A DNA stretch of 64,000 bases, taken from Mobula hypostoma (lineage: Eukaryota). The notes below the pieces were generated by a model, which was given only the letters and a program-made list of their open reading frames with translations, was not told the DNA's origin and ran no database searches. How positions within the stretch are numbered: position 1 is the first letter of the stretch; every line of letters begins with the position of its first letter. Of this stretch, positions 1 through 64,000 are shown piece after piece. The translations under genes and the position numbers were made by a program. The stretch covers positions 8,866,001-8,930,000 of the forward strand of contig NC_086097.1 of assembly GCF_963921235.1 (NCBI RefSeq), read 5' to 3'.

Positions 1-1
1 A

Positions 2-154
2 GCATCGTTGAGCCCTCTGGAGACATCGTGGGCTTATCAACGAAATGTCAAAGAAGGAGGGTGCCCACCTAGTGACCCCGATGACATACCTACCCTCCCT
101 CTTTGTCACCACTCCAAACCCACTGCCAACATCGAGAGTGCCGACTTACCATAG
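2..154 (+). CDS. Candidate end of a terminal coding exon of an unidentified host gene (partial)
   Basis: Frame 2 is open from the window start to TAG at 152-154 (ASLSPLETSWAYQRNVKEGGCPPSDPDDIPTLPLCHHSKPTANIESADLP*). It lies in non-repeat, GC-richer sequence followed by AT-rich unique DNA with AATAAA at ~536. Protein not recognised. Confidence 0.25.
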   Translation, partial: ASLSPLETSWAYQRNVKEGGCPPSDPDDIPTLPLCHHSKPTANIESADLP

Positions 155-747
155 GGATTGAAACATCAAGTCCTATTAGCTCTGCTGTGACTCTTTGACT
201 TTCTGAGGGCAAAATCAGGCTACCATAAGAGAAATAATTTTAAAGACATTCAGACAAACATTCACAGTTGTAAAGTCACATTGTAATTGGAACAAGCTGT
301 TAGAGACACAGTCTGTTTTCTTCACGTGTAGAGAGATATTTTGACTGAAACTTCAAATGTAACAATGCAGCAGGGTTAGCAATATTGACTGGAATGAAAT
401 CAATGAAATGCTTTTTGGAGGCCAAGTACAATATGCTACTGCAATAATATGATGCACTCACAATGACTCTGAATTTCTAAGCTATGCTATTGAGAAAAGC
501 TATAACACAATCAGAGAAGTGAAGACTGTCTCCGTAATAAATATGCTTATTATATTTGACTTGCACAGTTCTCATTTGGCCAACAAATTTCCAGTTACAC
601 TTTCACAGTCTTTATTTCTCTCTGATATTATGTTGGATGTTGGATTATCATGAGTCATGGATATGCCATTAAAATTTGGATGATGCAATGCAGTCTAAAC
701 AATGACCTTGAAAAAGACATAAGGACAACAAAATAAAAATGAAGTCA

Positions 748-974
748 CAAACGCAAGAACATCACAGGTGCTGGAAATCCAAGCAGCCTACAAAATGCTG
801 GAGGAACTCAACAGGTCAGACAGCATCTACGAAAAAATTAAACAATCAATGTTTTGGGCCAAGACCCTTCTTCAGGACGGGAGAAGGGTCTCGGCGTGAA
901 ATGTCCACTGTTTTCTCTTTTCCATGAATACTGCCTGGCCTGCTGAGATCCTCCAGCATCTTGTGTGTGTTGCT
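748..974. mobile_element. PLE-derived fold-back (hairpin) element, diverged
   Basis: The left arm caaaatgctggaggaactcaacagg... is the reverse complement of the right arm ...cctgctgagatcctccagcatcttgtg. A decayed hammerhead motif lies near the centre (~879). Confidence 0.8.
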
Positions 975-1789
975 TTAAAATAAAGCTGTTAGGTTGAAAA
1001 ATGCAACTGCACCAAATTTAATATGTACTCCTGTTTTTTCACATGTTCTCCAGACATCATAAAGGAAGTCAAGACTGAGATGAAAGCAGCTCCTGTAAAC
1101 TTTATCCACCAGATATACTCGTTTATTATGCACTGACATACAGTCCATCTGGTAATCAAAGAACAGAATTACTTCAGAACAATGTTCGAACTGAGTCTTC
1201 TGCTATACAAAATGCGTCCATTAGCTTTCTTTGAATTTTCTTTAAATGTGACTTTTAATTTATAAAGTATTGAAGTTGAATAGTATCAATTTCTCTGCAT
1301 TGAATTGTTTTGTCTGCTATTTCAAAAGATATGCAAATCATTTGTCTTGGAGATTAAAAAAGTTTTCTCCCTTTCTGAATTCAAATTTGCAACTGAACCA
1401 TGGTGGGATGAGCTGATATGCTTAAATGAATGAGCCTTTGAAAATACTGATGGGATTGAGAATTTTGATGGGATTGCAAGCACTTGTCTTTAACCTACTT
1501 GATTTAAATCGCTATTCAAATCAAGGCAGAGTAATATTTGGTGTGGTTTAAAGATATTTTTCCACACTATCTCACAACTTACTATTATCTGAAAATCCAA
1601 CCTGCTTTGGTGGTGTGCAAGAGAGCAGTGCACTGATGCATTCCAATAGCCCATGGCCATCACAATATTCTCTGAAAACTAAGAAAGATGGCACCAGCAA
1701 ACAATGCAACCAAAGGCAATGTCCTTCAGATAGTTCACAAAACTACTTCTTTTACTTCTTCTTCTTCTAAAGACGGTTCTGCTACTAAT

Positions 1790-2950
1790 CTGCTTGTGAT
1801 TGGAACCTGTGATTTATATATTGATGGTGCGTTTTCGGGTCGATTGAGTGATTTGGTGCTTTGTTGTCTTTAAGGGAGTGCAGTGAGGTTTCGAGCAGAG
1901 TGTGCAGCCTGGAGGCCCCGAGGGCTGGAGACAGGGTGCAAGTCTATGACTGGCTCCAGTTTCTCGCCAATCCCGCCAACTAAAGTGCCGAGCAAGTTTG
2001 AAATCAGCAAGGAAGAGAGCAGAAAGCAAGTGGATGTTCAAACGCCTTCTGCCTACATTTGACCAGTCTCTCTCTCCCTCTCACTTGATGCTCCCAGAGG
2101 AAGATGCCTGCGTTTGACTGTCCTCTCTAGCTGCTCCCAGAGGAAGGTGCCTGTGTTTGACTGCTTTCTCTAGCTGATCCCAGAGGAAGGTTCCTCCATT
2201 TGACCAGTCTCTCTCTCCCTCTCACTTGATGCTCCCAGAGGAAGGTGCCTGTGTTTGACCAGTCTCTCTCGCTCGTGCTCACTGCTCCCAGAGGAAGGTG
2301 CCTGTGTTTGACTGTCCTCTCTAGCTGCTCCCAGAGGAAGGTGCCTGTGTTTGACTGCTTTCTCTAGCTGATCCCAGAGGAAGGTTCCTCCATTTGACCA
2401 GTCTCGCTCTCCGTCTCTCTCAATGCTCCTGGAGGAAAGTGACTGTATTTGACCAGACTCTTTCGATTTTGCTCACTGCTCTGAGAGGAAGGTTCCTCCG
2501 TTTGACCAGTCTCTCTCTCCCTCTCTCTCTTGATGCTCCTGAAGGATGATGCAAGAGTTGTGGGTCTTGAGTAAGTTTTAACCAACGCAGTTTGTAGATT
2601 GGACTCTGCAGTTCATGTTACGATATGTTTCTGGTTTCTGGTTTCTGGTTACTCCTTTTTTTATTGCTATTTTGTGCGATTCTGATCAGGGTGGAGTGGT
2701 TCTGCGGCCTGCAATTAATGAATGACACAATGCTAAATTCAATCAAACTGGACTGTTTCAATGACTCTCATTTGATGATTTATATCCTGTGTTTTTCACT
2801 CATTTTTTTTGCTGTTTGCATATTGGGTGTTTGATTGAATGTATCCCATAGTATTTCTTTGTTTCCTGGCTGTCTGTGGGAAGACAAATCTCAGTGTTGT
2901 ATACTGCATCCGTACATTGATAATAAATGTACTTTGAGTCTTTGAATCTT
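1790..2950 (+). mobile_element. Non-autonomous LINE-tailed element hosting the minisatellite
   Basis: GC-rich head, then an AT-rich tail ending ...ataataaatgtactttgagtctttgaatct. The same tail type recurs at ~21845, ~43785 and ~47070. Confidence 0.5.
2058..2550. repeat. Minisatellite of 43-55 bp units with a 194 bp higher-order period
   Basis: Units starting TTTGAC at 2058, 2113, 2156, 2199, 2254, 2307, 2350, 2393, 2448, 2501, each with the core gctcccagaggaagg or a close variant. Confidence 0.9.
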
Positions 2951-3017
2951 TTAAGTAAAGTTTTTTTTCAGCTAATGACACAACATTCAGCCTTCCCCAG
3001 TGTTTTTCAGGGCATTA

Positions 3018-3875
3018 TGGGATGTCACAGTAGTGTAGTGTTAGTACGATGCAGTTACAGCTCAGGGCATTGGAGTCTGAGTTCAATTCCGACAGGGTTT
3101 GTACGTCCTCTCTGTGAACGTATGGGTATTCTCTGTGTACTCTGGTTTTCTCCGACAGTCCAAAGATGTACCGGTTAGTAGGTTAATTGGTCATTGCAAG
3201 TTGGCCTGTGATTGGTGGTGTGTGTCCATCGCGAGTGATGAGGACCACTGACACCCTTCTTTGAATGCCGTGACTTACACATAAGTTTGATTAAAATGAC
3301 GGAGAGTTACGCCGGTTTGCAGCATCACTCTCTCATCCTAGTCTATCTGAATCCAGTGGCAAGACCAGAGTCAGGGCGACTGGAGATAAGTCAGGATGCA
3401 GTGGATAACCAGGGAGGTCTGTGTGACTTGCCGTGTTCTTCTTGCTCCATGACACGTGCTGGGAAACACTTTCCGGCTTGTTGAACCAGTTGGTAGTTTC
3501 CTCCGCGTAGTCTGCCGAATCTAGTGCTTTGGGTAGGCAGGCCCAAAATCATCGAGGGCTCAAAAATACCTGACAGCTACTCTCACCTGGTTTGGTCTGC
3601 TGTCAACGCTGTTGCCCGGGATGTGGCTGCTATTGCATGCAGACAGCTTACTTGGAGCCACAGGTCAGAGCTGAGTGCCTGGTGAGGAGCAAAGGTGGAG
3701 GACCTACTTCAGGAGGTATGACAGGTCTCCAGGCAACAGGTCTACCCCTCCCTGACACCCCATACACCCCTCCTGTGATTAGGCTGGGGTTTAACAAGTG
3801 GGTTGCAGGGCAGGGGCAGTGCATCTCGTTGGACCAGAAAGCTGTTTTGCCCTGTAGCTCTAAATAGAATAAAAT
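3018..3875 (+). mobile_element. tRNA-headed SINE (HE1/V-SINE-like), split by an insertion
   Basis: B-box-like gagttcaattcc; conserved core ...cagtccaaagatgtaccggttagtaggttaattggtcattg; A-rich tail. Interrupted at 3214-3771. Confidence 0.75.
3214..3771 (-). mobile_element. Non-autonomous retroelement (probably RTE-derived) nested in a SINE
   Basis: Flanked by the 9 bp TSD cctgtgatt (3205-3213 and 3772-3780). Family assignment is by resemblance only. Confidence 0.6.
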
Positions 3876-5167
3876 CATTGTAAGAATCAGCCAACATTGT
3901 AGTCACTTGCCCTGAACTTCACTGGCATTTCAGCTCCGTGTTACTCCAGATATTTAAAAAAAAAATCAATCAAGCATGTCAGGAGTGGCCTTGCTTTTAA
4001 ATATCAGTGAATGAGATGGTCCCAAATTGAATTACTTCCCAGTTGAATGTGTTACATATTTTTCTCATGTTATATTACCATTCCCAGGGTGCTGTGGCTT
4101 CACTTTAGCATAAATCATCACAATTATTACTGTACCAGAGGATCTTTTGGCACTATTTTATACATAACCTGGGGTCCATACCATAGTTCTGATGTTCAGC
4201 TGCTAACCTGCTTTTCTCTTTAAGGCTACTGGTTAAGAACTCCTCATGGTAACTGAGAAAACACTGACCCTTGTAATGAATTGATGTCAACTAAAGGTTA
4301 GAAAATTGCCCACAAATTTCAGGTTAGGCAGCCCTGGGGTGAGATGGCAGGATCCCTAACGGGTTATATAGCATCTTTTACAGAATATGATGACAAGCCA
4401 GCCTGGTGTGAGACTTGTGTGCATACATATCCATTAGTAAATTTCTAATTTATTGTGAACAGTGACAGCATGGCTTAGTTTTGAGTGTGGCTGTCTTCAG
4501 AATCTAAACTGCCTTTGAAGAAAGATCCCAAAGAGTCTGAGGGACAGGAAGGGGACTCCAACAGTTCAACGAGTAGTGAACAGGTGACTGATAGAACAGC
4601 TTCCAAAAAATAATCTAGAAAAAAGACTTCCAGGATGTATATCGTCTACATTTCTCTGACATTAAATGTACCTTTGAAACCTTTGTAACCTATGAGAAAT
4701 TTCAAGGTTCAAATTTCAAAGTTCAAAGTACAATTTATAATCAAAGTATATATAATTTGCTTATAGGCAGCCACAAACCAAGAAACCCAATATAACCCAA
4801 TTTTAACAAAGATCAACACCAATACAGAGAGAGAAAGAAAGAAACAAATCCAACCAAGCCATTCAAACAGTAAAGAGAGCATCAGCATTTAGAACAAAAT
4901 TGAGTCCATAAACCTGAAGCCTGGAACAGATGAAATGGGCCTATAGTCTTAGTCTCAGTTCATCACACAGAGAGACAAACCACTGTGAAGCTCGTAGACA
5001 CTAAGCCTGGATCACCCAGAGCATGACACAACCTCAGCCTCAGTGCCAAGGAAAAATTAATGTTATTGAGTAAAATAATAGGTGAAATCCACCAAGTAAA
5101 ATGGTAGCACACTCAGTCACAGTGGCCTCTCTGAGTCCAAACAAAAATATAATTGTTCGTCCTTTAC

Positions 5168-8110
5168 CATAAGACCCATAAGATATAGGAGCACAATTAG
5201 ACCATTTGGCCATCAAGTCTGCTCCACCATTTCATCATGGCTATCCAATTTTCCTCTCAGCCCCCATCTCCCCATATCCTTTCATACCCTGATCAATCAA
5301 GAATCTATCAACCTCTGCCTTAAATATACATAAAGACATGGCCTCTGCAGCTGCATGTGGCAAAGAATTCCACAGATTCACCATTCTCTGGCTAAAGAAA
5401 TTCCTCCTCATCTCTGTTCTAAAAAGATGCCCCTCTATTCTAAGGCTGTGTTCTCTGGTCAAAGACTCTCCCGCCATAGGAAACATCCTCTCCACATCCA
5501 CTTTATTGTGAAACTCCTTTGAATTCACTCCCATTTCAGCACATCCAGAGGCTCAAAACTGCTCACAATACTCCATATGAGGCCTCACCAGAGCTTTATA
5601 AAGTCTCAACATTATATCCTTGCTTTTATATTCTCGTCCTTTTGAAATGAATGCTAACATTGTATTTGCCTTCCTCACAACAGACTCAACCTGCAAATTA
5701 ACCTTTAGGGAATCCTGCATGATGACTCCCAAGTCATTTTGTGCTTCAGTATTTTGTATCTTCTGTCCATTAAGAAACTAGTCAACCCTTTCATTTCTTC
5801 TACCAAAGCTCATGATCATACACTTCCCAACACTGTACTCCATCTGCCATTTATTTCCCTTTTCTCCTAATCTGTCTAAGTCCTTCTGTAGCCTCTATAG
5901 TTCCTCAAAACTACCTGCCCCTCTGCCTATCTTCATATCATCTCCAAACTTTGGACAAAGCCATCAATTTTATCATCCAAATCATTGAGACATAATGTAA
6001 AAAGAATCGATACAGGGTTAATGGTAAGGCACTGAGGAGTGCAGTGGAACAGAGGGATCTGGGAATACAAATACAAAATTCCCTAAAAGTGTCGTCACAG
6101 GTAGATAGGGTCGTAAAGAGAGCTTTTGGTACATTGGCCTTTATTAATCGAAGTATTGAGTATAAGAGCTGGAATGTTATGATGAGGTTGTATAAGGCAT
6201 TGGTAAGGCCGAATCTGGCGTATTGTGTTCAGTTTTGGTCACCAAATTACAGGAAGGGTATAAATAAGGTTGAAAGAGTGCAGAGAAGGTTTACAAGGAT
6301 GTTGCCGGGACTTGAGAAACTCAGTTACAGAGAAAGGTTGAATAGGTTAGGACTTTATTCCCTGGAGCGTAGAAGAATGAGGGGAGATTTGATAGAGGTA
6401 TATAAAATTATGATGGGTATAGATAGAGTGAATGCAAGCAGGCTTTTTCCACTGAGGCAAGGGAGAAAAAAAACAGAGGACATGGGTTAAGGGAGAGGGG
6501 AGAAAAGTTTAAAGGGAACATTGGGGGGGCTTCTTCACACAGAGAGTGGTGGGAGTATGGAATGAGCTGCCAGACGAGGTGGTAAATGCGGGTTCTTTTT
6601 TAACATTTAAGAATAAATTGGACAGATACATGGATGGGAGGTGTATGGAGGAATATGGTCCGTGTGCAGGTCAGTGAGACTAGGCAGAAAATGGTTCGGC
6701 ACAGCCAAGAAGGGCCAAAGGGCCTGTTTCTGTGCTGTAGTTTCTATGGTTTCTATGGTTTCTATGATCCCAATGCAGACTAGTCACCGGCAGCCAACCA
6801 GAAAAGGCTCCCCTTATTCCCAATCTTTGCCTTCTGCCAATCAGTTACTGCTTTATACATGCTAGAATCTTTCCTGCAATACTCTGGGCTTGTAGCTTGT
6901 CAAAGGCTTTCTGAAAATCCAAGTGCACAACATCAACCAATTTTCCTTTGTCCATCTTGCTTGTTATTTCTTCAAAGAATTCCAATTGATTTGTCAGGCA
7001 AGATTTTTCCTTGATGAAGCCATGCTGACTCTGACCTATTTTATCATGTGCCTCCAAGTACCCTGAGACCTCACCCTTTATAATTGATTCCAACATCTTC
7101 CCAACCAATGAGGTCAGAATAACTGGCCTATAATTTCCTTTATTCTGCTTTTCTCCCTTCTTGAAGAGTGGAATGACATATGCAATTTTCCAGTCTTCCA
7201 GAACCATCCCAGAATCTACTGATTCTTAAAAGATCATTACTAATGCCTCCACAATCTCTTCAGCCACCTCCTTCAGAAATCTGTGTTATACACCATCTGA
7301 TCCAGATGACTTATCTACCTTCAGACCTTTCAGTTTCCCAAGAATCTTTGCTCTAGTTATGATAACTTTACTCAACTCATGACCTCTGACACCTGGCATT
7401 TCCACCATACTGCTCGTATCTTCCACAGTGCAGACTGACACAAACTACTTATTCAGTTCATCCACTATTTCCTTGTTCCTCATTACTACCTCTCCAGCAT
7501 CATTTTCCAGCGGTCCAATATCCACTCTCTCCTCTCTTTCACAATTTGTATATCTGAAGAAATCCTGGCACCTTGGAGGCAACATATCATCCAGGGATCT
7601 TATTCTCGCCCCCAGAACCTCCTGTCCCTTCCCGTATCTAACGAATCCCCTATCACCACAGCCTCTTCTCCTCCCTTCCCTTATGAGCAACAGAGGCAGA
7701 CTCAGTGCCAGAGACCCGGCCACTGTGGCCTTCCTCTGTCACATCATCCTCCACCCGACTGCATCTAAAGTTATATACATATTGTTGAGAGAGATGGCCA
7801 AAGGAGTCCTTGCACTAGTACATTGACCCCTCTCCCCTTCCTGACTGTCACCCCGTTTTCTGTGTTCTGCACTTTGAGTGTAACTACCTCTCTATATGTC
7901 CTATCTATCTCCCCTTCAGCCTCTCGAACGAACCGGACTTCATCCATTTCCAGCTACAACTCCTTGAAGCACATTGTTAGAAGCCACAGCTGGAAGTGTT
8001 TCTTGCAGCTGCAGTCATCAGAGACTGGAGATCTCCCTGCCTTCCCACATCCCGCAAGAAGAGCATTCTGTTATCCTGCCTGACATCGCCCCTATCATAG
8101 CTCAGCAGAT
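5168..8110 (-). mobile_element. CR1 LINE, degenerate and internally deleted, split by a younger CR1
   Basis: RT motifs WKIAYVIPLFKKG...NYRPVILTSLVGKMLESII...QHGF...LDFQKAFDK (6845-7207); ORF2 C-terminus RRNFFSQRMVNLWNSLP (5241-5534); tail repeat near 5168-5185. Confidence 0.9.
6010..6766 (+). mobile_element. 5'-truncated CR1 LINE nested in an opposite-strand CR1
   Basis: ORF 6044-6490 (RDLGIQI...LYKALVRPNLAYCVQFWSP...LYSLERRRMRGDLIEVYKI); 3' tail (ttctatgg)x3. The host CR1 resumes at ~6767. Confidence 0.92.
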
Positions 8111-9271
8111 ACAAAGAAGGGAATTAAAAAGAAACTTAACCTTGAGCTTTTTGCTTCACTTGTTTTCTCTGACTGAAGCCTCTCTTTGCCAAAGCATCAA
8201 ATGGCGAAAGCCTCAAGATCGTCACTCTGATTCTGCCTTCGAGGCTTCAGCAAAGAGAGGCTTCAGTCAGAGAAAACAAATGAAGAGAAAAGCTCAAGAT
8301 TAAGTTTTTTTCCTTTCCGTTCTTTATGATGATGGCCCCTGTGCCTGTCCCTGCCTTCCTTCAATTTGCTCTTGCTAATCAATCCCAAATGCCAATTGGT
8401 CGCTGTTCAAAGCTCTATTTCGCTGTAGCAACCCACTGATGCATTTTGCACTCAGGCAGCAGACCCGATTGAAGTCCCCTCCTCTCTAAACTTCTGAAGT
8501 CTGTATTGGCCACTGAGCAAAGCGTTGTTTTTTGCTGTAGTGACCCGCTGCTGCCTTTTGTATGCAGGCAGGGGACTTGATTGAAATCCTCTCTTCTTTG
8601 TGTCGTTTTACGATCACGAGACACATGATCATCAGGAACATCAAGTACAGTAGGTCTACCTCAATAGTGGGTTGCCAGATAGCAGAAGAGCTGGAATTGC
8701 TGTGCACCATGTTGCAGCCTGCTTTGGTCACTCAGTGAAGAAGGCATTACAGCTGGTGCACGGAGGTGATACGCGATCCAACAAATGGTGGAAGTGATTA
8801 GACATTTTTATTGTGATCCTGTGTGGACATTGTAATGTAGAATAGTGCAAGTCCAATACACTGATTTATTGGCAAGACCAATGGCAGGGAAGCTGTGCGG
8901 ACTCAGATGTGGCACGGCCCAGGCTCTCACCGATGCCTTGGGATTGCCTGTTGCAGCCGCCGAGGAGAAGACGCTGGAACCGGCTGTGTGCCGTTGGACT
9001 CCATGCTAGAATGGAGGCTGACCCTCACATCTGTGCTGCTCTCCAGTGGAAGACAAGCTAGATTGTCTTCATCTTCGGCTGTACTTGCGCAAGATGAGGA
9101 ACTGCTACGGGCTTGTTCATACAGCCACCTGGCTCTAGGACAACATCTGATGCACCATCAACCTACAGGCCTTGACTCTCAGGGACTTGGACTATATTAT
9201 TATTACTTACAACATACATCAAAGTTGCTGGTGAACGCAGCAGGCCAGGCAGCATCTATAGGAAGAGGCGC

Positions 9272-9307
9272 AGTCGACGTTTCAGGCCGAGACCCTTCGT
9301 CAGGACT
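9272..9307 (-). ncRNA. Minimal type I hammerhead ribozyme motif (other arm)
   Basis: Reverse complement reads agtc CTGACGA a ggg tctcgg cct GAAA cg TC gact. Confidence 0.8.
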
Positions 9308-9376
9308 AACTGAAGGAAGAGTGAGTAAGGGATTTATATCCAACTTTCAAATCCCTTACTCACTCTTCCTTCAGTT

Positions 9377-9412
9377 AGTCCTGACGAGGGGTCTCGGCCT
9401 GAAACGTCGACT
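9377..9412 (+). ncRNA. Minimal type I hammerhead ribozyme motif
   Basis: agtc CTGACGA g ggg tctcgg cct GAAA cg TC gact. Stem I agtc/gact, core CUGANGA and GAAA, short stem II, palindromic ACGU in place of stem III. Predicted cut after C9408. Confidence 0.8.
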
Positions 9413-10020
9413 GCACCTCTTCCTACAGATGCTGCTTGGCCTGCTGCGTTCACCAGCAACTTTGATATATGTTGAATTTCCAGCATCTGCAGAATTCCTG
9501 TTGTTTGTGTTATTATTACTTACTTATTTTTATTTGTAACTATATGTTATTCTGCTTTTGTAACAATATGTACTATATGTGCTGTGTGCTCTGTATGACA
9601 GTTGGTACTGTGCGTGGCAGCTTGGTCCCAAAGGAACGCTGTTTGTTTGGCTGTATTCATGGGTATGGTTGAATGGCAATTAAACTTGAACTTGTACTTG
9701 GACAGTTCCGGAAGCATGGGAGGGAATTATATAATCAGAGATCATTGGAAGCTTTGGAGTCTGTGAGCATCATGTGAAAAGGTGCTTGAACTGGGGACAG
9801 GAAGTGGGGAAGTGTGAAAATAGACAAGCTCAAGGTATGTAGTTTGCGAAGAAGGGCAGCCAAGGAGAAAGTGACTTGTTCTGTCAATGGAATCAACTCT
9901 GACAAATACAATGTATTCCAAGGTCATGCTCCACCTCCTTCCTTATCCCCATCCAGTTCTTATCTTCAAATTCTTGCCCTCAAGTTTTTAATTATAAATT
10001 ATTTGCTTGTCACTATTGCT

Positions 10021-10270
10021 TGTCGTGTATTTAATATTTAAGTAATATCTGAGTAATCCTGTATTTATATTGTCTGATAAAACATACTTGTACATTTCAA
10101 TAATTCATTACCAGTTATATGTATAAATACATGAATTGAATACGTCATCACACTACCATGTGATACGAGCATGCCTCACTTAAAGTAAAACACAAAGTTT
10201 GACTGGCATTCCTGGACACCTATAACTCCCTTTGAATTAGATTAATGTTTTAAAGTTACAAAGTATCACA
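10021..10270 (+). mobile_element. Possible old solo LTR
   Basis: Begins tgtcgtg and ends tatcaca, with TATA-like tataaa and aagtaaa signals inside. No matching TSD seen. Confidence 0.3.
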
Positions 10271-10789
10271 AAAACTAATGAGGAGTAAATCACAGGACTC
10301 AAAATCACTAGTCAGAAGTATATTATTACCACTATTAGTAACCTGCAACATCTTTAAAAAAATGCATTTTCCTAAACGTGCAATAAATACTCAGCAGAAG
10401 GACTAATTCTTGCATTTTTACAGTCAGCAAGATTTGCAAAATAAACGAGGTACTCATTCTCCATATATATTACTGAGGGAATTAATGTGCCGTTACTCGA
10501 ATTCTAACCAAAGACAGATATGTCAGAGGATCATTTCATCATTTCACGGTGACTATTGTTTAAATAGTCCATACCTATTGTGGAATTGCTTTGCTAGTCA
10601 GAACTCTAGTCATTAACACTTGTTTGATTTTAGCTAATATCTAATTAATGACACTTAGAAACTTTATGACCTTGCAGCATACCAGATCATGAATACTTAA
10701 ATTTTCCATCTGAAATTTCTCTTTCCCTTATTTTAATAGGAAGTAAGAACCCATCGACTTAAAGTATTGTTCCTGCAAAGACTCACAAG

Positions 10790-11455
10790 GAATCTTCAAA
10801 AGGCCAGTGCCTCAAAACTTCTGCAAACGGTGATGCCCCAAAAAGGTGGCATCCATCATTAAAGAACCCCCACCACCTAGGACATGCCCTCTTCTCATTG
10901 CTACCATTTAGGAGGAGGTACAGGAGCCTGAAGGCACACACTCAATGATTCAGGAACAGCTTCTTCCCCTCCACCATCAGAATGCTGAATGGACAATGAA
11001 CCCCAGTACACTACCTCACTATTTTTAGAAAATCTAACTTTCATATGTACGGCATGAGAACAGGCCATTCGGCCCACAATGTTGTGCTGAACCAGCTAAA
11101 AGGCAAATCAAAAACACCCAAACATTTATCACTCCTACCTACACCACATCCCTATCCCTCCATTTTGTTTACATACATGTACTTATCTAAATGTCTCTTA
11201 AAAGCCTCTGACATATTTGCCTCTACCACCTACCAGGCAGTGTATTCCAAGCATCCATAAATCTCTGAGTAAAAAGCTTACCCCTCACATCTCCCTTCAA
11301 CCCATGAACACTACCTCACTATTTTCCTCTTTTATGCACTGCTGATCTAACATTTTTATTACTGTAGTTTTGTTTTTTAATTATGTTATGCCACATAAAA
11401 AAACAATTTCCCAACATATGTCAGTGACATTGAGCCTGATTCTGATTCTAATTCT
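10790..11455 (+). mobile_element. Rex1/Babar-type LINE 3' fragment with a nested CR1 3' end (~11026-11298, minus)
   Basis: HPGHALFSLLPSGRRYRSL-like coding remnant and (ctgatt)n tail. The sequence acactacctcactatttt is duplicated on both sides of the insert. Confidence 0.7.
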
Positions 11456-12089
11456 GAGGTATTGAAGGGTGAATGGTTTCCTTTATCCTGCAGATTAATT
11501 CCATTCCAGTCGAGAGTTTGCTGGAGATGAGATGCAGTGTTACAGTGAGGAAGATTGTTACTAAATTAATGAAATCACTCCAGTTTGCTCTAGGATCAGA
11601 TCTGATTGAAGCAATTAGTAGGAATTCTTTCAGTTGATGGAGTTGAAAACTAGAGTTTAGAAAAATAAGTAATGAATTGACACAGCTCCCATCAATTCTG
11701 TTACTTGTTTCAGAAAGTGAATGTTATCTCCTTTGCAGTTAAATATGTCTTCCTACATAAAAAGCATTCTCAAAATTCCATTGTTTAGACCAGTCTCATC
11801 TCTAATCAGGCTAAGTAGTGGTATTTTTCTGACATGGTATATTATCTGATTTTGTCAAGACTAATGAAATGATTTTTTATGGAAAAATATACAAGTCGAT
11901 GTTAATGTATTTTGTATTGTGTACTGCCAATCAGTTAAGAAATACAGTGCCAGTTTGCTATACTGGGGCTTTTATATAAGATGAGAGAACATACTATAAA
12001 ATTAAAACTGTAGAAGGACATGTGGTAGAATAACCGAACCGGTGTGAAAAAAAATAGAAACTAACAAAAAACTTGAAATTAAACTAGTA

Positions 12090-12415
12090 ATAACTCTGCC
12101 ATGGATGGTCCCAAGCCCGATTGTGAAAGGAGGAGGGTTAGGCTTGGGGCTAGCAACTCCATTCTGTGAAAACCCCGGTTTCAAACCTGGTGGTGAGACG
12201 AGGAAGGCTTGGACCTGGGGCTAGCAACTCCATCCTGTAAAAACTCAGAGCTACAGAAACACCAACAGAAGCTCCAAAGATCTCATCATTGAGAGAAGGA
12301 ACTGCGCCTGGAAAACACCTGGGGACAAATTGAAAGACTGGCCCAGGACAGAGGACTCCCGTGAGCTTCTGTCAGCGGCCTATGCCCCAGTAGAGATGAC
12401 GGGCTTAAGTAAATA
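12090..12415 (+). mobile_element. Short RTE-derived non-autonomous element
   Basis: Motif ggagggttaggcttggggctagcaactcc and tail ...cttaagtaaataa. Same family at 14490-14745 (-) and 22170-22445 (+). Confidence 0.65.
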
Positions 12416-13189
12416 AACTGATCACGAAAGGATATAAAATTGCCTTTCAATTCTCTTTAAAACCTGCTCTTTTGCTCGTTTTGCGTCTTCCTCTCTGCAG
12501 TAATATTAATATTGTTTCTGTTTCTATTGTTTATCCCTCTGCAATAATATCAATGTCGTTTCTGAATTCCTAAATAATTGAAAATGTTCTTCTAATGTCA
12601 GTAAAAATAAACTTACATGTACTTGTGCATCTAAATATTACATTTCTGGATAATGTTCACAAACTAACAACATTTATAATTTACGATATTTTAGTATGTT
12701 TCTAAATAGAGAGCATTCTTTCAACATTCAAAGTGGAAAATGTTGTACGTACATCATTTTGAATTGGGTTTCTGTGTTAGTACTTTTATCATGACTTGTA
12801 AGGCAAGTTGTAACAATATGAGAAAGTGAGGACATGCATGTCAAATTATGCCACGTTGTTGCACCAACAACTGGTATGGAAACTCCAGTGCATAGGAAGG
12901 CAAGAGGTGGCACGTGGTTATAGACTCAGTCAGATCCATTACGGGTACAATCTACCACATCACCAAGGACCTCTTCAAGACAGGGTGCCTTAAGAAGGCA
13001 GAATCCACCATTAAGGACTCTCACTATCCAGGGTGTGTCCTCTTTTTGCTAATACCATTACGGAGGAGGCACAGCAGCTTGGCGTCACAAACTTCGACAA
13101 TTTAGGAACAGCTTCTTCTCCTCTGCCATCCGAATTTTGAGTGATCCATGAACCTATGAACACTACCTCATTATGAATATAAAGAAATC

Positions 13190-13475
13190 AAAAGCAACAC
13201 ATACAAAATGCTGGAGGAACCCGGCAGGTCAGGGAGTATCTGTGGAAATGACTGAACAGTCAACGTTTTGGACTGAGACCCTTCTTCGGGACTGGAAAGG
13301 AAGCGGGGAAGATGCCAGAATAAAAAGGTGGGGGTAAGGGAAGAAGGATTGCTGGAAGGTGACAGGTGGAGCCAGGTGGGTGGGAAAGGTAAAGGGCTGG
13401 AGAGAAAAGAATCCGATAGGAAATGAGAGTGGACCAAAGGAGAAAGGGAAGGAGGAGAGGACCCATGGGGAAGTG
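13190..13475 (-). mobile_element. Neptune-like PLE 3' UTR fragment with decayed hammerhead, inserted in a Rex1-type tail
   Basis: Matches the hairpin-arm sequence, then the pyrimidine-rich (minus-strand) UTR shared with 34870-35270 and 53085-53445. Confidence 0.75.
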
Positions 13476-13754
13476 ATGTAATTATTTTCATTCCTTTATT
13501 CCTCATTTTTCCTTTTTTTGCATTATTTGCTTTTTTGATATCTTTACGCTGCTGCAAGACATCAAATTTTACATCATATGTCAGTGATAATATATTTGAT
13601 TCTGATTCAATGAGATAAATTCTGAAGAGATGCATCTCTTCTCCTGTTCTGTTTTCACAATAGAGGAAGGATATCTCCTTGCTCTTGTAGTGGGTAATAA
13701 CACAGCAATTGTCTTGATTACATAATACATAGCAAAACAATTAACTACCTGAGT

Positions 13755-13912
13755 TAATGAAGGATGCAGAAGGAGCAACACCCTATATTCCGTCTGGGTA
13801 GCCTCCAAGCTGATGACATGAATATTGATTTCTCCTTCTTGTTAAAAAATTCTCTCTTCCCTCCTCTCTTTCTCTATTCCCCACTTTGGCTTCTTCACCT
13901 CTTCTCACCTTG
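13755..13912 (+). mobile_element. PLE GIY-YIG C-terminal fragment
   Basis: EQHPIFRLGSLQADDMNIDFS matches the endonuclease end EQHLIFRLGSLQPDGTNIDFS at 53444-53662. Confidence 0.75.
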
Positions 13913-14489
13913 GCTCAGCACTGTTCATCCATTCAAGAGTGGTAAGAACAAGAAGCTGATGCTTCATAATTACTGTGCATCATATGTTATATTTCTTGAC
14001 TGTTTTCAGATAGCTGGTGAACCTGCCTGCTTCAGGGACACAATCTGACCTTTCAGCTGCGGTATTCTGTCATAACGAATAACATCTGCCATTTAATTGA
14101 GATCCACAAGGATTGTAGCTGGGAAAGTAAAGCTGAGCAAGAGACAGAATCAAAGTTCATATCAATAATTAATTGTTATTTTAAAGACTATATTAGTTCG
14201 TCAGTGCGTAAGAGGGCAAGTTACCCTTCTAAGAATACAAATAGACATGTGCATTATTACTACTAATTGTTGTCAAATATAGTAAGTGCCAAAGTCTTAT
14301 AGAAATAATAACATATAAGTTCAATTAACTATATTGATTTAAGTTTATAAAATATTAATTTTATCGGTAATTGTAGAATGAGAAAATAGATTGAAATAGT
14401 ATCCATTGGAACGAATGGCTTACATTTGGTTAAAATTGCTGTTTATTGTTACAGTGACATCATGAGCTCATCCAACACTTGACTTAATT

Positions 14490-14745
14490 ACTCACTTAAG
14501 CCCATCATCCTTACTGGAGCATAGGCTGTTGACTGTGGCTCACCAGAGTCCTTTGTCCTTGGGCCAGTCTTTCATGTTGTTTCCAGGTATAGGCCGTCTT
14601 TTTGGTGTCCCAGGGATGAGGTCTTTGGTGTTTCCGTAGCACTGGGCTTTAATGGGATGGGTTGCTGGCCCCTTGCCCAAACCTCCTCCTTTCACAGCCA
14701 GGCTTGTGACCATCCAAGGCGGGTTTATCCAACACTGGAGACCAT
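14490..14745 (-). mobile_element. Short RTE-derived non-autonomous element
   Basis: Reverse-complement copy of the 12090 and 22170 family. Confidence 0.65.
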
Positions 14746-14859
14746 TCAAAATAAACCACTTCAGACATCAGACCTCATTTGTACATGAGATGCAAGGGGA
14801 CTGAAGCAAACGTTTCATGCAAAAGAAAGGAGAAATATGGGAATAAGGATATAAAAAAA

Positions 14860-15078
14860 ATCTGCCAGTGCTGGAAATAGAGAGTAATTCACACAAAAAA
14901 GCTGGATGAACTCAGCAGGTCAGGCAGCGTCTATGGAACTGAATAAAGAGTCAATGTTTCAGGCCAAGACCCTTCATCAGGACCCAGATGAAGGTCTCAG
15001 CCCGACACATCAACTGTTTACTCTTTTTATAGATGCTACCTGACCCGCTGAGGTCCTCCAGCATTTTGTGTGTGATGC
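14860..15078. mobile_element. PLE-derived fold-back element, diverged
   Basis: Inverted arms meet at ~14983; the minus arm reads gtcCTGATGAagggtcttggcctGAAAcattgact. Confidence 0.8.
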
Positions 15079-15224
15079 ATGGGAATGAAGGCTTCATGTT
15101 CTGGGTCAGTCTCTCAGTTTTCAAGATTATAATCCATACTTTGAACTTTGAACATATGGAAAATTGTGGAATAAAAATGATAAACAGGTAAGTTGATATT
15201 CAGGTGACTCGGAATCAGGTTTAA

Positions 15225-15535
15225 TATAAGACCGTAAGACCATCAAATATAGGAGCAGAATTAAGCCATTTGGCCCACTGAGTCTGCTGCGCCATTTCGT
15301 CATGGCTGATCCATTGGCTCTGTCAGGCCCAATCTCTTGCCTTCTTCCCGTATCCCTTCATGCCCTGAATAATCAGGAATCTATCAACCTCTGCCTTAAG
15401 TATACATAAAAGCTTGGCCTCCTCAGCTGCCTGTAGCAAAGAATTCAATAGATTCATCACTCTCTGGCTGAAGAAATTCCTCCTCATCTTTGTTCTAAAA
15501 GGACACCCCTCTACTCTGAGGTTGTGTCCTCTGGC
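15225..15535 (-). mobile_element. CR1 3' fragment
   Basis: Highly similar to 5168-5460. Confidence 0.8.
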
Positions 15536-15721
15536 AGATCACTGGCATATGTTGTGAAATTTGTTACTTTCTGGCAGCAGTACAGTGAGTAGATAATATA
15601 AATTACTATAAATTGCAACAAGAAATAAATACAAAAGTAAATTAAGTAATAAGTGCAAGAAGAGATCAAAAATTATTTTAAAATAGTGAGGTTGTGTTCA
15701 TGGGTTCAATGTCCATTCAGA

Positions 15722-16113
15722 AAGCATAGAAACATAGAAAACCTACAGCACAAATCAGGCCCTTTGGCCTATGAAGCTGTGTTAAACATGTCCTTACCTT
15801 AGAACTACCTAGGGTTACCCATAGCCCTCTATTTTTCTAAGCTCCATGTACCTGTCCAAGAGTCTCTTAAAAGACCCTATTGTATCCACCTCCATCACCG
15901 CCGCCGGCAGCCCATTCCACGCACTCACCACTCTCTGCGTAAAGAACCTACCCCTGACATCTCCTCTGTACCTGCTTCCAAGCACCTTAAAACTGTGCCC
16001 TCTTGTGCTAGACATTTCAGCCCTGGGAAAAACCCTCTGACTAACCACACGATCAATGCCTCTAATTATCTTGTACACTTTCCACACGATCAATGCATCT
16101 CATTATCTTGTAC
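15722..16113 (-). mobile_element. CR1 3' fragment nested in a Rex1-type fragment
   Basis: ORF 15815-16093 (TRGHSFKV...FFTQRVVSAWNGLP...FKRLLDRYM); tail (catagaaa)n. Confidence 0.85.
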
Positions 16114-16634
16114 ATAGAGGGGAAGAAGTTGCTCCTGAAATGCTGAGTGTGTGTCTTCAGACTCCTGTACCCACTCCTGGGTGATGGGGGTCCTGGGTGA
16201 TGGATACCATCTTTTTGAGGCATCGCCTTTTGAAGGTGTCCTCAATGGTGGGATGTTTTACCCCATAGTAACACTATCTCATTTGGCTGCATCCATGAGT
16301 ATTCACGTATGGTTGAATGACAATTCAACTTAAATTTAATTGAATTGAATTGTGCACGTGATGGTGCTGGCCGACTTTGCAAGTTTTTACAGCTTTTTTT
16401 CCGATCCTGTGCAGTGACCTCGGCATACCAGATGGTGATGCAACCAGTTAGGATGCCCTCTACGGTACATCTGTGGAAATTTGTAAGTGTCTTTGGTGAC
16501 ATACCGATTCTGCTAAAACACTGAATGAAATAGAGCTGCTGTTATGCCTATCTCTTCCAATTCAACATCTTTAGAATATGAAGCTTCATTTGATGATATC
16601 TTTCAAAAACTTTTGTATCTCAAGCATACTAATC

Positions 16635-17220
16635 AAAGTTCAAAAGTTCAAAGTAAATTTATCATCAGACTACATATATAATCAACATAGACAACCCTAA
16701 GATTCATTTACTTGTGGGCATTCTCAATAAATCCATAATAGAATAATAATGAATGAAAGACTGCACCAACTTGGGCATTGAAATTATGTGCAAAGGACAC
16801 TAAACTGAGCAAATATAAAACAAAATAAGTATTAAAACACTAAATATCGAGAACATGAGGTGAAGAGTCCTTGAAAGTGAGTCAATAGATTGTGGGAACA
16901 GTTCAGTGATGGGGCAAGTGAAGTTGAATGAAGTTATTCCATCTGTTTGATGGGTAAAAGCTGTTCCTGAGCCTGGTACTGTGGGTCCTGAGGCTCCTGT
17001 ACCTTCTTCCCGATGCCAGCACAGTGAGAAGAGAGCGTGGCCTGGATGGAGGGGAATCCCCAATGTTGGTTGCTGTTTTCCTGTGACAGTGCTTCGTGTA
17101 GATGTGCTTAATAGTGGGGATGGCTTTCCCTGTAACGTACTGGGCCGTATCCATGAGTTTCGTAGGGCTTTCCGTTCAAAGGCATTGGAGTTTCCATACC
17201 AGGCTGAAAAGCTACCAGTT
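16635..17220 (-). mobile_element. Rex1/Babar-type LINE 3' fragment
   Basis: HPGHALFSL / SGRRYRSLRTHSTRLRNSFYP remnants; tail (caaagtt)n at ~16635-16655. Confidence 0.75.
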
Positions 17221-17665
17221 AATTGTGTATATTGTAATAAACAACTACAGTCTGCAGGACCAGGAATCTGTGCCAGCTGGAAGAAAACTCGTAATATGCA
17301 GAACACTCAGGCAGTAAGGAGAGTCAACTTCGAATGACTTTGCAAGATCAGCTCATCTCAGTAATGATCATCTGCTGTTTGCACAGACTGGATGATTTAC
17401 CGGGAATAAGAGCACTGTGTGACGTCTGGAGAGTTAGCAAGCCCTAAAGAGTTGCTGCTCTTATTTAAAGCCAAGCAGACGACTGGAACAGTTTAGATTA
17501 AAGAAATATAACTACTGAATTAAGAAGAAATAACTGTGGACTGATACATGTCAGACCCTGATGATAATAATCTGAAGAGAAACAATAAAAGGGGCCTTAT
17601 GTCACCTTCCAATCAGGTCTGGGGGAAATCTATTTGATGTATTAAAAAAGGAACAGGATTCTATT

Positions 17666-18311
17666 GGAGGGAGGAGAAGATGGCGGCGTGAGCAGCGCGC
17701 GTGGCCGTTCCGAATGAATATTGTATGTGTAACAAGGGGGGCCGTGCACAATCCGGATTTGATGGAGACTGCCGTGAGAAGCATGAAGGAACATCTGGAG
17801 AAACTTCTGAAATGCCTGCTTCGCTGCCACTGCTACTGTGCGATCCAGAATCTCCGGAGACGAAGGCCCCAAATCCTCGGCTTTGCCTATTGCCTGTTGC
17901 CGGGTCCGGGGTCGAAGCACTCGGCAGAAATGGTGCTCGGTGCTCGGTGTCGGGAGGTGGTCGGAGGCTCGAATTTTCGGACGGACTCCGAGTCGGACTG
18001 TGGTCGGACGCTTCCAGGATGCTGAATTGGCAAGTTTGCAGCGCTGGAGGTTTACCATCTGCGTGAGATGATGGGACTTTCAAGAGATTTTGAGACTTTA
18101 CCGTGCCATGGTCTGTTCTTATCAAATTACGGTATTGCTTTGCACTGTTGTAACTATGTTATAATTATGTGGTTTGTGTTAGTTTTTAAGTCGGTTTGTC
18201 ATGTGCCTCTGTGATATTATTCTGGAAAAACACTGTATCATTTCTTAATGCATGCATTACTAAATAACAATAAAAGAGGACTGTGTGTCCTCATAATCAT
18301 AATCATAATCA
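17666..18311 (+). mobile_element. ~650 bp SINE-like element, family A, copy 1
   Basis: Starts GGAGGGAGGAGAAGATGGCGGCG; ends aataaaa-GAGGAC-tgtgt-GTCCTC hairpin plus (ataatc)n. Five copies in the window. Confidence 0.85.
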
Positions 18312-18579
18312 TATCCTATTTAAGAAATAAACATGTCCAGCTTTGGAAAAAATGTTGCAGGTTGTTCATACAGAGCTACATATTCTCAACAAATGCAGAC
18401 AGATTCCTTATTTTGGTCAGTGTTTGGATGTTCATTTTCGAGGGTGCTAAAAAATCTGTATTTGTGACTGATTCCCCATCATCCGTCCCACAATCTCCTT
18501 GACCAACTACAGTCTGAAAGGGGGTACAGGAGCACCAGGACTAGCAAGACAAACAAATTGCTGGAGGAACCTGGCAGGT

Positions 18580-19110
18580 TAGATCAGATTATTAGATCAG
18601 ATTAGATTATAAGGACACGCAGTCCTTTTTGTTTTCATGGTGAAAAAAAGTCTCAAAGTTTCTCGAAAGTTCCATCATCTCATGCAGATGGTAGAAGGAA
18701 GAAAAAAAACTCTCCCTGCCATGAACCTCCAGCGCTGCAAACTTGCCGATGCAGCACCCTGGAAGCACCCGACCACAGCCGACTCTTGAGTCTGTCCGAA
18801 GACTTCGAACCTCCAACCAGCCTTTCGACACCGAGCACCGAGCACCATCTCTGCCGAGCGCCTCGACCCCAGCCCCGGCAACAGGCAATAGGCAAAGCCG
18901 AGGATTTGGGGCCTTCCCCTCCGGAGAAACTCGATCGCACAGTAGCGGCAGCAGCGAATCAGGCATTTCAGAAGTTCTCCAGATGTTCCCCCGTGCTTCT
19001 CACGTCTGTCTCCATCAAATCAGGATTGTGCATGGCACCTACTTAACAAATACGATATTATTTCAGAGCGGCCGCGCGCGCTGCGTCATGCCACCATCTT
19101 CTCCTCCCCT
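18580..19110 (-). mobile_element. Family A, copy 2 (AT-rich segment deleted), nested in a PLE fragment
   Basis: Reverse complement of copy 1. The PLE arm at 18545-18579 continues at ~19115. Confidence 0.85.
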
Positions 19111-19114
19111 CATG

Positions 19115-19510
19115 TAATATGTATTGAAATTAACAAACAGTTGATATTTTGGGCCGAGACTGTTCTTCAGGAATGCAAAGGAAGGGGGAAGAGATTAGAA
19201 TAAAAAGGTGGGGGGAGGGGCAGGAGGATAGGTAGAAGATGATAGGTGAAGCCAGGTGAGTGAGAAAGATAAAGAGCTGGAGGGAAAGGAATCTGATCGG
19301 AGAGGAGAGTGGACCGTAAAAGAAAGGGAAGGAGGAGTGGCACCAGAGGGGAGGCCATAGGCAGCTGAGAAGAGGTAAGAGACCAGAGTGGGGAACAGAG
19401 AAAAAAAGTGGAGAGGGAGGGAATTTTTCTTAACTGTAGGAGAAATTGACATTCATGCAATCCAGTTGGAGGCTACCCAGTGGAATATAAGGTGTTGCTC
19501 CTCCACACTG
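19115..19510 (-). mobile_element. Neptune-like PLE 3' fragment
   Basis: End of the GIY-YIG region (19440-19510), pyrimidine-rich UTR and decayed hammerhead (~19140-19172). Confidence 0.75.
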
Positions 19511-20157
19511 AGGGAGATCTCACCTTTGGATAAGAGGAGGACAGGGACTGCAAGAGTGTGTAACAGCTTCTTCCCTCAGGCTGTGAAACTGAGACCCTGG
19601 CACCACCGAGGTCTCATCACTCGGACAGCAAGCTATACTGTTTACTGTTTACCTGTGTTGCACACTGCAGTATTTTGAATTATATTTTATTAACATATTC
19701 ATGGTAATATCTTGGCTTATGTGCTGTATATGATATGTGCTTCGTGGGTGCACCATGGTCCAAAGAAACACTGTTTTATTTGTTTGTATATATTTACAAT
19801 CAGATTACAATAACCTTGAACTTGAACTATTGAAGAAGGTGGTGACTCATCACCTCCTTTAAGCCACTTCTATCTTCCGGTGAAGGTGCTGCCCAGGTTA
19901 TTTTTGGGAAGGATGTTTCAGGAATTGGATTTGGTCGTTGAAATGATGGAAGGTGATATACTTCTTAATCAATGGATGGCCTCTTTTCTTCCAAAGAAAT
20001 ACTACCTATTAAAAAATAACAAGTCTGTAACACTGAAAGATTGACTTGCACACTGAAAGCCCACAACCACACATTCCAAGTCACTGGTCCAAGCAGGTTC
20101 ATTGAAATAAAGCATCAGGCCAAGACTCTCATCTGCACCAAGTAATACTGTTGGATT

Positions 20158-20239
20158 AGGGCAGTTCCCAACCCGGGGTCCACGGACACTTTGCTTAATG
20201 GTATTGGTCCATGTCATAAAAAAGGTTGGGAAACTCATG
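20158..20239. mobile_element. Tiny hAT-like MITE
   Basis: Inverted ends gttcccaacc / ggttgggaa. The internal sequence matches 60579-60670 in reverse. Confidence 0.55.
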
Positions 20240-20709
20240 GATAAGGGTGTAGAATCATTAATTTCCTTGTAGTTTAACTTCCTTATGCTTGCTTGTATTT
20301 TTATATAGTCATGTAATGGTTCAGTGAATTTTCCAGTAATTACAGTATAGTTGGTTCTGTACTTTTCCAGAAATTTATTTGTTTTCTGTAGTAGTTGTCA
20401 CAGCACTTGAATCTTGCTATTTTATGGTTTAATAATTATCATTGGAATCTTTGTTTATCTCCAGTCTGAGTAAGGGACAAGCACAATGACATTTTCTTTT
20501 GTTCTCTCAGTTCCTCTTTTTGTTCATTTTCTGCTCTTTTAATATATAATAAAACGATCATAAAGAACAAAATTAATGTCTTGTTTTTGACTCCCAAAGA
20601 ACCTTTGGATTGCAAAAGTATCAATTCCAACAATACTGAGGAATAAATAGGGGTTATTTATTTCATACGCATCATCAAATTCCACTTTGGATAAAGGTAA
20701 ATTCAAAAT

Positions 20710-21230
20710 TCGTGAGCATTGTATTGGGTACACTGGCTTGTTAATGCAAATATCTAATTAGCCAATCATGTGGCAGCAACTCAATGCATAAAAACATACA
20801 GGCATGGTCAAAATGTTCATTTGTTCAGATTGAACATCACAATGAAGAAGAAATGAGATCTAAGAGATTTTGACTGTCAAATGATTGTTGTTAGCAGATG
20901 GGGTGGTTTGAATATCTCAGAAACTGCGGATCTCCGGGGATTTTCATGCACTACAGTCTCTAGAGCTTACAGAAGATGATGAGAAAAACAAAAAAAAAAC
21001 TCTAGTGGGTGAAAATGCCTTGCTAACGAGAGAGGTCAAAGTAGAATCGCCAGGCCGGTTAAAGCTGACGGGAAAGCACCAGTAACTCAAATAAGCACAC
21101 GTTACATCAGTGGTGTGCAGAAGAGCATCATTGAATGCACAACACATTGAACCTTGTAGTGGATGGGCTACAGCAGGAGAAGGCCACACCGGGTTCCACT
21201 CCTCTACCTAAAAAGTGGCAACTAAGTGCA
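20710..21230 (+). mobile_element. Tc1/mariner deletion derivative
   Basis: Decayed N-terminal HTH coding (DLRDFDCQMIVVSRWGGLNISETADLRGFSCTTVSRAYR); TIR-like end tacctaaaaagtggcaactaagtg. Confidence 0.75.
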
Positions 21231-22169
21231 AATTAACTTTGATCAGTAATAGAAACTGTGCAGAGGGAAGACTAGACAATTTCAACTTTTTAGCCAGAAA
21301 CAAAACAGTATTTATCTCAGTGTCTTGGTAGTTCTTTTTATTTACAAAAGTGACAGGAGTTATAAAAGCTTTGCAGCAAAGCAGTAACCACAATCAAGGA
21401 CTCCCACCAACTTGTCCATGCTTTATTCTTATTGCTGCCATCAGGAAGGAAGTCTTGGAGCCTCAGAACCCACACCACCAGGTTCAGGAACAGTGATTAC
21501 CCTTCAACCATCAGGCTCTTGAACCGGGGGGGGGGGGGGGATAACTTGCCCCAACAATGAACTTCTCTCACAACCTTTTCAAGGACTCTTCATCTCATGT
21601 TGTCAATATTTATTGATTTATTTTTGAACCTTCTCAGTTTCTATGTTTCTATGTTTCTATGTTTCTATGTTTGTTGATTTTTCAACTTGATTGTTTGTTC
21701 ATTTGTTGGATGTGGTCTTTCATTGATTCTGTCACGCTTCTTGGATTTACTGAGTTTACCTGCAAGAAAATTAATCTCAGAGTTGTATATGGTGACATAC
21801 AGTATAAGTACTCCGATAATAAATTTACTTTGAACTTTGAACATTGCCTAAAATATGCAATATAACCTCAAGTTCAACTAATATTTATTCAGTATAATTC
21901 TTCTCTCATATACTAATGTAGCGTCATTGTGCTGTGTGCAAAAGACAGTAATGATCATTCATACTTCCACAGATAGTTCAGCAGTAGACACTTCAATTTT
22001 CCAAAACACTGTACTCATAAATCATCTTGATGATCACTAATGTCTTGTTATATCAAAAACACAACTCCTTTTTTTTCTCAGCATTTCAGGGAATATATGT
22101 CAAGGTTGTGAAGAATTACCTTGCCAGTGATATTAAACATGATTCTGATTCTGATCTCAGAGATGTCAT

Positions 22170-22445
22170 TAACTCCGCCATGGACAATCCCAAGCCGAGC
22201 TGTGAAAGGAGGAGGGTTGGGCATGGAGCTACCCACTCCATCCAGTAAAAACCCAGAGCTACAGAAATACCAACAAAAATTCCAAAGACATCACCCACGG
22301 GAGAAGAAGCATTCTACAGGAAGACAGGACACACCTGGAGATAATGTGAAAGACTGGCCCCGGACAGTGGACTCTAGTGAGTTGCTATCAGCAACCTATG
22401 CCCCGAAAGAAGTGGTGAACTTAACTAACTAACTAACTAACTAAC
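22170..22445 (+). mobile_element. Short RTE-derived non-autonomous element
   Basis: Same family as 12090; (aact)n tail. Confidence 0.65.
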
Positions 22446-22490
22446 GAGGATGTCCATTTCTAAATTATTAATACTGTAGGTACTGGGAGT

Positions 22491-22841
22491 CAATGCTCCT
22501 TCTAATTTGCATTGACCAATGTGTGCAAAAATCTTGTGCAGTGCAATTTTTTGCCCAGTGACAACAACATGTGTACACTGAATAATGCCTTCAATAAAAA
22601 CAGTCAGATCTAAAATAAGCCTGTTCTAAAATCTGCAGACAAATCATCACAAACTCCACGTTGCCAACACCGTCCGCATCAGAAACCGGAAAAGGAAATG
22701 TGATTGTGTACGATCATGAAATATACTTAACATACCAACGAGGAAGAGGGTGACAGCTTTTTGTGCACAGTTTAAATTCCTTTGTGAGCTAGTAGCAAAA
22801 GATGTGTGTCTGCACATGCACACTCCTTAAAGAGAACACTG
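22491..22841. mobile_element. hAT-superfamily MITE
   Basis: Imperfect TIRs caatgctccttctaa / ttaaagagaacactg, with a perfect 8 bp TSD ctgggagt (22483-22490, 22842-22849). Confidence 0.85.
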
Positions 22842-24032
22842 CTGGGAGTACACTTCATATCTAAACAGGCATTTGTCATTCCTATACCTCATTTCTAAAG
22901 ACAGTCCATTCATTAAACTCCTCAGTGCCACAGAAACTATATTTACTTTCTTAATAAAGGTTGTTACAACTTAAGGTCTAGCTGTCAAAATGGCACAAAT
23001 ATTGCATGTGTTGACCCTATACAGACCTCTGCAAAAAGTCGTCCTGAAACAAAACTGAGGGCTCAGGCATTGAATTCAAGCACCATTTCCCTAAGGTCCT
23101 TGGAGAACTTGGTTACTGAGAGGAAATAACCAATAACCAAGGAGCTGTTTGCATTTAAACCATGCACTAAAGTGACCACTTCACCCAGCGTGCTTAACAT
23201 TAGAAAGAACTCATTTGTTTCACTATATTTCAAAACTAGAAAATAGCAACATCTGGCACTTTAAATATCTTACAAATTAACTTAGCCCTGTAAAGGGAGA
23301 ATGCTGTTATCTCCATTCACCAATCACACCTGCTCTTCTACCTCATTTATGTGATCACACCAGCAGAGCTGCAGCTGAGATTACAAAGCTGAGCTATTTT
23401 GTATCACACTTACATATTTCCTTTCTTACTCTCAACATCTCCCTTAATTGTTCACAACCAAGTACTCTGGAGCAATAATTAACTTTTAACTGGAGACAAA
23501 CACAGCAGCCAGATTGGATATGTTAAAGCTTCACAAAGCAGTTCTACAAGTAAGATAAAATGCTATAATCAATTGTGCTGACATAGAGATAGATACCACA
23601 GCTCTTCTGATTAAAGTCCATTTGAGATGATAGGTGGGACCTCTGGAAATAGTACTTTCGACAATACTACATTCCTTCAATGTTGCAGTGTTGTCATCTC
23701 AGAACATAGCACAGTACAGCACAGAAATAGGCCCTTCGGCCTACAATGTTGTGCTGAGCCAATTAAATTAGTAAACAAATGGCCAACTAAGCAAATCTCT
23801 TCTGGCTACACAATGTCCGTATTCCTCGGTGTTCCTCACATTCATATGCCTATTTAAGCATCGCTTAAAAATCCCCGATATATCTGCTTCTCCACCACCC
23901 CAGACAGAACATTAGAGGCATCCACCCCTTTCTGTGTAAAATAAACTTGCCAATTACATCTGCTTTAAAATTACCCCCACTCACATCTCCCTTGTTGCTG
24001 AGATACATCCTAGGATGCACTGGCACACATCT

Positions 24033-24128
24033 TCAGTGATGTAACCTGGGGTCAATGGGGGTTTGGGATCTTTCAGCATCAGTGATGTAACCTGGGGTCA
24101 ATGGGGGCTTTGGATCTTTCAACATCAG
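24033..24128. repeat. 46 bp tandem duplication (2 copies)
   Basis: tcagtgatgtaacctggggtcaatggggg...gatctttca at 24033 and 24079. Confidence 0.9.
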
Positions 24129-24444
24129 ACACTTACGTCCAGGTAACCCCGCCAGTGTTGATCAGGGCCTGGCTTGTATCCCAGCAGCACTGGTCCACCG
24201 GTCACTGCTCTTGATCCACAGTCACCTAGTGGCTCACTCAGCAGCCTCTGTGACAGTCCTGAAATCTTTTGAAATCTCCTCACATTTCCTTTGAAGTTAC
24301 ACTGTTTTACCTTAAATCTATGCCCACTAATCTCATGTAGTTCTGCAGCATTCTTGCTGAGAGGAAAATGTGCCCTGTATTGAGCCAAAAATAAGCACAA
24401 ATATTTGATGTCTCTTAGTGACAGCTGTGATGTCCGGTTACAGT

Positions 24445-25303
24445 TGTGACGAGAATACACATAAAATTAAGATGTTTGCTGGCCTGGGCTAGCATCAGTG
24501 GTATCAGCAGTTGGTCTGCCACCTGCCCTCAGGGGAAGGAGAGATAAGGAACAATGGAGCAGCGTCTGGAGATGTGTAATGAAGGGACGTGGGAGAGAGA
24601 GCTGTCTGGAGCGGCTCCCCCCTTTGAACCTTGAACTGTTTGAAGTATGGACAGGTGATACCCCAGCAGGGGGATAAAAAGGGACAGGTTCGCCAAGGCG
24701 ACACACATGCCACCCGAGGTAACGAGACCCTGGAAGCGGTACGCTTCTCACGAGTCGGTGGGAAGTACCAGACAACGGCCAGGGTGGAAAGGTACGATCA
24801 GCGGGAACCTGGTGTGTGTCCGCCCTTGCCTGGGTGCCAGGTTCACTGCAGAGGATCGACCGCATCTGGAGGAGGGGTCACAGTCGGTGACCTCAGGTGA
24901 CATCACCAAGGACCCGCCCAAAAGCTGCTTGTGAGCCATCTCGCCGGTCTGTGAGTGAAGCAGTGTCTGAATGATCAGTTGTTCCCGTTCTATCTCTCTC
25001 TTCCCCCCACGTTGTCCATCGCCAGGGCAACGATTACTGCGAACTGAACTACTAAACTGGACTGAACTTTGAGTCACTTTTAAATTTGGTCATTTACCCC
25101 TAGACAACGATAGAGCTTGATTGATGCTGTTATCTTAATTCTGTGCACGTGTGTTTATCATCGCTGAACTGTTGCATTTATTATCCTTTCGATTACTGTG
25201 TTGCTTATTTCTTTAATAAAACTTTCTTAGTTCTAGTACTCCAGACTCCAACTGAGTGATCCATTTCTGCTGGTTTGGCAACCCAGTTACGGGGTACGTG
25301 ACA
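24445..25303 (+). mobile_element. Solo LTR (Gypsy-like), 859 bp
   Basis: TGTGACG...CGTGACA termini; 4 bp TSD cagt (24441-24444, 25304-25307); AATAAA at ~25215. Confidence 0.9.
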
Positions 25304-25429
25304 CAGTCAATAGCACCAAGGCGCCGAATAAAGCAGTGTTATGAAAAAACAGTTGTTGTAAGGCTAAAATAATAAGATGAACATAAAATGGTGGAAATAT
25401 GCAGCAGGTCAAGCAGTAAGCGGAGTTCA

Positions 25430-26412
25430 TTTAGAATTTGTGGGGAATTGTTATGTCACCTAAAACATTTGTAAATTTCTACAGATGTATCACGGACAGC
25501 ATTCTAACTGGCTGCACACCGTCTGGTATGGTGGTGGGGGGAGAGTGGGGCAACTGCACAGGATCAAAGTAAAATGCAGAAAGTAAAGAATTCAGTCAGC
25601 TCCATCATGGGCACTAGCCTCCGTAACATCCGGGACATCTTCAAGGAGCCATGTTGCAGAAAGGTGGCATCCATCATTGCGGACTCCCATCACCCAAGAT
25701 GTGCCCTCTTCTCACTGTTACCATCAGGTAGGAGGTACAGAAGCCTGGAGGCACACACTCAGCAATTCAGGAACAGCTTCTTCCCCTCTGTCATCTGATT
25801 ACTGAATGGACACTGAACCAATAAACACTATCTCACCACTTTTTTCATTTCTATCTTTGCACCACTTATTGCAAAGCTAGTTTGAGTTGCTGCCCTCAGA
25901 GGGGTAGCTGGATCCCAATGCTTCCAAGATGTTATTGAAATTCTGAGGTATATGCATTGTAGTTCAAATTAACTGTAGTTCATATTGGCCTCTTTCAGTA
26001 CTGTGTTTTCTTTCGTGTTCTTGCCCATTTTTTTTATATGAATTGGCGGGCTGGGGTTTTGGGTGAGTTATTAGTTTTTGTGTGAGGGAGGAGTTGGGGA
26101 AGTCTAGGATTGCAAGTTTTCTTTTCTTTTACTATTCCTGGGGAAGGTGGATTGATAACTTCCATCCAATTACTTCTTTCATTTTCTGTAATCTATGGCT
26201 ATCTGGAGAAGACAAGTTTCAGGGTCGATAATCAAATGAACCTTTGAAGCTTTGAAGCTTATTTAATTTATGAATTATATATATATTTACTGTAATTCAG
26301 CTTTTTTTCTTTCTTTTCTATTATAATGTATTGCACTGTACTGCTGCCACAGAAAGTTAACAATTTTCACAACATATGCTGTTGATATAAAAACCTGATT
26401 CTGATTCTGATG
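25430..26412 (+). mobile_element. Rex1/Babar-type 3' fragment (interrupted)
   Basis: ORF 25574-25798 (...HPRCALFSLLPSGRRYRSL...FRNSFFP); (ctgatt)n tail at ~26395-26412. Confidence 0.75.
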
Positions 26413-26807
26413 TGGGGAGAGAAATAATTTATCCAAGCTGTGTAACAGCTTCTTCCCTCAGGCTGTGAGATTAATCAATACCCTGCCACCACCGAGGTCT
26501 CGTCACTAGGGCAGTGAGATGTTTACTGTTCACTGCCTTCCTCTGCTGCACACTACATGCATTTTAAACTATATTTTGTTAACTTATTTATGTACTATCT
26601 GTTTTATATGTTGTGTGTGATATACGCTTGTGGGTGCACTGTGGTCCGAAGCAGCGTTTTGTTTCATTTGGTTGTATATATGTACAGTGAAATTACAATA
26701 AACTTGAACCTGAATGTTTCGGGTCAAAGATCTTCCATCAAAGCCTAGTACAGCCTACCTATCCACAGATGCTGACTGATCTGTTGAGAATAAGTCAGCA
26801 CGGTAGT

Positions 26808-29390
26808 GTATTGAATTGACTTCATTACTTACATCCTTCATATACATGAGGAGTAAAAATGTTTACGATACGTCTCTGTGTAAATGTGCAATGTGCAACT
26901 TACAGTAATTTATAATAAATAGATTGTACAACAGGGCAGTCAATATAACATAGAAATACAGTTGCATCAGCGTGAATTAAGCAGTCTGTTGGCCTGGTGG
27001 AAGAAGCTGTCCTGGAGCCTGTTGGTCCTGGCTTTTATACTGTGGTACCATTTCCCGGATGGTAGCAGCTGGAACAGTTTGTGGTTGGAGTGACCCGGGT
27101 CCCCAATGATCCTTCAGGCCCTTTTTCACACCTGTCTTTGTAAATGTCCTGAATAGTGGGAAATTCACATCCACAGATGTGATGGGCTGTCCACACCTCT
27201 CTCTGCAGAGTCCTGTGACTGAGGGAACTTAAAGCTCTTCGCCCTCTCAACTCCAGACCCACTGATGTCAATAGGGGTTAGCCAGTCTCCATTCTTACTG
27301 TAGTCCAGCTCCTTTGTTTTTGTAGCATTCAGGGAGAGGTTGTTTTCTTGACACCACCGTGTCAGGGTGATGACTCATTCTCTGTAGGCTGCCTCGTTAT
27401 TATTTGAGATTAGGCCAATCAGTATAGTGTCGTCAGCAAATTTAATTAGCTGATTGGAGCTGTGGGTGGTGACACAGTCATGGGTATACAGAGAGTAAAG
27501 GAGGGGGCTTAGGACACAGCCCTGAGGGGCACCTGTGTTAAGGGTCAGAGGGTCAGAGGTGAGGGAGCCTACTCTTACCACCCGCCGATGATCTGACAGG
27601 AAGTCTAGGATGCAGCTACACAAGGCAGGATGAAGGCCATAGTCTCTGAGCTTCTTGTCGAGCCTGGAGGGAACTATGGCGATGAATGCTGAACAGTAGT
27701 CCAAGAACAGCATTCTCACATAAGCATCCTTCTTCTCCAGATGTGTAAGGACGGTGTGTAGAGCTGTGGCTATTGCATCATCTGTCGATCGGTTGTGTCA
27801 GTAGGCGTCCAGTGTGGGTGGCAGCATGCTGCAGATGTAATCCTTGACCAGCCTCTCAAAGCATTTACTTGTTAGTGAGTTGAGTGCCAGTCATTCAGAT
27901 ATGTTACCTTGGTCTTTTTGGGTATAGGGACAATGGTGGATGTTTTGAAGCAGGAGGGCACTCTACATTGGGAGAGGGAGATACTAAATATTTCTGTAAA
28001 CACACCTGACACTTGTGCTGCACACATCCTGTGTACCTGCACTGGGATGCTGTCCAGTCCGGCAGCCTAGTGACTGTTCACTCGTTGGAAACGCCTGAGT
28101 ATTTCGGCCTCAGAGATGACCAAGGCTGCAGGTCACATCATCGGCTCTCCTCGGGAGCTCAGTGTTGGTGACATCGAATCGAGTGTGAAAAAGATTTAGC
28201 TCATCTGGAAGCAAGCACTGACGCTGGAAACTCCACTGCGTTTGGCTTTGAACTCTGCGATGGCGTGCAGCCCTTGCCTTAAACTGCGTGTGTTGTTGGT
28301 GGAGAGTTGTGTCTGGATCTCGTCCCTGCATTGTTATTTTGCTGCCGTGATAACTTTGTGTAGATCGTAGCTGCATTTCTTGAGTTCCTGTTGGTCACCG
28401 GCAACGTCAGCTCTGTGTCGCGCAGTAAATGCTGATTGCTCAGAACTGTTCATCCAAGGTTTCCGGTTTAAATAAACCCTGACTGATTTCCGGGGGACAA
28501 CATCCTCGATGCACTTCCGGATGAAACTTGTGACCCCATCCGTGAATTCTGAGACATTCTCATCAGGGAAGACATTCCAGTTAACGTTATCAAAACAGCC
28601 CTGAAGCATGGAGACTGATTAGTTGCACCAACAGTGGATGGTTTTAACTATGGCCGCCTCTTGTTTCAACTTCTGCCTGTACCTCAGTAGCAGCAAGATG
28701 CAGAAGTGATCTGATTTTCCAAATGGTGGGTGAAGGAGCGCTTTGTAAGCATTGTGGAAGAGAGAGTGGCAGTGGTCGAGTATGCTGGCTCCCCATGTGC
28801 TCACCTGGATGTGTCGGCAAACTTCGGAGAGACTTAAGTCAGCCACGCTCTATTAAAGTCACCAGGGACGATGAAGGCAGCCTCCAGGTGTACAGTCTCC
28901 AGGGTGATGATGGTCTCGTACAGTCCATTGAGAGCCAGGTCAGTATCAGCCTGTGGCAGAACGTACACAGCTGTGGACTCCCTAGGCAGCCAGAAAGGTC
29001 TGCACACCAGCACAAGGTACACCAAATCAGGGGAACAAAAGGATTTAAGGCCATGCACGTTCTGGGGGTTGCACCAAGCATTATTGACCATAAGCATTCC
29101 CCACCTCCTTTACTCCTCCCAGTGAGTTTTTTGACCTATCTGCGTGGAACAGGGAGAATCCGAGGGCTCGATGGCATGATCCGGCATCTCCTCCATCAGG
29201 CAGGACCCCATAAAGCACAAAATGTTACATTCCCTTGTTTCCCGCTGGTGGGGATTCTGGGTCTCATTTCGCACAGCTTATTGCCCAGAGATTGAACATT
29301 AGCCAGGACTACGCTAGGGATCAGTGGCCGGTTAGCAACCTATCTCAACTTCTCGAAGATGTCAGCCCTTCTCTCTCACCTCCAGTGCCA
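26808..29390 (-). mobile_element. Rex1/Babar LINE, long degenerate copy (APE + RT)
   Basis: RT: RMLFLDYCSAF...TGAPQGCVLSPLLYSLYTHDC...LIKFADD (27375-27719). APE remnants: CRPFWLPRE...VYVLPQA...GDFN and LDHC...FGKSDH. Many frameshifts. Confidence 0.9.
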
Positions 29391-29461
29391 CTGTAGAGGT
29401 TAGCACAATGCTTTATAGTACAGGCAGCCTTGGTGTAATTCCCGCCGCTGCCTGTAAGAAG

Positions 29462-30315
29462 TGTTACGTACCCCGTAACTGGGTTGCCAAACCAGCAGAA
29501 ATGGATCACTCAGTTGGAGTCTGGAGTACTAGAACTAAGAAAGTTTTATTAAAGAAACAAGCAACACAGTAATCAAAAGGATAATAAATGCAACAGTTCA
29601 ACAATGATAACCACACATGTGCACAGAATTAAGATAACAGCATCAATCAAGCTCTATCGTTGTCTAGGGGTAAATGACCAAATTTCAAAGTGACTCAAAG
29701 TTCAGTCCAGTTTAGTAGTTCAGTTCGCAGTAATCGTTGCCATGGATGGACAACGTGCGGGGAGAGAGAGAGAGAACAGGAACAACTATTCATACACGGC
29801 TTCACTCACAGACCGGCGATATGGCTCACAAGCAACTTTTGGGCGGGTCCTTGGTGATGTCACCTGAGGTCACCGACTGTGACCCCTCCTCCAGATGCGG
29901 TCGATCCTCTGCAGTGAACCCGGCACCCAGGCAAGGGCGGACACACACCGGGTTCCCGCTGATCGTATCTTTCCACCCTGGCCGTTGTCTGGTACTTCTC
30001 ACCGACTCGTGAGAAGCGTACCGCTTCCAGGGTCTCGTTACCTCGGGTGGCGTGTGTCTTGCCTTAGCGAACCTGTCCCTTTTTATCCCCCTGCTGGGGC
30101 ATCGCCTGTCCACCACTTCAAACAGTTCAGGGTTCAAAGTGGAAGCCGCTCCCGACAGCCCTCTCTCCCACGTCCCTTCATTACACATCTCCAGACGCTG
30201 CTCCATTGTTCCTTATCTCTCCTTCCCCTGAGGGCAGGTGGCAGACCAACTGCTGATACCACTGATGCTAGCCCAGGCCAGCAAACATCTTAATTTTATG
30301 TGTATTCTCGTCACA
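29462..30315 (-). mobile_element. Solo LTR, same family as 24445-25303, 854 bp, nested in a tRNA SINE
   Basis: tgttacg...cgtcaca termini; 4 bp TSD gaag (29458-29461, 30316-30319). SINE halves lie at ~29392-29461 and 30320-30522. Confidence 0.9.
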
Positions 30316-30523
30316 GAAGTTTGTACATTCTCCCCGTGACTGCGCGGGTTTCCTCCGGGTACTGTAGCCTCCTCCCACAGTCCAAGTTGGTACGGATTAG
30401 TAGGTTCATTGGTCATTGTAATTTGTCGCGTGATTAGGCCAGGATTAAATCAGGGTTTGCTCGAAGGGCCAGAAGGGCCCATGCTGCAATGTATCTCAAT
30501 AAATAAAAATAAAATAAATAAAA

Positions 30524-31187
30524 GGGGAGGAGAAGATGGCGGTGTGATGCAGCGCGCGCGGCCACTCCGAATTGATATTGTATTTGTAAGTAGGAGCCGT
30601 GCACAATCCTGATTTGATGGAGACGGACGTGAGAAGCACAGAGGAACATCTGGAGAAACTCCTAAAATGCCTGCTTCGCTTCTGCTGCTACTGTGCATTC
30701 GAGAATCTCCGAAGGGGAAGGCCCCAAATCCTCGGCTTTGCCTGTTGCTTGGTTGCCGGGGCTGGGGTCGAAGCGCTCGGCAGAGATGGTACTCGGTGCT
30801 CGGTGTCGGAGGGCTGGTCGGAGGCTCGAAGTTTTCAGACGGACTCAGAGTCGGACTGTGGTTGGGTGCTTCCAGGGTGCTGAATCGGCAAGTTTGTGGC
30901 ACTGGAAGCTCATGGTAGGGAGAGTTTCTCCCTTCAACCATCTGCATGAGATGATGGGACTTTCGAGAGACTTTGAGACTTTTTTTTACTGTGCCCATGG
31001 TCTGTTCTTTATCAAATTATGGTATTGCTTTGCACTGTTGTAACTGTATGTTATAATTATGTGTTTTTTGTCAGTTTTTCAGTCTTGGTTTGTCTTGTGT
31101 TTCTGTGATATCATTCTGGAGGAACAAATTGTATCATTTCTTAATGCATGCATTACAAAATGACAATAAAAGAGGACTCATAATCTA
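30524..31187 (+). mobile_element. Family A, copy 3, inserted in the SINE A-rich tail
   Basis: GGGGAGGAGAAGATGGCGG start; gaggactcataatctaa end. Confidence 0.85.
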
Positions 31188-32261
31188 AAAAAAAATAAAT
31201 TTCTAGCATTTTCAACTTTATTTATCCAAATTAACTCTTTGTGTTTTCAGAGATCTTCCAGAGGTGTTGACATTCACTCTGCTATGTGCTGAACCGAGGC
31301 TGACAATGTGGTCTGCTCCAGCTACTCCAGGCTTTGTGTCTGAGGACTCACTTTCATTCTAAATGCTATTTGCTTACTTTTATTGTTTGCATGATTTGTC
31401 TTGATTTTTTCTTCTCTCTGCACATTACGTTTTTGTTGTTTTTTTTTAGTGGGGTCTTTTGGGTTTCTTGTTTAGTGGCTGCCTGTTAGGGGGTGGTATC
31501 CACTGCTTCTGAAATCTTATGAAACACGCCAGGGCAGTGAAACTAAATATCAATAGTTTATCATGAAGCCATGTTGCTCTATGAATAGACTAAAACAGAA
31601 TTGAAATTTATTGTCATTGTTCAAGACAACGAGATTGTGGTGCTACCCTATTATTGCAAAACACATTTAAAATGAATGCAGTACATCTTAATTAAAAGTA
31701 AAACTTCCATATTTACATGCAACACGTGAGTTCGATCATCCATAACACTCCACGGCCACCGGCAAGCTGGGTGGTAGCATTATGCAGCTGTGGAACAGCC
31801 CTCAGGAAGAAACTGTTTTTCAGTCCTACCGCCTTGGCTAAAATGTTTACGTATCTCCTACCAGATGGCAGGAGATTTGACAGTCAGTGTCCAGGATGGG
31901 TTGTGTCTTTAATGATGTTACAAGCATACTGCAGGCATCAAGAGTTGTAGATTGTTTGCATGCCCGATAGTTGAGTCCCAGTGATGTGCTAAGTCATCCT
32001 AATTACCCATTGGAGTGCTTTGTGATCTGTTTTGCTGCAGCTAAGCTACCTCTATAAGTCAGTATGCTCTCTACCATATGTCAATAAAAGTTGGTCACCA
32101 ATGTTTGGGGCAGGTTAGCTCTCCTTAAGCACCTAAGGTAGTATAGTTACTGGTTACCTTTGTGCTTCCCTACTATCGAGGTTGCGTTGATGGACTAAGA
32201 GAACTGGAGACACGTTCCGGCTTCTGCAGCTCGTGGCTCCCTGGGGTACATTTATATTTTT

Positions 32262-32542
32262 TGTGTTGTGGTAGCGCGACAGTATTACGGCTTGGGGCAT
32301 TACTGAGTTCAGAGTTCAATTCCGGCACCATCTGGAAGGAGTTTTCATATTCTTCCCATGAGCGGCATTGGTTTCCTCCGGGTGCTCCCACAATCCAGTG
32401 ATATACCAGTTAGTAGATTAGCTGGTCATTGTAAATTGTCCTGTGATTAGGCTAGTATTAAATAGGTTGGTTGTTGGGTGATGTGGCTCATTGTGCAAAA
32501 AGGGCCTGTTCTGTGCTGTATCTCTAAATAAAATAAATAAAT
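32262..32542 (+). mobile_element. tRNA-headed SINE
   Basis: tggtagcgcg A-box-like and gagttcaattccgg B-box-like motifs; core ggtttcctccgggtgctcc; tail (taaaa)n. Confidence 0.75.
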
Positions 32543-32543
32543 A

Positions 32544-32878
32544 GAGCAACACGTGCAAAATGCTGGAGAAACTCAGCAGGTCAGGCAGCATCTATGGAAA
32601 TGAATAAACAGTCGACATTTTGGGCCGAGACCCTTTATCAAGGACTATCAGACGTCACCTGAGATGCTGCAGATACTGGAAATCGTGAGTAACACATACA
32701 AAATACTGGAGGAACTCAGCAGGTCAGGCAGCAACTATGGAGGGGAATAAACAGCTGATATTTTGGGCTGAGTACTGTCCAAACAAATATTCCATTCATA
32801 GATGCAGCCCAACCTGCTGAATTTCCCCAGTGTTTTGTGTGAGTTGCTCCAAATTTCCAGCATCAGCTATTTGTTCTT
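32544..32878. mobile_element. Cluster of PLE arms: one single arm plus one fold-back
   Basis: Two tandem minus arms (32544-32646, 32662-32772) followed by a plus arm (~32790-32878). Hammerheads are decayed. Confidence 0.75.
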
Positions 32879-32881
32879 GTC

Positions 32882-33648
32882 GTAGTCATAATCATAGTCA
32901 TAGTCATAGTCATACTTTATTGATCCTGGGGGAAATTGGTTTTCGTTACAGTTGCTCCATAAATAATTAAATAGTAATAAAACCATAAATAGTTAAATAG
33001 TAATATGTAAATTATGCCAGGAAATAAGTCCAGGACCAGTCTATTGGCTCAGGGTGTCTGACCCTCCAAGGGAGGAGTTGTAAAGTTTGATGGCCACAGG
33101 CAGGAATGACTTCCTATGACGCTCTGTGTTGCATCTCGGTGGAATGAGTCTCTTGCTGAATGTACTCCTGTGCCCAACCAGTACATTATGTAGTGGATGG
33201 GAGACATTGTCCAAGTTGGCATGCAACTTGGAGAGTATCCTCTTTTCAGACACCATCGTCAGAGAGTCCAGTTCCATCCCCACAACATCACTGGCCTTAC
33301 GAATGAATTTGGTGATTCTGTTGGTGTCTGCTACCCTCAGCCTGCTGCCCCAGCACACAACAGCAGACATGATTGCACTGGCCACCACAGACCTGTAGAG
33401 CATCCTCAGCATCATCCGGCAGATGTTAAAGGACCTCAGTCTCCTCAGGAAATAGAGACGGCTCTGACCCTTCTTGTGGACAGCCTCAGTGTTCTTTGAC
33501 CAGTCCAGTTTATTGTCAATTCATATCCCCAGGTATTTGTAATCCTCCACCATGTCCACACTGACCCCCTGGATGGAAATAGGGGTCACCGGTACCTTAG
33601 CTCTCCTCAGGTCTACCACCAGCTACTTAGTCTTTTTCACATTAAGCT
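32882..33648 (-). mobile_element. Young Rex1/Babar-type LINE 3' end
   Basis: ORF 33041-33415 (YRSVVASAIMSAVVCWG...HPLH...RHRKSFLPVAIKLYN); (ctatga)n tail. Near-identical to 36572-37140. Confidence 0.85.
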
Positions 33649-33769
33649 GTGACTCTAAAATTGGCATAGAACTTTTTTTTTTAATCCGCTTGCACTCCAT
33701 TCACGTAAAGATTCTTTCTGATCAGGATTTTGCTAGCCAATTTTATATTAGGTTATTTCCACACCTCCA

Positions 33770-34188
33770 CGAGTACCACAACTTTGTTGTAGGGTTTGGA
33801 GGCTTGTGTGCCTCAATGGCCCGAAGAACTATTTTGGGTGGAGTCAGGGCTTTATGCTTTGGCTCTCGGTAGGGTCACCCAGGCCAAACAGGTCAAAGGG
33901 GAGAGGCCCGACTAAGAGTGGTCCACCAGTCCTCCAGGTTTGGAGGTTCAGCTCAGGGCTAACAACCCTGACTGGTATAACTAAATTGTTATGGAAGCAA
34001 CAATGAAGAATCCTTTGACATCTGAATGTGTCGGTATTTCAAAATTTCCACCTGGGACTTGTATGACTGACAGTGGTGAAAACCAAGATGAAGCTACTGA
34101 ATCAGTGAAGGAAGCCCTGGACACCACAAAAGAAGAAAGACCTTCATTGCTGCCTAAATGTAGGCAGCATAATCGGCTGTAATTTATT
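33770..34188 (+). mobile_element. Bipartite RTE-derived non-autonomous element
   Basis: RTE-like 5' motif cctccaggtttggagg...gggctaacaaccctgac joined to an RTE-like 3' end (ttcattgctgcctaaatg). Reverse copy at 43945-44370. Confidence 0.7.
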
Positions 34189-34464
34189 TCCAATCTTTTG
34201 ATTCCCTCATTGACAGTGAATCTTAAAAGGCTACAAAATATCATATGGTAGTGATATGTACTGTATGTGAATTGTGGTATTTTGTGAAATGTTCAAAGCA
34301 TTCAAAATTGACGCTTCAAATTGATTTGAAACAGAAATCCGTTCCGCAGGTTGATGAAACTGCTTCCAGGTGCCAATGTAAAAGATGAGAGAGGAATATA
34401 CCATTAACAGGGTTAGATAATGCTATATTTATAACTGATGCTTCTTAAGGTTTGTATTTATTGA

Positions 34465-34718
34465 GTCCTTTGGCCCTTCGAGCTGCACCACCCAGCAAAT
34501 CCCTGATTTAATCCTAATCAAATCAAGGGACTATTTACCACGATCAATTAACCTATCAACTAGTTCATCTTTGAACTATGGGAGGAAACTGGAGCATCCA
34601 GAGAAAACTGGTGGTCACAGGAAAAACATACAAACCCCTTAGAGGCCGTAACAGGAATTGAAACCAGATCATTGGTACTGTAAAGCGTTGTGCTAACCAC
34701 TACACTACTATGCAGCCC
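34465..34718 (-). mobile_element. tRNA-headed SINE, diverged
   Basis: Reverse complement of the SINE head (gtagtgtagtggttagcacaacgctttacag) and core. Confidence 0.65.
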
Positions 34719-34869
34719 ACTGTATAAGAGTGAAAAATTTACAAATGTGATCTCCCATTCTACCTAACAATAACCTTGCTCAATATAATCTGAAGTATTA
34801 AAGACTTGACATCCATTTTTATTAAAGCTCACTCCCGAACACACGCTCTCAAATACTAAGGATTCTCAC

Positions 34870-35599
34870 AATACACATCAAAGTTGCTGGTGAATGCAGC
34901 AGGCCAGGAAGCATCTCTAGGAAGAGGTACAGTTGATGTTTCGGGATGAGACACTTCGTCAGAACTAACTGAAGAAAGAGATAGTAAGAGATTTGAAAGT
35001 GGGAGGGGGAGGGAGAGATCCAAAATGATAGGAGAAAACAGGCAGGGGAGGGATGGAGCCAGGAGCTGGACAGGTGATTGGCAAAGGGGATATGAGAGGA
35101 TCACGGGACAGGAGGCCCAGGGAGAAAGAAAGGGCGGGGGGGTAAACCCAGAGGATGGGCAAGAGGTATAGTCAGAGGGACAGAGGGAGAAAAAGGAGAG
35201 AGAGAGAGAAAGAATGTGTGTGTATATAAATAAATAACAGATGGGGTACGAGGGGGAGGTGGGCATTAGCGGAAGTTAGAGAAGTCAATGCTCATGCCAT
35301 CAGGTTGGAGACTACCCAGACGGAATTGTTTCTCCAACCTGAGTGTGGCTTCATCTTTACAGTAGAGGAGGCTGTGGATAGACATGTCAGAATGGGAATG
35401 GGATGTGGAATTAAAATGTGTGGCCACTGGGAGATCCTGCTTACTCTGGCGGACAGAGCATAGGTGTTCAGCGAAACGATCTCCCAGTCTACGTCAGGTC
35501 TTGCCAATATATAGAAGGCCACATCGGGAGCACCAGACGCAGTATATCACCCCAGCCGACTCACAGGTGAAGTGTCGCCTCACCTGGAAGGACTGTCTG
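34870..35599 (-). mobile_element. 5'-truncated Neptune-like Penelope element: GIY-YIG pseudogene + 3' UTR + hammerhead
   Basis: My translation from ~35598: RQSFQVRRHFTCESAGVIYCVWCSRCGLLYIGKT*RRLGDRFAEHL...VATHFN...H...LRLEKQ/FRLGSLQPDGMSIDFSNFR*. 11 bp TSD aggattctcac (34859-34869, 35600-35610). Confidence 0.9.
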
Positions 35600-36169
35600 A
35601 GGATTCTCACTTTTTTTTGCCGATTAGTTCTGCTTTATTTTCACAATTTTGAAATTTCTCTCATCCAGAAGACTTAAAAATAGTTTTTAGGATCTGTTTC
35701 TTCCCAACACAGATTGTTGGGACAATTCCCACGGAATTTTCATAAAAATTTAACTCCACTTTCCAACAAAGTACACTATCCGTACATGTTCCATATGGTA
35801 GCATTTTATATCCATCTTCCTTCTTTGTATATTAGTCCTCTGACAGTGGTTCCTCTTAGTGGATTGAAATTGTCACCTCAGGCCCTTGAGTACAAATCAA
35901 AATTCAAGCAGGGTCAGCGTTTTCACAGTAGGAAAATCATACTTTTCAGGCACTGCTATTTTAGATGTTAGCAGGTCAGTGATGGTCTAGATTGGTCTGA
36001 CCTTCTGACCCAAGTACTTAAAAGGTCAAAAAGCATGAAGATGCACTTCTCAATGGTCAGGAACACAGCAAATATGAGAATCTTGTTGAACTGAATGGGT
36101 AAGGGACGTTAGAATCTCTTTATATTTCCACTTTTTGCCAGCATATTAGGTCAAGGATGTGTATTTAGC

Positions 36170-37600
36170 TCACTGCTCTACTCTCTGTACACCCACGGCT
36201 GTGTGACTAGGCACAGCTTAAATGTCATCTATAAATTTGCTGCTGACAGAACTATTGTTGGTAGAATTTCAGATGGTGATGAGAGGGTGTAGAGGAGCGA
36301 GATATATCAGCTAGTTGAGTGGTGTTGGAGCAACAACCTTACACTCAGCATCAGTAAGACCAAAGAACTGATTGTGGACGTCAGAAAGGGTAAGATGAGG
36401 GAACACACACCAGTTCTCATTGAGGGATTAGAAGTGGAGAGGGTGAATAATTTCACATTCCTGAGGGTCAATATCTCTGAGGATCTATCCTGGGCACTAC
36501 GTACTGATGCAGTTACACAGAAGACACAACAGCGGCTATATTTCATTAGGAGCTTGAGAAGATTCGGTATATCATAGTCATACTTTATTGATCCCGGGGG
36601 AAATTGGTTTTCGTTAAAGTTGCACCATAAATAATTAAATAGTAATAAAACCATAAATAGTTAAATAGTAATATGTAAATTATGCCAGGAAATAAGTCCA
36701 GGACAAGCCTATTGACTCAGGGTGTCTGACCCTCCAAGGGAGGAGTTGTAAGGTTTGATGGCCACAGGCAGGAATGACCTCCTATGATGCTTTGTGTTGC
36801 ATCTCGGTGGAATGAGTCTCTGGCTGAATGTACTCCTGTGCCCACCCAGTACATTATGTAGTGGATGGGAGACATTGTCCAAGATGGCATGCAACTTGGA
36901 CAGCATCCTCTTTTCAGATACCACCGTCAGAGAGTCCAGTTCCATCCCCACAACTTTACTGGCCTTACGAATGAGTTTGTTGATTCTGTTGGTGTCTGTT
37001 ACCCTCAGCCTGCTGCCCCAGCACACAACAGCAAACATGATAGCACTGGCCACCACAGACTCGTAGAAATCCTCAGCATTGTCCGGCAGATGTTAAAGGA
37101 CCTCAGTCTCCTCAGGAAATAGAGACAGCTATGACCCATCTCTATTCAACATAGAGACCCTCTATCAACAAAGACACTTGTAAATTTCCACATATGTACC
37201 GTGGAGAGGATTCTAACTGGCCTCGTCACTGTCTGGTATGGTGGGGGGGGGCGCGGGGGGGACACAGAACAGGATCAAAATAAGCTGAAGAAATATGGAA
37301 ACTGATCCAGCTCCATCATGGGCGCTAGCAGCCCCAGCATCAGGCCATCTTCAGGGAGAGATGTCTCAGAAGGTCGGCGGCCATCACTAAGGACCCCACC
37401 TCCCAAGGCATGCCCTCTTCTCATTGCTACTATCAGGGCGGAGGTACAGGAACCTGAAAGCACACATTCAGTGATTCAGGAACAGCTTCTTCCCTTCTGC
37501 CATCAGATTTCTGAATGGACATTAACCCCTCATTACTTCTTTAATTTTAACTTCCACAATATGCACAGATGAAATTGAACATAATTCTGATTCCGATTCT
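36170..37600 (+). mobile_element. Rex1/Babar RT fragment with a nested younger copy at 36572-37140 (-)
   Basis: SLLYSLYTHGC...IYKFAAD; FLRVNISEDLSW...QQRLYFIRSLRRFG. The host resumes at ~37165. Confidence 0.8.
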
Positions 37601-37687
37601 GTTCTCGAGTCATGGAGTCACAGAGCATACAAACAGGCTCCTCAACCCATCTGGTCCATGCTGGCCAAGATGCCAATCAAGTTAGTC

Positions 37688-37973
37688 GCTGCCTGGCAAA
37701 GGAAGCCATTGAAATAAAACAAGAGAAAAAGAATTTTAACAAAGATTAAGGTCTTGCTCAGTAAGAACTAAAATTCGATTGTAAACAATGTGGAAGAGCG
37801 GAAGGCTGATTGGATGAGGGCCAACCAATCAGGAGGGGCAGATGACAGGCGGTATATATACCACCAGACTAGACATGCCTAGGCATCATCCTTATAAAGA
37901 TGGCAGAATCTGTCATCAAAATATTGGTTAAAATCAATACCTGTACCCAGCTGGAAGCCCAAGAAGAGTTTAT
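37688..37973 (+). mobile_element. Second PLE family (Poseidon/Penelope-like) 3' end with decayed hammerhead
   Basis: Remnant CLAKEAIEIKQEKKNFNKD*GL resembles the KEAIEI...NRDEG GIY-YIG end; TATA-like tatata; decayed hammerhead at 37889-37928; TSD tcaag(t/c)tagtc (37677-37687, 37974-37984). Confidence 0.7.
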
Positions 37974-38076
37974 TCAAGCTAGTCCCATTTGCCAGAGTCT
38001 GGCTGATAACTTTCCAAACCTTTTTGCTACCATTAATTCTAAATATTACTTATTCATTAACTTGAGATTATTATAA

Positions 38077-38333
38077 TGTAGTGTGAAGGGTTAGTTTAAT
38101 TTTCGGTCAAAAGTCGCCAGTTGCCGATTGGCCTGTTTGAAAGATGCAGCATGTCTTTCCTATTGGTTGCCTTGTGTGCCATGGCACTGGAATCCAGTTT
38201 CAGGGACCTCAGGGTATATGAAGAGCACGTGAGAGAAACTGGTTGATTTCTTCTTTTTCTTCAGGGGCTCCTCTTCACACTGTCGTGACCAGAGTTGAAG
38301 AACCTTTGGGAAAGTATGCTGCAGATGTAGAAG

Positions 38334-38375
<42 letters not shown>

Positions 38376-38602
38376 AGATAAGTATCTATTTGTTAAATGT
38401 TTATTTTTGTTGCGTGAGTTGAGGAGACGCAATACGGTACCTGCTGAGTTTGAAGTCTTCTGATTGTTTAGTATTGAGTCTTCATAACTTGGGGTAGCTT
38501 AGATGTTTGCTCAAATGTTTTGCTGTTTGTCTGCAAATAAATCACTAATGTGTTTACTTGCAATCAGTGTCTTCTGTCTCACTTACCTGCATACCTGTAA
38601 CA
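38077..38602 (+). mobile_element. Solo LTR of a different family, 526 bp
   Basis: TGTAG...TAACA termini; 5 bp TSD tataa (38072-38076, 38603-38607); AATAAA at ~38536. Confidence 0.7.
38335..38373. repeat. (CA)n microsatellite
   Basis: Uninterrupted CA run. Confidence 0.98.
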
Positions 38603-39179
38603 TATAAACAGAATTCACCATGGCAACCACTCAGGGTATTATTTTGTCAACCCTTCTGAATCATTTATTATCTGAAACTCATAACCCATGTCAATTTGAT
38701 CGACATAATTTTCCATTTTGATTTATCATCTCCATTACTTTTGTCTGATAGAGGCTTATTTGATATCCAACCAAAGGCAGCTGGTTGCTGGTTTGGAAAT
38801 AGAGGAGGGTTGAAGACAATGGGATTGGGCTGGAACACTGCAAAATAAATGGGATGGGTTTATATTATTGTGAAGATGGAGAGAAGAGACTGAAGTTTAC
38901 AAGAAGACTGGTTTACGAAGGCAAGGATGATTGGAACAAGAGAAGGAGCCAAATTCTTTTCCTCTTGACCACAAGAAATATTGATAGGTATTTTACCTGT
39001 TAGATTTATGAGATCCAACCACCCTTCAGTTGCTGAGTTTCCCCAAGCCCTGAGAAATCCAATGTGGCTGAACCATTTTCAGAATAACCACTGATATCAT
39101 TTGAGGCTGTAAATCAGAATTAACCATCAGGCAACCTTTTCTAAATCCTAGATTTAGTACAGTTTTAATTACATTTGAT

Positions 39180-39304
39180 AAACACGAGAAATTCTGCAGA
39201 TGCTGGAAATCCAGAGCAACACACACAAAATGCTGAAGGAATTCAGCAGGTCAGGCAAATGAATAAGCAGTCAACATTTTAGGCTGAGACCCTTCCTCAG
39301 GACC
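39180..39304 (-). mobile_element. Single PLE 3' arm with tail
   Basis: aaacacgagaaattctgcagatgctggaaatcc...gagacccttcctcaggac; truncated right at the 5' edge of the hammerhead. Confidence 0.8.
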
Positions 39305-39514
39305 TGTTCGGGCCACTTTATCATTTAGAAACATCTGTTGAACTCTTTCTCAGGGAAGGCAATGTTCCTCTACCTCACCCTTACACTTTTATAGGAATAA
39401 TTTCAGATGGAATGGAAGCTTTCATCTCTAAGAATACGAAGAACATCTCTATAAGTGTAGCTAGATTGAAGATTTTTGGTTCTTTCAAGTATTTACCAAT
39501 TATGGTAATTATAC

Positions 39515-40018
39515 CTTTACGAGAATGAAGAGTATACTGACCAATACTAAACTAGGCATGACAACCTGCCTCAGAGTACTGAAATGTTACATTTATCCAG
39601 TTATGTTATATGGCTCAGAATGTTGGACAATATCTAGGAACATGAGGAAACGAATTGAAGCAGCAGAGATGTGGTTTTTGAGGAGGATGGAAAGAATATC
39701 ATGGATGAAACAAATATCTAACGAGGATGTCATGAACAGAGCAAACACAAAAAGAGAAATAATGTATGAGTTCATGAAAAGGCAAAGTAACTTCACTGGA
39801 TGTGTGATTAGGAAAGAGGAGCTAGAATGTATGGTAATTATGGGAAAGATTGAAGGGAAGAAAGCAAGAGGAAGACGAAGACAAATGATGATGGAGACAG
39901 CAGCCAGAGAACTGGAAATGAATACTGTACCAATGAATTGATCCACTTGACCCGAAACAGGAGTGTGTGGGCCATGGCAGTCAAAGCTCAAACTGGGCAC
40001 GGCACCTGATGATGATGA
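39515..40018 (+). mobile_element. RTE-clade LINE 3' end
   Basis: ORF 39525-39941 (VMLYGSECWT...IEAAEMWFLRRMERISW...GKIEGKKARGR); (gat)n tail. Confidence 0.9.
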
Positions 40019-40189
40019 CAAAGCAGTGCACTGCCATAAAACATCTCCACATATTTGGTGAGCCAAGCGCACCGAGAGGGTTTGGGGAGAAAATGCAAAG
40101 ATTTTTTTCATATTTACCTTAGTTTTGGTAACAAGAATTGTATCAAGGACTGCAGGCTTTTAAATAATACATATCTATTCAGTGGAAAT

Positions 40190-40869
40190 GAGGGAGGAGA
40201 AGATGGCGGTGCGATGCTGCGCGCACGGCCTCTCTGGTGAAATGATATCGTATTTGTAAAATAGGGGCTGTGCACAATCCTGATTTGATGGAGACGGACA
40301 TAAGAAGCACAGAAGAACATCTGGAGAAACTTCTGAAATGCCCGGTTCGCTGCCACTGCAATTGTGCAATCGAGAATCTCCGGAGGGATCCTTGGCTTTG
40401 CCTGTTGCTGACGGCTGGGATTGGGGTCAAAGCGCTCGGCAGAGGTGATGGTCGGTGCTCCGTGTCAGAGGGCTGGTTGGAGGCTCAAAGTTTTCGGACG
40501 GACTGAGAGTTGGACTGTGGTTGGGTGCTTCCAGGATGCTGCATCGGCAAGTTTCCGGCGCTGGAAGCTCATGACAGGGAGAGTTTTCTTCCTTCTACCG
40601 TCTGCGTGAGACGTTTGGACTTTCGAGAGACTTTGAGATTTTTTTTACCGTGCCCATGGTCTGTTCTTCTATTAAATTACGGTATTGCTTGCACTGTTGT
40701 AACTATATGTTATAATTATATGGATATTGTCAGTTTTTCAGTCTTGGTCTGTCTTGTGTTTCTGTGATATCACACTGGAGGAACATTGTATCACTTCTTA
40801 ATGCATGCATTACTAAATGACAATAAAAGAGGACTGCGCCTCCTCATAATCTAATCTAATCTAATCTAA
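40190..40869 (+). mobile_element. Family A, copy 4
   Basis: GAGGGAGGAGAAGATGGCGG start; (atctaa)n tail. Confidence 0.85.
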
Positions 40870-41142
40870 CCTAGTAACTCAAGGAACAAGGTAACTTTCA
40901 CAAGTCATCCTAAAGTTCAGGCTCACCAGAGAAGTACTTTTAAGTTTTTGTTTTCAGGCAGAAAATACAGTTGCTGTTCTCAGAATAGCTGCAGATCATA
41001 AATGGCATGATCTGTTTTTGTAGTATTATTTGGGAAGAGCAAGATAACTTTTTTGTATTGGTTAAGATAGTATCATGTCACCTTACAGCATTACAGACAA
41101 CTGCCACAATATAAGAGGTTTAGCATGAAAGAGGTACATATT

Positions 41143-42380
41143 CAGCTTTCAGACAATGGGGTTTGAACGGTCTTCTGCACATTAAGGATTTGTATACTGA
41201 TAACATATTTGATAGTTTTGATTACCTGCGCGGTAAGTATGGCCTTCCGCATAATCATTTTTTTAAATACCTGCAGATTCGCCACTTTGTCAAGGAAAAA
41301 TTTCCCTCTTTTCCTGATCTACCACCTGCTATGTTATGGGAAAAACTCACTCTTAGCTTTAACAATAAAGGGCTGATCTCTGAACTATACTCTCAGCTGA
41401 TGTCTTTGGGAGTTCAAGATCTAAACAAAGCTAAGAGTAGGTGGGAGGATGACCTCGGTATGGATCTGGCTGAGGAATATTGGGCAAAAGTATTGAATAG
41501 GGTTCATTTCTCATCATCATGTGCTAGACTGGGGCTCATACAATTTAAAGTTTTACACAGGGTACATTTAAGTAAAGCCAGACTTGCAGACATATACCCT
41601 GGGACAGACGTTGGCTGTGACAGGTGTTCCTTCTCTCCGGCTGGTTTATTGCATGCATTTTGTTCATGCCCTCGGCTTGATGACTATTGGGCACTGGTTT
41701 TTAAAATTATCAGTGAGGTTTTGGGGCTGACACTGAGACCTTGCCCGCTTATACCTGTATTTGGTGTGGCAGATGATGATTTGAGTTTAAATGCAAGCCA
41801 GTCGGATATCATTGCATTTACATCACTATTGGCCCGTAGGAGAATTTTGCTGGTTTGGAAATCTGCCACTCCCCCAACTGCTGCTGCTTGGTTAGAAGAT
41901 GTAATGTTTTTTCTGAAATTAGAAAAGATTAAATTCACTTTGAGGGGGTCTGTGAAAAAGTTCTATTGGAAATGGGGACCATTCTTATCATATTTTGGGA
42001 GTCTTAAGGAATTACCTACTAGTTGAGGGCATTTGGTTGTACTTGGGAAGTTGCCTCCCATTTAACAGGCTTATAATTTACCTCACAGGGTGGTTGATGA
42101 ATTGTAAATATGAGTGTATTTTGGATCATCTGACATGTTGCAGATGTGTGTGAGCCATCGTCTTGAAGTAGTGTGGGGGTATGGTTGTGAAATGTCCGTA
42201 CTTGTATTTGTGAACTGTTGTGTTGTAAATATATTAGCTGCCATGATATGTTTGGGGAGGGTGGGTGCAGGGAGGTTTGTTTGGGGGTACGATATAAAAG
42301 CAAAATGGAGGAAAATGTAATCTATTATATATTCGGTATTGTGTCATTCCTTCAATAAAAATTTAAAAACTTTTAAAAAA
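41143..42380 (+). mobile_element. 5'-truncated L1-clade LINE (ORF2 C-terminus, 3' UTR, A-tail)
   Basis: Uninterrupted ORF to 42026 with FFKYLQIRHF, QFKVLHR and CDRC...H...C motifs; AATAAA at 42354; 16 bp TSD gaaagaggtacatatt (41127-41142, 42381-42396). Confidence 0.93.
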
Positions 42381-43944
42381 GAAAGAGGTACATATTGTAT
42401 TTCCATATTTCTGGTTTGGTTGTATCTTACATCTAGATAAGAGGCAAGGGCTCATGTATTTTTCCATAGACTGGACTATTAACATTGCTATATTTCATAT
42501 TGAATCAAGAGCCAGGAACTTTTCAATTTCCCATTCCTGGCACTTATAAATAAAAATAAATAATTTCCAGTGCCAAGAATGGGAACGGAACACAAAACTC
42601 AATGGTTGGACAGCAAGCACAGCTCCATTGAGCAACTTCAAAGTTCACAGTAAATTGATTATTGAAGTACCATATACAATCCTGAGATTAATTGTATTGC
42701 GGGCATAGTTAATTAATCTAATAACCGTAATAGAATCAATGAAAGAGCACACCAGCTGGGTGGACAACCAGTGTGCAAAAGACAACAAACTGTGCAAATA
42801 CAAAAAGAAGGGAAGAAAGAAAAATAGTAATAATAATGGAATCAGTTCAGTATTGAGGTGACTGAAGTTATTCCTCTGTTTTAAGAGGCTAATGGTTGAG
42901 GAGTAATAATTGTTCTTGAATACTCCACTATTACAACACAGATAAATTATAATATGTATAATATTACAGGATAAACAAGAAAGAACAATTCACTCAATAG
43001 ATACAGTATATGTCACCACATACAATCCTGAGATTCATTTTCTTGCAGGCATACTTAATAAATCCATGGAATAACAACGATAAAAGGATCAATAAAAGTT
43101 CACACCAACTTGGGTGATCAACCTTCAGTGACTTATGGGTTCAAGGCAGTGATAAAAGACAGTAAAAAGCAGAGGGTTTTTTTTTTCTGTCCACGGACTA
43201 GCAACAAGTCTCATATTTTTCTGTATGCAGCTCAATAGCACCTTCCTTGAAATATTCCTGAAAGTAATTTCAAGCATCCAGTTAAAATATGCACGTTGCT
43301 AATAGGTTACTGATCTTTCTTTGTCATTTATGCTAGTCAAGTAGTTTGTCATGAAGTGTTAAAGGGTCATTATTGCAGCTGCTTCGAGATAGACTGAATT
43401 CAGTGGTCCCCTAAAATTGAAATGTATCCAACAAAATTGTTGGTTTCAAAGAACTGGTGTTAAAATTATTTGACACGCAAGGAACTGAAGTATCAAATTT
43501 CACTCAACTTCATTTGCCCCATCATTGAAATGTTCCCACAACCAATAGATTCACTTTCGTGGATTCTTCATCTCATGTTCTTGATATTTATTGTTTATTA
43601 TTATTATTATTTTTGTTTTGTATTTGCATGGTTTATTGTCTTCAGCACATTGTTTGTTCATCTCTTTTTCATTGATTCTTCAGTGTTTACTGTGAACGCC
43701 CACAATAAAATGAAACTCAGGGTTAGCAACTGATGACATATAGAAACATTGATAATAAATTTACTTTGGACTTTGAACTTTTTGAAAAGTAACGGTTTGT
43801 AATGCAAAGAATTGGAGTGCTAGAAGATAGCTCTTTAAGTTGTTTTTAAAACTGTTCATGCTTTGCTCTTGTTCTGCAAAACTTGAGAATTATTCAAGTA
43901 TGTCTCATAATTTATGCTGGTTCACGATCATTTGCTATGTAATA

Positions 43945-44370
43945 TATTTACTTCCTGTTATTCCTCTGGCGTTTAGGGCAGCTATGAAGGTCCTCCATCT
44001 CTGATGGTGTTCAGGGCTTTGTTAATCACGTCAGCAACTTCCTCTCTGTTTTCACTAGTGTCAGTCACGCAAGTCCCGGGTGAAGACTCAGGAATACCGT
44101 CGCATTCAGATGTAGAAGGATTCTTCATTGCTGTTTTAGTAACAAGTTTGTTTTGCCAGTCAGGGTTGTTAGTGCTGAGCCGAACCCCTGATCCTGGAGG
44201 ACCGATGGACCAGTCTCAGTCTGGCCTCTACCCTTTGACCTACTTGGCATGGGTGACCCTACCAAGAAGCATAACATAAAGCCCTGACTCAAGCCAACAT
44301 AGTTCTCTGGGTCATTGAGGTACTCAAGCGTCCAAATCCTACAACAAGGTTGTGTTTCTCTTGGAAGAGC
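43945..44370 (-). mobile_element. Bipartite RTE-derived non-autonomous element
   Basis: Reverse-complement homolog of 33770-34188. Confidence 0.7.
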
Positions 44371-44798
44371 TACATAATATAGTTATACTTTATTAGTATC
44401 ATATGTGTATATATATATGTATACTTTATTAACATCAATATCAACTAATATTGTAATTTCAATGTTCTTACACTGTAATTATATACTTATTCCTGGGACA
44501 TAAAATATTACTGGAATCCCATTGTGCATAAAAATTGTATCATATGTAATTGACAGTAATTGAGAATTGTTAGAAGAGAAATCTTCATTAAAATTTTACG
44601 AGGGTTTATGAATTGACAACCAACATGCTTACATTTATGACAGACTTTGATCTGCTTCATGTCGGCTTAACCTTCGGGTCGTTGAGATACTACTCATAGT
44701 CTTGGAGAATTATAGCTATAAAGACACTTTAGCCCAGCAGTTACATTTTCGACATAATCCAACCACATAATGTGCCACTTAATCTTTCGGTTTTTCAG

Positions 44799-45172
44799 AC
44801 AAATGTCTAAGATTGCTTTCAAGGTTCACCTGGAGGCCGGCTACTACTCTGAGCTTGCGATGCACAGATTTCTTTCAGGACACACTTAACACCAAGCTGC
44901 TGCTAGGAAGCTCAGAAAGGGATTATACTTTACATTCAAGCCAAGAAGATTTAGAGTCATTGCCGTTGACATCAAAGAGACAGCTGACCTCAGAATATTC
45001 GGCACTTTGGTCCCGCTGTTCAAATGTTGGCTTTGAGCATAGCTGTGTGTATCCAGCTCTCTGCATCAAGACTTCTTATTACATATTGAATGAACCACAT
45101 TCTGCAATTGCCAACAGCTGCTTGATTGCAGCTTACTGGGAGTATTGCTATATTTATGATAATATTAAAGCT
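44799..45172 (+). CDS. Candidate internal exon (unidentified)
   Basis: Acceptor tctttcggtttttcAG, donor GTAAGT, and one frame open throughout in apparently unique sequence. Peptide not recognised. Confidence 0.25.
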
Positions 45173-46124
45173 GTAAGTATGACCAGTTGAATTTAATGTC
45201 ACAAATTACAAATGGCATTGTCTTTCCATTTCAAAATATGAATACATGGTGCGTCATTGGCACCAGCCTACCTGTCAAGGATATATATACAGAAAAATGC
45301 TGGATAAAGGCCAACAATATCATAGAAGATCCCACCCTCCCTGTTTGTGGTCTGTTGGTCCCACTCCCATTAGGGAGAAGACAATATAGTCTCCATATCA
45401 GGACCACCTGACTCAAAAACAGTTCCTTTCTCCAGGTAGGAAGGCTGATTAATACTCCCACCCACTAAGTCCACCACTACTTTAATATTTCCTGTCAGTC
45501 ACTTTATGGTATAATATGGCACTACTGAAGGCATGTGACAGCTTTCTGGCAGATCTAAAGGCAAGAGAATAGACTAATGGCATTACTTATAACATCTTTC
45601 AGGAAGCAAATTGTGGTGAACTATTACCACAAACAGTGAGGAGGCAGGCAGAGGCAAGGCTGGTTCGGGGGATGAGCCAGGTAGACATTGCAAGGCGCAA
45701 TGTGTTCGAGCCGTCGGGTTCACAGACGGCCACTGGAGATGGAGTGAGCGATTTGGCGAGGAGTCGATAAGGAAGAGTTTCGATGACCATCCACCTTACC
45801 CAGATGTAAGGTTGGATAATTCCAGGCACCATCAATTCAGTGCGATTGAGAACTGCTTTGGTCTGGTCGCTCCGGCAGATTGTGGCGTTGGGCGCCCAAG
45901 TGCAGCGTGGTGCTGGAGTGTGGCACGACTCAGTGCTTGGACAGGTTATCACTGGCACAGGCAGTCTGGAAGCCCGACTGTTGGCAACTGAGGTGAGGGT
46001 TGGGCTGATTTTGCTCACACCTCCACGAATGTTTGTTCTTTTCCCCACGGTGCCGAGACTGTGAACTGAGTTTTGGAGCACTGTGAATTTAAGAGTTATA
46101 TACTTTGATAATAAATTAACCTGC

Positions 46125-46748
46125 ATAGATTTCTGGATTATTGAGATCTATTCTGCAGCGGGTGTGACTATACAAAAAGGACGCGTTGCCCTCGTATCCA
46201 TGAGGGACCAATATTCTTCTGGGCAGGTTTACTAGAGCTGTTAGGAATGGTTTAAACTAATATGGCAGGAGGATGTGAACCAGTATGACAGAGCTGAGGA
46301 TGAGTCAGCAGGTTTACAAGTTGATGATGGGTGTAACATGAATGTTAGGAAGGACAAGCCAATGATTGGGTACAAATGCAGACAGAGCAAAGAGTTAAAT
46401 TGTACCACTGAGGCAAAATTCAAAAGGGTGAAGAATGCACAACTGACTGTGCAGTATGTAAATGCGCATACCATTTGTGATAAGGTCGACAGACTTGTGA
46501 TGTAATTAAAGATTGGTCGGTATGACATCATAGGTATCGTTGAATCCTGGCTGGAAAAAGGCCATAGATGGAAGCTTAACATCAATAGATATACTTTGTA
46601 TTGAATGCAATGTTGGCATTTATTTCAAGGGGAATAGAATATAAAAGCAAGGAGGTAATGCTGACAGGTGTATGGGGTTGAGTGGGATCGGGGATCAGCC
46701 ATGATGGAATGGCCTAATATTGCCCCGATGCCTTATGGTCTTATGGAA
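46125..46748 (+). mobile_element. Internally deleted CR1 (ORF1 end, APE start, 3' end) nested in another element
   Basis: YVNAHTICDKVDRL and YDIIGIVESWL resemble the CR1 APE N-terminus; tail cttatggtcttatgg. Confidence 0.7.
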
Positions 46749-48786
46749 CCTTTGCAGCTTTGAACTGATCTGGGTGCTCTGTGTTTACGCCCTGCTGGTG
46801 TGATGAACTGGGACAAGGCTGAGGCTTACTTTGGCTGCTCTGGGACCCGGTCTGGTTCAGAACGATGTTCACTTGCTTTGATTGTTTGCCTGATTTTATT
46901 TTTTTTCTTCTCTCTCTCTCTCTCTCTTTCTCTGCCCAGTGGTTTTTGGTCTTACTTTTAAAAAAAATTATGCTATTCGGCTTTATTGCTTTGTGGCTGC
47001 CTGTAAGCAGACAAATTTCAAGGTGTACATTTTACACATTCTTTGATAGTAAGTGTGCTTTGAATCTTTGAATGTACAACCTAGCATTACTTTATGGACA
47101 TACAATCAATCCATGTACAAAACGCACTCCACCCCCCCACAGAGCTACACCACCACTGCTTTATTATTTCCTGTCAGATTTCATGTATGCACAGTCATTC
47201 CTGTGCCTAGCATCACTTTATGGACGTGCAATCAACCTGTATCTATAAGCTATCTATTTATTTATTTATTGTGTTTTTTATTATTGTGTTCTTTAGCTTA
47301 CTGTGTTGTTCTTGTGTGCTGTATTGGATCTGGAAGGAGAATTATTTCATACTCCTTTTCACTTGAGTATTGGAAATGACATTAAACAATCTTGAATTAT
47401 GGATCTTGAAATTGTATCGGATTGGAGGTAAAATGATTCTGCTTATTCTGGTTGATGCAACACAGGGCCAATAATAAGACCCTCCCTTGGGGAAGCAGCA
47501 AACTATGTGAGAAACACTGAAGGATTATCTCCATCTTCCAGTGCCTTCCTTTTATGTTTCTTCATAAATGTTAACAGTTCCAGAACAATAGTCTCACTTG
47601 GGAATAGCCGTTGAAACCCATTTGCAAAGGCTTTTCATCCCCCATGGGCAATGGCACGAATCAATTTAATAAGAAGTAGGAAGGCTAATGTTGCTCATTG
47701 TTTTGAGATCAAAGAAGATTCATCAAATATTTATTCCTTGGCTGTACTGCTCATTTAATTGCGGGAGTTGGGAACTGAATGTAAAAAGACCATAAGCAGG
47801 AATAGGCACATTCACCCATTGAACCTTCTCTAACATTTCATACGATCCTGGCTGACACAATCTTGCTTTCTCTCCACACGCCCTTGAGTTTCAAAAATCT
47901 GTTTTGAATACACGCAATGAGCCCACCCCCATAGTTCTCTGGGCTACAGAATTACAAAGTATGAATAGGTAAATTGTTTTTTGAACATTACATATAAAGA
48001 GGTACAGCGAAATCTCTGTATTGCATGCCAGCTGCACAAACCATTCCATAGTAGGTAAAACAATAAGAAAATACTGAATAACATTCAAGATTCAAAGTAC
48101 ATTTATTACCAAAGTATATATGCTATATACAATCCTGATACTGCAGATAGCAACGAAACAAAGGAACACTATGGAACTCATTCAAAGAAAACACTCAATG
48201 TGCAAAAATGGGAACAAATCATGCAAACAGCAAAAAGCAATCGAATGCCGCACAGAATATTAAACATCAAACCGCAGAGCCTAGAGATGGTCTAGGAATG
48301 TTCAGCTTAGTTGTGTTCAGTCCAGTTCAATATAGTGCTCTGGCCGTTTGTTGATTGCAACCCGTAGAGACATTCCAGCCCAATCAAAATTGCACGAGAT
48401 AGCAATTAAAAAAAGGAGGAACCAAAAACACATATAAGATGAACTGCAAAGTTCTCCAATGCACAAAAGGTGCCAATCAAACCTTGTCCAAAACCTAAAA
48501 GACTCTGGCACCTTCCTCGGGCAACATCAAGCGGGAGGAAGACAGAGACTGGTCAAATGCAGGTAGATGGAGCTGAAGACCCGCCTGTCTTCCGCTCTTG
48601 TCCTCATTGATTTCAATCTTGTTTGGTGCTTTAATCAATGAGAAATAGAATGGGCTCATGCCACATCTCCCAACCTCTTGGCCTCCAGGCTACACACTCC
48701 GCTCCAACCCTCCCAAAGCACCAGATCACACAATCGGCCCAATAACACCAAATTGAAATCTAAATCACAGATTCCAATTGCATGCA

Positions 48787-48989
48787 ACAGGAATTCTGCA
48801 GATGCTGGAAATTCAAGCAACATACATCAAAGTTGCTGGTGAACGCAGCAGGCCAGGCAGCATCTCTAGGAAGAGGTACAGTTGACATTTCAGGCCTGAC
48901 GAAGGGTCTCGGCCTGAAACGTTGACTGTGCCTCTTCCTAGAGATGCTGCCTGGCCTGCTGCGTTCACCAGCAACTTTGATGTGTGTTG
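48787..48989. mobile_element. PLE-derived fold-back element, young
   Basis: Near-perfect arms; plus-strand core CTGACGAagggtctcggcctGAAAcgTTgact from 48896; 15 bp TSD ttccaattgcatgca (48772-48786, 48990-49004). Confidence 0.93.
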
Positions 48990-49733
48990 TTCCAATTGCA
49001 TGCAGCAGATAACTTGTTGCAGATTATAGGGAAAGTGAAGTGCTTAGACAATAAGACAATAAGTGCAAGACCACATCAAGGTAGATCTCGAGGCCTGCAG
49101 TCCATCTTATCATACTAGGGAACTGTTCAATAACCTTATAGCAGCAGGGAAGAAACTGTCCTAGAACCTGGTGGCATGTGCTTTCAGGCTTTTATATCTT
49201 CTGCCTGATGGGAAGGGGAGAGAAGAGAAAATGTCCCGGGTGGGTAAGATCTTTGACTTTATTGGCCCTTTTACTGAGGCAGTGAGGGGAGCAACCTTCT
49301 GAGCGGAAATAAAAATGTTCTTTCTTAGCCCCATCTTAAATGAGCAGACCCTCATTCTGATACTCAGCAGTGGGTCATGATTGATGAAGGAAGAGGTTGT
49401 TCAAGTGTTTGGCATGCTTTCATGCAATGGCACTCAACCATGCATGATGCCTTCAAGAAAGTGAGGAAAATAAACCTCAAAGTAAATTTTATTATCAAAG
49501 TACATGTCACCACGGACAATCCTGATTCCTTTTCCTGTGGGCATTATCAGCAAGTCTACAGAATAGTAACTATAACAGGATCAATGAAAGATCCAGTAAA
49601 GTGCAGAAGACAACCAACTGTGCAAATGCAAATATAAGTTAACAGTAATACATAACGAGAACATGAAATAACAAGATAAAGTGTTCTTAAAGTGAGATCA
49701 ATAGTTGTGGGAACATCCCAATGGATGGGGAAT

Positions 49734-49919
49734 ACAAAATACTCTGCAGGTGCTGGGGTCCAAGCAACACACACAACACGCTAGAGGAACTCAGCAGGTC
49801 GGGCAGCATCCGTGGAAATGAACAGTCAGCGTTTCGGACCAAGACCCTTCGTACGTTGACTGATCACTTCCACGGATGCTGCCCGACCTGCTGAGTTCCT
49901 CCAGCATGTTGTGCGTGGT
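49734..49919. mobile_element. PLE-derived fold-back element (second subfamily)
   Basis: Inverted arms; 16 bp TSD cca(a/g)tggatggggaat (49718-49733, 49920-49935). Confidence 0.9.
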
Positions 49920-50030
49920 CCAGTGGATGGGGAATCAGGTGCAGTTCAGAAGCCTGATTGTTGTGGGGTAGTAACTGTTCCTGATCCTGATAATGCAAAT
50001 CTTGAGGCTCTTGTATCTTCTATCTGATGG

Positions 50031-50153
50031 CAAGGGATCTGGCCCGAAACGTCGACTGATCGTTTCCACGGATGCTGCCCGACCTGCTGAGTTCCTCCAG
50101 CGTGTTGTGAGTGTTGCTTTGACCCCAGCATCTGCAGAGTATTTTGTGATTTT
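50031..50153 (+). mobile_element. Single PLE 3' arm beginning inside the hammerhead
   Basis: aagggatctggcccGAAAcgTCgactg...cagcatctgcagagtattttgtg. Confidence 0.85.
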
Positions 50154-50227
50154 AAAGTACATGACCTGGCTGGTGAGGGTGTCTGATGCTGCTTTCCTAC
50201 AACAGCGATTCATGTAGATTTTTTTTT

Positions 50228-50903
50228 AGATTAGATTATGAGGACACGCAGTCCTCTTTTATAGTCATTTAGTAATGCATGCATTAAGAAATGATACAAT
50301 GTTCCTCCAGAATGATATCACAGAAACACATGACAAACCAAGACTGAAAAATACTGACAAAAAACACATAATTATAACATACAGTTACAACAGTGCAAAG
50401 CAATACCGTAATTTGATAAAGAACAGACCATGGGCACGGTAAAAAAAAGTCTCAAAGTCTCTCAAAAGTCCCATCATCTCATGCAGATGGTTGAAGGGAG
50501 AAACTCTCCCTGCCATGAGCTTCCAGCACCACAAATTTGCCAACTCAGCATCTTGGAAGCACCCGAACACAGTCTGACTCTGAGTCCGTCTGAAAACTTC
50601 GAGCCTCCGACCAGCCCTCCGACACTGAGCACCGAGCACCATCTCTGCCGAGCGCTTCGACCCCGGCCCCGGGAACAGGCAATAGGCAAAGCCGAGGATT
50701 TGGGGCCTTCCCCTCCAGAGATTCTCGATCGCACAGTAGCAGTGGCAGCAAAGCAGGCATTTCAGAAGTTTCTCCAGATGTTCCTCCTGCTTCTCACGTC
50801 TGTCTCCATCAAGTCAGGATTGTGCACGGTACCTATTTAACAAATACAATATCATTTTAGAGTGGCCGAGCATGCTGCGTCGCCCCGCCATCCTCTCCTC
50901 CCC
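50228..50903 (-). mobile_element. Family A, copy 5
   Basis: Reverse complement; tail agattagattatGAGGACacgcaGTCCTC. Confidence 0.85.
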
Positions 50904-51564
50904 TATTTGTTCAATGGTTGGGAGGGCTTTCCCTGTGAGGTACTGGGCTGAGTCCACTACTTTTTGTAGGATTTTTCATTGAAAGGCTTTGGTGTTTTCA
51001 TACCAGCCATGATACAGCCAATCAATATACTCTCCACCATGTACCTATAGAAGTTTGTCAAAATTGTTGCTGTTGTGCTGAATCCCCGCAGTCTCCAAGG
51101 AAGTAGAGGTATTGCCGTACTTTCTTTGTAGTGGCGCTCAACATGCTGGATCCGGGACAGGTGCTCTGAAATAGTAACACCCAGGAATTGAAAGTTACTG
51201 ACCCTCTCTATCTCTCCACCATAAACAGTGGATCTTATTGTAGCAGGATCTCATTGTAGAATGAAAGATAAAATGTTACCTTAGACCCAAAACGTAAAAG
51301 ATAACAGCATCCTTAAATTATTTCTCAAACAGCAACAGGGACACATATTTTTAGCAGCCGCCCAAGAACCTTCCATAATGGAAGCAAGAGTATACTATGA
51401 TTTCTTCACCTGCCACTTCATTCAAGACAACCAACTGATCTTGGCCTCTGCTGATGACACTTCATTGATTGGCCTAATCTCAAATAATAACGAGGCAGCC
51501 TGCAGAGAAGAAGTCATCACCCGACACAGAAATGTCAAGAAAACAATCTCTCCCTCAGTGTTGC

Positions 51565-52895
51565 ATGGATAAGTCTGCTTTTGAAATCCCATCCCTGATT
51601 ACTATGTATCTACCTGGGAAGGCCATAATAGATGAAATACTTCTCCCATAACACTTTTACTACCGTAGATGCCCTCTGGCCCTTGGTAGGAAAAGCCTGA
51701 GCACATCTGGGATAGTGCTCTGTGACGACCAAGACATTCGCCGTGTTGCTGGCATTGGGTTCTATTGGCAGGAAATCCATACACACCAGTTCCACAGGCC
51801 CCACACTCTGCAAGAGGGACAAGGGAGCTGCGCGCATAGGCAGTGTCTTCTGCCATATGATCGAATGCACGACTTGCAGTATTCTTCGACCTCGGATTCC
51901 ACCCGGGGCCAGTAAAACCGGTGTCTGAGCAACCCATCAGTCTTTTCCACCCCCAGGTGTCCAGAATCATCAAGAAGTGATTTCAACGCAATCTTCCGAT
52001 ACTTCCCTGGCAGAACCAGCTGGCAACGCTGGGGTCGGTCTGGGGGTGACGTGACCCAGTGTAAGATCTAGTTCTGCAACTCCAACCAGGGCCATTCTCT
52101 CAGTAATGGAGGCACTGACACATGTTTCATCTTCTCCGCCTGAGCCACGTCTCCCTTTTCCACCGCTGACCAAATGGTACCAATGCCCAGATCATCTCGC
52201 TGAGCAGCAGCCACTTCCCCAGAGCTCAATTCCAGCAGCTGGTTTGTCTTCAGAGCAGTCAGGTTACAGTAAACTTGTGGAAAGGCGTCATCAGAGCTCT
52301 CAATTGATCCACCGTTCTCTGCTGCCCCTCCTTTCCCTCTGCCTTCACAGTGATGGCAAACTGACACATGGCCTTCACCCCAGGGGCAGAAACGCTTTCC
52401 CACTCCTCGGCCCTGACCAGTCCCTCATGCACCCATCGGGACAAAGCATCAGCATCAATGTTCCAGCTTCCCAGTCAGTACTTCACGCTGAAATCACAGG
52501 CAGACAACGTGCCAACCACTGATAGCCTGTGGCATCCAGTTTCACCGAGGTCAGGATAAGAAGTTAGAAGGTTGTTGTCCGTCCTCACCTCAAACTTGGC
52601 CCTGTAGAGGTAGTCACTCAGCTTATCCATCATCGCCCATTTCAATGCCAGAAATTCCAACTTGTGCGTGGGATAGTTTTTCTCGGAGGGCTCCAGACTC
52701 CGGCTGTCAAACGCAACGGGCCTCAACCCGGAGCCCTGATCCTGATACAGGACGCCCCTTAAACCTTCTCAGCTTGCACCTGTGTGCAGTATATATGGCG
52801 ATCGGGGGTCTGCAAAAGCCAGTACAGGCGCTTGGGTCAGCAGCTCCTTCAGTGACTGAAAGGCCTCCTGACGTTTTGCATCCCAGCTTGGTCCA
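51565..52895 (-). pseudogene. Gypsy/Ty3 pol remnant (RNase H, then integrase)
   Basis: RPVAFDSRSLEPSEKNYPTHKLEFLALKWA...EVRTDNN; GHLGVEKT...RFYWPR...YCKSC; ELVCMDFL; IHSNQGWDF. The RH-before-INT order indicates Gypsy. Frameshifted, no adjacent LTRs. Confidence 0.92.
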
Positions 52896-53064
52896 ACATT
52901 TCTCTCATTGGATAGCCCCCACATTCCAAAACCCCGTTATCTCTATCATAACCCAAACATTGCTGCTACAGGGAAACCATTACATTAGCAGTGAAACATT
53001 ACAGAGAGGCCATTACATTAGCGATGAAGCCTTACAGCATGTTACAAAGAAAAGCTGGATAATA

Positions 53065-54005
53065 TTCAAGCAACACACATAAAATGCTGGAGGAACTTAG
53101 CAGGCCAGGCAATATCTATGGAAAACAGTACAGTTGACATTTTGGGCTGAGATCCTTCTGCAGGACTGGAGGGAAAGAAAATGAGAAGTAGATTTATAAG
53201 GTGGGGGGAGTGTACGGAGAGACACAAGGTGATAGGTGAAACCAGGAAAGGGAGGGATGATGTAAAAGAGCTGGGTAGGTGATTGGTGAAAGAAATACAG
53301 GGCTGGGGAAAGGAGAATCTGATAAGAAAGGACAGAAGGCCATGGAAGAAAGAAAAGGGGGAAGGAACACCAGAGGGAGGCGATGGGCAGGCAAGGAGAT
53401 AAGGTGAGAGAGGGGAAAGGGGAGGGGAATGGGGGATGAGGCATTACCAGAAGTTCGAGAAATCAATGTTCGTGCCATCAGGTTGGAGGCTACCTAGACG
53501 GAATATAAGATGTTGTTCTTCCAACCTGAGTGTGGCCTCATCACAACAGGCCATAGATTGACATATCAGAATGGGAATGGGAAGTGGAATTAAAATGGTG
53601 GCCATTGGAAGGTCCCTCTTCTTGTGGATGGAGCATATGTGCTCGGCAAAGCAGTCTCCCAATTTATGTTGGGTCTCACCGATATATAGTAGGCCACACT
53701 GGGAGCACTAGATACAATATACGACTTCTACAGACTTATAGGTAGTGTCGCCTCACCTGGAAGGATTGTTTGGGGCCCTGAATGACAGTGAGGGAGTAGG
53801 TGTAGGGGCAGGTGTATCACTTGTTCTGCTTGCAAGGATAAGTGCCAGGAGGGAGATCACTGGGGAGGGTTGAATGGACAAGGGAGTCATGCAGGGAGCT
53901 ATTTGTGCAGAAAGCAGAAAATGGGGGTGAAGGAAAGATGTGCTTGGTGGTGGGATCCTGTTGGAGATGGCTGAAGTTCTGGAGAATTATGCAGAGGCTG
54001 GTGGG
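53065..54005 (-). mobile_element. Neptune-like PLE, longest fragment (Cys linker + GIY-YIG + 3' UTR)
   Basis: Linker TYPCKQNK*YTCPY (~53800-53843); ORF 53444-53662 GDCFAEH...LRLEEQHLIFRLGSLQPDG; decayed hammerhead at ~53131-53168. Confidence 0.88.
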
Positions 54006-54280
54006 GTCATATGCCTTGTCCTCTTATACTGAGGAAAGCACACAAAAAACAGTCAAAATTGAAGTTCAAAGAATGAACACATATTGGAGGAACATAATGA
54101 ACAATTGAGGTAATTACTACATAATTTTAAACCAACTTTGATGCAGTTAGTTCAAAACTTAAAATAAACAGCAAACTATTTAATAGAAAAGATTAAACAA
54201 AATGAGGTAAATAGATATTTTCTACTCTGCCAGCAATTATTAACTTCTTTAAAAATGGTCCCCTAACACCTCTGACTAAA

Positions 54281-54416
54281 AACAAATTAGTCTGAAGATG
54301 CTGGGGTCAAAGCTACACTCGGAGTCCTGACGAAGGGTTCCGGCCCGAAACGTCAACCGATCTTTTCCACGGATGCTGCCCGACCTGCTGAGTTCCTCCA
54401 GTGTGTTGTGAGTGTT
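54281..54416. mobile_element. Short PLE fold-back element with an intact hammerhead core on +
   Basis: agtc CTGACGA a GGG ttccgg CCC GAAA cg TC aacc (54323-54358); 13 bp TSD acctctgactaaa (54268-54280, 54417-54429). Confidence 0.9.
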
Positions 54417-54556
54417 ACCTCTGACTAAAGCAACTGAGAGACACATAGAGGAATTAAAACTTTGTAAATGGAATTTTATCCTAATATCTTTTCAGATATA
54501 ATAGTCATAAGTTATCAAACATATCAGGTCTTGAAAAATAGCAGTGTTATATTTAC

Positions 54557-55025
54557 TCCATAAGACCATAAAATATAAGAGCAGAATTAGGCCTTTTGAC
54601 TCATCAAGCCTGCTCTACCATTCCAACATAGCTGATTTATTATTCCTCTCAACCCAATTCTCCTGCTTCTCCCCATATCATTTCATGCTCTGACTAATCA
54701 AGAACCTGTCAACCTCCACCTTAAGGATACCCAATGACTTGGCCTCCACAGCCATCTGTGGCGATGAATTCCACAGATTCACTACCCTCTGGCTAAAGAA
54801 ATTCCTGCTCTTCTCTATTCTAAAGGGATCACCCTTTGGTCCTGGATTCTCCCACTATAGGACACATTCTCTCCACAGACACTCTACTTAGGCTTTTCAA
54901 AAGTCAGTTGGTTTCAATAAGATCCCTCCCTCATTCTTTAATCTCCAGCCAATACAGGCCCTTGGCCTTCAATCACTTCTCATGTGCCATCCTTTCACAG
55001 GACCATTGCTGTGAACCTCCTCTCA
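54557..55025 (-). mobile_element. CR1 3' fragment
   Basis: Similar to 5168-5520. Confidence 0.8.
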
Positions 55026-55364
55026 GGCTGAAGCAGGCGGGAACGATTAGTGTGCAACCTTCAACTACAATTGTTAATGGCAAATGGGATTTTGACTTAA
55101 AAAACAAACCTATCACACACAAAGTTTTGCTGTCAGGAAAGTTGAGTTTATGTTCTTAAAAATTGGTTTCAACTTGAAATATCAATATTGTTTTTCTTTC
55201 CACAGATGCTGCGTGACACGCAGTGTGTTTCAAGCATTTTTAAAAAAATTTCGATAACATAACTTTAGATAACATCAGTGGATCATTAACAAATCGTTAA
55301 CTGAATTTATCATGGATATTTTTGGGGATTATGAAGTGATAGAAGAAGGGAAAGATATCCTAGT

Positions 55365-56372
55365 TCATTTATCGTTGATGACACAAATATTGTTGACAGA
55401 ATTTCAATTGTTAATGAGATGGCATACAGGAGAAAGATAGATCAGCTGGTTGAGAGGTGTCACAGCAATAATCCTGCACTCAACGTCAGTAGGACCAAAG
55501 AATTGATTATAGATTTCAGAAAGGGTAAGACGAGGGCAGACACACCAGTCTCATCGAGGGATCAGGAGTGGAAAGTGTGAGTTCCTGGGTGAGTTCAAGT
55601 TCCTGGGTGTGTGTCAACACCCCTGCGGATATATCCTGGGCCCAGTATATACTGTAGATGCAGCTCCAAAGATGACCTGACAGCGGATATATTTCACTTG
55701 GAGATTGAAGAGATTTGGTATGTTACTAAAGACACTTGTAAATTTCAACAGATATACCATGGAGAGCATTCTAACTGGCAAACATCACCCAGGACATGCT
55801 CTCTTGGGAATTTTGAAGAAGGTTATCAATATCGGAAATATTCGGAGAACAACTCTGGAGAGAGCAACAGAGCTGAGGATTCAGATCAATAATCCTACAA
55901 ATTTCTATAGATGTAATATGGAGAGCATTCTAACTGGTTGCATCACTACTTGGTATGGAGGGGCCATGGCACGGGAGCAGATAAAGCTGCAGGAGGATGA
56001 AAACTCAGTCAGCTCCATCACGGGCACTAGCCTTCCCAGCATCCAGGATATCTTCAAGGAGCGAAGCTTCAAAAAGGTGGCGTCCGTCACTAAGGACCCC
56101 CATCACCCAGGACATGTCCTCTTCTCATCGCTGCCATCAGAAAGGAGGTAGAGGAGTCTGAAGGCACACACTCAATGATTCTTCCCCTCTGCTATCAGGT
56201 ATCTGAATAGACATTGAACCAATGATCACAATCTCACTACTTTAGTTTCTCTTTTTCAACTACTTATTTGATCTAACTTTTTAAATATACAATATATATA
56301 TTTCTTATTCTAATTTACAGTTTTATTATTACGTATTGCAATGTACTGCTGCCACATAACAAGTTTCACAAC
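55365..56372 (+). mobile_element. Rex1/Babar-type RT and 3' fragments
   Basis: FYRCNMESILTGCITTWYG...KDPHHPGHVLFSSLPSERR. Confidence 0.8.
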
Positions 56373-56430
56373 ACACTATTACAGCTCGGGGCATTGGAAG
56401 TTGAAGGTCAATACTGACGTCATCTGTAAA

Positions 56431-56630
56431 AAGCACACACAAAATGCTGGAGGAACTCAGCAGGCCAGGCAGAATCTAAGGAAAAAGTCAACGTTTTGGG
56501 CCGAGACCCTTCAGCGAGACTGAAACGTCGACTGTACTCTTTTCCATAGATGCTACCTGGCCTGCTGAGTTCCTCTGGCATTTTGTGCGTGTTGCTTGGA
56601 TTTCCAGCATCTGCAGATTTTTTCTTGTTT
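56431..56630. mobile_element. PLE-derived fold-back element nested in a tRNA SINE (~56375-56862)
   Basis: Inverted arms; 12 bp TSD gtcatctgtaaa (56419-56430, 56631-56642). Confidence 0.9.
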
Positions 56631-58551
56631 GTCATCTGTAAAGAGTCTGTACATCCTCCTCATGGGATGCGTGGGTTTCCTCCGGGTGCTCCGGATTCCT
56701 CCCACAGTCCAAAGATGTACTGATTTGTAGGCTAATTGGTGATTATAAATTGCCCTATGATTAGGCTAGGGTTAAAAAGATGGGCTGCTGGATGGTGCAG
56801 CTTGTTTAACCAAAAAAGACTTGTTCCACGCTGTTTGTCTAAATAAAATAAGATTAAAATAAATGATTCCATGTGGATTTTAAATTCTGCAAAAGAGGAA
56901 TAATGCACAACAGATATAAAACGAACTTCCAGCTCAGTGCTGCTGTTTTTCATTTGGCACAGAATGAGAGTTCCTTCCTGATGTTCCCATTCAATACAGA
57001 GGAATTAATATAAATGCTGGATTGCACGGCTTGGCACACCATTATAAAATCAATAGGTCAAAAGAGAAATCTTAAACATGCTAAATACATTTTAGAACCA
57101 ATATTTTTGCCAAAATAGATTATTGGTCCAATACAAACTATTCAATTCCACAGATGTGCCTTGATCCAGTATATCACAATGCACATCAGTATAAGCTGAT
57201 GTTTGCTTGATTTCATGAGTTATATTCTGTTGTCAATTTCAACATGTAATCTGAAGTTACAATGTTAAATTATAGAAAACACTCGCCAGCCTATATTTAA
57301 TTATTGTGTCTCCAATTCCTGACGAGTTTGAGGTGAGCAAGACTATCCCCCCCCCCCCACGACCACATTCTAACTATTTTTTACAGGAACACCATTGAGA
57401 GTGTCCTGACCATCTGCTTCAATAAATCTTCATTACTTGTTTGTTTGCTAATCTTGCCTTTCTAGATACAGTTGCTGCCATTTGTAAGATCGTAAACAAG
57501 TTGTAAGTAAGCTAAATAATAGCTTGTTTAATTACTGACCATAAATGGAAGTCAGTCTTCAGTTCTTAAAATGTAAATGGTACATACTAATCAGTTTGAA
57601 GTTAAAACAAAGTATTGTCTATAGAACACCTTTCCCTTCTGCCATCTGATTCCTAAATGGACGTTGGATCTTTGGACACTACCTCACTTTTTTTTAATAT
57701 ACATTATTTCTGTTTTTGCATTAAAAAAAATCTATTCAATGTACGTAAATGATTTACTTGTTTATTTATTATCATTATTATCATAATTATTTCTATTTTA
57801 TTTATTTATTTTTTCCTGTCTGCTATATTACGTATTGCATTGAACTGCTGTTGCTAAGTTAACAAATTTCACATCACACGCTGGTGATAATAAACCTGAT
57901 TCTGATGCCCTATCTGTGCTAAGCAGGTGCCAGCTGATAGTGTCCTGTCTTGCTGCTTGAGAGATACAGTGTAAGGTAATGTGTTGTTTAATTAGGGTTG
58001 CTTCAAACAGATAAGCTGATTCTAAATTGTTCGGAGTTCAGGGAAGCTTGCAAAACAGATGACTAATTAGCATATTAAATAACTGATGCATTTATAGTTG
58101 GGAGTTTTATGAACTCAGGTAAGTTAGCTTTGGAGCACTAATTATGAAATGTGAACATTAAACTGAGGATTATGTCTCCAAAATGCATTTAGATAGTTTG
58201 TGCTAAAAGGGTACCTGAAGAAATATCACGTGTGTGTGAAACCACCCCAATGGGAAAGAAGCTGTATAAATGTAGAGAACAGTTTAAATTTATTAGGAAA
58301 GGGGTAACAAAACTTAAAGATCATGGAAGAAACACGGGATGAACTGGAATCCAGTCCTTTGGTTTGGTTTCTGCAACGGACTTGATCATCTGCATTGTGC
58401 TATGTCTTTGAAGTTTATAGGAATTGTACCTGTGGTTTTGAAATCCTTTGTACTTTGTGTTTTAAAAATGGTTTGTAATTGGAGAAGTTTAAGATGGAAA
58501 TCCTCTATCAGTTTTAAATGTGCTTGAACATATTGTTTGGATTTATTTGTT

Positions 58552-59450
58552 CAGGTAGTGTTGAAGAAACAGAGAGCCTGCAGAGAGACTTAGATAGTTT
58601 AGAGGAATGGGCAAAGAAGTGGCAAATGAAATACAAAGTTGGAAAGTGTATGTTCATGCACTTTGGTGGAAGAAATAAACAGGAAGACTCTTATTTAGAT
58701 GGGGAGAGAATTCAAACTGCAGAGGTGCAAAGGGACTTGGGAGTCCTTGTGCAGGATACGCTAAAGGCTAACCTCCAGGTTGAGTTGGTGATGAAGAAGG
58801 CAAAAACAATGTTGGCATTCGTTTCTAGGGGTATAGAATATAAGAGCAGGGATGTGATGTTGAGGCTCTATAAGGCACTCGTGGGATCACACTTGGAGTA
58901 TTGTATGCAGTTTAGGGCTCCTTATTTTAGAAAGGATATACTGACTTTAGGGAGGGGTCAGAGAAGATTCACGAGAATGATTCCAGGAATGAAAGGGTTA
59001 TTGTATGAGGAACATCTGACAGCTCTTGGTCTGTATTCCCTGGTGTTCAGGAGAATGAGGGGGCATCTCATAGAAACATTCCGAATGTTAAAAGGCCTAA
59101 ACAGATTAGATATGGCAAAGTTATTTCCCATGGTAGGGGAGTCTCGGACAAGAGGGCACGACTTCAGAATTGAAGGACGTCCATTTAGAACAGAGATGCG
59201 GAAAACTACTTTCGTCGGAGGGTGGTAAATCTCTGGAGTTTGTTGCCACAAGCAGCTGTGGAGCCCAAGTCATTGGATGTATTTTATGCAGAGATAGGTA
59301 GGTTCCTGATCAGCCAGGGCATCAAAGGGTATGGGGAGAAAGCAGGGGAGTGTGGATGACTGGAAGAATTGGATCAGCCCATGATTGAATGGTGGAGCAG
59401 ACTAGATAGGCTGAATGGTCCACTTCTGCTCCTATACCTTATGGTCTTTT
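58552..59450 (+). mobile_element. 5'-truncated CR1 LINE
   Basis: ORF 58518-59228 (LQRDLDSLEEWAKKWQMKY...RDLGVLV...LYKALV...TRGH); tail ccttatggtctt. Confidence 0.92.
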
Positions 59451-60117
59451 GGGATTTAAATTGTATCACTGAAAATAAATGAACTGTGCGTTAAACTACT
59501 TTGTTATCGGGAGATATCTTCTCCTTGGTTGGAAGAGGAGACCCACCACTCAAATAGTGGATATTGGCAGTTAAGCTCACCATGAAGAATAAACAGGGAA
59601 GTGAATTAGCCTTTGAAGATTGGTAGTACAGTATTATCTCTCTTTAATTAGAGTACTCATGGCTATTTATATCAGTTGGAGCTTACGGTCATTGTTTGAG
59701 TTTAGCACTTTCCAGTCAGCAAGCACAAAATCATAGCACTGCATCACATTCTGGAATGGGAATTGCAAGGCATCTGACCACAAGACCCTACTAAGGATTA
59801 TGAGGACTGCCAAGCGGACCATCACGGCTTCTCTTCCACCCTTCTGAGATATTTATCATCTGGCTGGAGGTACCAAAGCATTAGTACAAGCATTTTTAGA
59901 ATGGGAAACAGTTTTTTCCACAGACCATGAAACTACTGAACTACCTGTCACCACCCTGGCCATATCACGTATGAAGCACCAATAGCATTATACTGTCTAC
60001 TTTTTTAACTTATGTTGCAAAAGCACCTTATTATTTGTTAATTTATTTGTGGTGATACTAATTTATGTTTTGTGTGTGAGTTATATGTACTGTATTGTGC
60101 ACCTTGGGCCAGAGGAA

Positions 60118-60287
60118 GCAGGAGAATATCTGCAGATGCTGAAAATCCGAGCAAAACACACAAAATGCTGGAAGAACTCAGCAGGCCAGGCAGCATCTAT
60201 GGAAAAAAGATGTCGGTCCGAAATGTCAACTGTACTTTTCTCCATAGGTGCTGCCTGGGCTGCTGAGTTCCTCCAGCATTTTGAGTT
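60118..60287. mobile_element. PLE-derived fold-back element
   Basis: Inverted arms around ~60210; decayed flanking duplication ggccagaggaa / ggtctggaggaa. Confidence 0.82.
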
Positions 60288-60578
60288 GGTCTGGAGGAAT
60301 GTTGTTTTGCTTGGCGGTATACATGTGTATGGTTGAATGACAATAAACAAACTTGAAAAGCATCAGCAAGACATGTACTCTGTTCATGACACAATTCAAA
60401 CTGCAAGCATTATGTGAGAAAAAGTGAATAAACAACAAGTTTCTGCAATTTCAAAACATATGGAAAAGTGGGTGAGAAAAAATATTTAGTGAAATCTTAC
60501 CAGTTTTCTACTGGGTTACAGAGGAGCAATAATTTTATTAAGTAGAATCTTAGGCTTAACACCCAAAATAGTTTAAAT

Positions 60579-60670
60579 CAGGGGTTCCCAACTTTTTTTA
60601 TGCCATGAACCCCTACCATTAACCGAGGGGGACACCAAGTTATACTTCACTTTCAAGTTGCGAACCATTG
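60579..60670. mobile_element. Tiny hAT-like MITE
   Basis: caggggttcccaac terminus; homologous to 20158-20239. Confidence 0.55.
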
Positions 60671-62165
60671 GCCTAAAAGTTTGAGCGGGGATAACTTCAC
60701 TCACCCCAATACTGAACTGATTGTACATCCTATAGACTCACTTTCAAGGACTCATGTTCTCAATATTTATTGCTTATTTATATATTATTATTATTATCTT
60801 TTTTTTATATTTGCAGTTTGTTGTCTTTTCCACATTGGTTGTCTATCCACCTTTGATGAGTGTGGATTTGTGCTGATTCTATTGTGTTTCTTTTCCATTT
60901 CTGTGAATGCCTGCAAGGAAATGGAAGTGACATATATGCACTTTGGTAATAAATTTACTTTGACCAACAAAAGCTTTCAAGCATGTCGCTCAGTGTGACA
61001 GAAGATCTTGAAAATGCAGTTCTTTGCAGGAACCATTACCTCAACTTGCAAGTTCAAGTGGAACGTCCAATGTCATTACATCAAGTCATCGTAGAGTCCT
61101 GATGGATGAGTCGATAGTAGTAGGGAATATTGAAACTGATAACGTTCTCCCAAAAGAAAGGTAGAAATTAAATTTACATAGCATTCCTTCTAGTTGAAAA
61201 TAATTTGTTACTTTTAAATGACAAGGTATTTGGGGGAAAGTTCTTCAAAATCGTCACCTGCACTAGCTTTTTGGGCAAAATTAAGACGAACAGGAGAAGA
61301 AACTGTATCACCCATGCTACGAAGGACCATGTGACATTAAAACTCTAGTTACCCAGAGAGGTTCTCTTCCTCTAAATTACGTTTGGGTTCACTCTGGCAG
61401 TAGGATCAGCAGAGGACAGAGAGCTGAGTATGGAAATGGGGATGGGAGTTGAAATGGCCTATAACCAGGAGCTCAAGATTTCCATAGGATTGAGAGCGTC
61501 ACTCAAGTGAATGCACTACTGGTCAAGTGTGCTTCCGCACTGATCACTAAAAGTGTAATGTCATTTACACGTTACTCCTGATGAAGGTTCTCAGCCCAAA
61601 ACATCACTTGTTCATTTCCCTCTGTAAGTGCTGCCTGACCTGCGTTTTTGTGTTCCAGATTTCCTGCAACAGTTGAATCTTTTGTGGACAGGAGGGTAGT
61701 CAAAACTGACCAACGTATCACCAGCTCCAAACTACCCGCCATCAAGGACATATGTACAGAAAGGTGCCAGAAAAAGGCCAGCAACGTTATAAAGGATCCC
61801 ACTCACCCTGCTTAGGGACTGTCTGTCCCACTCCCATCAGGGAGCAGGTTATGTGGCATCAATGTCAGGACCACCAGACTGAAGAATAGTTACTTTCCCC
61901 AAGCAGTAAGGTTGAACAACTCCCCCGCCCACTAACCCACCCCACTGCACCTCCACGACCACTACTGTATCATTCCTGCCAGTGTCACCGTTTCTGCTGC
62001 ATTGGATCCAGGGTAACAATTATTTTGTTCTCCTTTACACTTGTGTACTGGAAATGACATGAAACAAACTACTCTTGAATCTTGTTTGTACACGTGGTTG
62101 TCCCAGATGTTGGACTTCTGCACACCCTGCCCAGTTACTGGTGAAAACAACAAGTAGATATACAA

Positions 62166-62354
62166 CACACATCAAAGTTGCTGGTGAATGCAGCAGGCCA
62201 GGCAGCATCTCTAGGAAGAGGTACAGTCGACGTTTCGGGCCAGGACCTCGACTGTACCTCTTCCTAGAGATGCTGCCTGGCCGGATGCATTCACCAGCAA
62301 CTTTTATGTGTGTTGCTTGAAATTCCAGCATCTGCAGATTTCCTCGTGTTTAAC
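62166..62354. mobile_element. PLE-derived fold-back element, young
   Basis: Near-perfect arms; TSD tagatatacaa (62155-62165, 62355-62365). Confidence 0.92.
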
Positions 62355-63345
62355 TAGATATACAAGTTTTTGTAGAGAATTCATTTATGATAAAAACTTG
62401 TTTTGTCATTAATGATTCCCTTGCCAACTCAATATTCACAAATCTGGAGATTGTGATAACAACTTACTATAAATATTTATAGCACAATTCCTAATCTAAC
62501 GAAAGATGTTTACGTTTCACAACATTGGTTCAACAGGCAAGGACCTCAGCTAATGATGAACCTGATAATTTTGCCAGTGCTGAAATGGCACATCTTGAGG
62601 AGCAAGACATCTCTGAGATAACAGTAGAAGAGTGACAAGAGTTATATCTTAATCAATGGTTTGCACCACTGAGCTCAACAGTGGGAGGCAGAGCAAATGC
62701 CCGAGTGCACATATCAGCTACAGTTCTCAAGAGCAGCAAAGACAGAGAAGAGGAATTTAAGCAGGAGTCAGATGGATAAAAGGCTGGTTATGAATGGAAC
62801 AAGGACAGAGACAAAACACTGTCATGAGGGAGAAAGAGAGATGAATATTACATTGCAAAAGAGATTTCCTTTTAAATATGATCTTGATATTTGAGAAACT
62901 GCTGCAAGTCAGCAGTAATATTAGCAGTAAAAATGCTGGAATCTATAATCAAGGATGATAACAGAGGATGTTGAAAATATAGCATTGAGCTGAGTCAGCA
63001 AAAGAAGATTATGACGAGCTAATCTGCCGTATTTCTTCAAGAACAAGTCTCGTAGAATAGACAAGGGATGGATTTAAATGTTGAAACGGCCTTTCAATTA
63101 GGTCCTATATGAGATTGGTCAGCAAAGTTAGAGTGCATGGCATTCAAGTTCAAGTTGAATGTTATTGTCGTCTAACTATCCATATACAACCAAATGAAAC
63201 AATGTTCCTCTGGACCACAGTTTACCCACAAATCATATGTTACAGACAGCACATAAAACATTTCCACAAATAAGTTAGCAAAATATAACGCAAAATGCAT
63301 GTAGCGAGCAGCAAAGGTAAACAGAAAACAGTTCAGTAAACAGTC

Positions 63346-63448
63346 CTGATGTCCTGATGAAGGGTCTGGGCCCTAAACATCGAATGTATGTTCCCATCCA
63401 TACATGTTGCCTAACCTGCTGAGCTCCTCCAGCATTTTGAGTGTATTG
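63346..63448 (+). mobile_element. Single PLE arm starting at the hammerhead
   Basis: gtcCTGATGAagggtctgggccctaaacatcg...; 12 bp TSD cagtaaacagtc (63334-63345, 63449-63460). Confidence 0.85.
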
Positions 63449-63704
63449 CAGTAAACAGTCAACAGCTCACTGTCCTAATGACAAGACTTCATGGTGGCAA
63501 GGTATTCATTAGTCTCACAGCCTGAGGGAAGAAGCTGTTACCCAGTCTGGCAGCCCTAGTCCTAATACTTCTGTACCATCTTCCTGACAGTGGTGGATCG
63601 AAGAGATTGTGGGATGGATGGTAGGGATCCTCAGCAAGACAACAACAGGGTAACACACTGATACAAATTGTTTTCTATCTAATAACCAATTCACAGAGGG
63701 GGAA

Positions 63705-64000
63705 TGAATGGATCCTTTCTGGGTTGGCAGGCTGTGATTGGTGGGGTACTATAGGGTTCAGTGCTTGGGACCCAGCTACCACAATTGATATCAAATAGTT
63801 GACTGAAGGGAGTTGAATGTCATATTTCAACCTTTGCTGATGGTACTAACAAAATGGGTTGATGAGGACGTGAAGCAATTCCCAGAGAGATGTGAGCAAT
63901 GAAATAAATGTGAGCTGATGAAATAATATCTACAAAAATGTCATGTTTTTCATTTGATGGGAAAAATAGAAAAGCAGTATGGTTAAATTTCAAACAAGAG
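63705..64000 (+). mobile_element. Old CR1 RT fragment
   Basis: Decayed GVL*GSVLG and ISTFADGT motifs. Confidence 0.65.

What the first reader, a model, noticed from the sequence alone, without database searches (positions are those of the whole stretch)
748..63448. High-copy family of tiny hammerhead-ribozyme hairpin retroelements derived from a Neptune PLE
Seen: about 20 related pieces in 64 kb. At least 10 are 130-300 bp fold-backs (748, 9211, 14860, ~32662, 48787, 49734, 54281, 56431, 60118, 62166) with arms whose 3' ends point outward. Six have clear 11-16 bp TSDs, and all contain whole or partial CUGANGA/GAAA hammerhead motifs. They look like MITEs, but long variable TSDs and identity to the 3' UTR of the GIY-YIG fragments show they are retrotransposed. 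Established: PLEs carry minimal type I hammerheads in their pseudo-LTRs and often insert as inverted partial tandems with a short tail. Inference: this genome holds a very large population of non-coding ribozyme-hairpin units (retrozyme-like) mobilised by a Neptune RT/endonuclease. I cannot tell from sequence alone whether this has been described for this lineage.
Basis: partly seen in the sequence, partly recalled or inferred. Interest (0 to 1): 0.8.

Follow-up and report, generated by a model that had tools for sequence, protein, structure and literature searches.

The report
Truncated fold-back Penelope-like element insertions
The short hairpin-shaped repeats with hammerhead-ribozyme motifs are the tail-end stubs that a very abundant Penelope-like jumping gene leaves when it inserts, an already described pattern and not a new kind of mobile element.

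Summary
The window holds about 21 insertions (30 arms by profile search), and 10 are head-to-head fold-backs at the stated coordinates. Seven of the 10 have clear 11-16 bp target-site duplications.

The arms are the last ~100-175 nt of the 3' UTR of a Penelope-like element (PLE). [quoted passage not shown] Each arm carries a minimal type-I hammerhead motif.

The features match the published PLE insertion architecture:
- variable 5' truncation
- arms with 3' ends outward in 14 of 14 fold-backs
- a 35-nt "tail" on one side only in 9 of 10
- inner junctions that differ from copy to copy

The "retrozyme-like hairpin family" reading is not supported. The arms are inverted, not tandem, and each strand has one ribozyme buried in a long duplex.

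The family is very large: 93,483 near-intact ribozyme copies, and roughly 0.3-0.7 million arms in total.

Three details go beyond the textbook picture:
- about two-thirds of ribozyme-bearing arms end within 40 nt 5' of the ribozyme
- specific junctions recur 63 to ~526 times
- one junction is shared by two loci

These leave about 20% for a trans-mobilised mini-element. An earlier scan note on another genome reached the same verdict.

The parts
747..976 (.). Fold-back. Antisense arm with tail on the left, sense arm without tail on the right. Junction ...CAGGAC|GGGAG|AAGGG. Old copy, no clear TSD.
9211..9509 (.). Young fold-back. 126-nt antisense arm, 13-nt spacer, 135-nt sense arm plus 35-nt tail. 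14-nt TSD TTATTATTACTTAC at 9197-9210 and 9510-9523. Both arms carry an intact min-hammerhead.
13181..13482 (-). Single 5'-truncated copy, ~300 nt of 3' UTR.
14849..15078 (.). Fold-back with the tail on the left arm. TSD ~12 nt (ATGGGAAT.AAGG, one indel).
19111..19547 (-). Single decayed copy reaching into the end of the endonuclease coding region.
32542..32653 (-). Single short arm that begins at GTCCT, the 5' edge of the ribozyme.
32656..32880 (.). Fold-back, decayed, with tail-like sequence at both ends.
34846..35602 (-). Long 5'-truncated copy. C-terminal 112 aa of the GIY-YIG endonuclease region (87.5% identity to the reference) plus the whole 3' UTR.
39180..39303 (-). Single short arm with tail, beginning at GTCCTGA.
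48787..48989 (.). Fold-back with the 'type A' junction. The short antisense arm has the tail and the longer sense arm does not. 15-nt TSD TTCCAATTGCATGCA.
49737..49919 (.). Fold-back with the tail on the left. 16-nt TSD with 1 mismatch. Junction at the CGT|ACG palindrome.
50024..50150 (+). Separate single short arm with tail.
53059..54007 (-). Long 5'-truncated copy of an older subfamily. Endonuclease region (55-60% aa identity to the reference) plus 3' UTR.
54281..54417 (.). Fold-back whose antisense arm is only the tail plus ~8 nt. The sense arm runs from the ribozyme's 5' edge. 13-nt TSD ACCTCTGACTAAA.
56431..56630 (.). Fold-back with the tail on the right arm. 12-nt TSD GTCATCTGTAAA.
60117..60285 (.). 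Fold-back with the tail on the left. Short 52-nt inverted core.
61571..61684 (+). Single short arm, decayed.
62166..62354 (.). Fold-back with the 'type B' junction. Tail on the right arm. 11-nt TSD TAGATATACAA.
63350..63455 (+). Single short arm. 8 nt of its 5' end are duplicated just upstream.

Best explanation
What the pieces are. They are dead-on-arrival insertions of the 3'-terminal module of a very abundant, recently active Penelope-like retrotransposon. [quoted passage not shown]

The module. It carries a minimal type-I hammerhead motif: helix I AGUC/GACU, core CUGANGA, one bulged A, helix II GGGU-CUCG-GCC(C/U), then GAAA, a palindromic ACGU in place of helix III, and the cleavage triplet GUC. 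The motif lies about 66 nt and about 102 nt upstream of two alternative 3' ends. The difference between those ends is the 35-nt 'tail'.

How fold-backs form (inferred). They arise at integration.
1. The endonuclease cuts both target strands 11-16 bp apart, which gives the TSD.
2. Each 3'-OH primes reverse transcription at one of the two internal start sites on element RNA.
3. The two antisense cDNAs grow towards each other.
4. They mostly stop at the 5' edge of the ribozyme or inside it.
5. They are joined by 0-4 nt of microhomology or filler.
The result is two arms head to head, 3' ends outward, with the tail on one side. Single short arms are the same product without the second priming.

Shown here: identity of the arms to the PLE 3' UTR, the length continuum, the orientation rule, the TSDs, the one-sided tail, and the junction diversity and hot spots.
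Inferred: twin priming and joining, by analogy with the in vitro behaviour of the anole PLE, which cleaves and extends both strands and has two internal RT start sites (PMC11167929).
For: 1. Parent element. The arm is 98-100% identical to 40 of 40 scored genome matches. In other loci the same sequence continues upstream for 360-1141 nt into an ORF end with Cx4CxxC and GIY-YIG. Pfam PF01541 scores 22.8 bits against a cut-off of 22.6. One copy with a 1054-codon open frame shows ADKGG and RYIDD motifs and a weak RVT_1 hit at E=6e-4. The endonuclease query gave 232,626 first-look candidates. The 150 that were scored are 99-100% identical.
2. PLE insertion hallmarks. Long copies have a short inverted partner directly upstream (L003 131 nt, L008 242 nt). 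There are two 3' ends, at about ref 1104 and about ref 1140. The tail is on one side only in 9 of 10 window fold-backs.
3. Orientation. 14 of 14 fold-backs are minus/plus. Among the first 100 exact ribozyme matches on contig 1 there are 9 minus/plus pairs within 1 kb, 0 plus/minus and 1 same-strand. Their spacings are 38, 48, 73, 83, 405, 476, 609, 721 and 824 nt, which is a continuum.
4. TSDs are 11-16 nt in 7 window fold-backs and 7 further loci.
5. Junctions. They differ between copies. The type A junction is exactly what two cDNAs ending at ref 1026 and ref 1010 would give if joined through CC/GG. It occurs on two subfamily backgrounds, and in each locus both arms share that locus's variants (L044 against L042, L043, L046 and L047). 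The untailed outer ends vary over ref 1100-1108.
6. Frequencies. Recurrent junctions are about 0.1-0.6% of the 93,483 ribozyme-bearing arms. That is about what hot spots would give.
7. Literature. All of these features are described for PLEs.
Against: - Identical junctions recur at 213 (type A), 63 (type B) and about 526 (type C) loci. Amplification of fold-back masters would also give this.
- In 5 of 5 simple type A loci the tail is on the shorter arm. That could be inherited and not mechanistic.
- The 9211 junction, including its 4-nt ATAT filler, occurs at exactly one other locus. That locus has unrelated flanks and a different TSD, and it shares 2 arm-to-arm differences in the same polarity. 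This looks like copying of a fold-back as a unit, or ectopic conversion.
- Arm length is not a smooth truncation curve. Counts are 93,483 at the ribozyme, 51,692 twenty nt upstream and 32,138 forty nt upstream, then flat at 36,333 about 400 nt further on. A defined short template RNA would explain this as well as an RT stop would.
- No wet or RNA evidence for twin priming exists for this element.
- No pLTR was seen upstream of the one long copy examined.
Confidence: 0.75

Rival explanations
1. Non-autonomous mini-element. The ~100-135-nt ribozyme module, alone or as a fold-back, is transcribed as its own short RNA with a 5' end just upstream of the ribozyme. The PLE RT/EN copies it in trans. 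The short arms and some fold-backs are then a SINE-like parasite lineage and not truncation products.
For: - There is a discrete short class. About two-thirds of ribozyme-bearing arms end within 40 nt 5' of the ribozyme, and none are lost over the next ~400 nt. In the unbiased 264 kb, 25 of 54 arms start at ref 969-1012.
- Junctions recur.
- The 9211 junction is shared with L010.
- An 8-nt duplication at the 5' end of the 63350 arm, and three-piece structures in L040 and L045, look like template jumps from an RNA 5' end.
- In vitro, the anole PLE needs only about 150 nt of RNA around the ribozyme and the RT start sites (PMC11167929 passages).
Against: - Short arms carry no diagnostic differences from the 3' ends of long copies. 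They are 97-99% identical, the same as long copies are to each other.
- The antisense arm of a fold-back ends at the same RT start sites, with copy-specific offsets. That fits priming at both ends and does not fit an RNA 5' end.
- Type A occurs on two subfamily backgrounds with concerted arms.
- No flanking sequence is carried along.
- No run on record as RNA was available to test for such RNAs.
Confidence: 0.2
2. Retrozyme-like units. The ribozyme excises a unit RNA, which circularises and is retrotransposed.
For: - The module has a min-hammerhead core with only N7 free to vary.
- PLE pLTRs are reported as the source of animal retrozymes (bioRxiv 10.64898/2026.07.22.740005, abstract and Results read).
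- Rare same-strand neighbours exist (L032, L040; 1 of 100).
Against: - The arms are inverted or solitary, not head-to-tail tandems.
- Each strand of a fold-back has one ribozyme, and it is paired in a 126-bp duplex.
- 0 of 54 arms start at the predicted cleavage site, ref 1037-1041.
- The motif is the minimal variant without loop-loop contacts. In the youngest subfamily it has G.U at 10.1-11.1.
- Rfam hammerhead models do not match.
Confidence: 0.03
3. MITE or fold-back DNA transposon with terminal inverted repeats.
For: Hairpin shape and flanking direct repeats.
Against: - TSD length varies from 11 to 16 nt.
- Single arms are as common as fold-backs.
- The arms equal a retrotransposon 3' UTR.
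- The two ends are asymmetric because of the one-sided tail.
- Inner ends are variable.
Confidence: 0.01

Closest known systems
Insertion units of canonical endonuclease-positive Penelope-like elements (Craig et al. 2021, PMC8557442; Goubert et al. 2022, PMC8969392; passages read)
   Same: Heavy 5' truncation. An inverted 5'-truncated copy abutting the unit. A 30-40-bp tail, often at one end only. A hammerhead motif in the terminal repeat. A GIY-YIG endonuclease at the C-terminus, with a CX2-5CxxC linker in Neptune and Nematis.
   Different: Here most units are extremely short (~100-175 nt), so many insertions are nothing but two stubs. No upstream pLTR was seen on the one long copy examined. 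The copy number is very high.
Minimal hammerheads of metazoan PLEs (Cervera and de la Pena 2014, PMC4209133; parts 1-2 of the text read)
   Same: Short helix I. [quoted passage not shown] Palindromic 15.2-16.2 in place of helix III. Motifs mostly solitary, or in pairs on opposite strands 100-700 bp apart. Massive numbers per genome.
   Different: That paper reports about 4,000-9,000 motifs in the richest vertebrates. Here 93,483 copies lie within 2 mismatches of one 36-nt version. The youngest subfamily has U, not C, at 11.1.
In vitro integration by the anole Poseidon element PAc (Mob DNA 2024, PMC11167929; passages read)
   Same: Two internal RT start sites whose spacing equals the tail. Both target strands are cleaved and extended. 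The ribozyme lies ~90 nt upstream of the start sites. About 150 nt of RNA suffices. Ribozyme cleavage is not needed, and no reads end at the cut site.
   Different: A different clade and host. In PAc the module overlaps the ORF start. Here it lies after the stop codon of the copies examined.
Animal non-LTR retrozymes (Cervera and de la Pena 2020, PMC7229834, passages; Li et al. 2026 bioRxiv 10.64898/2026.07.22.740005, abstract and Results)
   Same: Non-coding type-I hammerhead repeats related to PLE pLTRs. Monomer 'offspring' are scattered in genomes.
   Different: Retrozymes are head-to-tail tandems of 150-450 bp with canonical ribozymes, and are expressed as circular RNAs. These arms are inverted or single and carry the minimal motif.
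Twin priming of LINE-1
   Same: Both ends of a staggered break prime on the RNA, giving an inverted 5' part joined by microhomology.
   Different: In L1 the second primer anneals inside the RNA, so only one arm has the 3' end. Here both arms start at the element's 3' start sites.

Membership tests
Penelope-like elements (EN+) | RT with PLE hallmarks (DKG motif, YxDD) | tested here: met
   ADKGG and RYIDD are present in the 1054-codon open frame of L041. Pfam RVT_1 scores only 20 bits, E=6e-4, below its cut-off of 29.6, and gives no hit at E<=0.01 on the whole ORF. The DKG motif is named in passages of PMC8557442.
Penelope-like elements (EN+) | C-terminal GIY-YIG endonuclease | tested here: met
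   PF01541 scores 22.8 bits against a cut-off of 22.6 on the 235-aa fragment. On the whole ORF it scores 19.7 bits, below the cut-off.
Penelope-like elements (EN+) | 5'-truncated insertions with an adjacent inverted 5'-truncated copy | tested here: met
   Truncation points at 360-1141 nt, with inverted partners of 131 and 242 nt. 14 of 14 fold-backs are head to head.
Penelope-like elements (EN+) | 30-40-bp tail at one end | tested here: met
   A 35-nt extension is present or absent at the 3' end. It is one-sided in 9 of 10 window fold-backs.
Penelope-like elements (EN+) | Partial tandems forming pLTRs | tested here: inconclusive
   Same-strand neighbours are rare (L032, L040; 1 of 100). The long copy L041 has no second module within 1.6 kb upstream. 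Only one long copy was examined.
Neptune clade | Zn-finger-like CX2-5CxxC linker between RT and EN | tested here: met
   CKRNKCYTC lies upstream of the GIY-YIG domain. The criterion comes from PMC8557442 passages. Nematis shares this feature.
Neptune clade | RT phylogeny groups with Neptune references | not tested
   No reference PLE proteins were at hand and no tree was built.
Minimal PLE hammerhead (type I) | Core CUGANGA...GAAA...UH with helices I and II, a bulged nucleotide after A9, and palindromic 15.2-16.2 | tested here: met
   A strict descriptor matches 2 of 30 window arms and 5 of 27 sample arms, against 0 in 50 shuffles. N7 is the only weakly conserved core position (0.3 against 0.7-0.9).
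Minimal PLE hammerhead (type I) | G10.1-C11.1 pair | tested here: inconclusive
   Older subfamilies have GGCCC-GAAA. The youngest and most numerous version has GGCCU-GAAA, which gives G.U.
Minimal PLE hammerhead (type I) | Self-cleavage, as a dimer | not testable with these tools
   The single arm has no significant fold (z=+1.1). The monomer MFE pairs GACG with CGUC across the core.
Rfam hammerhead families | Match to a curated covariance model | tested here: not met
   No hammerhead hit at gathering score or at E<=10 in 64 kb. This is expected for a motif without helix III.
Animal non-LTR retrozymes | Head-to-tail tandem repeats of 150-450 bp flanked by ribozymes | tested here: not met
   The arms are inverted or single.
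Animal non-LTR retrozymes | Unit-length linear and circular RNAs | not testable with these tools
   No holder on record as RNA, and only contigs are kept.
MITE / fold-back DNA transposon | Constant short TSD and fixed terminal inverted repeats | tested here: not met
   TSDs are 11-16 nt. The two ends are asymmetric. Single arms are common.

The most novel reading that the evidence does not exclude
The hammerhead module may be a self-sufficient template of ~100-135 nt with a defined 5' end at the ribozyme's 5' edge, copied in trans by the PLE enzyme. That would make it the smallest and most numerous non-autonomous PLE parasite known. The folded or dimerised ribozyme would act as a stop and strand-switch signal for the reverse transcriptase and not as a cleaving enzyme. 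This would explain the termination zone, the junction hot spots inside the ribozyme and the fold-backs.
Probability: 0.2. Interest if true: 0.6.

Novelty: new member of a known kind. Interest (0 to 1): 0.3.

Why it matters
Mostly as annotation. Hairpins of this kind can be mistaken for MITEs, miRNA precursors or new ribozyme elements. Rfam's best below-threshold hits on them are miRNA families.

For PLE specialists the genome offers a very large, young data set. It holds tens of thousands of near-identical insertions, in which end points and junctions can be read at single-base resolution. That could test how the enzyme primes on both strands, where it stops, and whether the hammerhead has a structural role. 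The role of the hammerhead is still open in the literature (PMC8557442, PMC11167929).

Tried and rejected
- Rfam at gathering score and at E<=10 gave no hammerhead. The top hits on the fold-backs are miRNA-precursor models far below threshold, that is, generic hairpins.
- A DNA search of the genome with the first 200 nt of the 1.1-kb reference returned nothing, probably because the tool skips very common words. I used the protein instead.
- Covariation in helices I and II could not be assessed. All subfamilies share nearly the same helix sequences, and differences in old copies are mostly CpG decay.
- Core nucleotides are not more conserved than the rest of the 130-nt module, apart from the free N7.
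- Folding of the monomer and a two-copy cofold gave no informative ribozyme fold.
- The PDB sequence search with the ORF found nothing meaningful.
- RNA evidence: no RNA holder was listed. All 22 runs are kept as contigs and their kind is a guess. I did not lay them, because contigs cannot show RNA ends.
The unbiased sample is therefore 200 kb plus the window. Loci for junction types B and C could not be cut out.
- I looked for an upstream pLTR or a TSD for the long copy L041 and found none. Its 5' end lies inside an unrelated LINE fragment.
- PMC522041 (Pyatkov 2004) is not held, so typical PLE TSD lengths rest on recall only.
- Searches for a printed description of PLE 'twin priming' or PLE fold-back non-autonomous elements found no paper on the point in their listings (listings only).

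Full report
**What is in the window**

The window is G000:C1:8866001-8930000 of a 3.48-Gb, 200-contig animal genome. Earlier scan notes call it a probable cartilaginous fish. I did not test that.

The repeat finder shows direct-repeat families of 9-11 copies and nine inverted pairs within 400 nt. The 126-nt right arm of the 9211 element finds 23 blastn matches in the window. An iterated 131-position nhmmer profile finds 30 arms in the window. It finds 27 arms in twenty 10-kb stretches taken at fixed coordinates on ten large contigs.
- That is one arm per 2.1 kb in the window and one per 7.4 kb in the sample, so the window is about 3.5-fold enriched.
- Extrapolated, the genome holds roughly 0.47 million arms (Poisson range about 0.31-0.68 million).

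54281 has only a ~40-nt antisense arm. The arm at 50024-50150 is a separate single insertion.

**What the arms are**

The 9211 arm is 98-100% identical to 40 of 40 scored matches elsewhere in the genome. In those loci the same sequence continues upstream for 360, 563, 650, 895, 1006 or 1141 nt.

The 1143-nt reference (L003) reads in one frame through ...PCKRNKCYTCP...VIYCVRCSRCGLLYIGET... to a stop, followed by ~435 nt of 3' UTR.
- Pfam gives GIY-YIG at 22.8 bits against a cut-off of 22.6.
- A copy with a 1054-codon open frame (L041) has ADKGG and RYIDD motifs upstream of the same endonuclease.
- On the whole ORF, Pfam reports only GIY-YIG, at 19.7 bits and below cut-off.
- On the RT part alone, RVT_1 reaches 20 bits, E=6e-4, below its cut-off.
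- The Cx4CxxC linker is the feature that passages of PMC8557442 give for Neptune and Nematis. No tree was made.

The endonuclease query gave 232,626 first-look candidates. All 150 scored were 99-100% identical, with open frames of 241-1054 codons. The family is therefore huge and recently active.

In the window, 34846-35602 and 53059-54007 run from endonuclease coding sequence into the module.

**The ribozyme motif**

In sense orientation the module reads AGUC-CUGACGA-A-GGGUCUCGGCC(U/C)-GAAA-CGUC|GACU. The parts are:
- helix I of 4-5 bp
- the CUGANGA box
- one unpaired A
- a 4-bp helix II with a CUCG loop
- GAAA
- a palindromic ACGU where helix III would be
- the GUC triplet

This is the minimal PLE hammerhead of Cervera and de la Pena 2014. 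[quoted passage not shown]

Test results:
- A strict descriptor matches 2 of 30 window arms and 5 of 27 sample arms, and none in 50 Markov shuffles.
- Among 54 older copies every core position is 0.7-0.9 conserved except N7, at 0.3. The dips are CpG sites. The rest of the 130-nt module is just as conserved.
- Rfam finds no hammerhead, even at E<=10.
- The youngest version has U at 11.1, which gives G.U.
- Genome-wide, 93,483 sites lie within 2 mismatches of the 36-nt young ribozyme. The reversed-pattern control gives 0.

Catalysis was not and could not be tested here.

**Anatomy of the insertions**

- 3' ends: there are two, at about ref 1104 and about ref 1140. The 35 nt between them is the PLE 'tail' (PMC8557442 and PMC11167929 passages).
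- Tail side: in 9 of 10 window fold-backs the tail is on one side only.
- Orientation: all 14 fold-backs (10 in the window, 4 in the sample) are minus/plus. Among the first 100 exact ribozyme matches on contig 1 there are 9 minus/plus pairs within 1 kb, 0 plus/minus and 1 same-strand. Their spacings run from 38 to 824 nt.
- TSDs: 11-16 nt in seven window fold-backs and in L010, L023 and L043-L047.
- Inner junctions: they differ from copy to copy, with 0-5 nt of filler or 2-3 nt of microhomology.
- Long copies: they carry short inverted partners of 131 and 242 nt.

[quoted passage not shown] Cervera and de la Pena also noted solitary motifs and pairs on opposite strands.

**Why they are not retrozyme-like hairpin units**

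- A transcript of either strand of a fold-back holds one ribozyme. It is paired in a 126-bp duplex of -249 kcal/mol, z=-32.
- Retrozymes are head-to-tail tandems with canonical ribozymes.
- No arm (0 of 54) starts at the predicted cleavage site.

**Results that complicate the simple reading**

(a) Termination zone. Pattern counts (36 nt, <=2 mismatches) fall steeply just upstream of the ribozyme and then level off.

| Position of pattern | Matches |
|---|---|
| at the ribozyme | 93,483 |
| 20 nt upstream | 51,692 |
| 40 nt upstream | 32,138 |
| ~400 nt further, in coding sequence | 36,333 |
| 3'-end pattern (37 nt, <=3 mismatches) | 131,027 |

The unbiased 264 kb agrees. Arm starts fall at <=968 in 14 of 54, at 969-1012 in 25 of 54, and beyond 1012 in 15 of 54. 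There is a termination zone and not a smooth truncation curve. The patterns differ in polymorphism, so the ratios are approximate.

(b) Recurrent junctions. Type A occurs at 213 sites, type B at 63, and type C at 1052 matches. Type C is near-palindromic, so that is about 526 loci. Controls gave 0.

Of six type A loci fetched, five have the same architecture with different TSDs and one is a three-piece variant.

Three things argue against a single amplifying master:
- L044 carries the junction on a different subfamily background, and both of its arms share that background.
- The untailed ends vary over ref 1100-1108.
- The junction is what CC/GG pairing of two cDNAs stopped at ref 1026 and ref 1010 would give.

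The classes are about 0.1-0.6% of ribozyme-bearing arms. That is the order expected from two end-point hot spots.

(c) One shared junction. The 9211 junction, with its ATAT filler, exists at exactly one other locus, 840 kb away. That locus has unrelated flanks and another TSD. Its spacer is flipped relative to the tail. Two arm-to-arm differences are shared in the same polarity. I cannot tell whether this is unit copying or ectopic conversion.

**Mechanism**

The anole element cleaves and extends both target strands. It starts reverse transcription at two internal sites whose spacing equals the tail. It needs only ~150 nt of RNA, and it does not need ribozyme cleavage.

By analogy, I read the fold-backs as twin-primed cDNAs that stop early and are joined. 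I read the single stubs as one-sided products. This is inference. The sequence-level facts above are shown.

**Verdict**

The retrotransposon origin and the PLE parent are supported. The 'new hairpin or retrozyme-like family' reading is not.

This is a new, very large member of a known kind.

Noticed in passing
window 12087-12141 (+) and 22166-22220 (+): Two twister-P1-like motifs (RF03160, 36.5 and 35.7 bits, gathering score 67.2). Both keep the UAAC/GCC, CCCAAGCC, AAA and GGAGGG blocks but lack the model's P3 hairpin. They sit in a shared ~90-nt repeat that is 79% identical over 160 nt. This is a separate repeat family with a twister-like core.
   Followed up: partly
window 9211-9509 and L010 (G000:C1:9715557 region): The same fold-back junction, including a 4-nt filler, occurs at two loci 840 kb apart. 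The flanks are unrelated and the TSDs differ. The 13-nt spacer is flipped relative to the tail. Two arm-to-arm differences are shared.
   Followed up: partly
genome-wide, ref positions 968-1012 of the 3' UTR (window examples 39303, 54322, 63350, 32653): About two-thirds of ribozyme-bearing arms end in the 40 nt just 5' of the hammerhead, and none are lost over the next ~400 nt. This is a discrete stop zone of unknown cause.
   Followed up: partly
L003, L012-L020 and 93,483 genome sites: The youngest and most numerous ribozyme version has U, not C, at position 11.1 (G.U at the base of helix II). This suggests cleavage efficiency is not what is selected.
   Followed up: no
window 63342-63363; L040 7526-7565; L045 1480-1560: There is an 8-nt duplication at an arm's 5' end, and there are three-piece structures (antisense piece, short sense piece, full sense arm). 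They look like serial template switches.
   Followed up: no
window 51605-52768 (-): Fragments of an LTR-retrotransposon pol: Integrase_H2C2 at E=4e-13 and RT_RNaseH at E=2e-17.
   Followed up: no
window 6848-7225 (-) and 27378-27797 (-): LINE-type RVT_1 fragments (E=1.5e-8 and 4e-13), unrelated to the PLE.
   Followed up: no
window 33044-33520 (-), 36293-36574 (+), and 32904-33203 / 36572-36871: ORFs hit Pfam ALKBH8_N (E=1.6e-11 and 1.3e-6) inside a 300-nt repeat whose copies are 96% identical and 3.7 kb apart. This is probably the C-terminal part of a LINE ORF2, which often scores on that model.
   Followed up: no
window 2024-2528: Tandem array with alternating 43- and 55-nt spacing (9 copies) and a 194-nt higher-order repeat at 90% identity.
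   Followed up: no

What the first reader, a model, noticed from the sequence alone, without database searches (positions are those of the whole stretch)
48787..63448. Fold-back and truncation points differ per copy but cluster in the ribozyme
The inner ends of the arms fall in or just beside the ~36 nt hammerhead in most copies. At 48787 the join is at ttcagg|cctgacga. At 49734 it is cccttcgt|acgttgact, with the right arm starting at the ACGU palindrome. At 62166 the right arm starts tcgactg, within 2 nt of the predicted cut. Joins at 56431 and 60118 fall in or near stem II. The single arms at 39180, 50031 and 63346 also start at the ribozyme. Inference: each hairpin was made de novo during insertion, not copied from one master palindrome. 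Ribozyme cleavage or structure would then set where reverse transcription stops and switches template, a direct footprint of ribozyme function in PLE integration.
Basis: partly seen in the sequence, partly recalled or inferred. Interest (0 to 1): 0.7.

Follow-up and report, generated by a model that had tools for sequence, protein, structure and literature searches.

The report
Penelope-like retroelement fold-back insertions
These are short head-to-head double copies of the tail end of a Penelope-like jumping gene, and their inner ends do pile up at its small self-cutting RNA motif, though at the motif's upstream edge and not at the point where it cuts.

Summary

Each hairpin is one integration:
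- 10-19 nt target-site duplications flank whole hairpins.
- All close inverted pairs are head-to-head.
- 19 of 20 scorable hairpins carry the known 30-35 nt PLE "tail" on exactly one arm.

Clustering holds in an independent 300 kb sample. There, 19 of 24 short insertions end inside the hammerhead.

The peak is not at the cut. It lies 27-33 nt upstream, at the 5' edge of helix I: 20 of 39 events fall there and 0 of 39 lie within 2 nt of the cut. Whole-genome counts for the young family (about 21,500 exact copies) lose 4.8% per nt at -28..-33. The baseline is about 1.1% per nt, and the cut gives about 1.9% per nt.

De novo hairpins are therefore supported; cleavage-defined stops are not. My best reading (odds about 0.45) is that many template RNAs begin there, at a TATA-like/initiator-like core promoter. 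A stop caused by ribozyme structure is not excluded.

The scan found the same fold-back PLE copies before, in this genome and in another.

The parts
48792..48992 (.). Fold-back insertion, family A. The minus-strand arm runs 48792-48896, carries the tail, and has its inner end at r-13. The plus-strand arm runs 48895-48992, lacks the tail, and has its inner end at r-29. The TSD ttccaattgcatgcaRcag lies at 48772-48790 and 48990-49008.
49734..49919 (.). Fold-back insertion, family C. The minus-strand arm carries the tail and ends at r-25. The plus-strand arm lacks the tail and starts at ACGT (r-5). A 16-nt TSD lies at 49718-49733 and 49920-49935.
50031..50150 (+). Single copy with tail. Its 5' end is about r-22. 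The call is ambiguous because 'aaggg' is shared with the target, which is another repeat.
53040..53800 (-). Long 5'-truncated PLE copy. It holds the GIY-YIG C-terminus (...VVYCI.CSQCGLLYIGET...IDFSNF*), a ~400 nt 3'UTR, a complete hammerhead (53131-53168) and a tail-less 3' end. It reads through the ribozyme.
54281..54416 (.). Inverted 3' tail piece (54281-54320, minus strand, r+55..+100) joined to a plus-strand arm that starts at r-32 (54323) and ends without a tail. The arms overlap by only ~8 nt, so this looks like twin priming. A 13-nt TSD lies at 54268-54280 and 54417-54429.
56434..56630 (.). Fold-back insertion, family B. The minus-strand arm lacks the tail and has its inner end at about r-31. 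The plus-strand arm carries the tail and has its inner end at r-10. A 15-nt TSD lies at 56419-56433 and 56631-56645.
60112..60283 (.). Fold-back insertion. The minus-strand arm carries the tail and has its inner end at r+7. The plus-strand arm lacks the tail and has its inner end at about r-12.
61571..61643 (+). Short fragment covering r-30..+37: a hammerhead plus the start of the tail. It is old and has no TSD.
62166..62351 (.). Fold-back insertion, family A. The minus-strand arm lacks the tail and has its inner end at r-19. The plus-strand arm carries the tail and starts at tcgactg (r-2). A 14-nt TSD lies at 62152-62165 and 62352-62365.
63346..63446 (+). Single copy without tail. Its 5' end is at r-31, with an 8-nt duplication of gtcctgat. 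The TSD cagtaaacagtc lies at 63334-63345 and 63449-63460 and ends in the helix I sequence cagtc (microhomology).
39175..39303 (-). Single copy with tail. Its 5' end is at r-31. No clear TSD.
746..986 (.). Inner ends are at r-31 (arm with tail) and r-24 (arm without tail).
9211..9507 (.). Fold-back insertion, family A. Its centre lies 27-37 nt upstream of the ribozyme (inner ends r-60 and r-70, with a 4-nt filler). A 16-nt TSD is present. Both arms hold complete hammerheads.
14862..15078 (.). Fold-back insertion. Inner ends are at r-31 and r-28/-29, making it nearly a perfect palindrome. A 10-nt TSD is present.
32545..32870 (.). A single copy (32545-32650, minus strand, 5' end at r-32) lies next to a fold-back (32655-32870, inner ends r-16 and r+15). 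This is the only hairpin with a tail on both arms.
34869..35602 (-). Long family A copy, 5' truncated at about r-668. It holds the GIY-YIG C-terminus, 3'UTR, hammerhead and a tail-less end.
13191..13910 (-). Long family B copy reading through the ribozyme. At about 13770 it is joined to an inverted PLE segment (13773-13910).

Best explanation
The repeat is the 3' terminal (pseudo-LTR) part of canonical endonuclease-bearing Penelope-like elements. It consists of a 3'UTR, a minimal type-I hammerhead, then a ~70 nt terminal region with an optional 30-35 nt 'tail'.

Shown:
- Each hairpin is a single integration event. It is not a copy of a master palindrome, and it is not two hits at one site.
- The inner ends concentrate in a zone at the 5' edge of the ribozyme: r-27..-33 in the older families and r-22..-39 in the young family. 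They do not concentrate at the scissile bond or inside the ribozyme.

Known from the literature:
- PLE protein nicks and extends both target strands.
- It starts reverse transcription internally at two adjacent sites, and the stretch between those sites is the tail.

Inferred:
- Many template RNAs begin just upstream of the hammerhead. They would be driven by a core promoter in the pseudo-LTR: a TATA-like box about 30 nt upstream of an initiator-like CCAGTCC/TCAGTTAGTCC.
- cDNAs primed at the nearby internal start sites would then run off after only 100-140 nt. When both target strands are extended, the two run-off cDNAs are joined head to head, with variable trimming or small fillers.
- That would give an outer end near -30 and a scattered second end.
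- The ribozyme marks the spot because it lies at the very start of the transcript, not because it cuts.
For: Identity:
- GIY-YIG C-termini occur in the long copies.
- Locus L010 holds a 3.5 kb unit with reverse-transcriptase and GIY-YIG frames, a 357-nt pseudo-LTR and a 12-nt TSD.
- The search returned 103 relatives; the longer ones (about 850-950 aa) carry PF00078, and 11 of the 103 also carry PF01541.
- The hammerhead core is at least 90% conserved. 84% of pair cells are paired, against 19-44% when the partner is slid.

One event per hairpin:
- TSDs of 10-19 nt flank 16 hairpins, against 0 of 39 control windows.
- The tail is on exactly one arm in 19 of 20 scorable hairpins, P = 1e-5.
- There are 17 short head-to-head pairs plus 5 further ones, and 0 true tail-to-tail pairs.

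Peak:
- 11 of 24 (sample) and 9 of 15 (window) outer ends fall in the 7-nt window -33..-27, P = 1e-8 each.
- Whole-genome nested exact counts are 21551, 20328, 19155, 17604, 16361, 13933, 10384, 8924 and 8365 for strings starting at 0, -3, -9, -15, -21, -27, -33, -39 and -45.
- The corresponding losses are 1.9, 1.0, 1.4, 1.2, 2.6, 4.8, 2.5 and 1.1% per nt.
- About 4670 of 16361 copies (28.5%) end in -22..-39.

RNA 5' end:
- Tandem-type joints in sequencing contigs return to r-32/-31. These are 1714->1605 with one extra G, 1852->1605 in three runs, and 1852->1607.
- The centre of hairpin L001 holds a piece of the tail end next to r-27, as expected from a template jump at an RNA end.
- A perfect palindrome with both arms ending at A-32 exists at C1:2546793-2546886.
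- An A/T-rich box at r-67..-58 keeps its position across families A, B and C, while the flanks diverge.

Literature:
- Both strands are nicked and extended, initiation is internal at two sites that define the tail, and hammerhead mutants do not change insertion (PMC11167929, main text read).
- An inverted 5'-truncated neighbour and a one-sided tail are described (PMC8557442, passages read).
Against: - No direct RNA 5'-end data exist. No listed run is on record as RNA, and only contigs could be laid.
- The one full-length copy examined starts at r-291 of its upstream pseudo-LTR, not at -32. A test of 5' pseudo-LTR extents by pattern lists was inconclusive.
- In the young family the zone is broad (-22..-44 in 12 of 15 listed hairpins), which is wide for one start site.
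- The same sequence (pyrimidine tract + CAG) also looks like a 3' splice site. [quoted passage not shown] The start there lies 46 nt upstream of a 75-nt intron (PMC4209133 and PMC2377424, passages read).
- The strongest loose end at r-32 in the laid contigs is partly a homology edge between families.
- Arm ends in the 364 kb sample are my own readings, good to about +-2 nt.
Confidence: 0.5

Rival explanations
1. Ribozyme structure or a bound protein sets the ends. Reverse transcriptase, or the dimeric RNP, tends to fall off or switch template as it leaves the folded (possibly dimeric, protein-assisted) hammerhead. The ends would then pile up at its 5' edge on any template, whatever the RNA's true 5' end.
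For: - The peak hugs the ribozyme's boundary in three families whose upstream sequences differ.
- The zone is broad (-22..-39) in the young family.
- The PAc hammerhead is protein-assisted and lies close to the protein's binding and initiation region (PMC11167929, main text read).
- PLE minimal hammerheads are thought to act as dimers (PMC4209133, abstract and passages read).
Against: - The enzyme has already copied the whole ribozyme when it reaches -28..-33. A structural block should act at the 3' side of a helix.
- The interior of the ribozyme shows baseline loss: 1.0-1.4% per nt from -3 to -21.
- About half of the young copies (8365 of 16361) read on past -45.
- Tandem joints that return to -32, one with an extra G, look like jumps from an RNA end.
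- Hammerhead mutants did not change insertion size in vitro (PMC11167929).
Confidence: 0.25
2. Hammerhead self-cleavage produces the RNA 5' end, so cDNAs stop and fold back at the scissile bond.
For: - A few ends lie near the cut: 62163 right arm (-2), 49734 right arm (-5), the L013 6596 partner (0), L030 3580 (-5) and L012 (+4/+6).
- Genome-wide there is a small excess of about 2% (about 480 of 21551) across 0 -> -3.
Against: - 0 of 39 outer ends lie within 2 nt of the cut.
- Most arms contain 10-33 nt upstream of the cut, which a cleaved RNA cannot template.
- The loss across the cut is 1.9% per nt and that step includes a CpG. The loss at -28..-33 is 4.8% per nt.
- In vitro, cleavage-dead mutants insert normally, and no RNA-seq reads began or ended at the PAc cut site (PMC11167929).
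Confidence: 0.05
3. Post-insertion decay. Hairpins begin as perfect palindromes, and later centre deletions create the different, asymmetric centres, because palindromes are unstable.
For: - Near-perfect centres exist: 14901 (-31/-28), L006a (-30/-30), L026c (-28/-28) and C1:2546793-2546886 (-32/-32).
- Some arms carry internal deletions of stem II (L008 4034, L030 45).
- The second arm end is widely scattered, from -30 to +55.
Against: - It cannot explain single copies with TSDs that start at -31 (63346).
- It cannot explain the one-sided shortening with the outer end kept at about -30.
- It cannot explain fillers derived from other parts of the element (L001, L025).
- It cannot explain the very unequal long hairpins (L007: -140 against -636).
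- Young hairpins of family A, which is about 93-100% identical over the tail, already differ in their centres.
Confidence: 0.15

Closest known systems
Canonical EN+ Penelope-like element insertion units: pseudo-LTR, adjoining inverted 5'-truncated copy, one-sided 30-40 bp tail (Craig et al. 2021, PMC8557442, passages read; Evgen'ev & Arkhipova 2005, recalled)
   Same: - Relatives have the RT + C-terminal GIY-YIG architecture.
- Partial-tandem pseudo-LTR (L010).
- Heavy 5' truncation.
- Head-to-head inverted copies.
- A 30-35 nt tail at one end only.
- Variable TSDs.
- Hammerhead in the pseudo-LTR.
   Different: - Most copies here are extreme. Both arms are only 70-140 nt, so the insertion is a bare hairpin without a body.
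- The position of the inner ends relative to the hammerhead is quantified here. I found no such mapping in the passages I read.
PAc (Poseidon of Anolis carolinensis) in vitro system (Frangieh et al. 2024, PMC11167929, main text read)
   Same: - The ribozyme lies about 70-110 nt upstream of the reverse-transcription start sites.
- Two adjacent start sites would explain ends with and without the tail.
- Extension of both target strands would explain head-to-head pairs.
- Cleavage is not needed for insertion.
   Different: - Nothing here is biochemical.
- The paper reports no difference in start site between top and bottom strands. Here 19 of 20 hairpins use one site per arm.
- The ORF start within the ribozyme, as in PAc, was not found here.
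Minimal dimeric hammerheads of metazoan PLEs (Cervera & De la Pena 2014, PMC4209133, abstract, discussion and passages read)
   Same: - CUGAnGA and GAAA boxes.
- An extra base between positions 9 and 10.1.
- A G10.1-C11.1 pair.
- A 1-bp helix III with the palindromic ACGU.
- Many solitary motifs, and pairs on opposite strands 100-700 bp apart.
   Different: - Self-cleavage was not tested.
- Rfam models do not detect it.
- No compensatory changes were seen in 46 copies.
L1 twin priming (5' inversion); recalled, and PMC2912911 seen in a search listing only
   Same: - Two cDNAs are primed from the two target strands and joined in the middle.
- The junction sits inside one TSD-flanked insertion.
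- The copy at 54277-54440 has this layout.
   Different: - In twin priming the two parts cover different stretches of one RNA.
- In 19 of 20 hairpins here both arms cover the same stretch.
D. virilis Penelope regulatory region (Schostak et al. 2008, PMC2377424, passages read; Cervera 2014)
   Same: - The promoter and transcript start lie in the pseudo-LTR shortly upstream of the hammerhead.
[quoted passage not shown]
- A 34-37 bp terminal repeat corresponds to the tail.
   Different: - In D. virilis the landmark is the 3' end of a 75-nt intron, and the start lies 46 nt further upstream.
- That promoter is TATA-less.
- Here a start site is only inferred from motifs.
Animal non-LTR retrozymes (Li et al. 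2026 preprint, 10.64898/2026.07.22.740005, abstract and one section read)
   Same: - Short non-autonomous hammerhead-bearing sequences derived from PLE pseudo-LTRs.
- Tandem arrays of 262-435 nt units exist elsewhere in this genome.
   Different: - The copies in the window are dispersed singles and inverted pairs, not tandem arrays.

Membership tests
Penelope-like elements (EN+, C-terminal GIY-YIG) | Single ORF with a telomerase-like RT followed by a GIY-YIG endonuclease | tested here: met
   - Translations show RT motifs and ...GVIYCVRCSRCSLLYI..T...IDFSNF*.
- Of the 103 relatives found, the longer ones (about 850-950 aa) carry PF00078, and 11 of the 103 also carry PF01541.
- Caveat: Pfam on the decayed frames themselves gave nothing at threshold. 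The only hit was GIY-YIG at E 0.11 and 13.3 bits, against a cut-off of 22.6.
Penelope-like elements (EN+, C-terminal GIY-YIG) | Partial-tandem pseudo-LTR | tested here: met
   In L010, r-291..+66 is repeated 3512 nt apart at 92% identity, inside a 12-nt TSD. Only one full-length copy was examined.
Penelope-like elements (EN+, C-terminal GIY-YIG) | Optional 30-40 bp tail at one end; adjoining inverted 5'-truncated copy | tested here: met
   The tail is on exactly one arm in 19 of 20 scorable hairpins. There are 22 head-to-head pairs and 0 true tail-to-tail pairs in 364 kb.
Minimal type-I hammerhead of PLEs | Conserved core CUGAnGA ... GAAA ... UH, with helices I and II, an extra base before helix II, and a short palindromic helix III | tested here: met
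   - Alignment of 46 copies: core columns are at least 90% conserved.
- Helix I is 5 bp (77% paired), helix II 4 bp (90% paired), and the A15.1-U16.1 pair is 98% paired.
- 84% of cells are paired, against 19-44% when the partner is slid.
Minimal type-I hammerhead of PLEs | Compensatory base changes supporting the fold | tested here: inconclusive
   Only 2 pairs show a change on both sides, which is no better than shuffles. The copies are too alike and are decaying.
Minimal type-I hammerhead of PLEs | Self-cleavage | not testable with these tools
Many old copies carry G12->A or C11.1->T, consistent with CpG decay.
Rfam hammerhead families | Score at or above gathering threshold | tested here: not met
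   There was no hammerhead match at gathering score in the 64 kb window. There was none at E<=10 in 36000-64000.
L1-type twin priming | Inverted and direct parts cover adjacent, non-overlapping stretches of the RNA | tested here: not met
   The arms overlap over 50-130 nt in 19 of 20 hairpins. Only 54277-54440 fits, with about 8 nt of overlap.
Non-LTR retrozymes | Head-to-tail tandem arrays of hammerhead units | tested here: not met
   There are none in the window. Arrays were seen elsewhere in the genome only as regular spacings of a pattern.

The most novel reading that the evidence does not exclude
- The 5' edge of the hammerhead is the cap site of PLE transcripts, so the ribozyme is the first structured element of the RNA.
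- One RNA is copied twice by a dimeric RNP. One subunit starts at the inner site and the other at the outer site, one from each target strand.
- That would explain why 19 of 20 hairpins carry the tail on exactly one arm, and why both cDNAs run off at the same point.
- Every promoter-bearing pseudo-LTR, including dead truncated copies, would then keep seeding 100-140 nt hairpin insertions.
- The ribozyme's role would be tied to the transcript's 5' end, for example by removing the cap, and not to releasing units from multimers.
Probability: 0.3. Interest if true: 0.65.

Novelty: new member of a known kind. Interest (0 to 1): 0.45.

Why it matters
What PLE hammerheads do, and how PLEs build their odd tandem and inverted insertions, are open questions.

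This genome offers about 20,000 young copies in which the ends can be read base by base. The result separates two ideas that are usually lumped together:
- The ribozyme region does mark where copies end.
- The cut site does not.

If the peak is the transcript start, three things follow:
- It locates the PLE promoter in a vertebrate.
- It explains the flood of dead-on-arrival hairpin copies.
- Together with the one-tail-per-hairpin rule, it gives a testable picture of two coupled reverse-transcription starts.

If instead the peak is a structural stop, it would be the first genomic footprint of the folded ribozyme acting on reverse transcription.

For annotation, these hairpins should not be called miRNA precursors or new fold-back elements.

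Tried and rejected
- **Rfam.** No hammerhead at gathering score or at E<=10. The weak hits to miRNA and other families (mir-3926 E 1e-4, mir-181, Plastid-psbJ-4) only reflect the long hairpins.
- **Pfam.** Nothing at threshold on 13 window frames or on 3 L010 frames. PDB sequence search found nothing.
- **Automatic end calls.** Lenient BLAST over-extends and strict BLAST breaks at the variable +5..+15 stretch. I therefore read the ends from the print and checked them with a position-weight scan, which over-extends beyond -33.
- **Partner arm as closest relative.** It was the best or tied-best match for only 3 of 40 arms. That is expected for star-like decay over a 51-nt stretch, so this is no evidence either way.
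- **ORF start at the ATG at r+19.** Rejected. It is out of frame with the main ORF, and a conserved TGA lies in the tail.
- **RNA evidence.** No RNA holder was listed. Two runs guessed to be RNA were laid as contigs. Contig depth and ends cannot show RNA starts.
- **The loose end 'before 1605'.** It ranks first in three of the four runs and second in the fourth, but it is partly a homology edge between families. The consensus of the loose letters is the family B 3'UTR, at agreement 0.42-0.51.
- **Extent of the 5' pseudo-LTR in body-bearing copies.** Cross-reading the pattern lists was inconclusive. Of 6 copies testable at -33, 1 matched, and exact-match survival is too low to interpret misses.
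- **Snap-back self-priming with the tailed arm as primary cDNA.** Rejected. The longer arm is the tailed one in about 7 hairpins and the tail-less one in about 8.
- **Spliced-RNA origin of the -30 boundary.** No recurrent intron-sized skip ending at 1604-1606 was listed among the joints (42 joints were not shown).

Full report
**What is there**

The window lies in a 3.48 Gb eukaryotic assembly. BLAST of one arm against the window finds 26 matching pieces. They belong to about 19 insertions of one repeat across the whole 64 kb, not only in 48787-63448.

Four copies are long: 13191, 19110, 34869 and 53068. Three of them translate into the C-terminus of a GIY-YIG endonuclease followed by a stop. 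About 400 nt of 3'UTR, the ribozyme motif and a terminal stretch follow.

In a fetched locus (L010) a near-complete 3.5 kb unit is bounded by a 12-nt target-site duplication (TSD). It carries reverse-transcriptase and GIY-YIG frames, broken by frameshifts. It also repeats r-291..+66 at both ends, which is a pseudo-LTR.

Pfam does not reach threshold on the decayed frames (GIY-YIG at E 0.11 only). A search with the 612-aa piece returned 103 relatives. The longer ones, about 850-950 aa, carry the reverse-transcriptase family, and 11 of the 103 also carry the GIY-YIG family.

This is a canonical endonuclease-bearing Penelope-like element (PLE), in at least three families that I call A (young), B and C.

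**The ribozyme**

I set r0 as the first base 3' of the predicted cut. The motif reads CAGTC (helix I, -33..-29), CTGAnGA, a bulged A, GGGT-CTCG-GCCC (helix II), GAAA, then CGTC|GACTG.

In 46 aligned copies:
- The core is at least 90% conserved.
- 84% of pair cells are standard pairs, against 19-44% when the partners are slid.
- There is no compensatory variation.

Helix III is a single A-U pair around CG, giving the palindrome ACGT. These are the traits described for minimal, probably dimeric PLE hammerheads (PMC4209133). Rfam does not detect the motif. Cleavage activity could not be tested.

**Check of the observation**

The details are in the observation field.

To test chance and ascertainment I fetched 30 stretches of 10 kb at fixed positions on four contigs. 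I mapped 83 arms in the combined 364 kb. Ends were read from the aligned print and cross-checked with a position-weight scan. BLAST end calls were too noisy to use.

I dropped two poor rows from the counts of outer ends (L028 7579 and the second arm of L008b). Seventeen long events of the sample (5' end at or beyond -140) were also excluded.

| Outer 5' end of short insertions | Sample | Window |
|---|---|---|
| in -33..-27 | 11 of 24 | 9 of 15 |
| in -26..+4 | 8 | 5 |
| in -100..-34 | 3 | 1 |
| beyond +4 | 2 | 0 |
| within 2 nt of the cut | 0 | 0 |

So the clustering replicates (P about 1e-8 for the 7-nt window).

**Whole-genome test**

Pattern search returns whole counts. I counted nested exact strings of a natural family A copy, all ending at r+14. 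Reversed-pattern controls gave 0.

| String starts at | Count | Loss per nt from previous step |
|---|---|---|
| 0 | 21551 | - |
| -3 | 20328 | 1.9% |
| -9 | 19155 | 1.0% |
| -15 | 17604 | 1.4% |
| -21 | 16361 | 1.2% |
| -27 | 13933 | 2.6% |
| -33 | 10384 | 4.8% |
| -39 | 8924 | 2.5% |
| -45 | 8365 | 1.1% |

- The three steps from -27 to -45 contain no CpG, so they can be compared directly.
- About 4670 of 16361 copies (28.5%) end between -22 and -39.
- The excess across the cut is about 2%.
The answer is a clear peak, not a smooth decay, but the peak is not at the cleavage site.
- The exact-match series mixes mutation with true ends. In my 14 long family A copies, 12 carry the exact -33..-28 string, so a common variant does not explain the drop.

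**Each hairpin is one event**

- TSDs of 10-19 nt flank the whole hairpin in 16 cases. None of 39 shifted control windows scored as high.
- All close inverted pairs are head-to-head. The two apparent tail-to-tail pairs are hairpins whose arms end beyond r0.
- Among the first 100 places of the 15-mer on contig 1, I counted 22 head-to-head pairs and no tail-to-tail pair.
- By my reading of the prints, both arms of each of the 20 pairs compared belong to the same family.
- In 19 of 20 scorable hairpins, exactly one arm carries the 30-35 nt terminal extension and the other stops at about +66..+70 (P about 1e-5). One hairpin (32660) has it on both arms. Two could not be scored.
- The one-sided tail and the inverted 5'-truncated neighbour are described features of PLEs (PMC8557442).
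- A purified Anolis PLE nicks and extends both target strands. It starts reverse transcription at two adjacent internal sites, and the interval between them is the tail (PMC11167929).
- A master palindrome that copies itself would give shared centres. It would not give this end structure.

**How the ends are set**

Cleavage is excluded as the main cause by the numbers above. It is also excluded by the fact that most arms contain sequence upstream of the cut.

A structural block is hard to fit with a peak that lies beyond the ribozyme in the direction of synthesis. It is also hard to fit with baseline loss inside the ribozyme.

Several observations point to a physical RNA 5' end near -30:
- Contig joints return to L010 1605/1607 (r-32/-30) from +77 and +215, one of them with a single extra G.
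- A fragment of the tail end sits in the centre of hairpin L001 beside r-27.
- A perfect palindrome has both arms ending at A-32.

Upstream, an A/T-rich box (TTATAAAT, TTTTTATT, TTTCAAAT, TTTAAAAT) keeps its place at -67..-58 in all three families. It sits in otherwise C-rich, diverging sequence. That puts it about 30 nt before CCA(-32)GTCC or TCA(-36)GTTA(-32)GTCC, which fit an initiator. The consensus YYANWYY is recalled, not from a call.

From this I infer the following:
- The pseudo-LTR promoter starts transcripts at the ribozyme's edge.
- cDNAs begun at the nearby internal start sites run off after 100-140 nt.
- Two such cDNAs from the two target strands are joined with variable trimming.
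- Long hairpins and long truncated copies come from longer, read-through RNAs.

This part is inference. I give it odds of about 0.45.

**Evidence against this inference**

- The only full-length copy I read starts at r-291.
- The family A zone is broad.
- The motif also looks like a 3' splice site. In D. virilis it is the intron's 3' end that meets helix I, with the transcript start further upstream (PMC4209133, PMC2377424).
- No RNA run was on record, and contigs cannot show RNA starts.
- In the two runs guessed to be RNA, summed contig depth rises 1.7-4 fold at r-32, against 1.2-1.5 fold in the two DNA runs. The tool warns that such depth cannot rank parts of a gene, so I treat this as no more than a hint.

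**Literature**

Three searches found no listed paper whose title or abstract, and no passage that I read in five papers, maps PLE truncation or inversion points against the hammerhead. The library lacks most subscription journals, and I did not open supplements. Such a plot may therefore exist unseen.

Earlier notes of this scan describe the same fold-back truncated PLE copies in this genome and in another. They agree with the identification given here.

**Verdict**

- The objects are ordinary for PLEs.
- The de novo origin is supported.
- The claimed footprint of ribozyme cleavage is not.
- Two details seem new and testable: the peak at the ribozyme's 5' edge, and the near-strict one-tail-per-hairpin rule.

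Noticed in passing
G000:C2:157816686-157817645; C1:1876905/1877246; C1:46047700/46048135; C2:122542725/122542987 (places only, not fetched): A 30-mer from the start of the PLE body recurs on one strand at regular spacings: 310 nt (four times), 341, 435 and 262 nt. This suggests head-to-tail arrays of short hammerhead-tail-body-start units, like retrozymes. Contig joints 1852->1605 on L010 fit a 248-nt unit that starts at r-32.
   Followed up: partly
window 54268-54429: One insertion has only its last ~40 nt (the tail) inverted, and this piece is placed at the 5' side of an otherwise direct copy. The overlap is about 8 nt and a 13-nt TSD is present. The layout resembles L1 twin priming.
   Followed up: partly
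window 63334-63460; L025 6178-6290; L025 3417-3655; L001 686-930: Small irregularities occur at the 5' junctions:
- an 8-nt duplication of gtcctgat (63346)
- a partial tandem repeat of r-15..+15 (L025)
- a 10-nt filler that is an inverted piece of the ribozyme box (L025)
- an 11-13 nt filler from the tail end (L001)

These look like template slips or jumps.
   Followed up: no
window 49734-50150; L006 1762-2245; L008 3709-4180; L020 7236-7770: Independent insertions of the family often lie within 150-300 nt of one another. This may reflect the preference for AT-rich sites or for existing copies that was reported for PAc.
   Followed up: no
window 48845-48962, 60171-60273, 49810-49875: Rfam at permissive threshold matches miRNA and other hairpin families here (mir-3926 at E 1e-4). 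These are the fold-back insertions, not miRNA genes. Transcribed copies would nonetheless form long perfect hairpins.
   Followed up: partly
alignment A1, e.g. window 53131-53168, 837-885: Many old copies read CCCAAAA or CCTGAAA where young ones read CCCGAAA. These are CpG transitions that change G12 or C11.1 of the ribozyme, so most old copies are probably catalytically dead.
   Followed up: no
window 49140-49260 and 49990-50030: Another repeat family (…cttttatatcttctgcctgatgggaagggga…) occurs twice. The copy at 50031 is inserted into one of these and shares 'aaggg' with it at the 5' junction.
   Followed up: no
window 13773-13910 and 19363-19502: Two long PLE copies are joined to inverted PLE segments several hundred nt upstream of the ribozyme. 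Long hairpins in the sample have centres at -140/-636 (L007), -357/-297 (L009) and -568/-575 (L014).
   Followed up: partly
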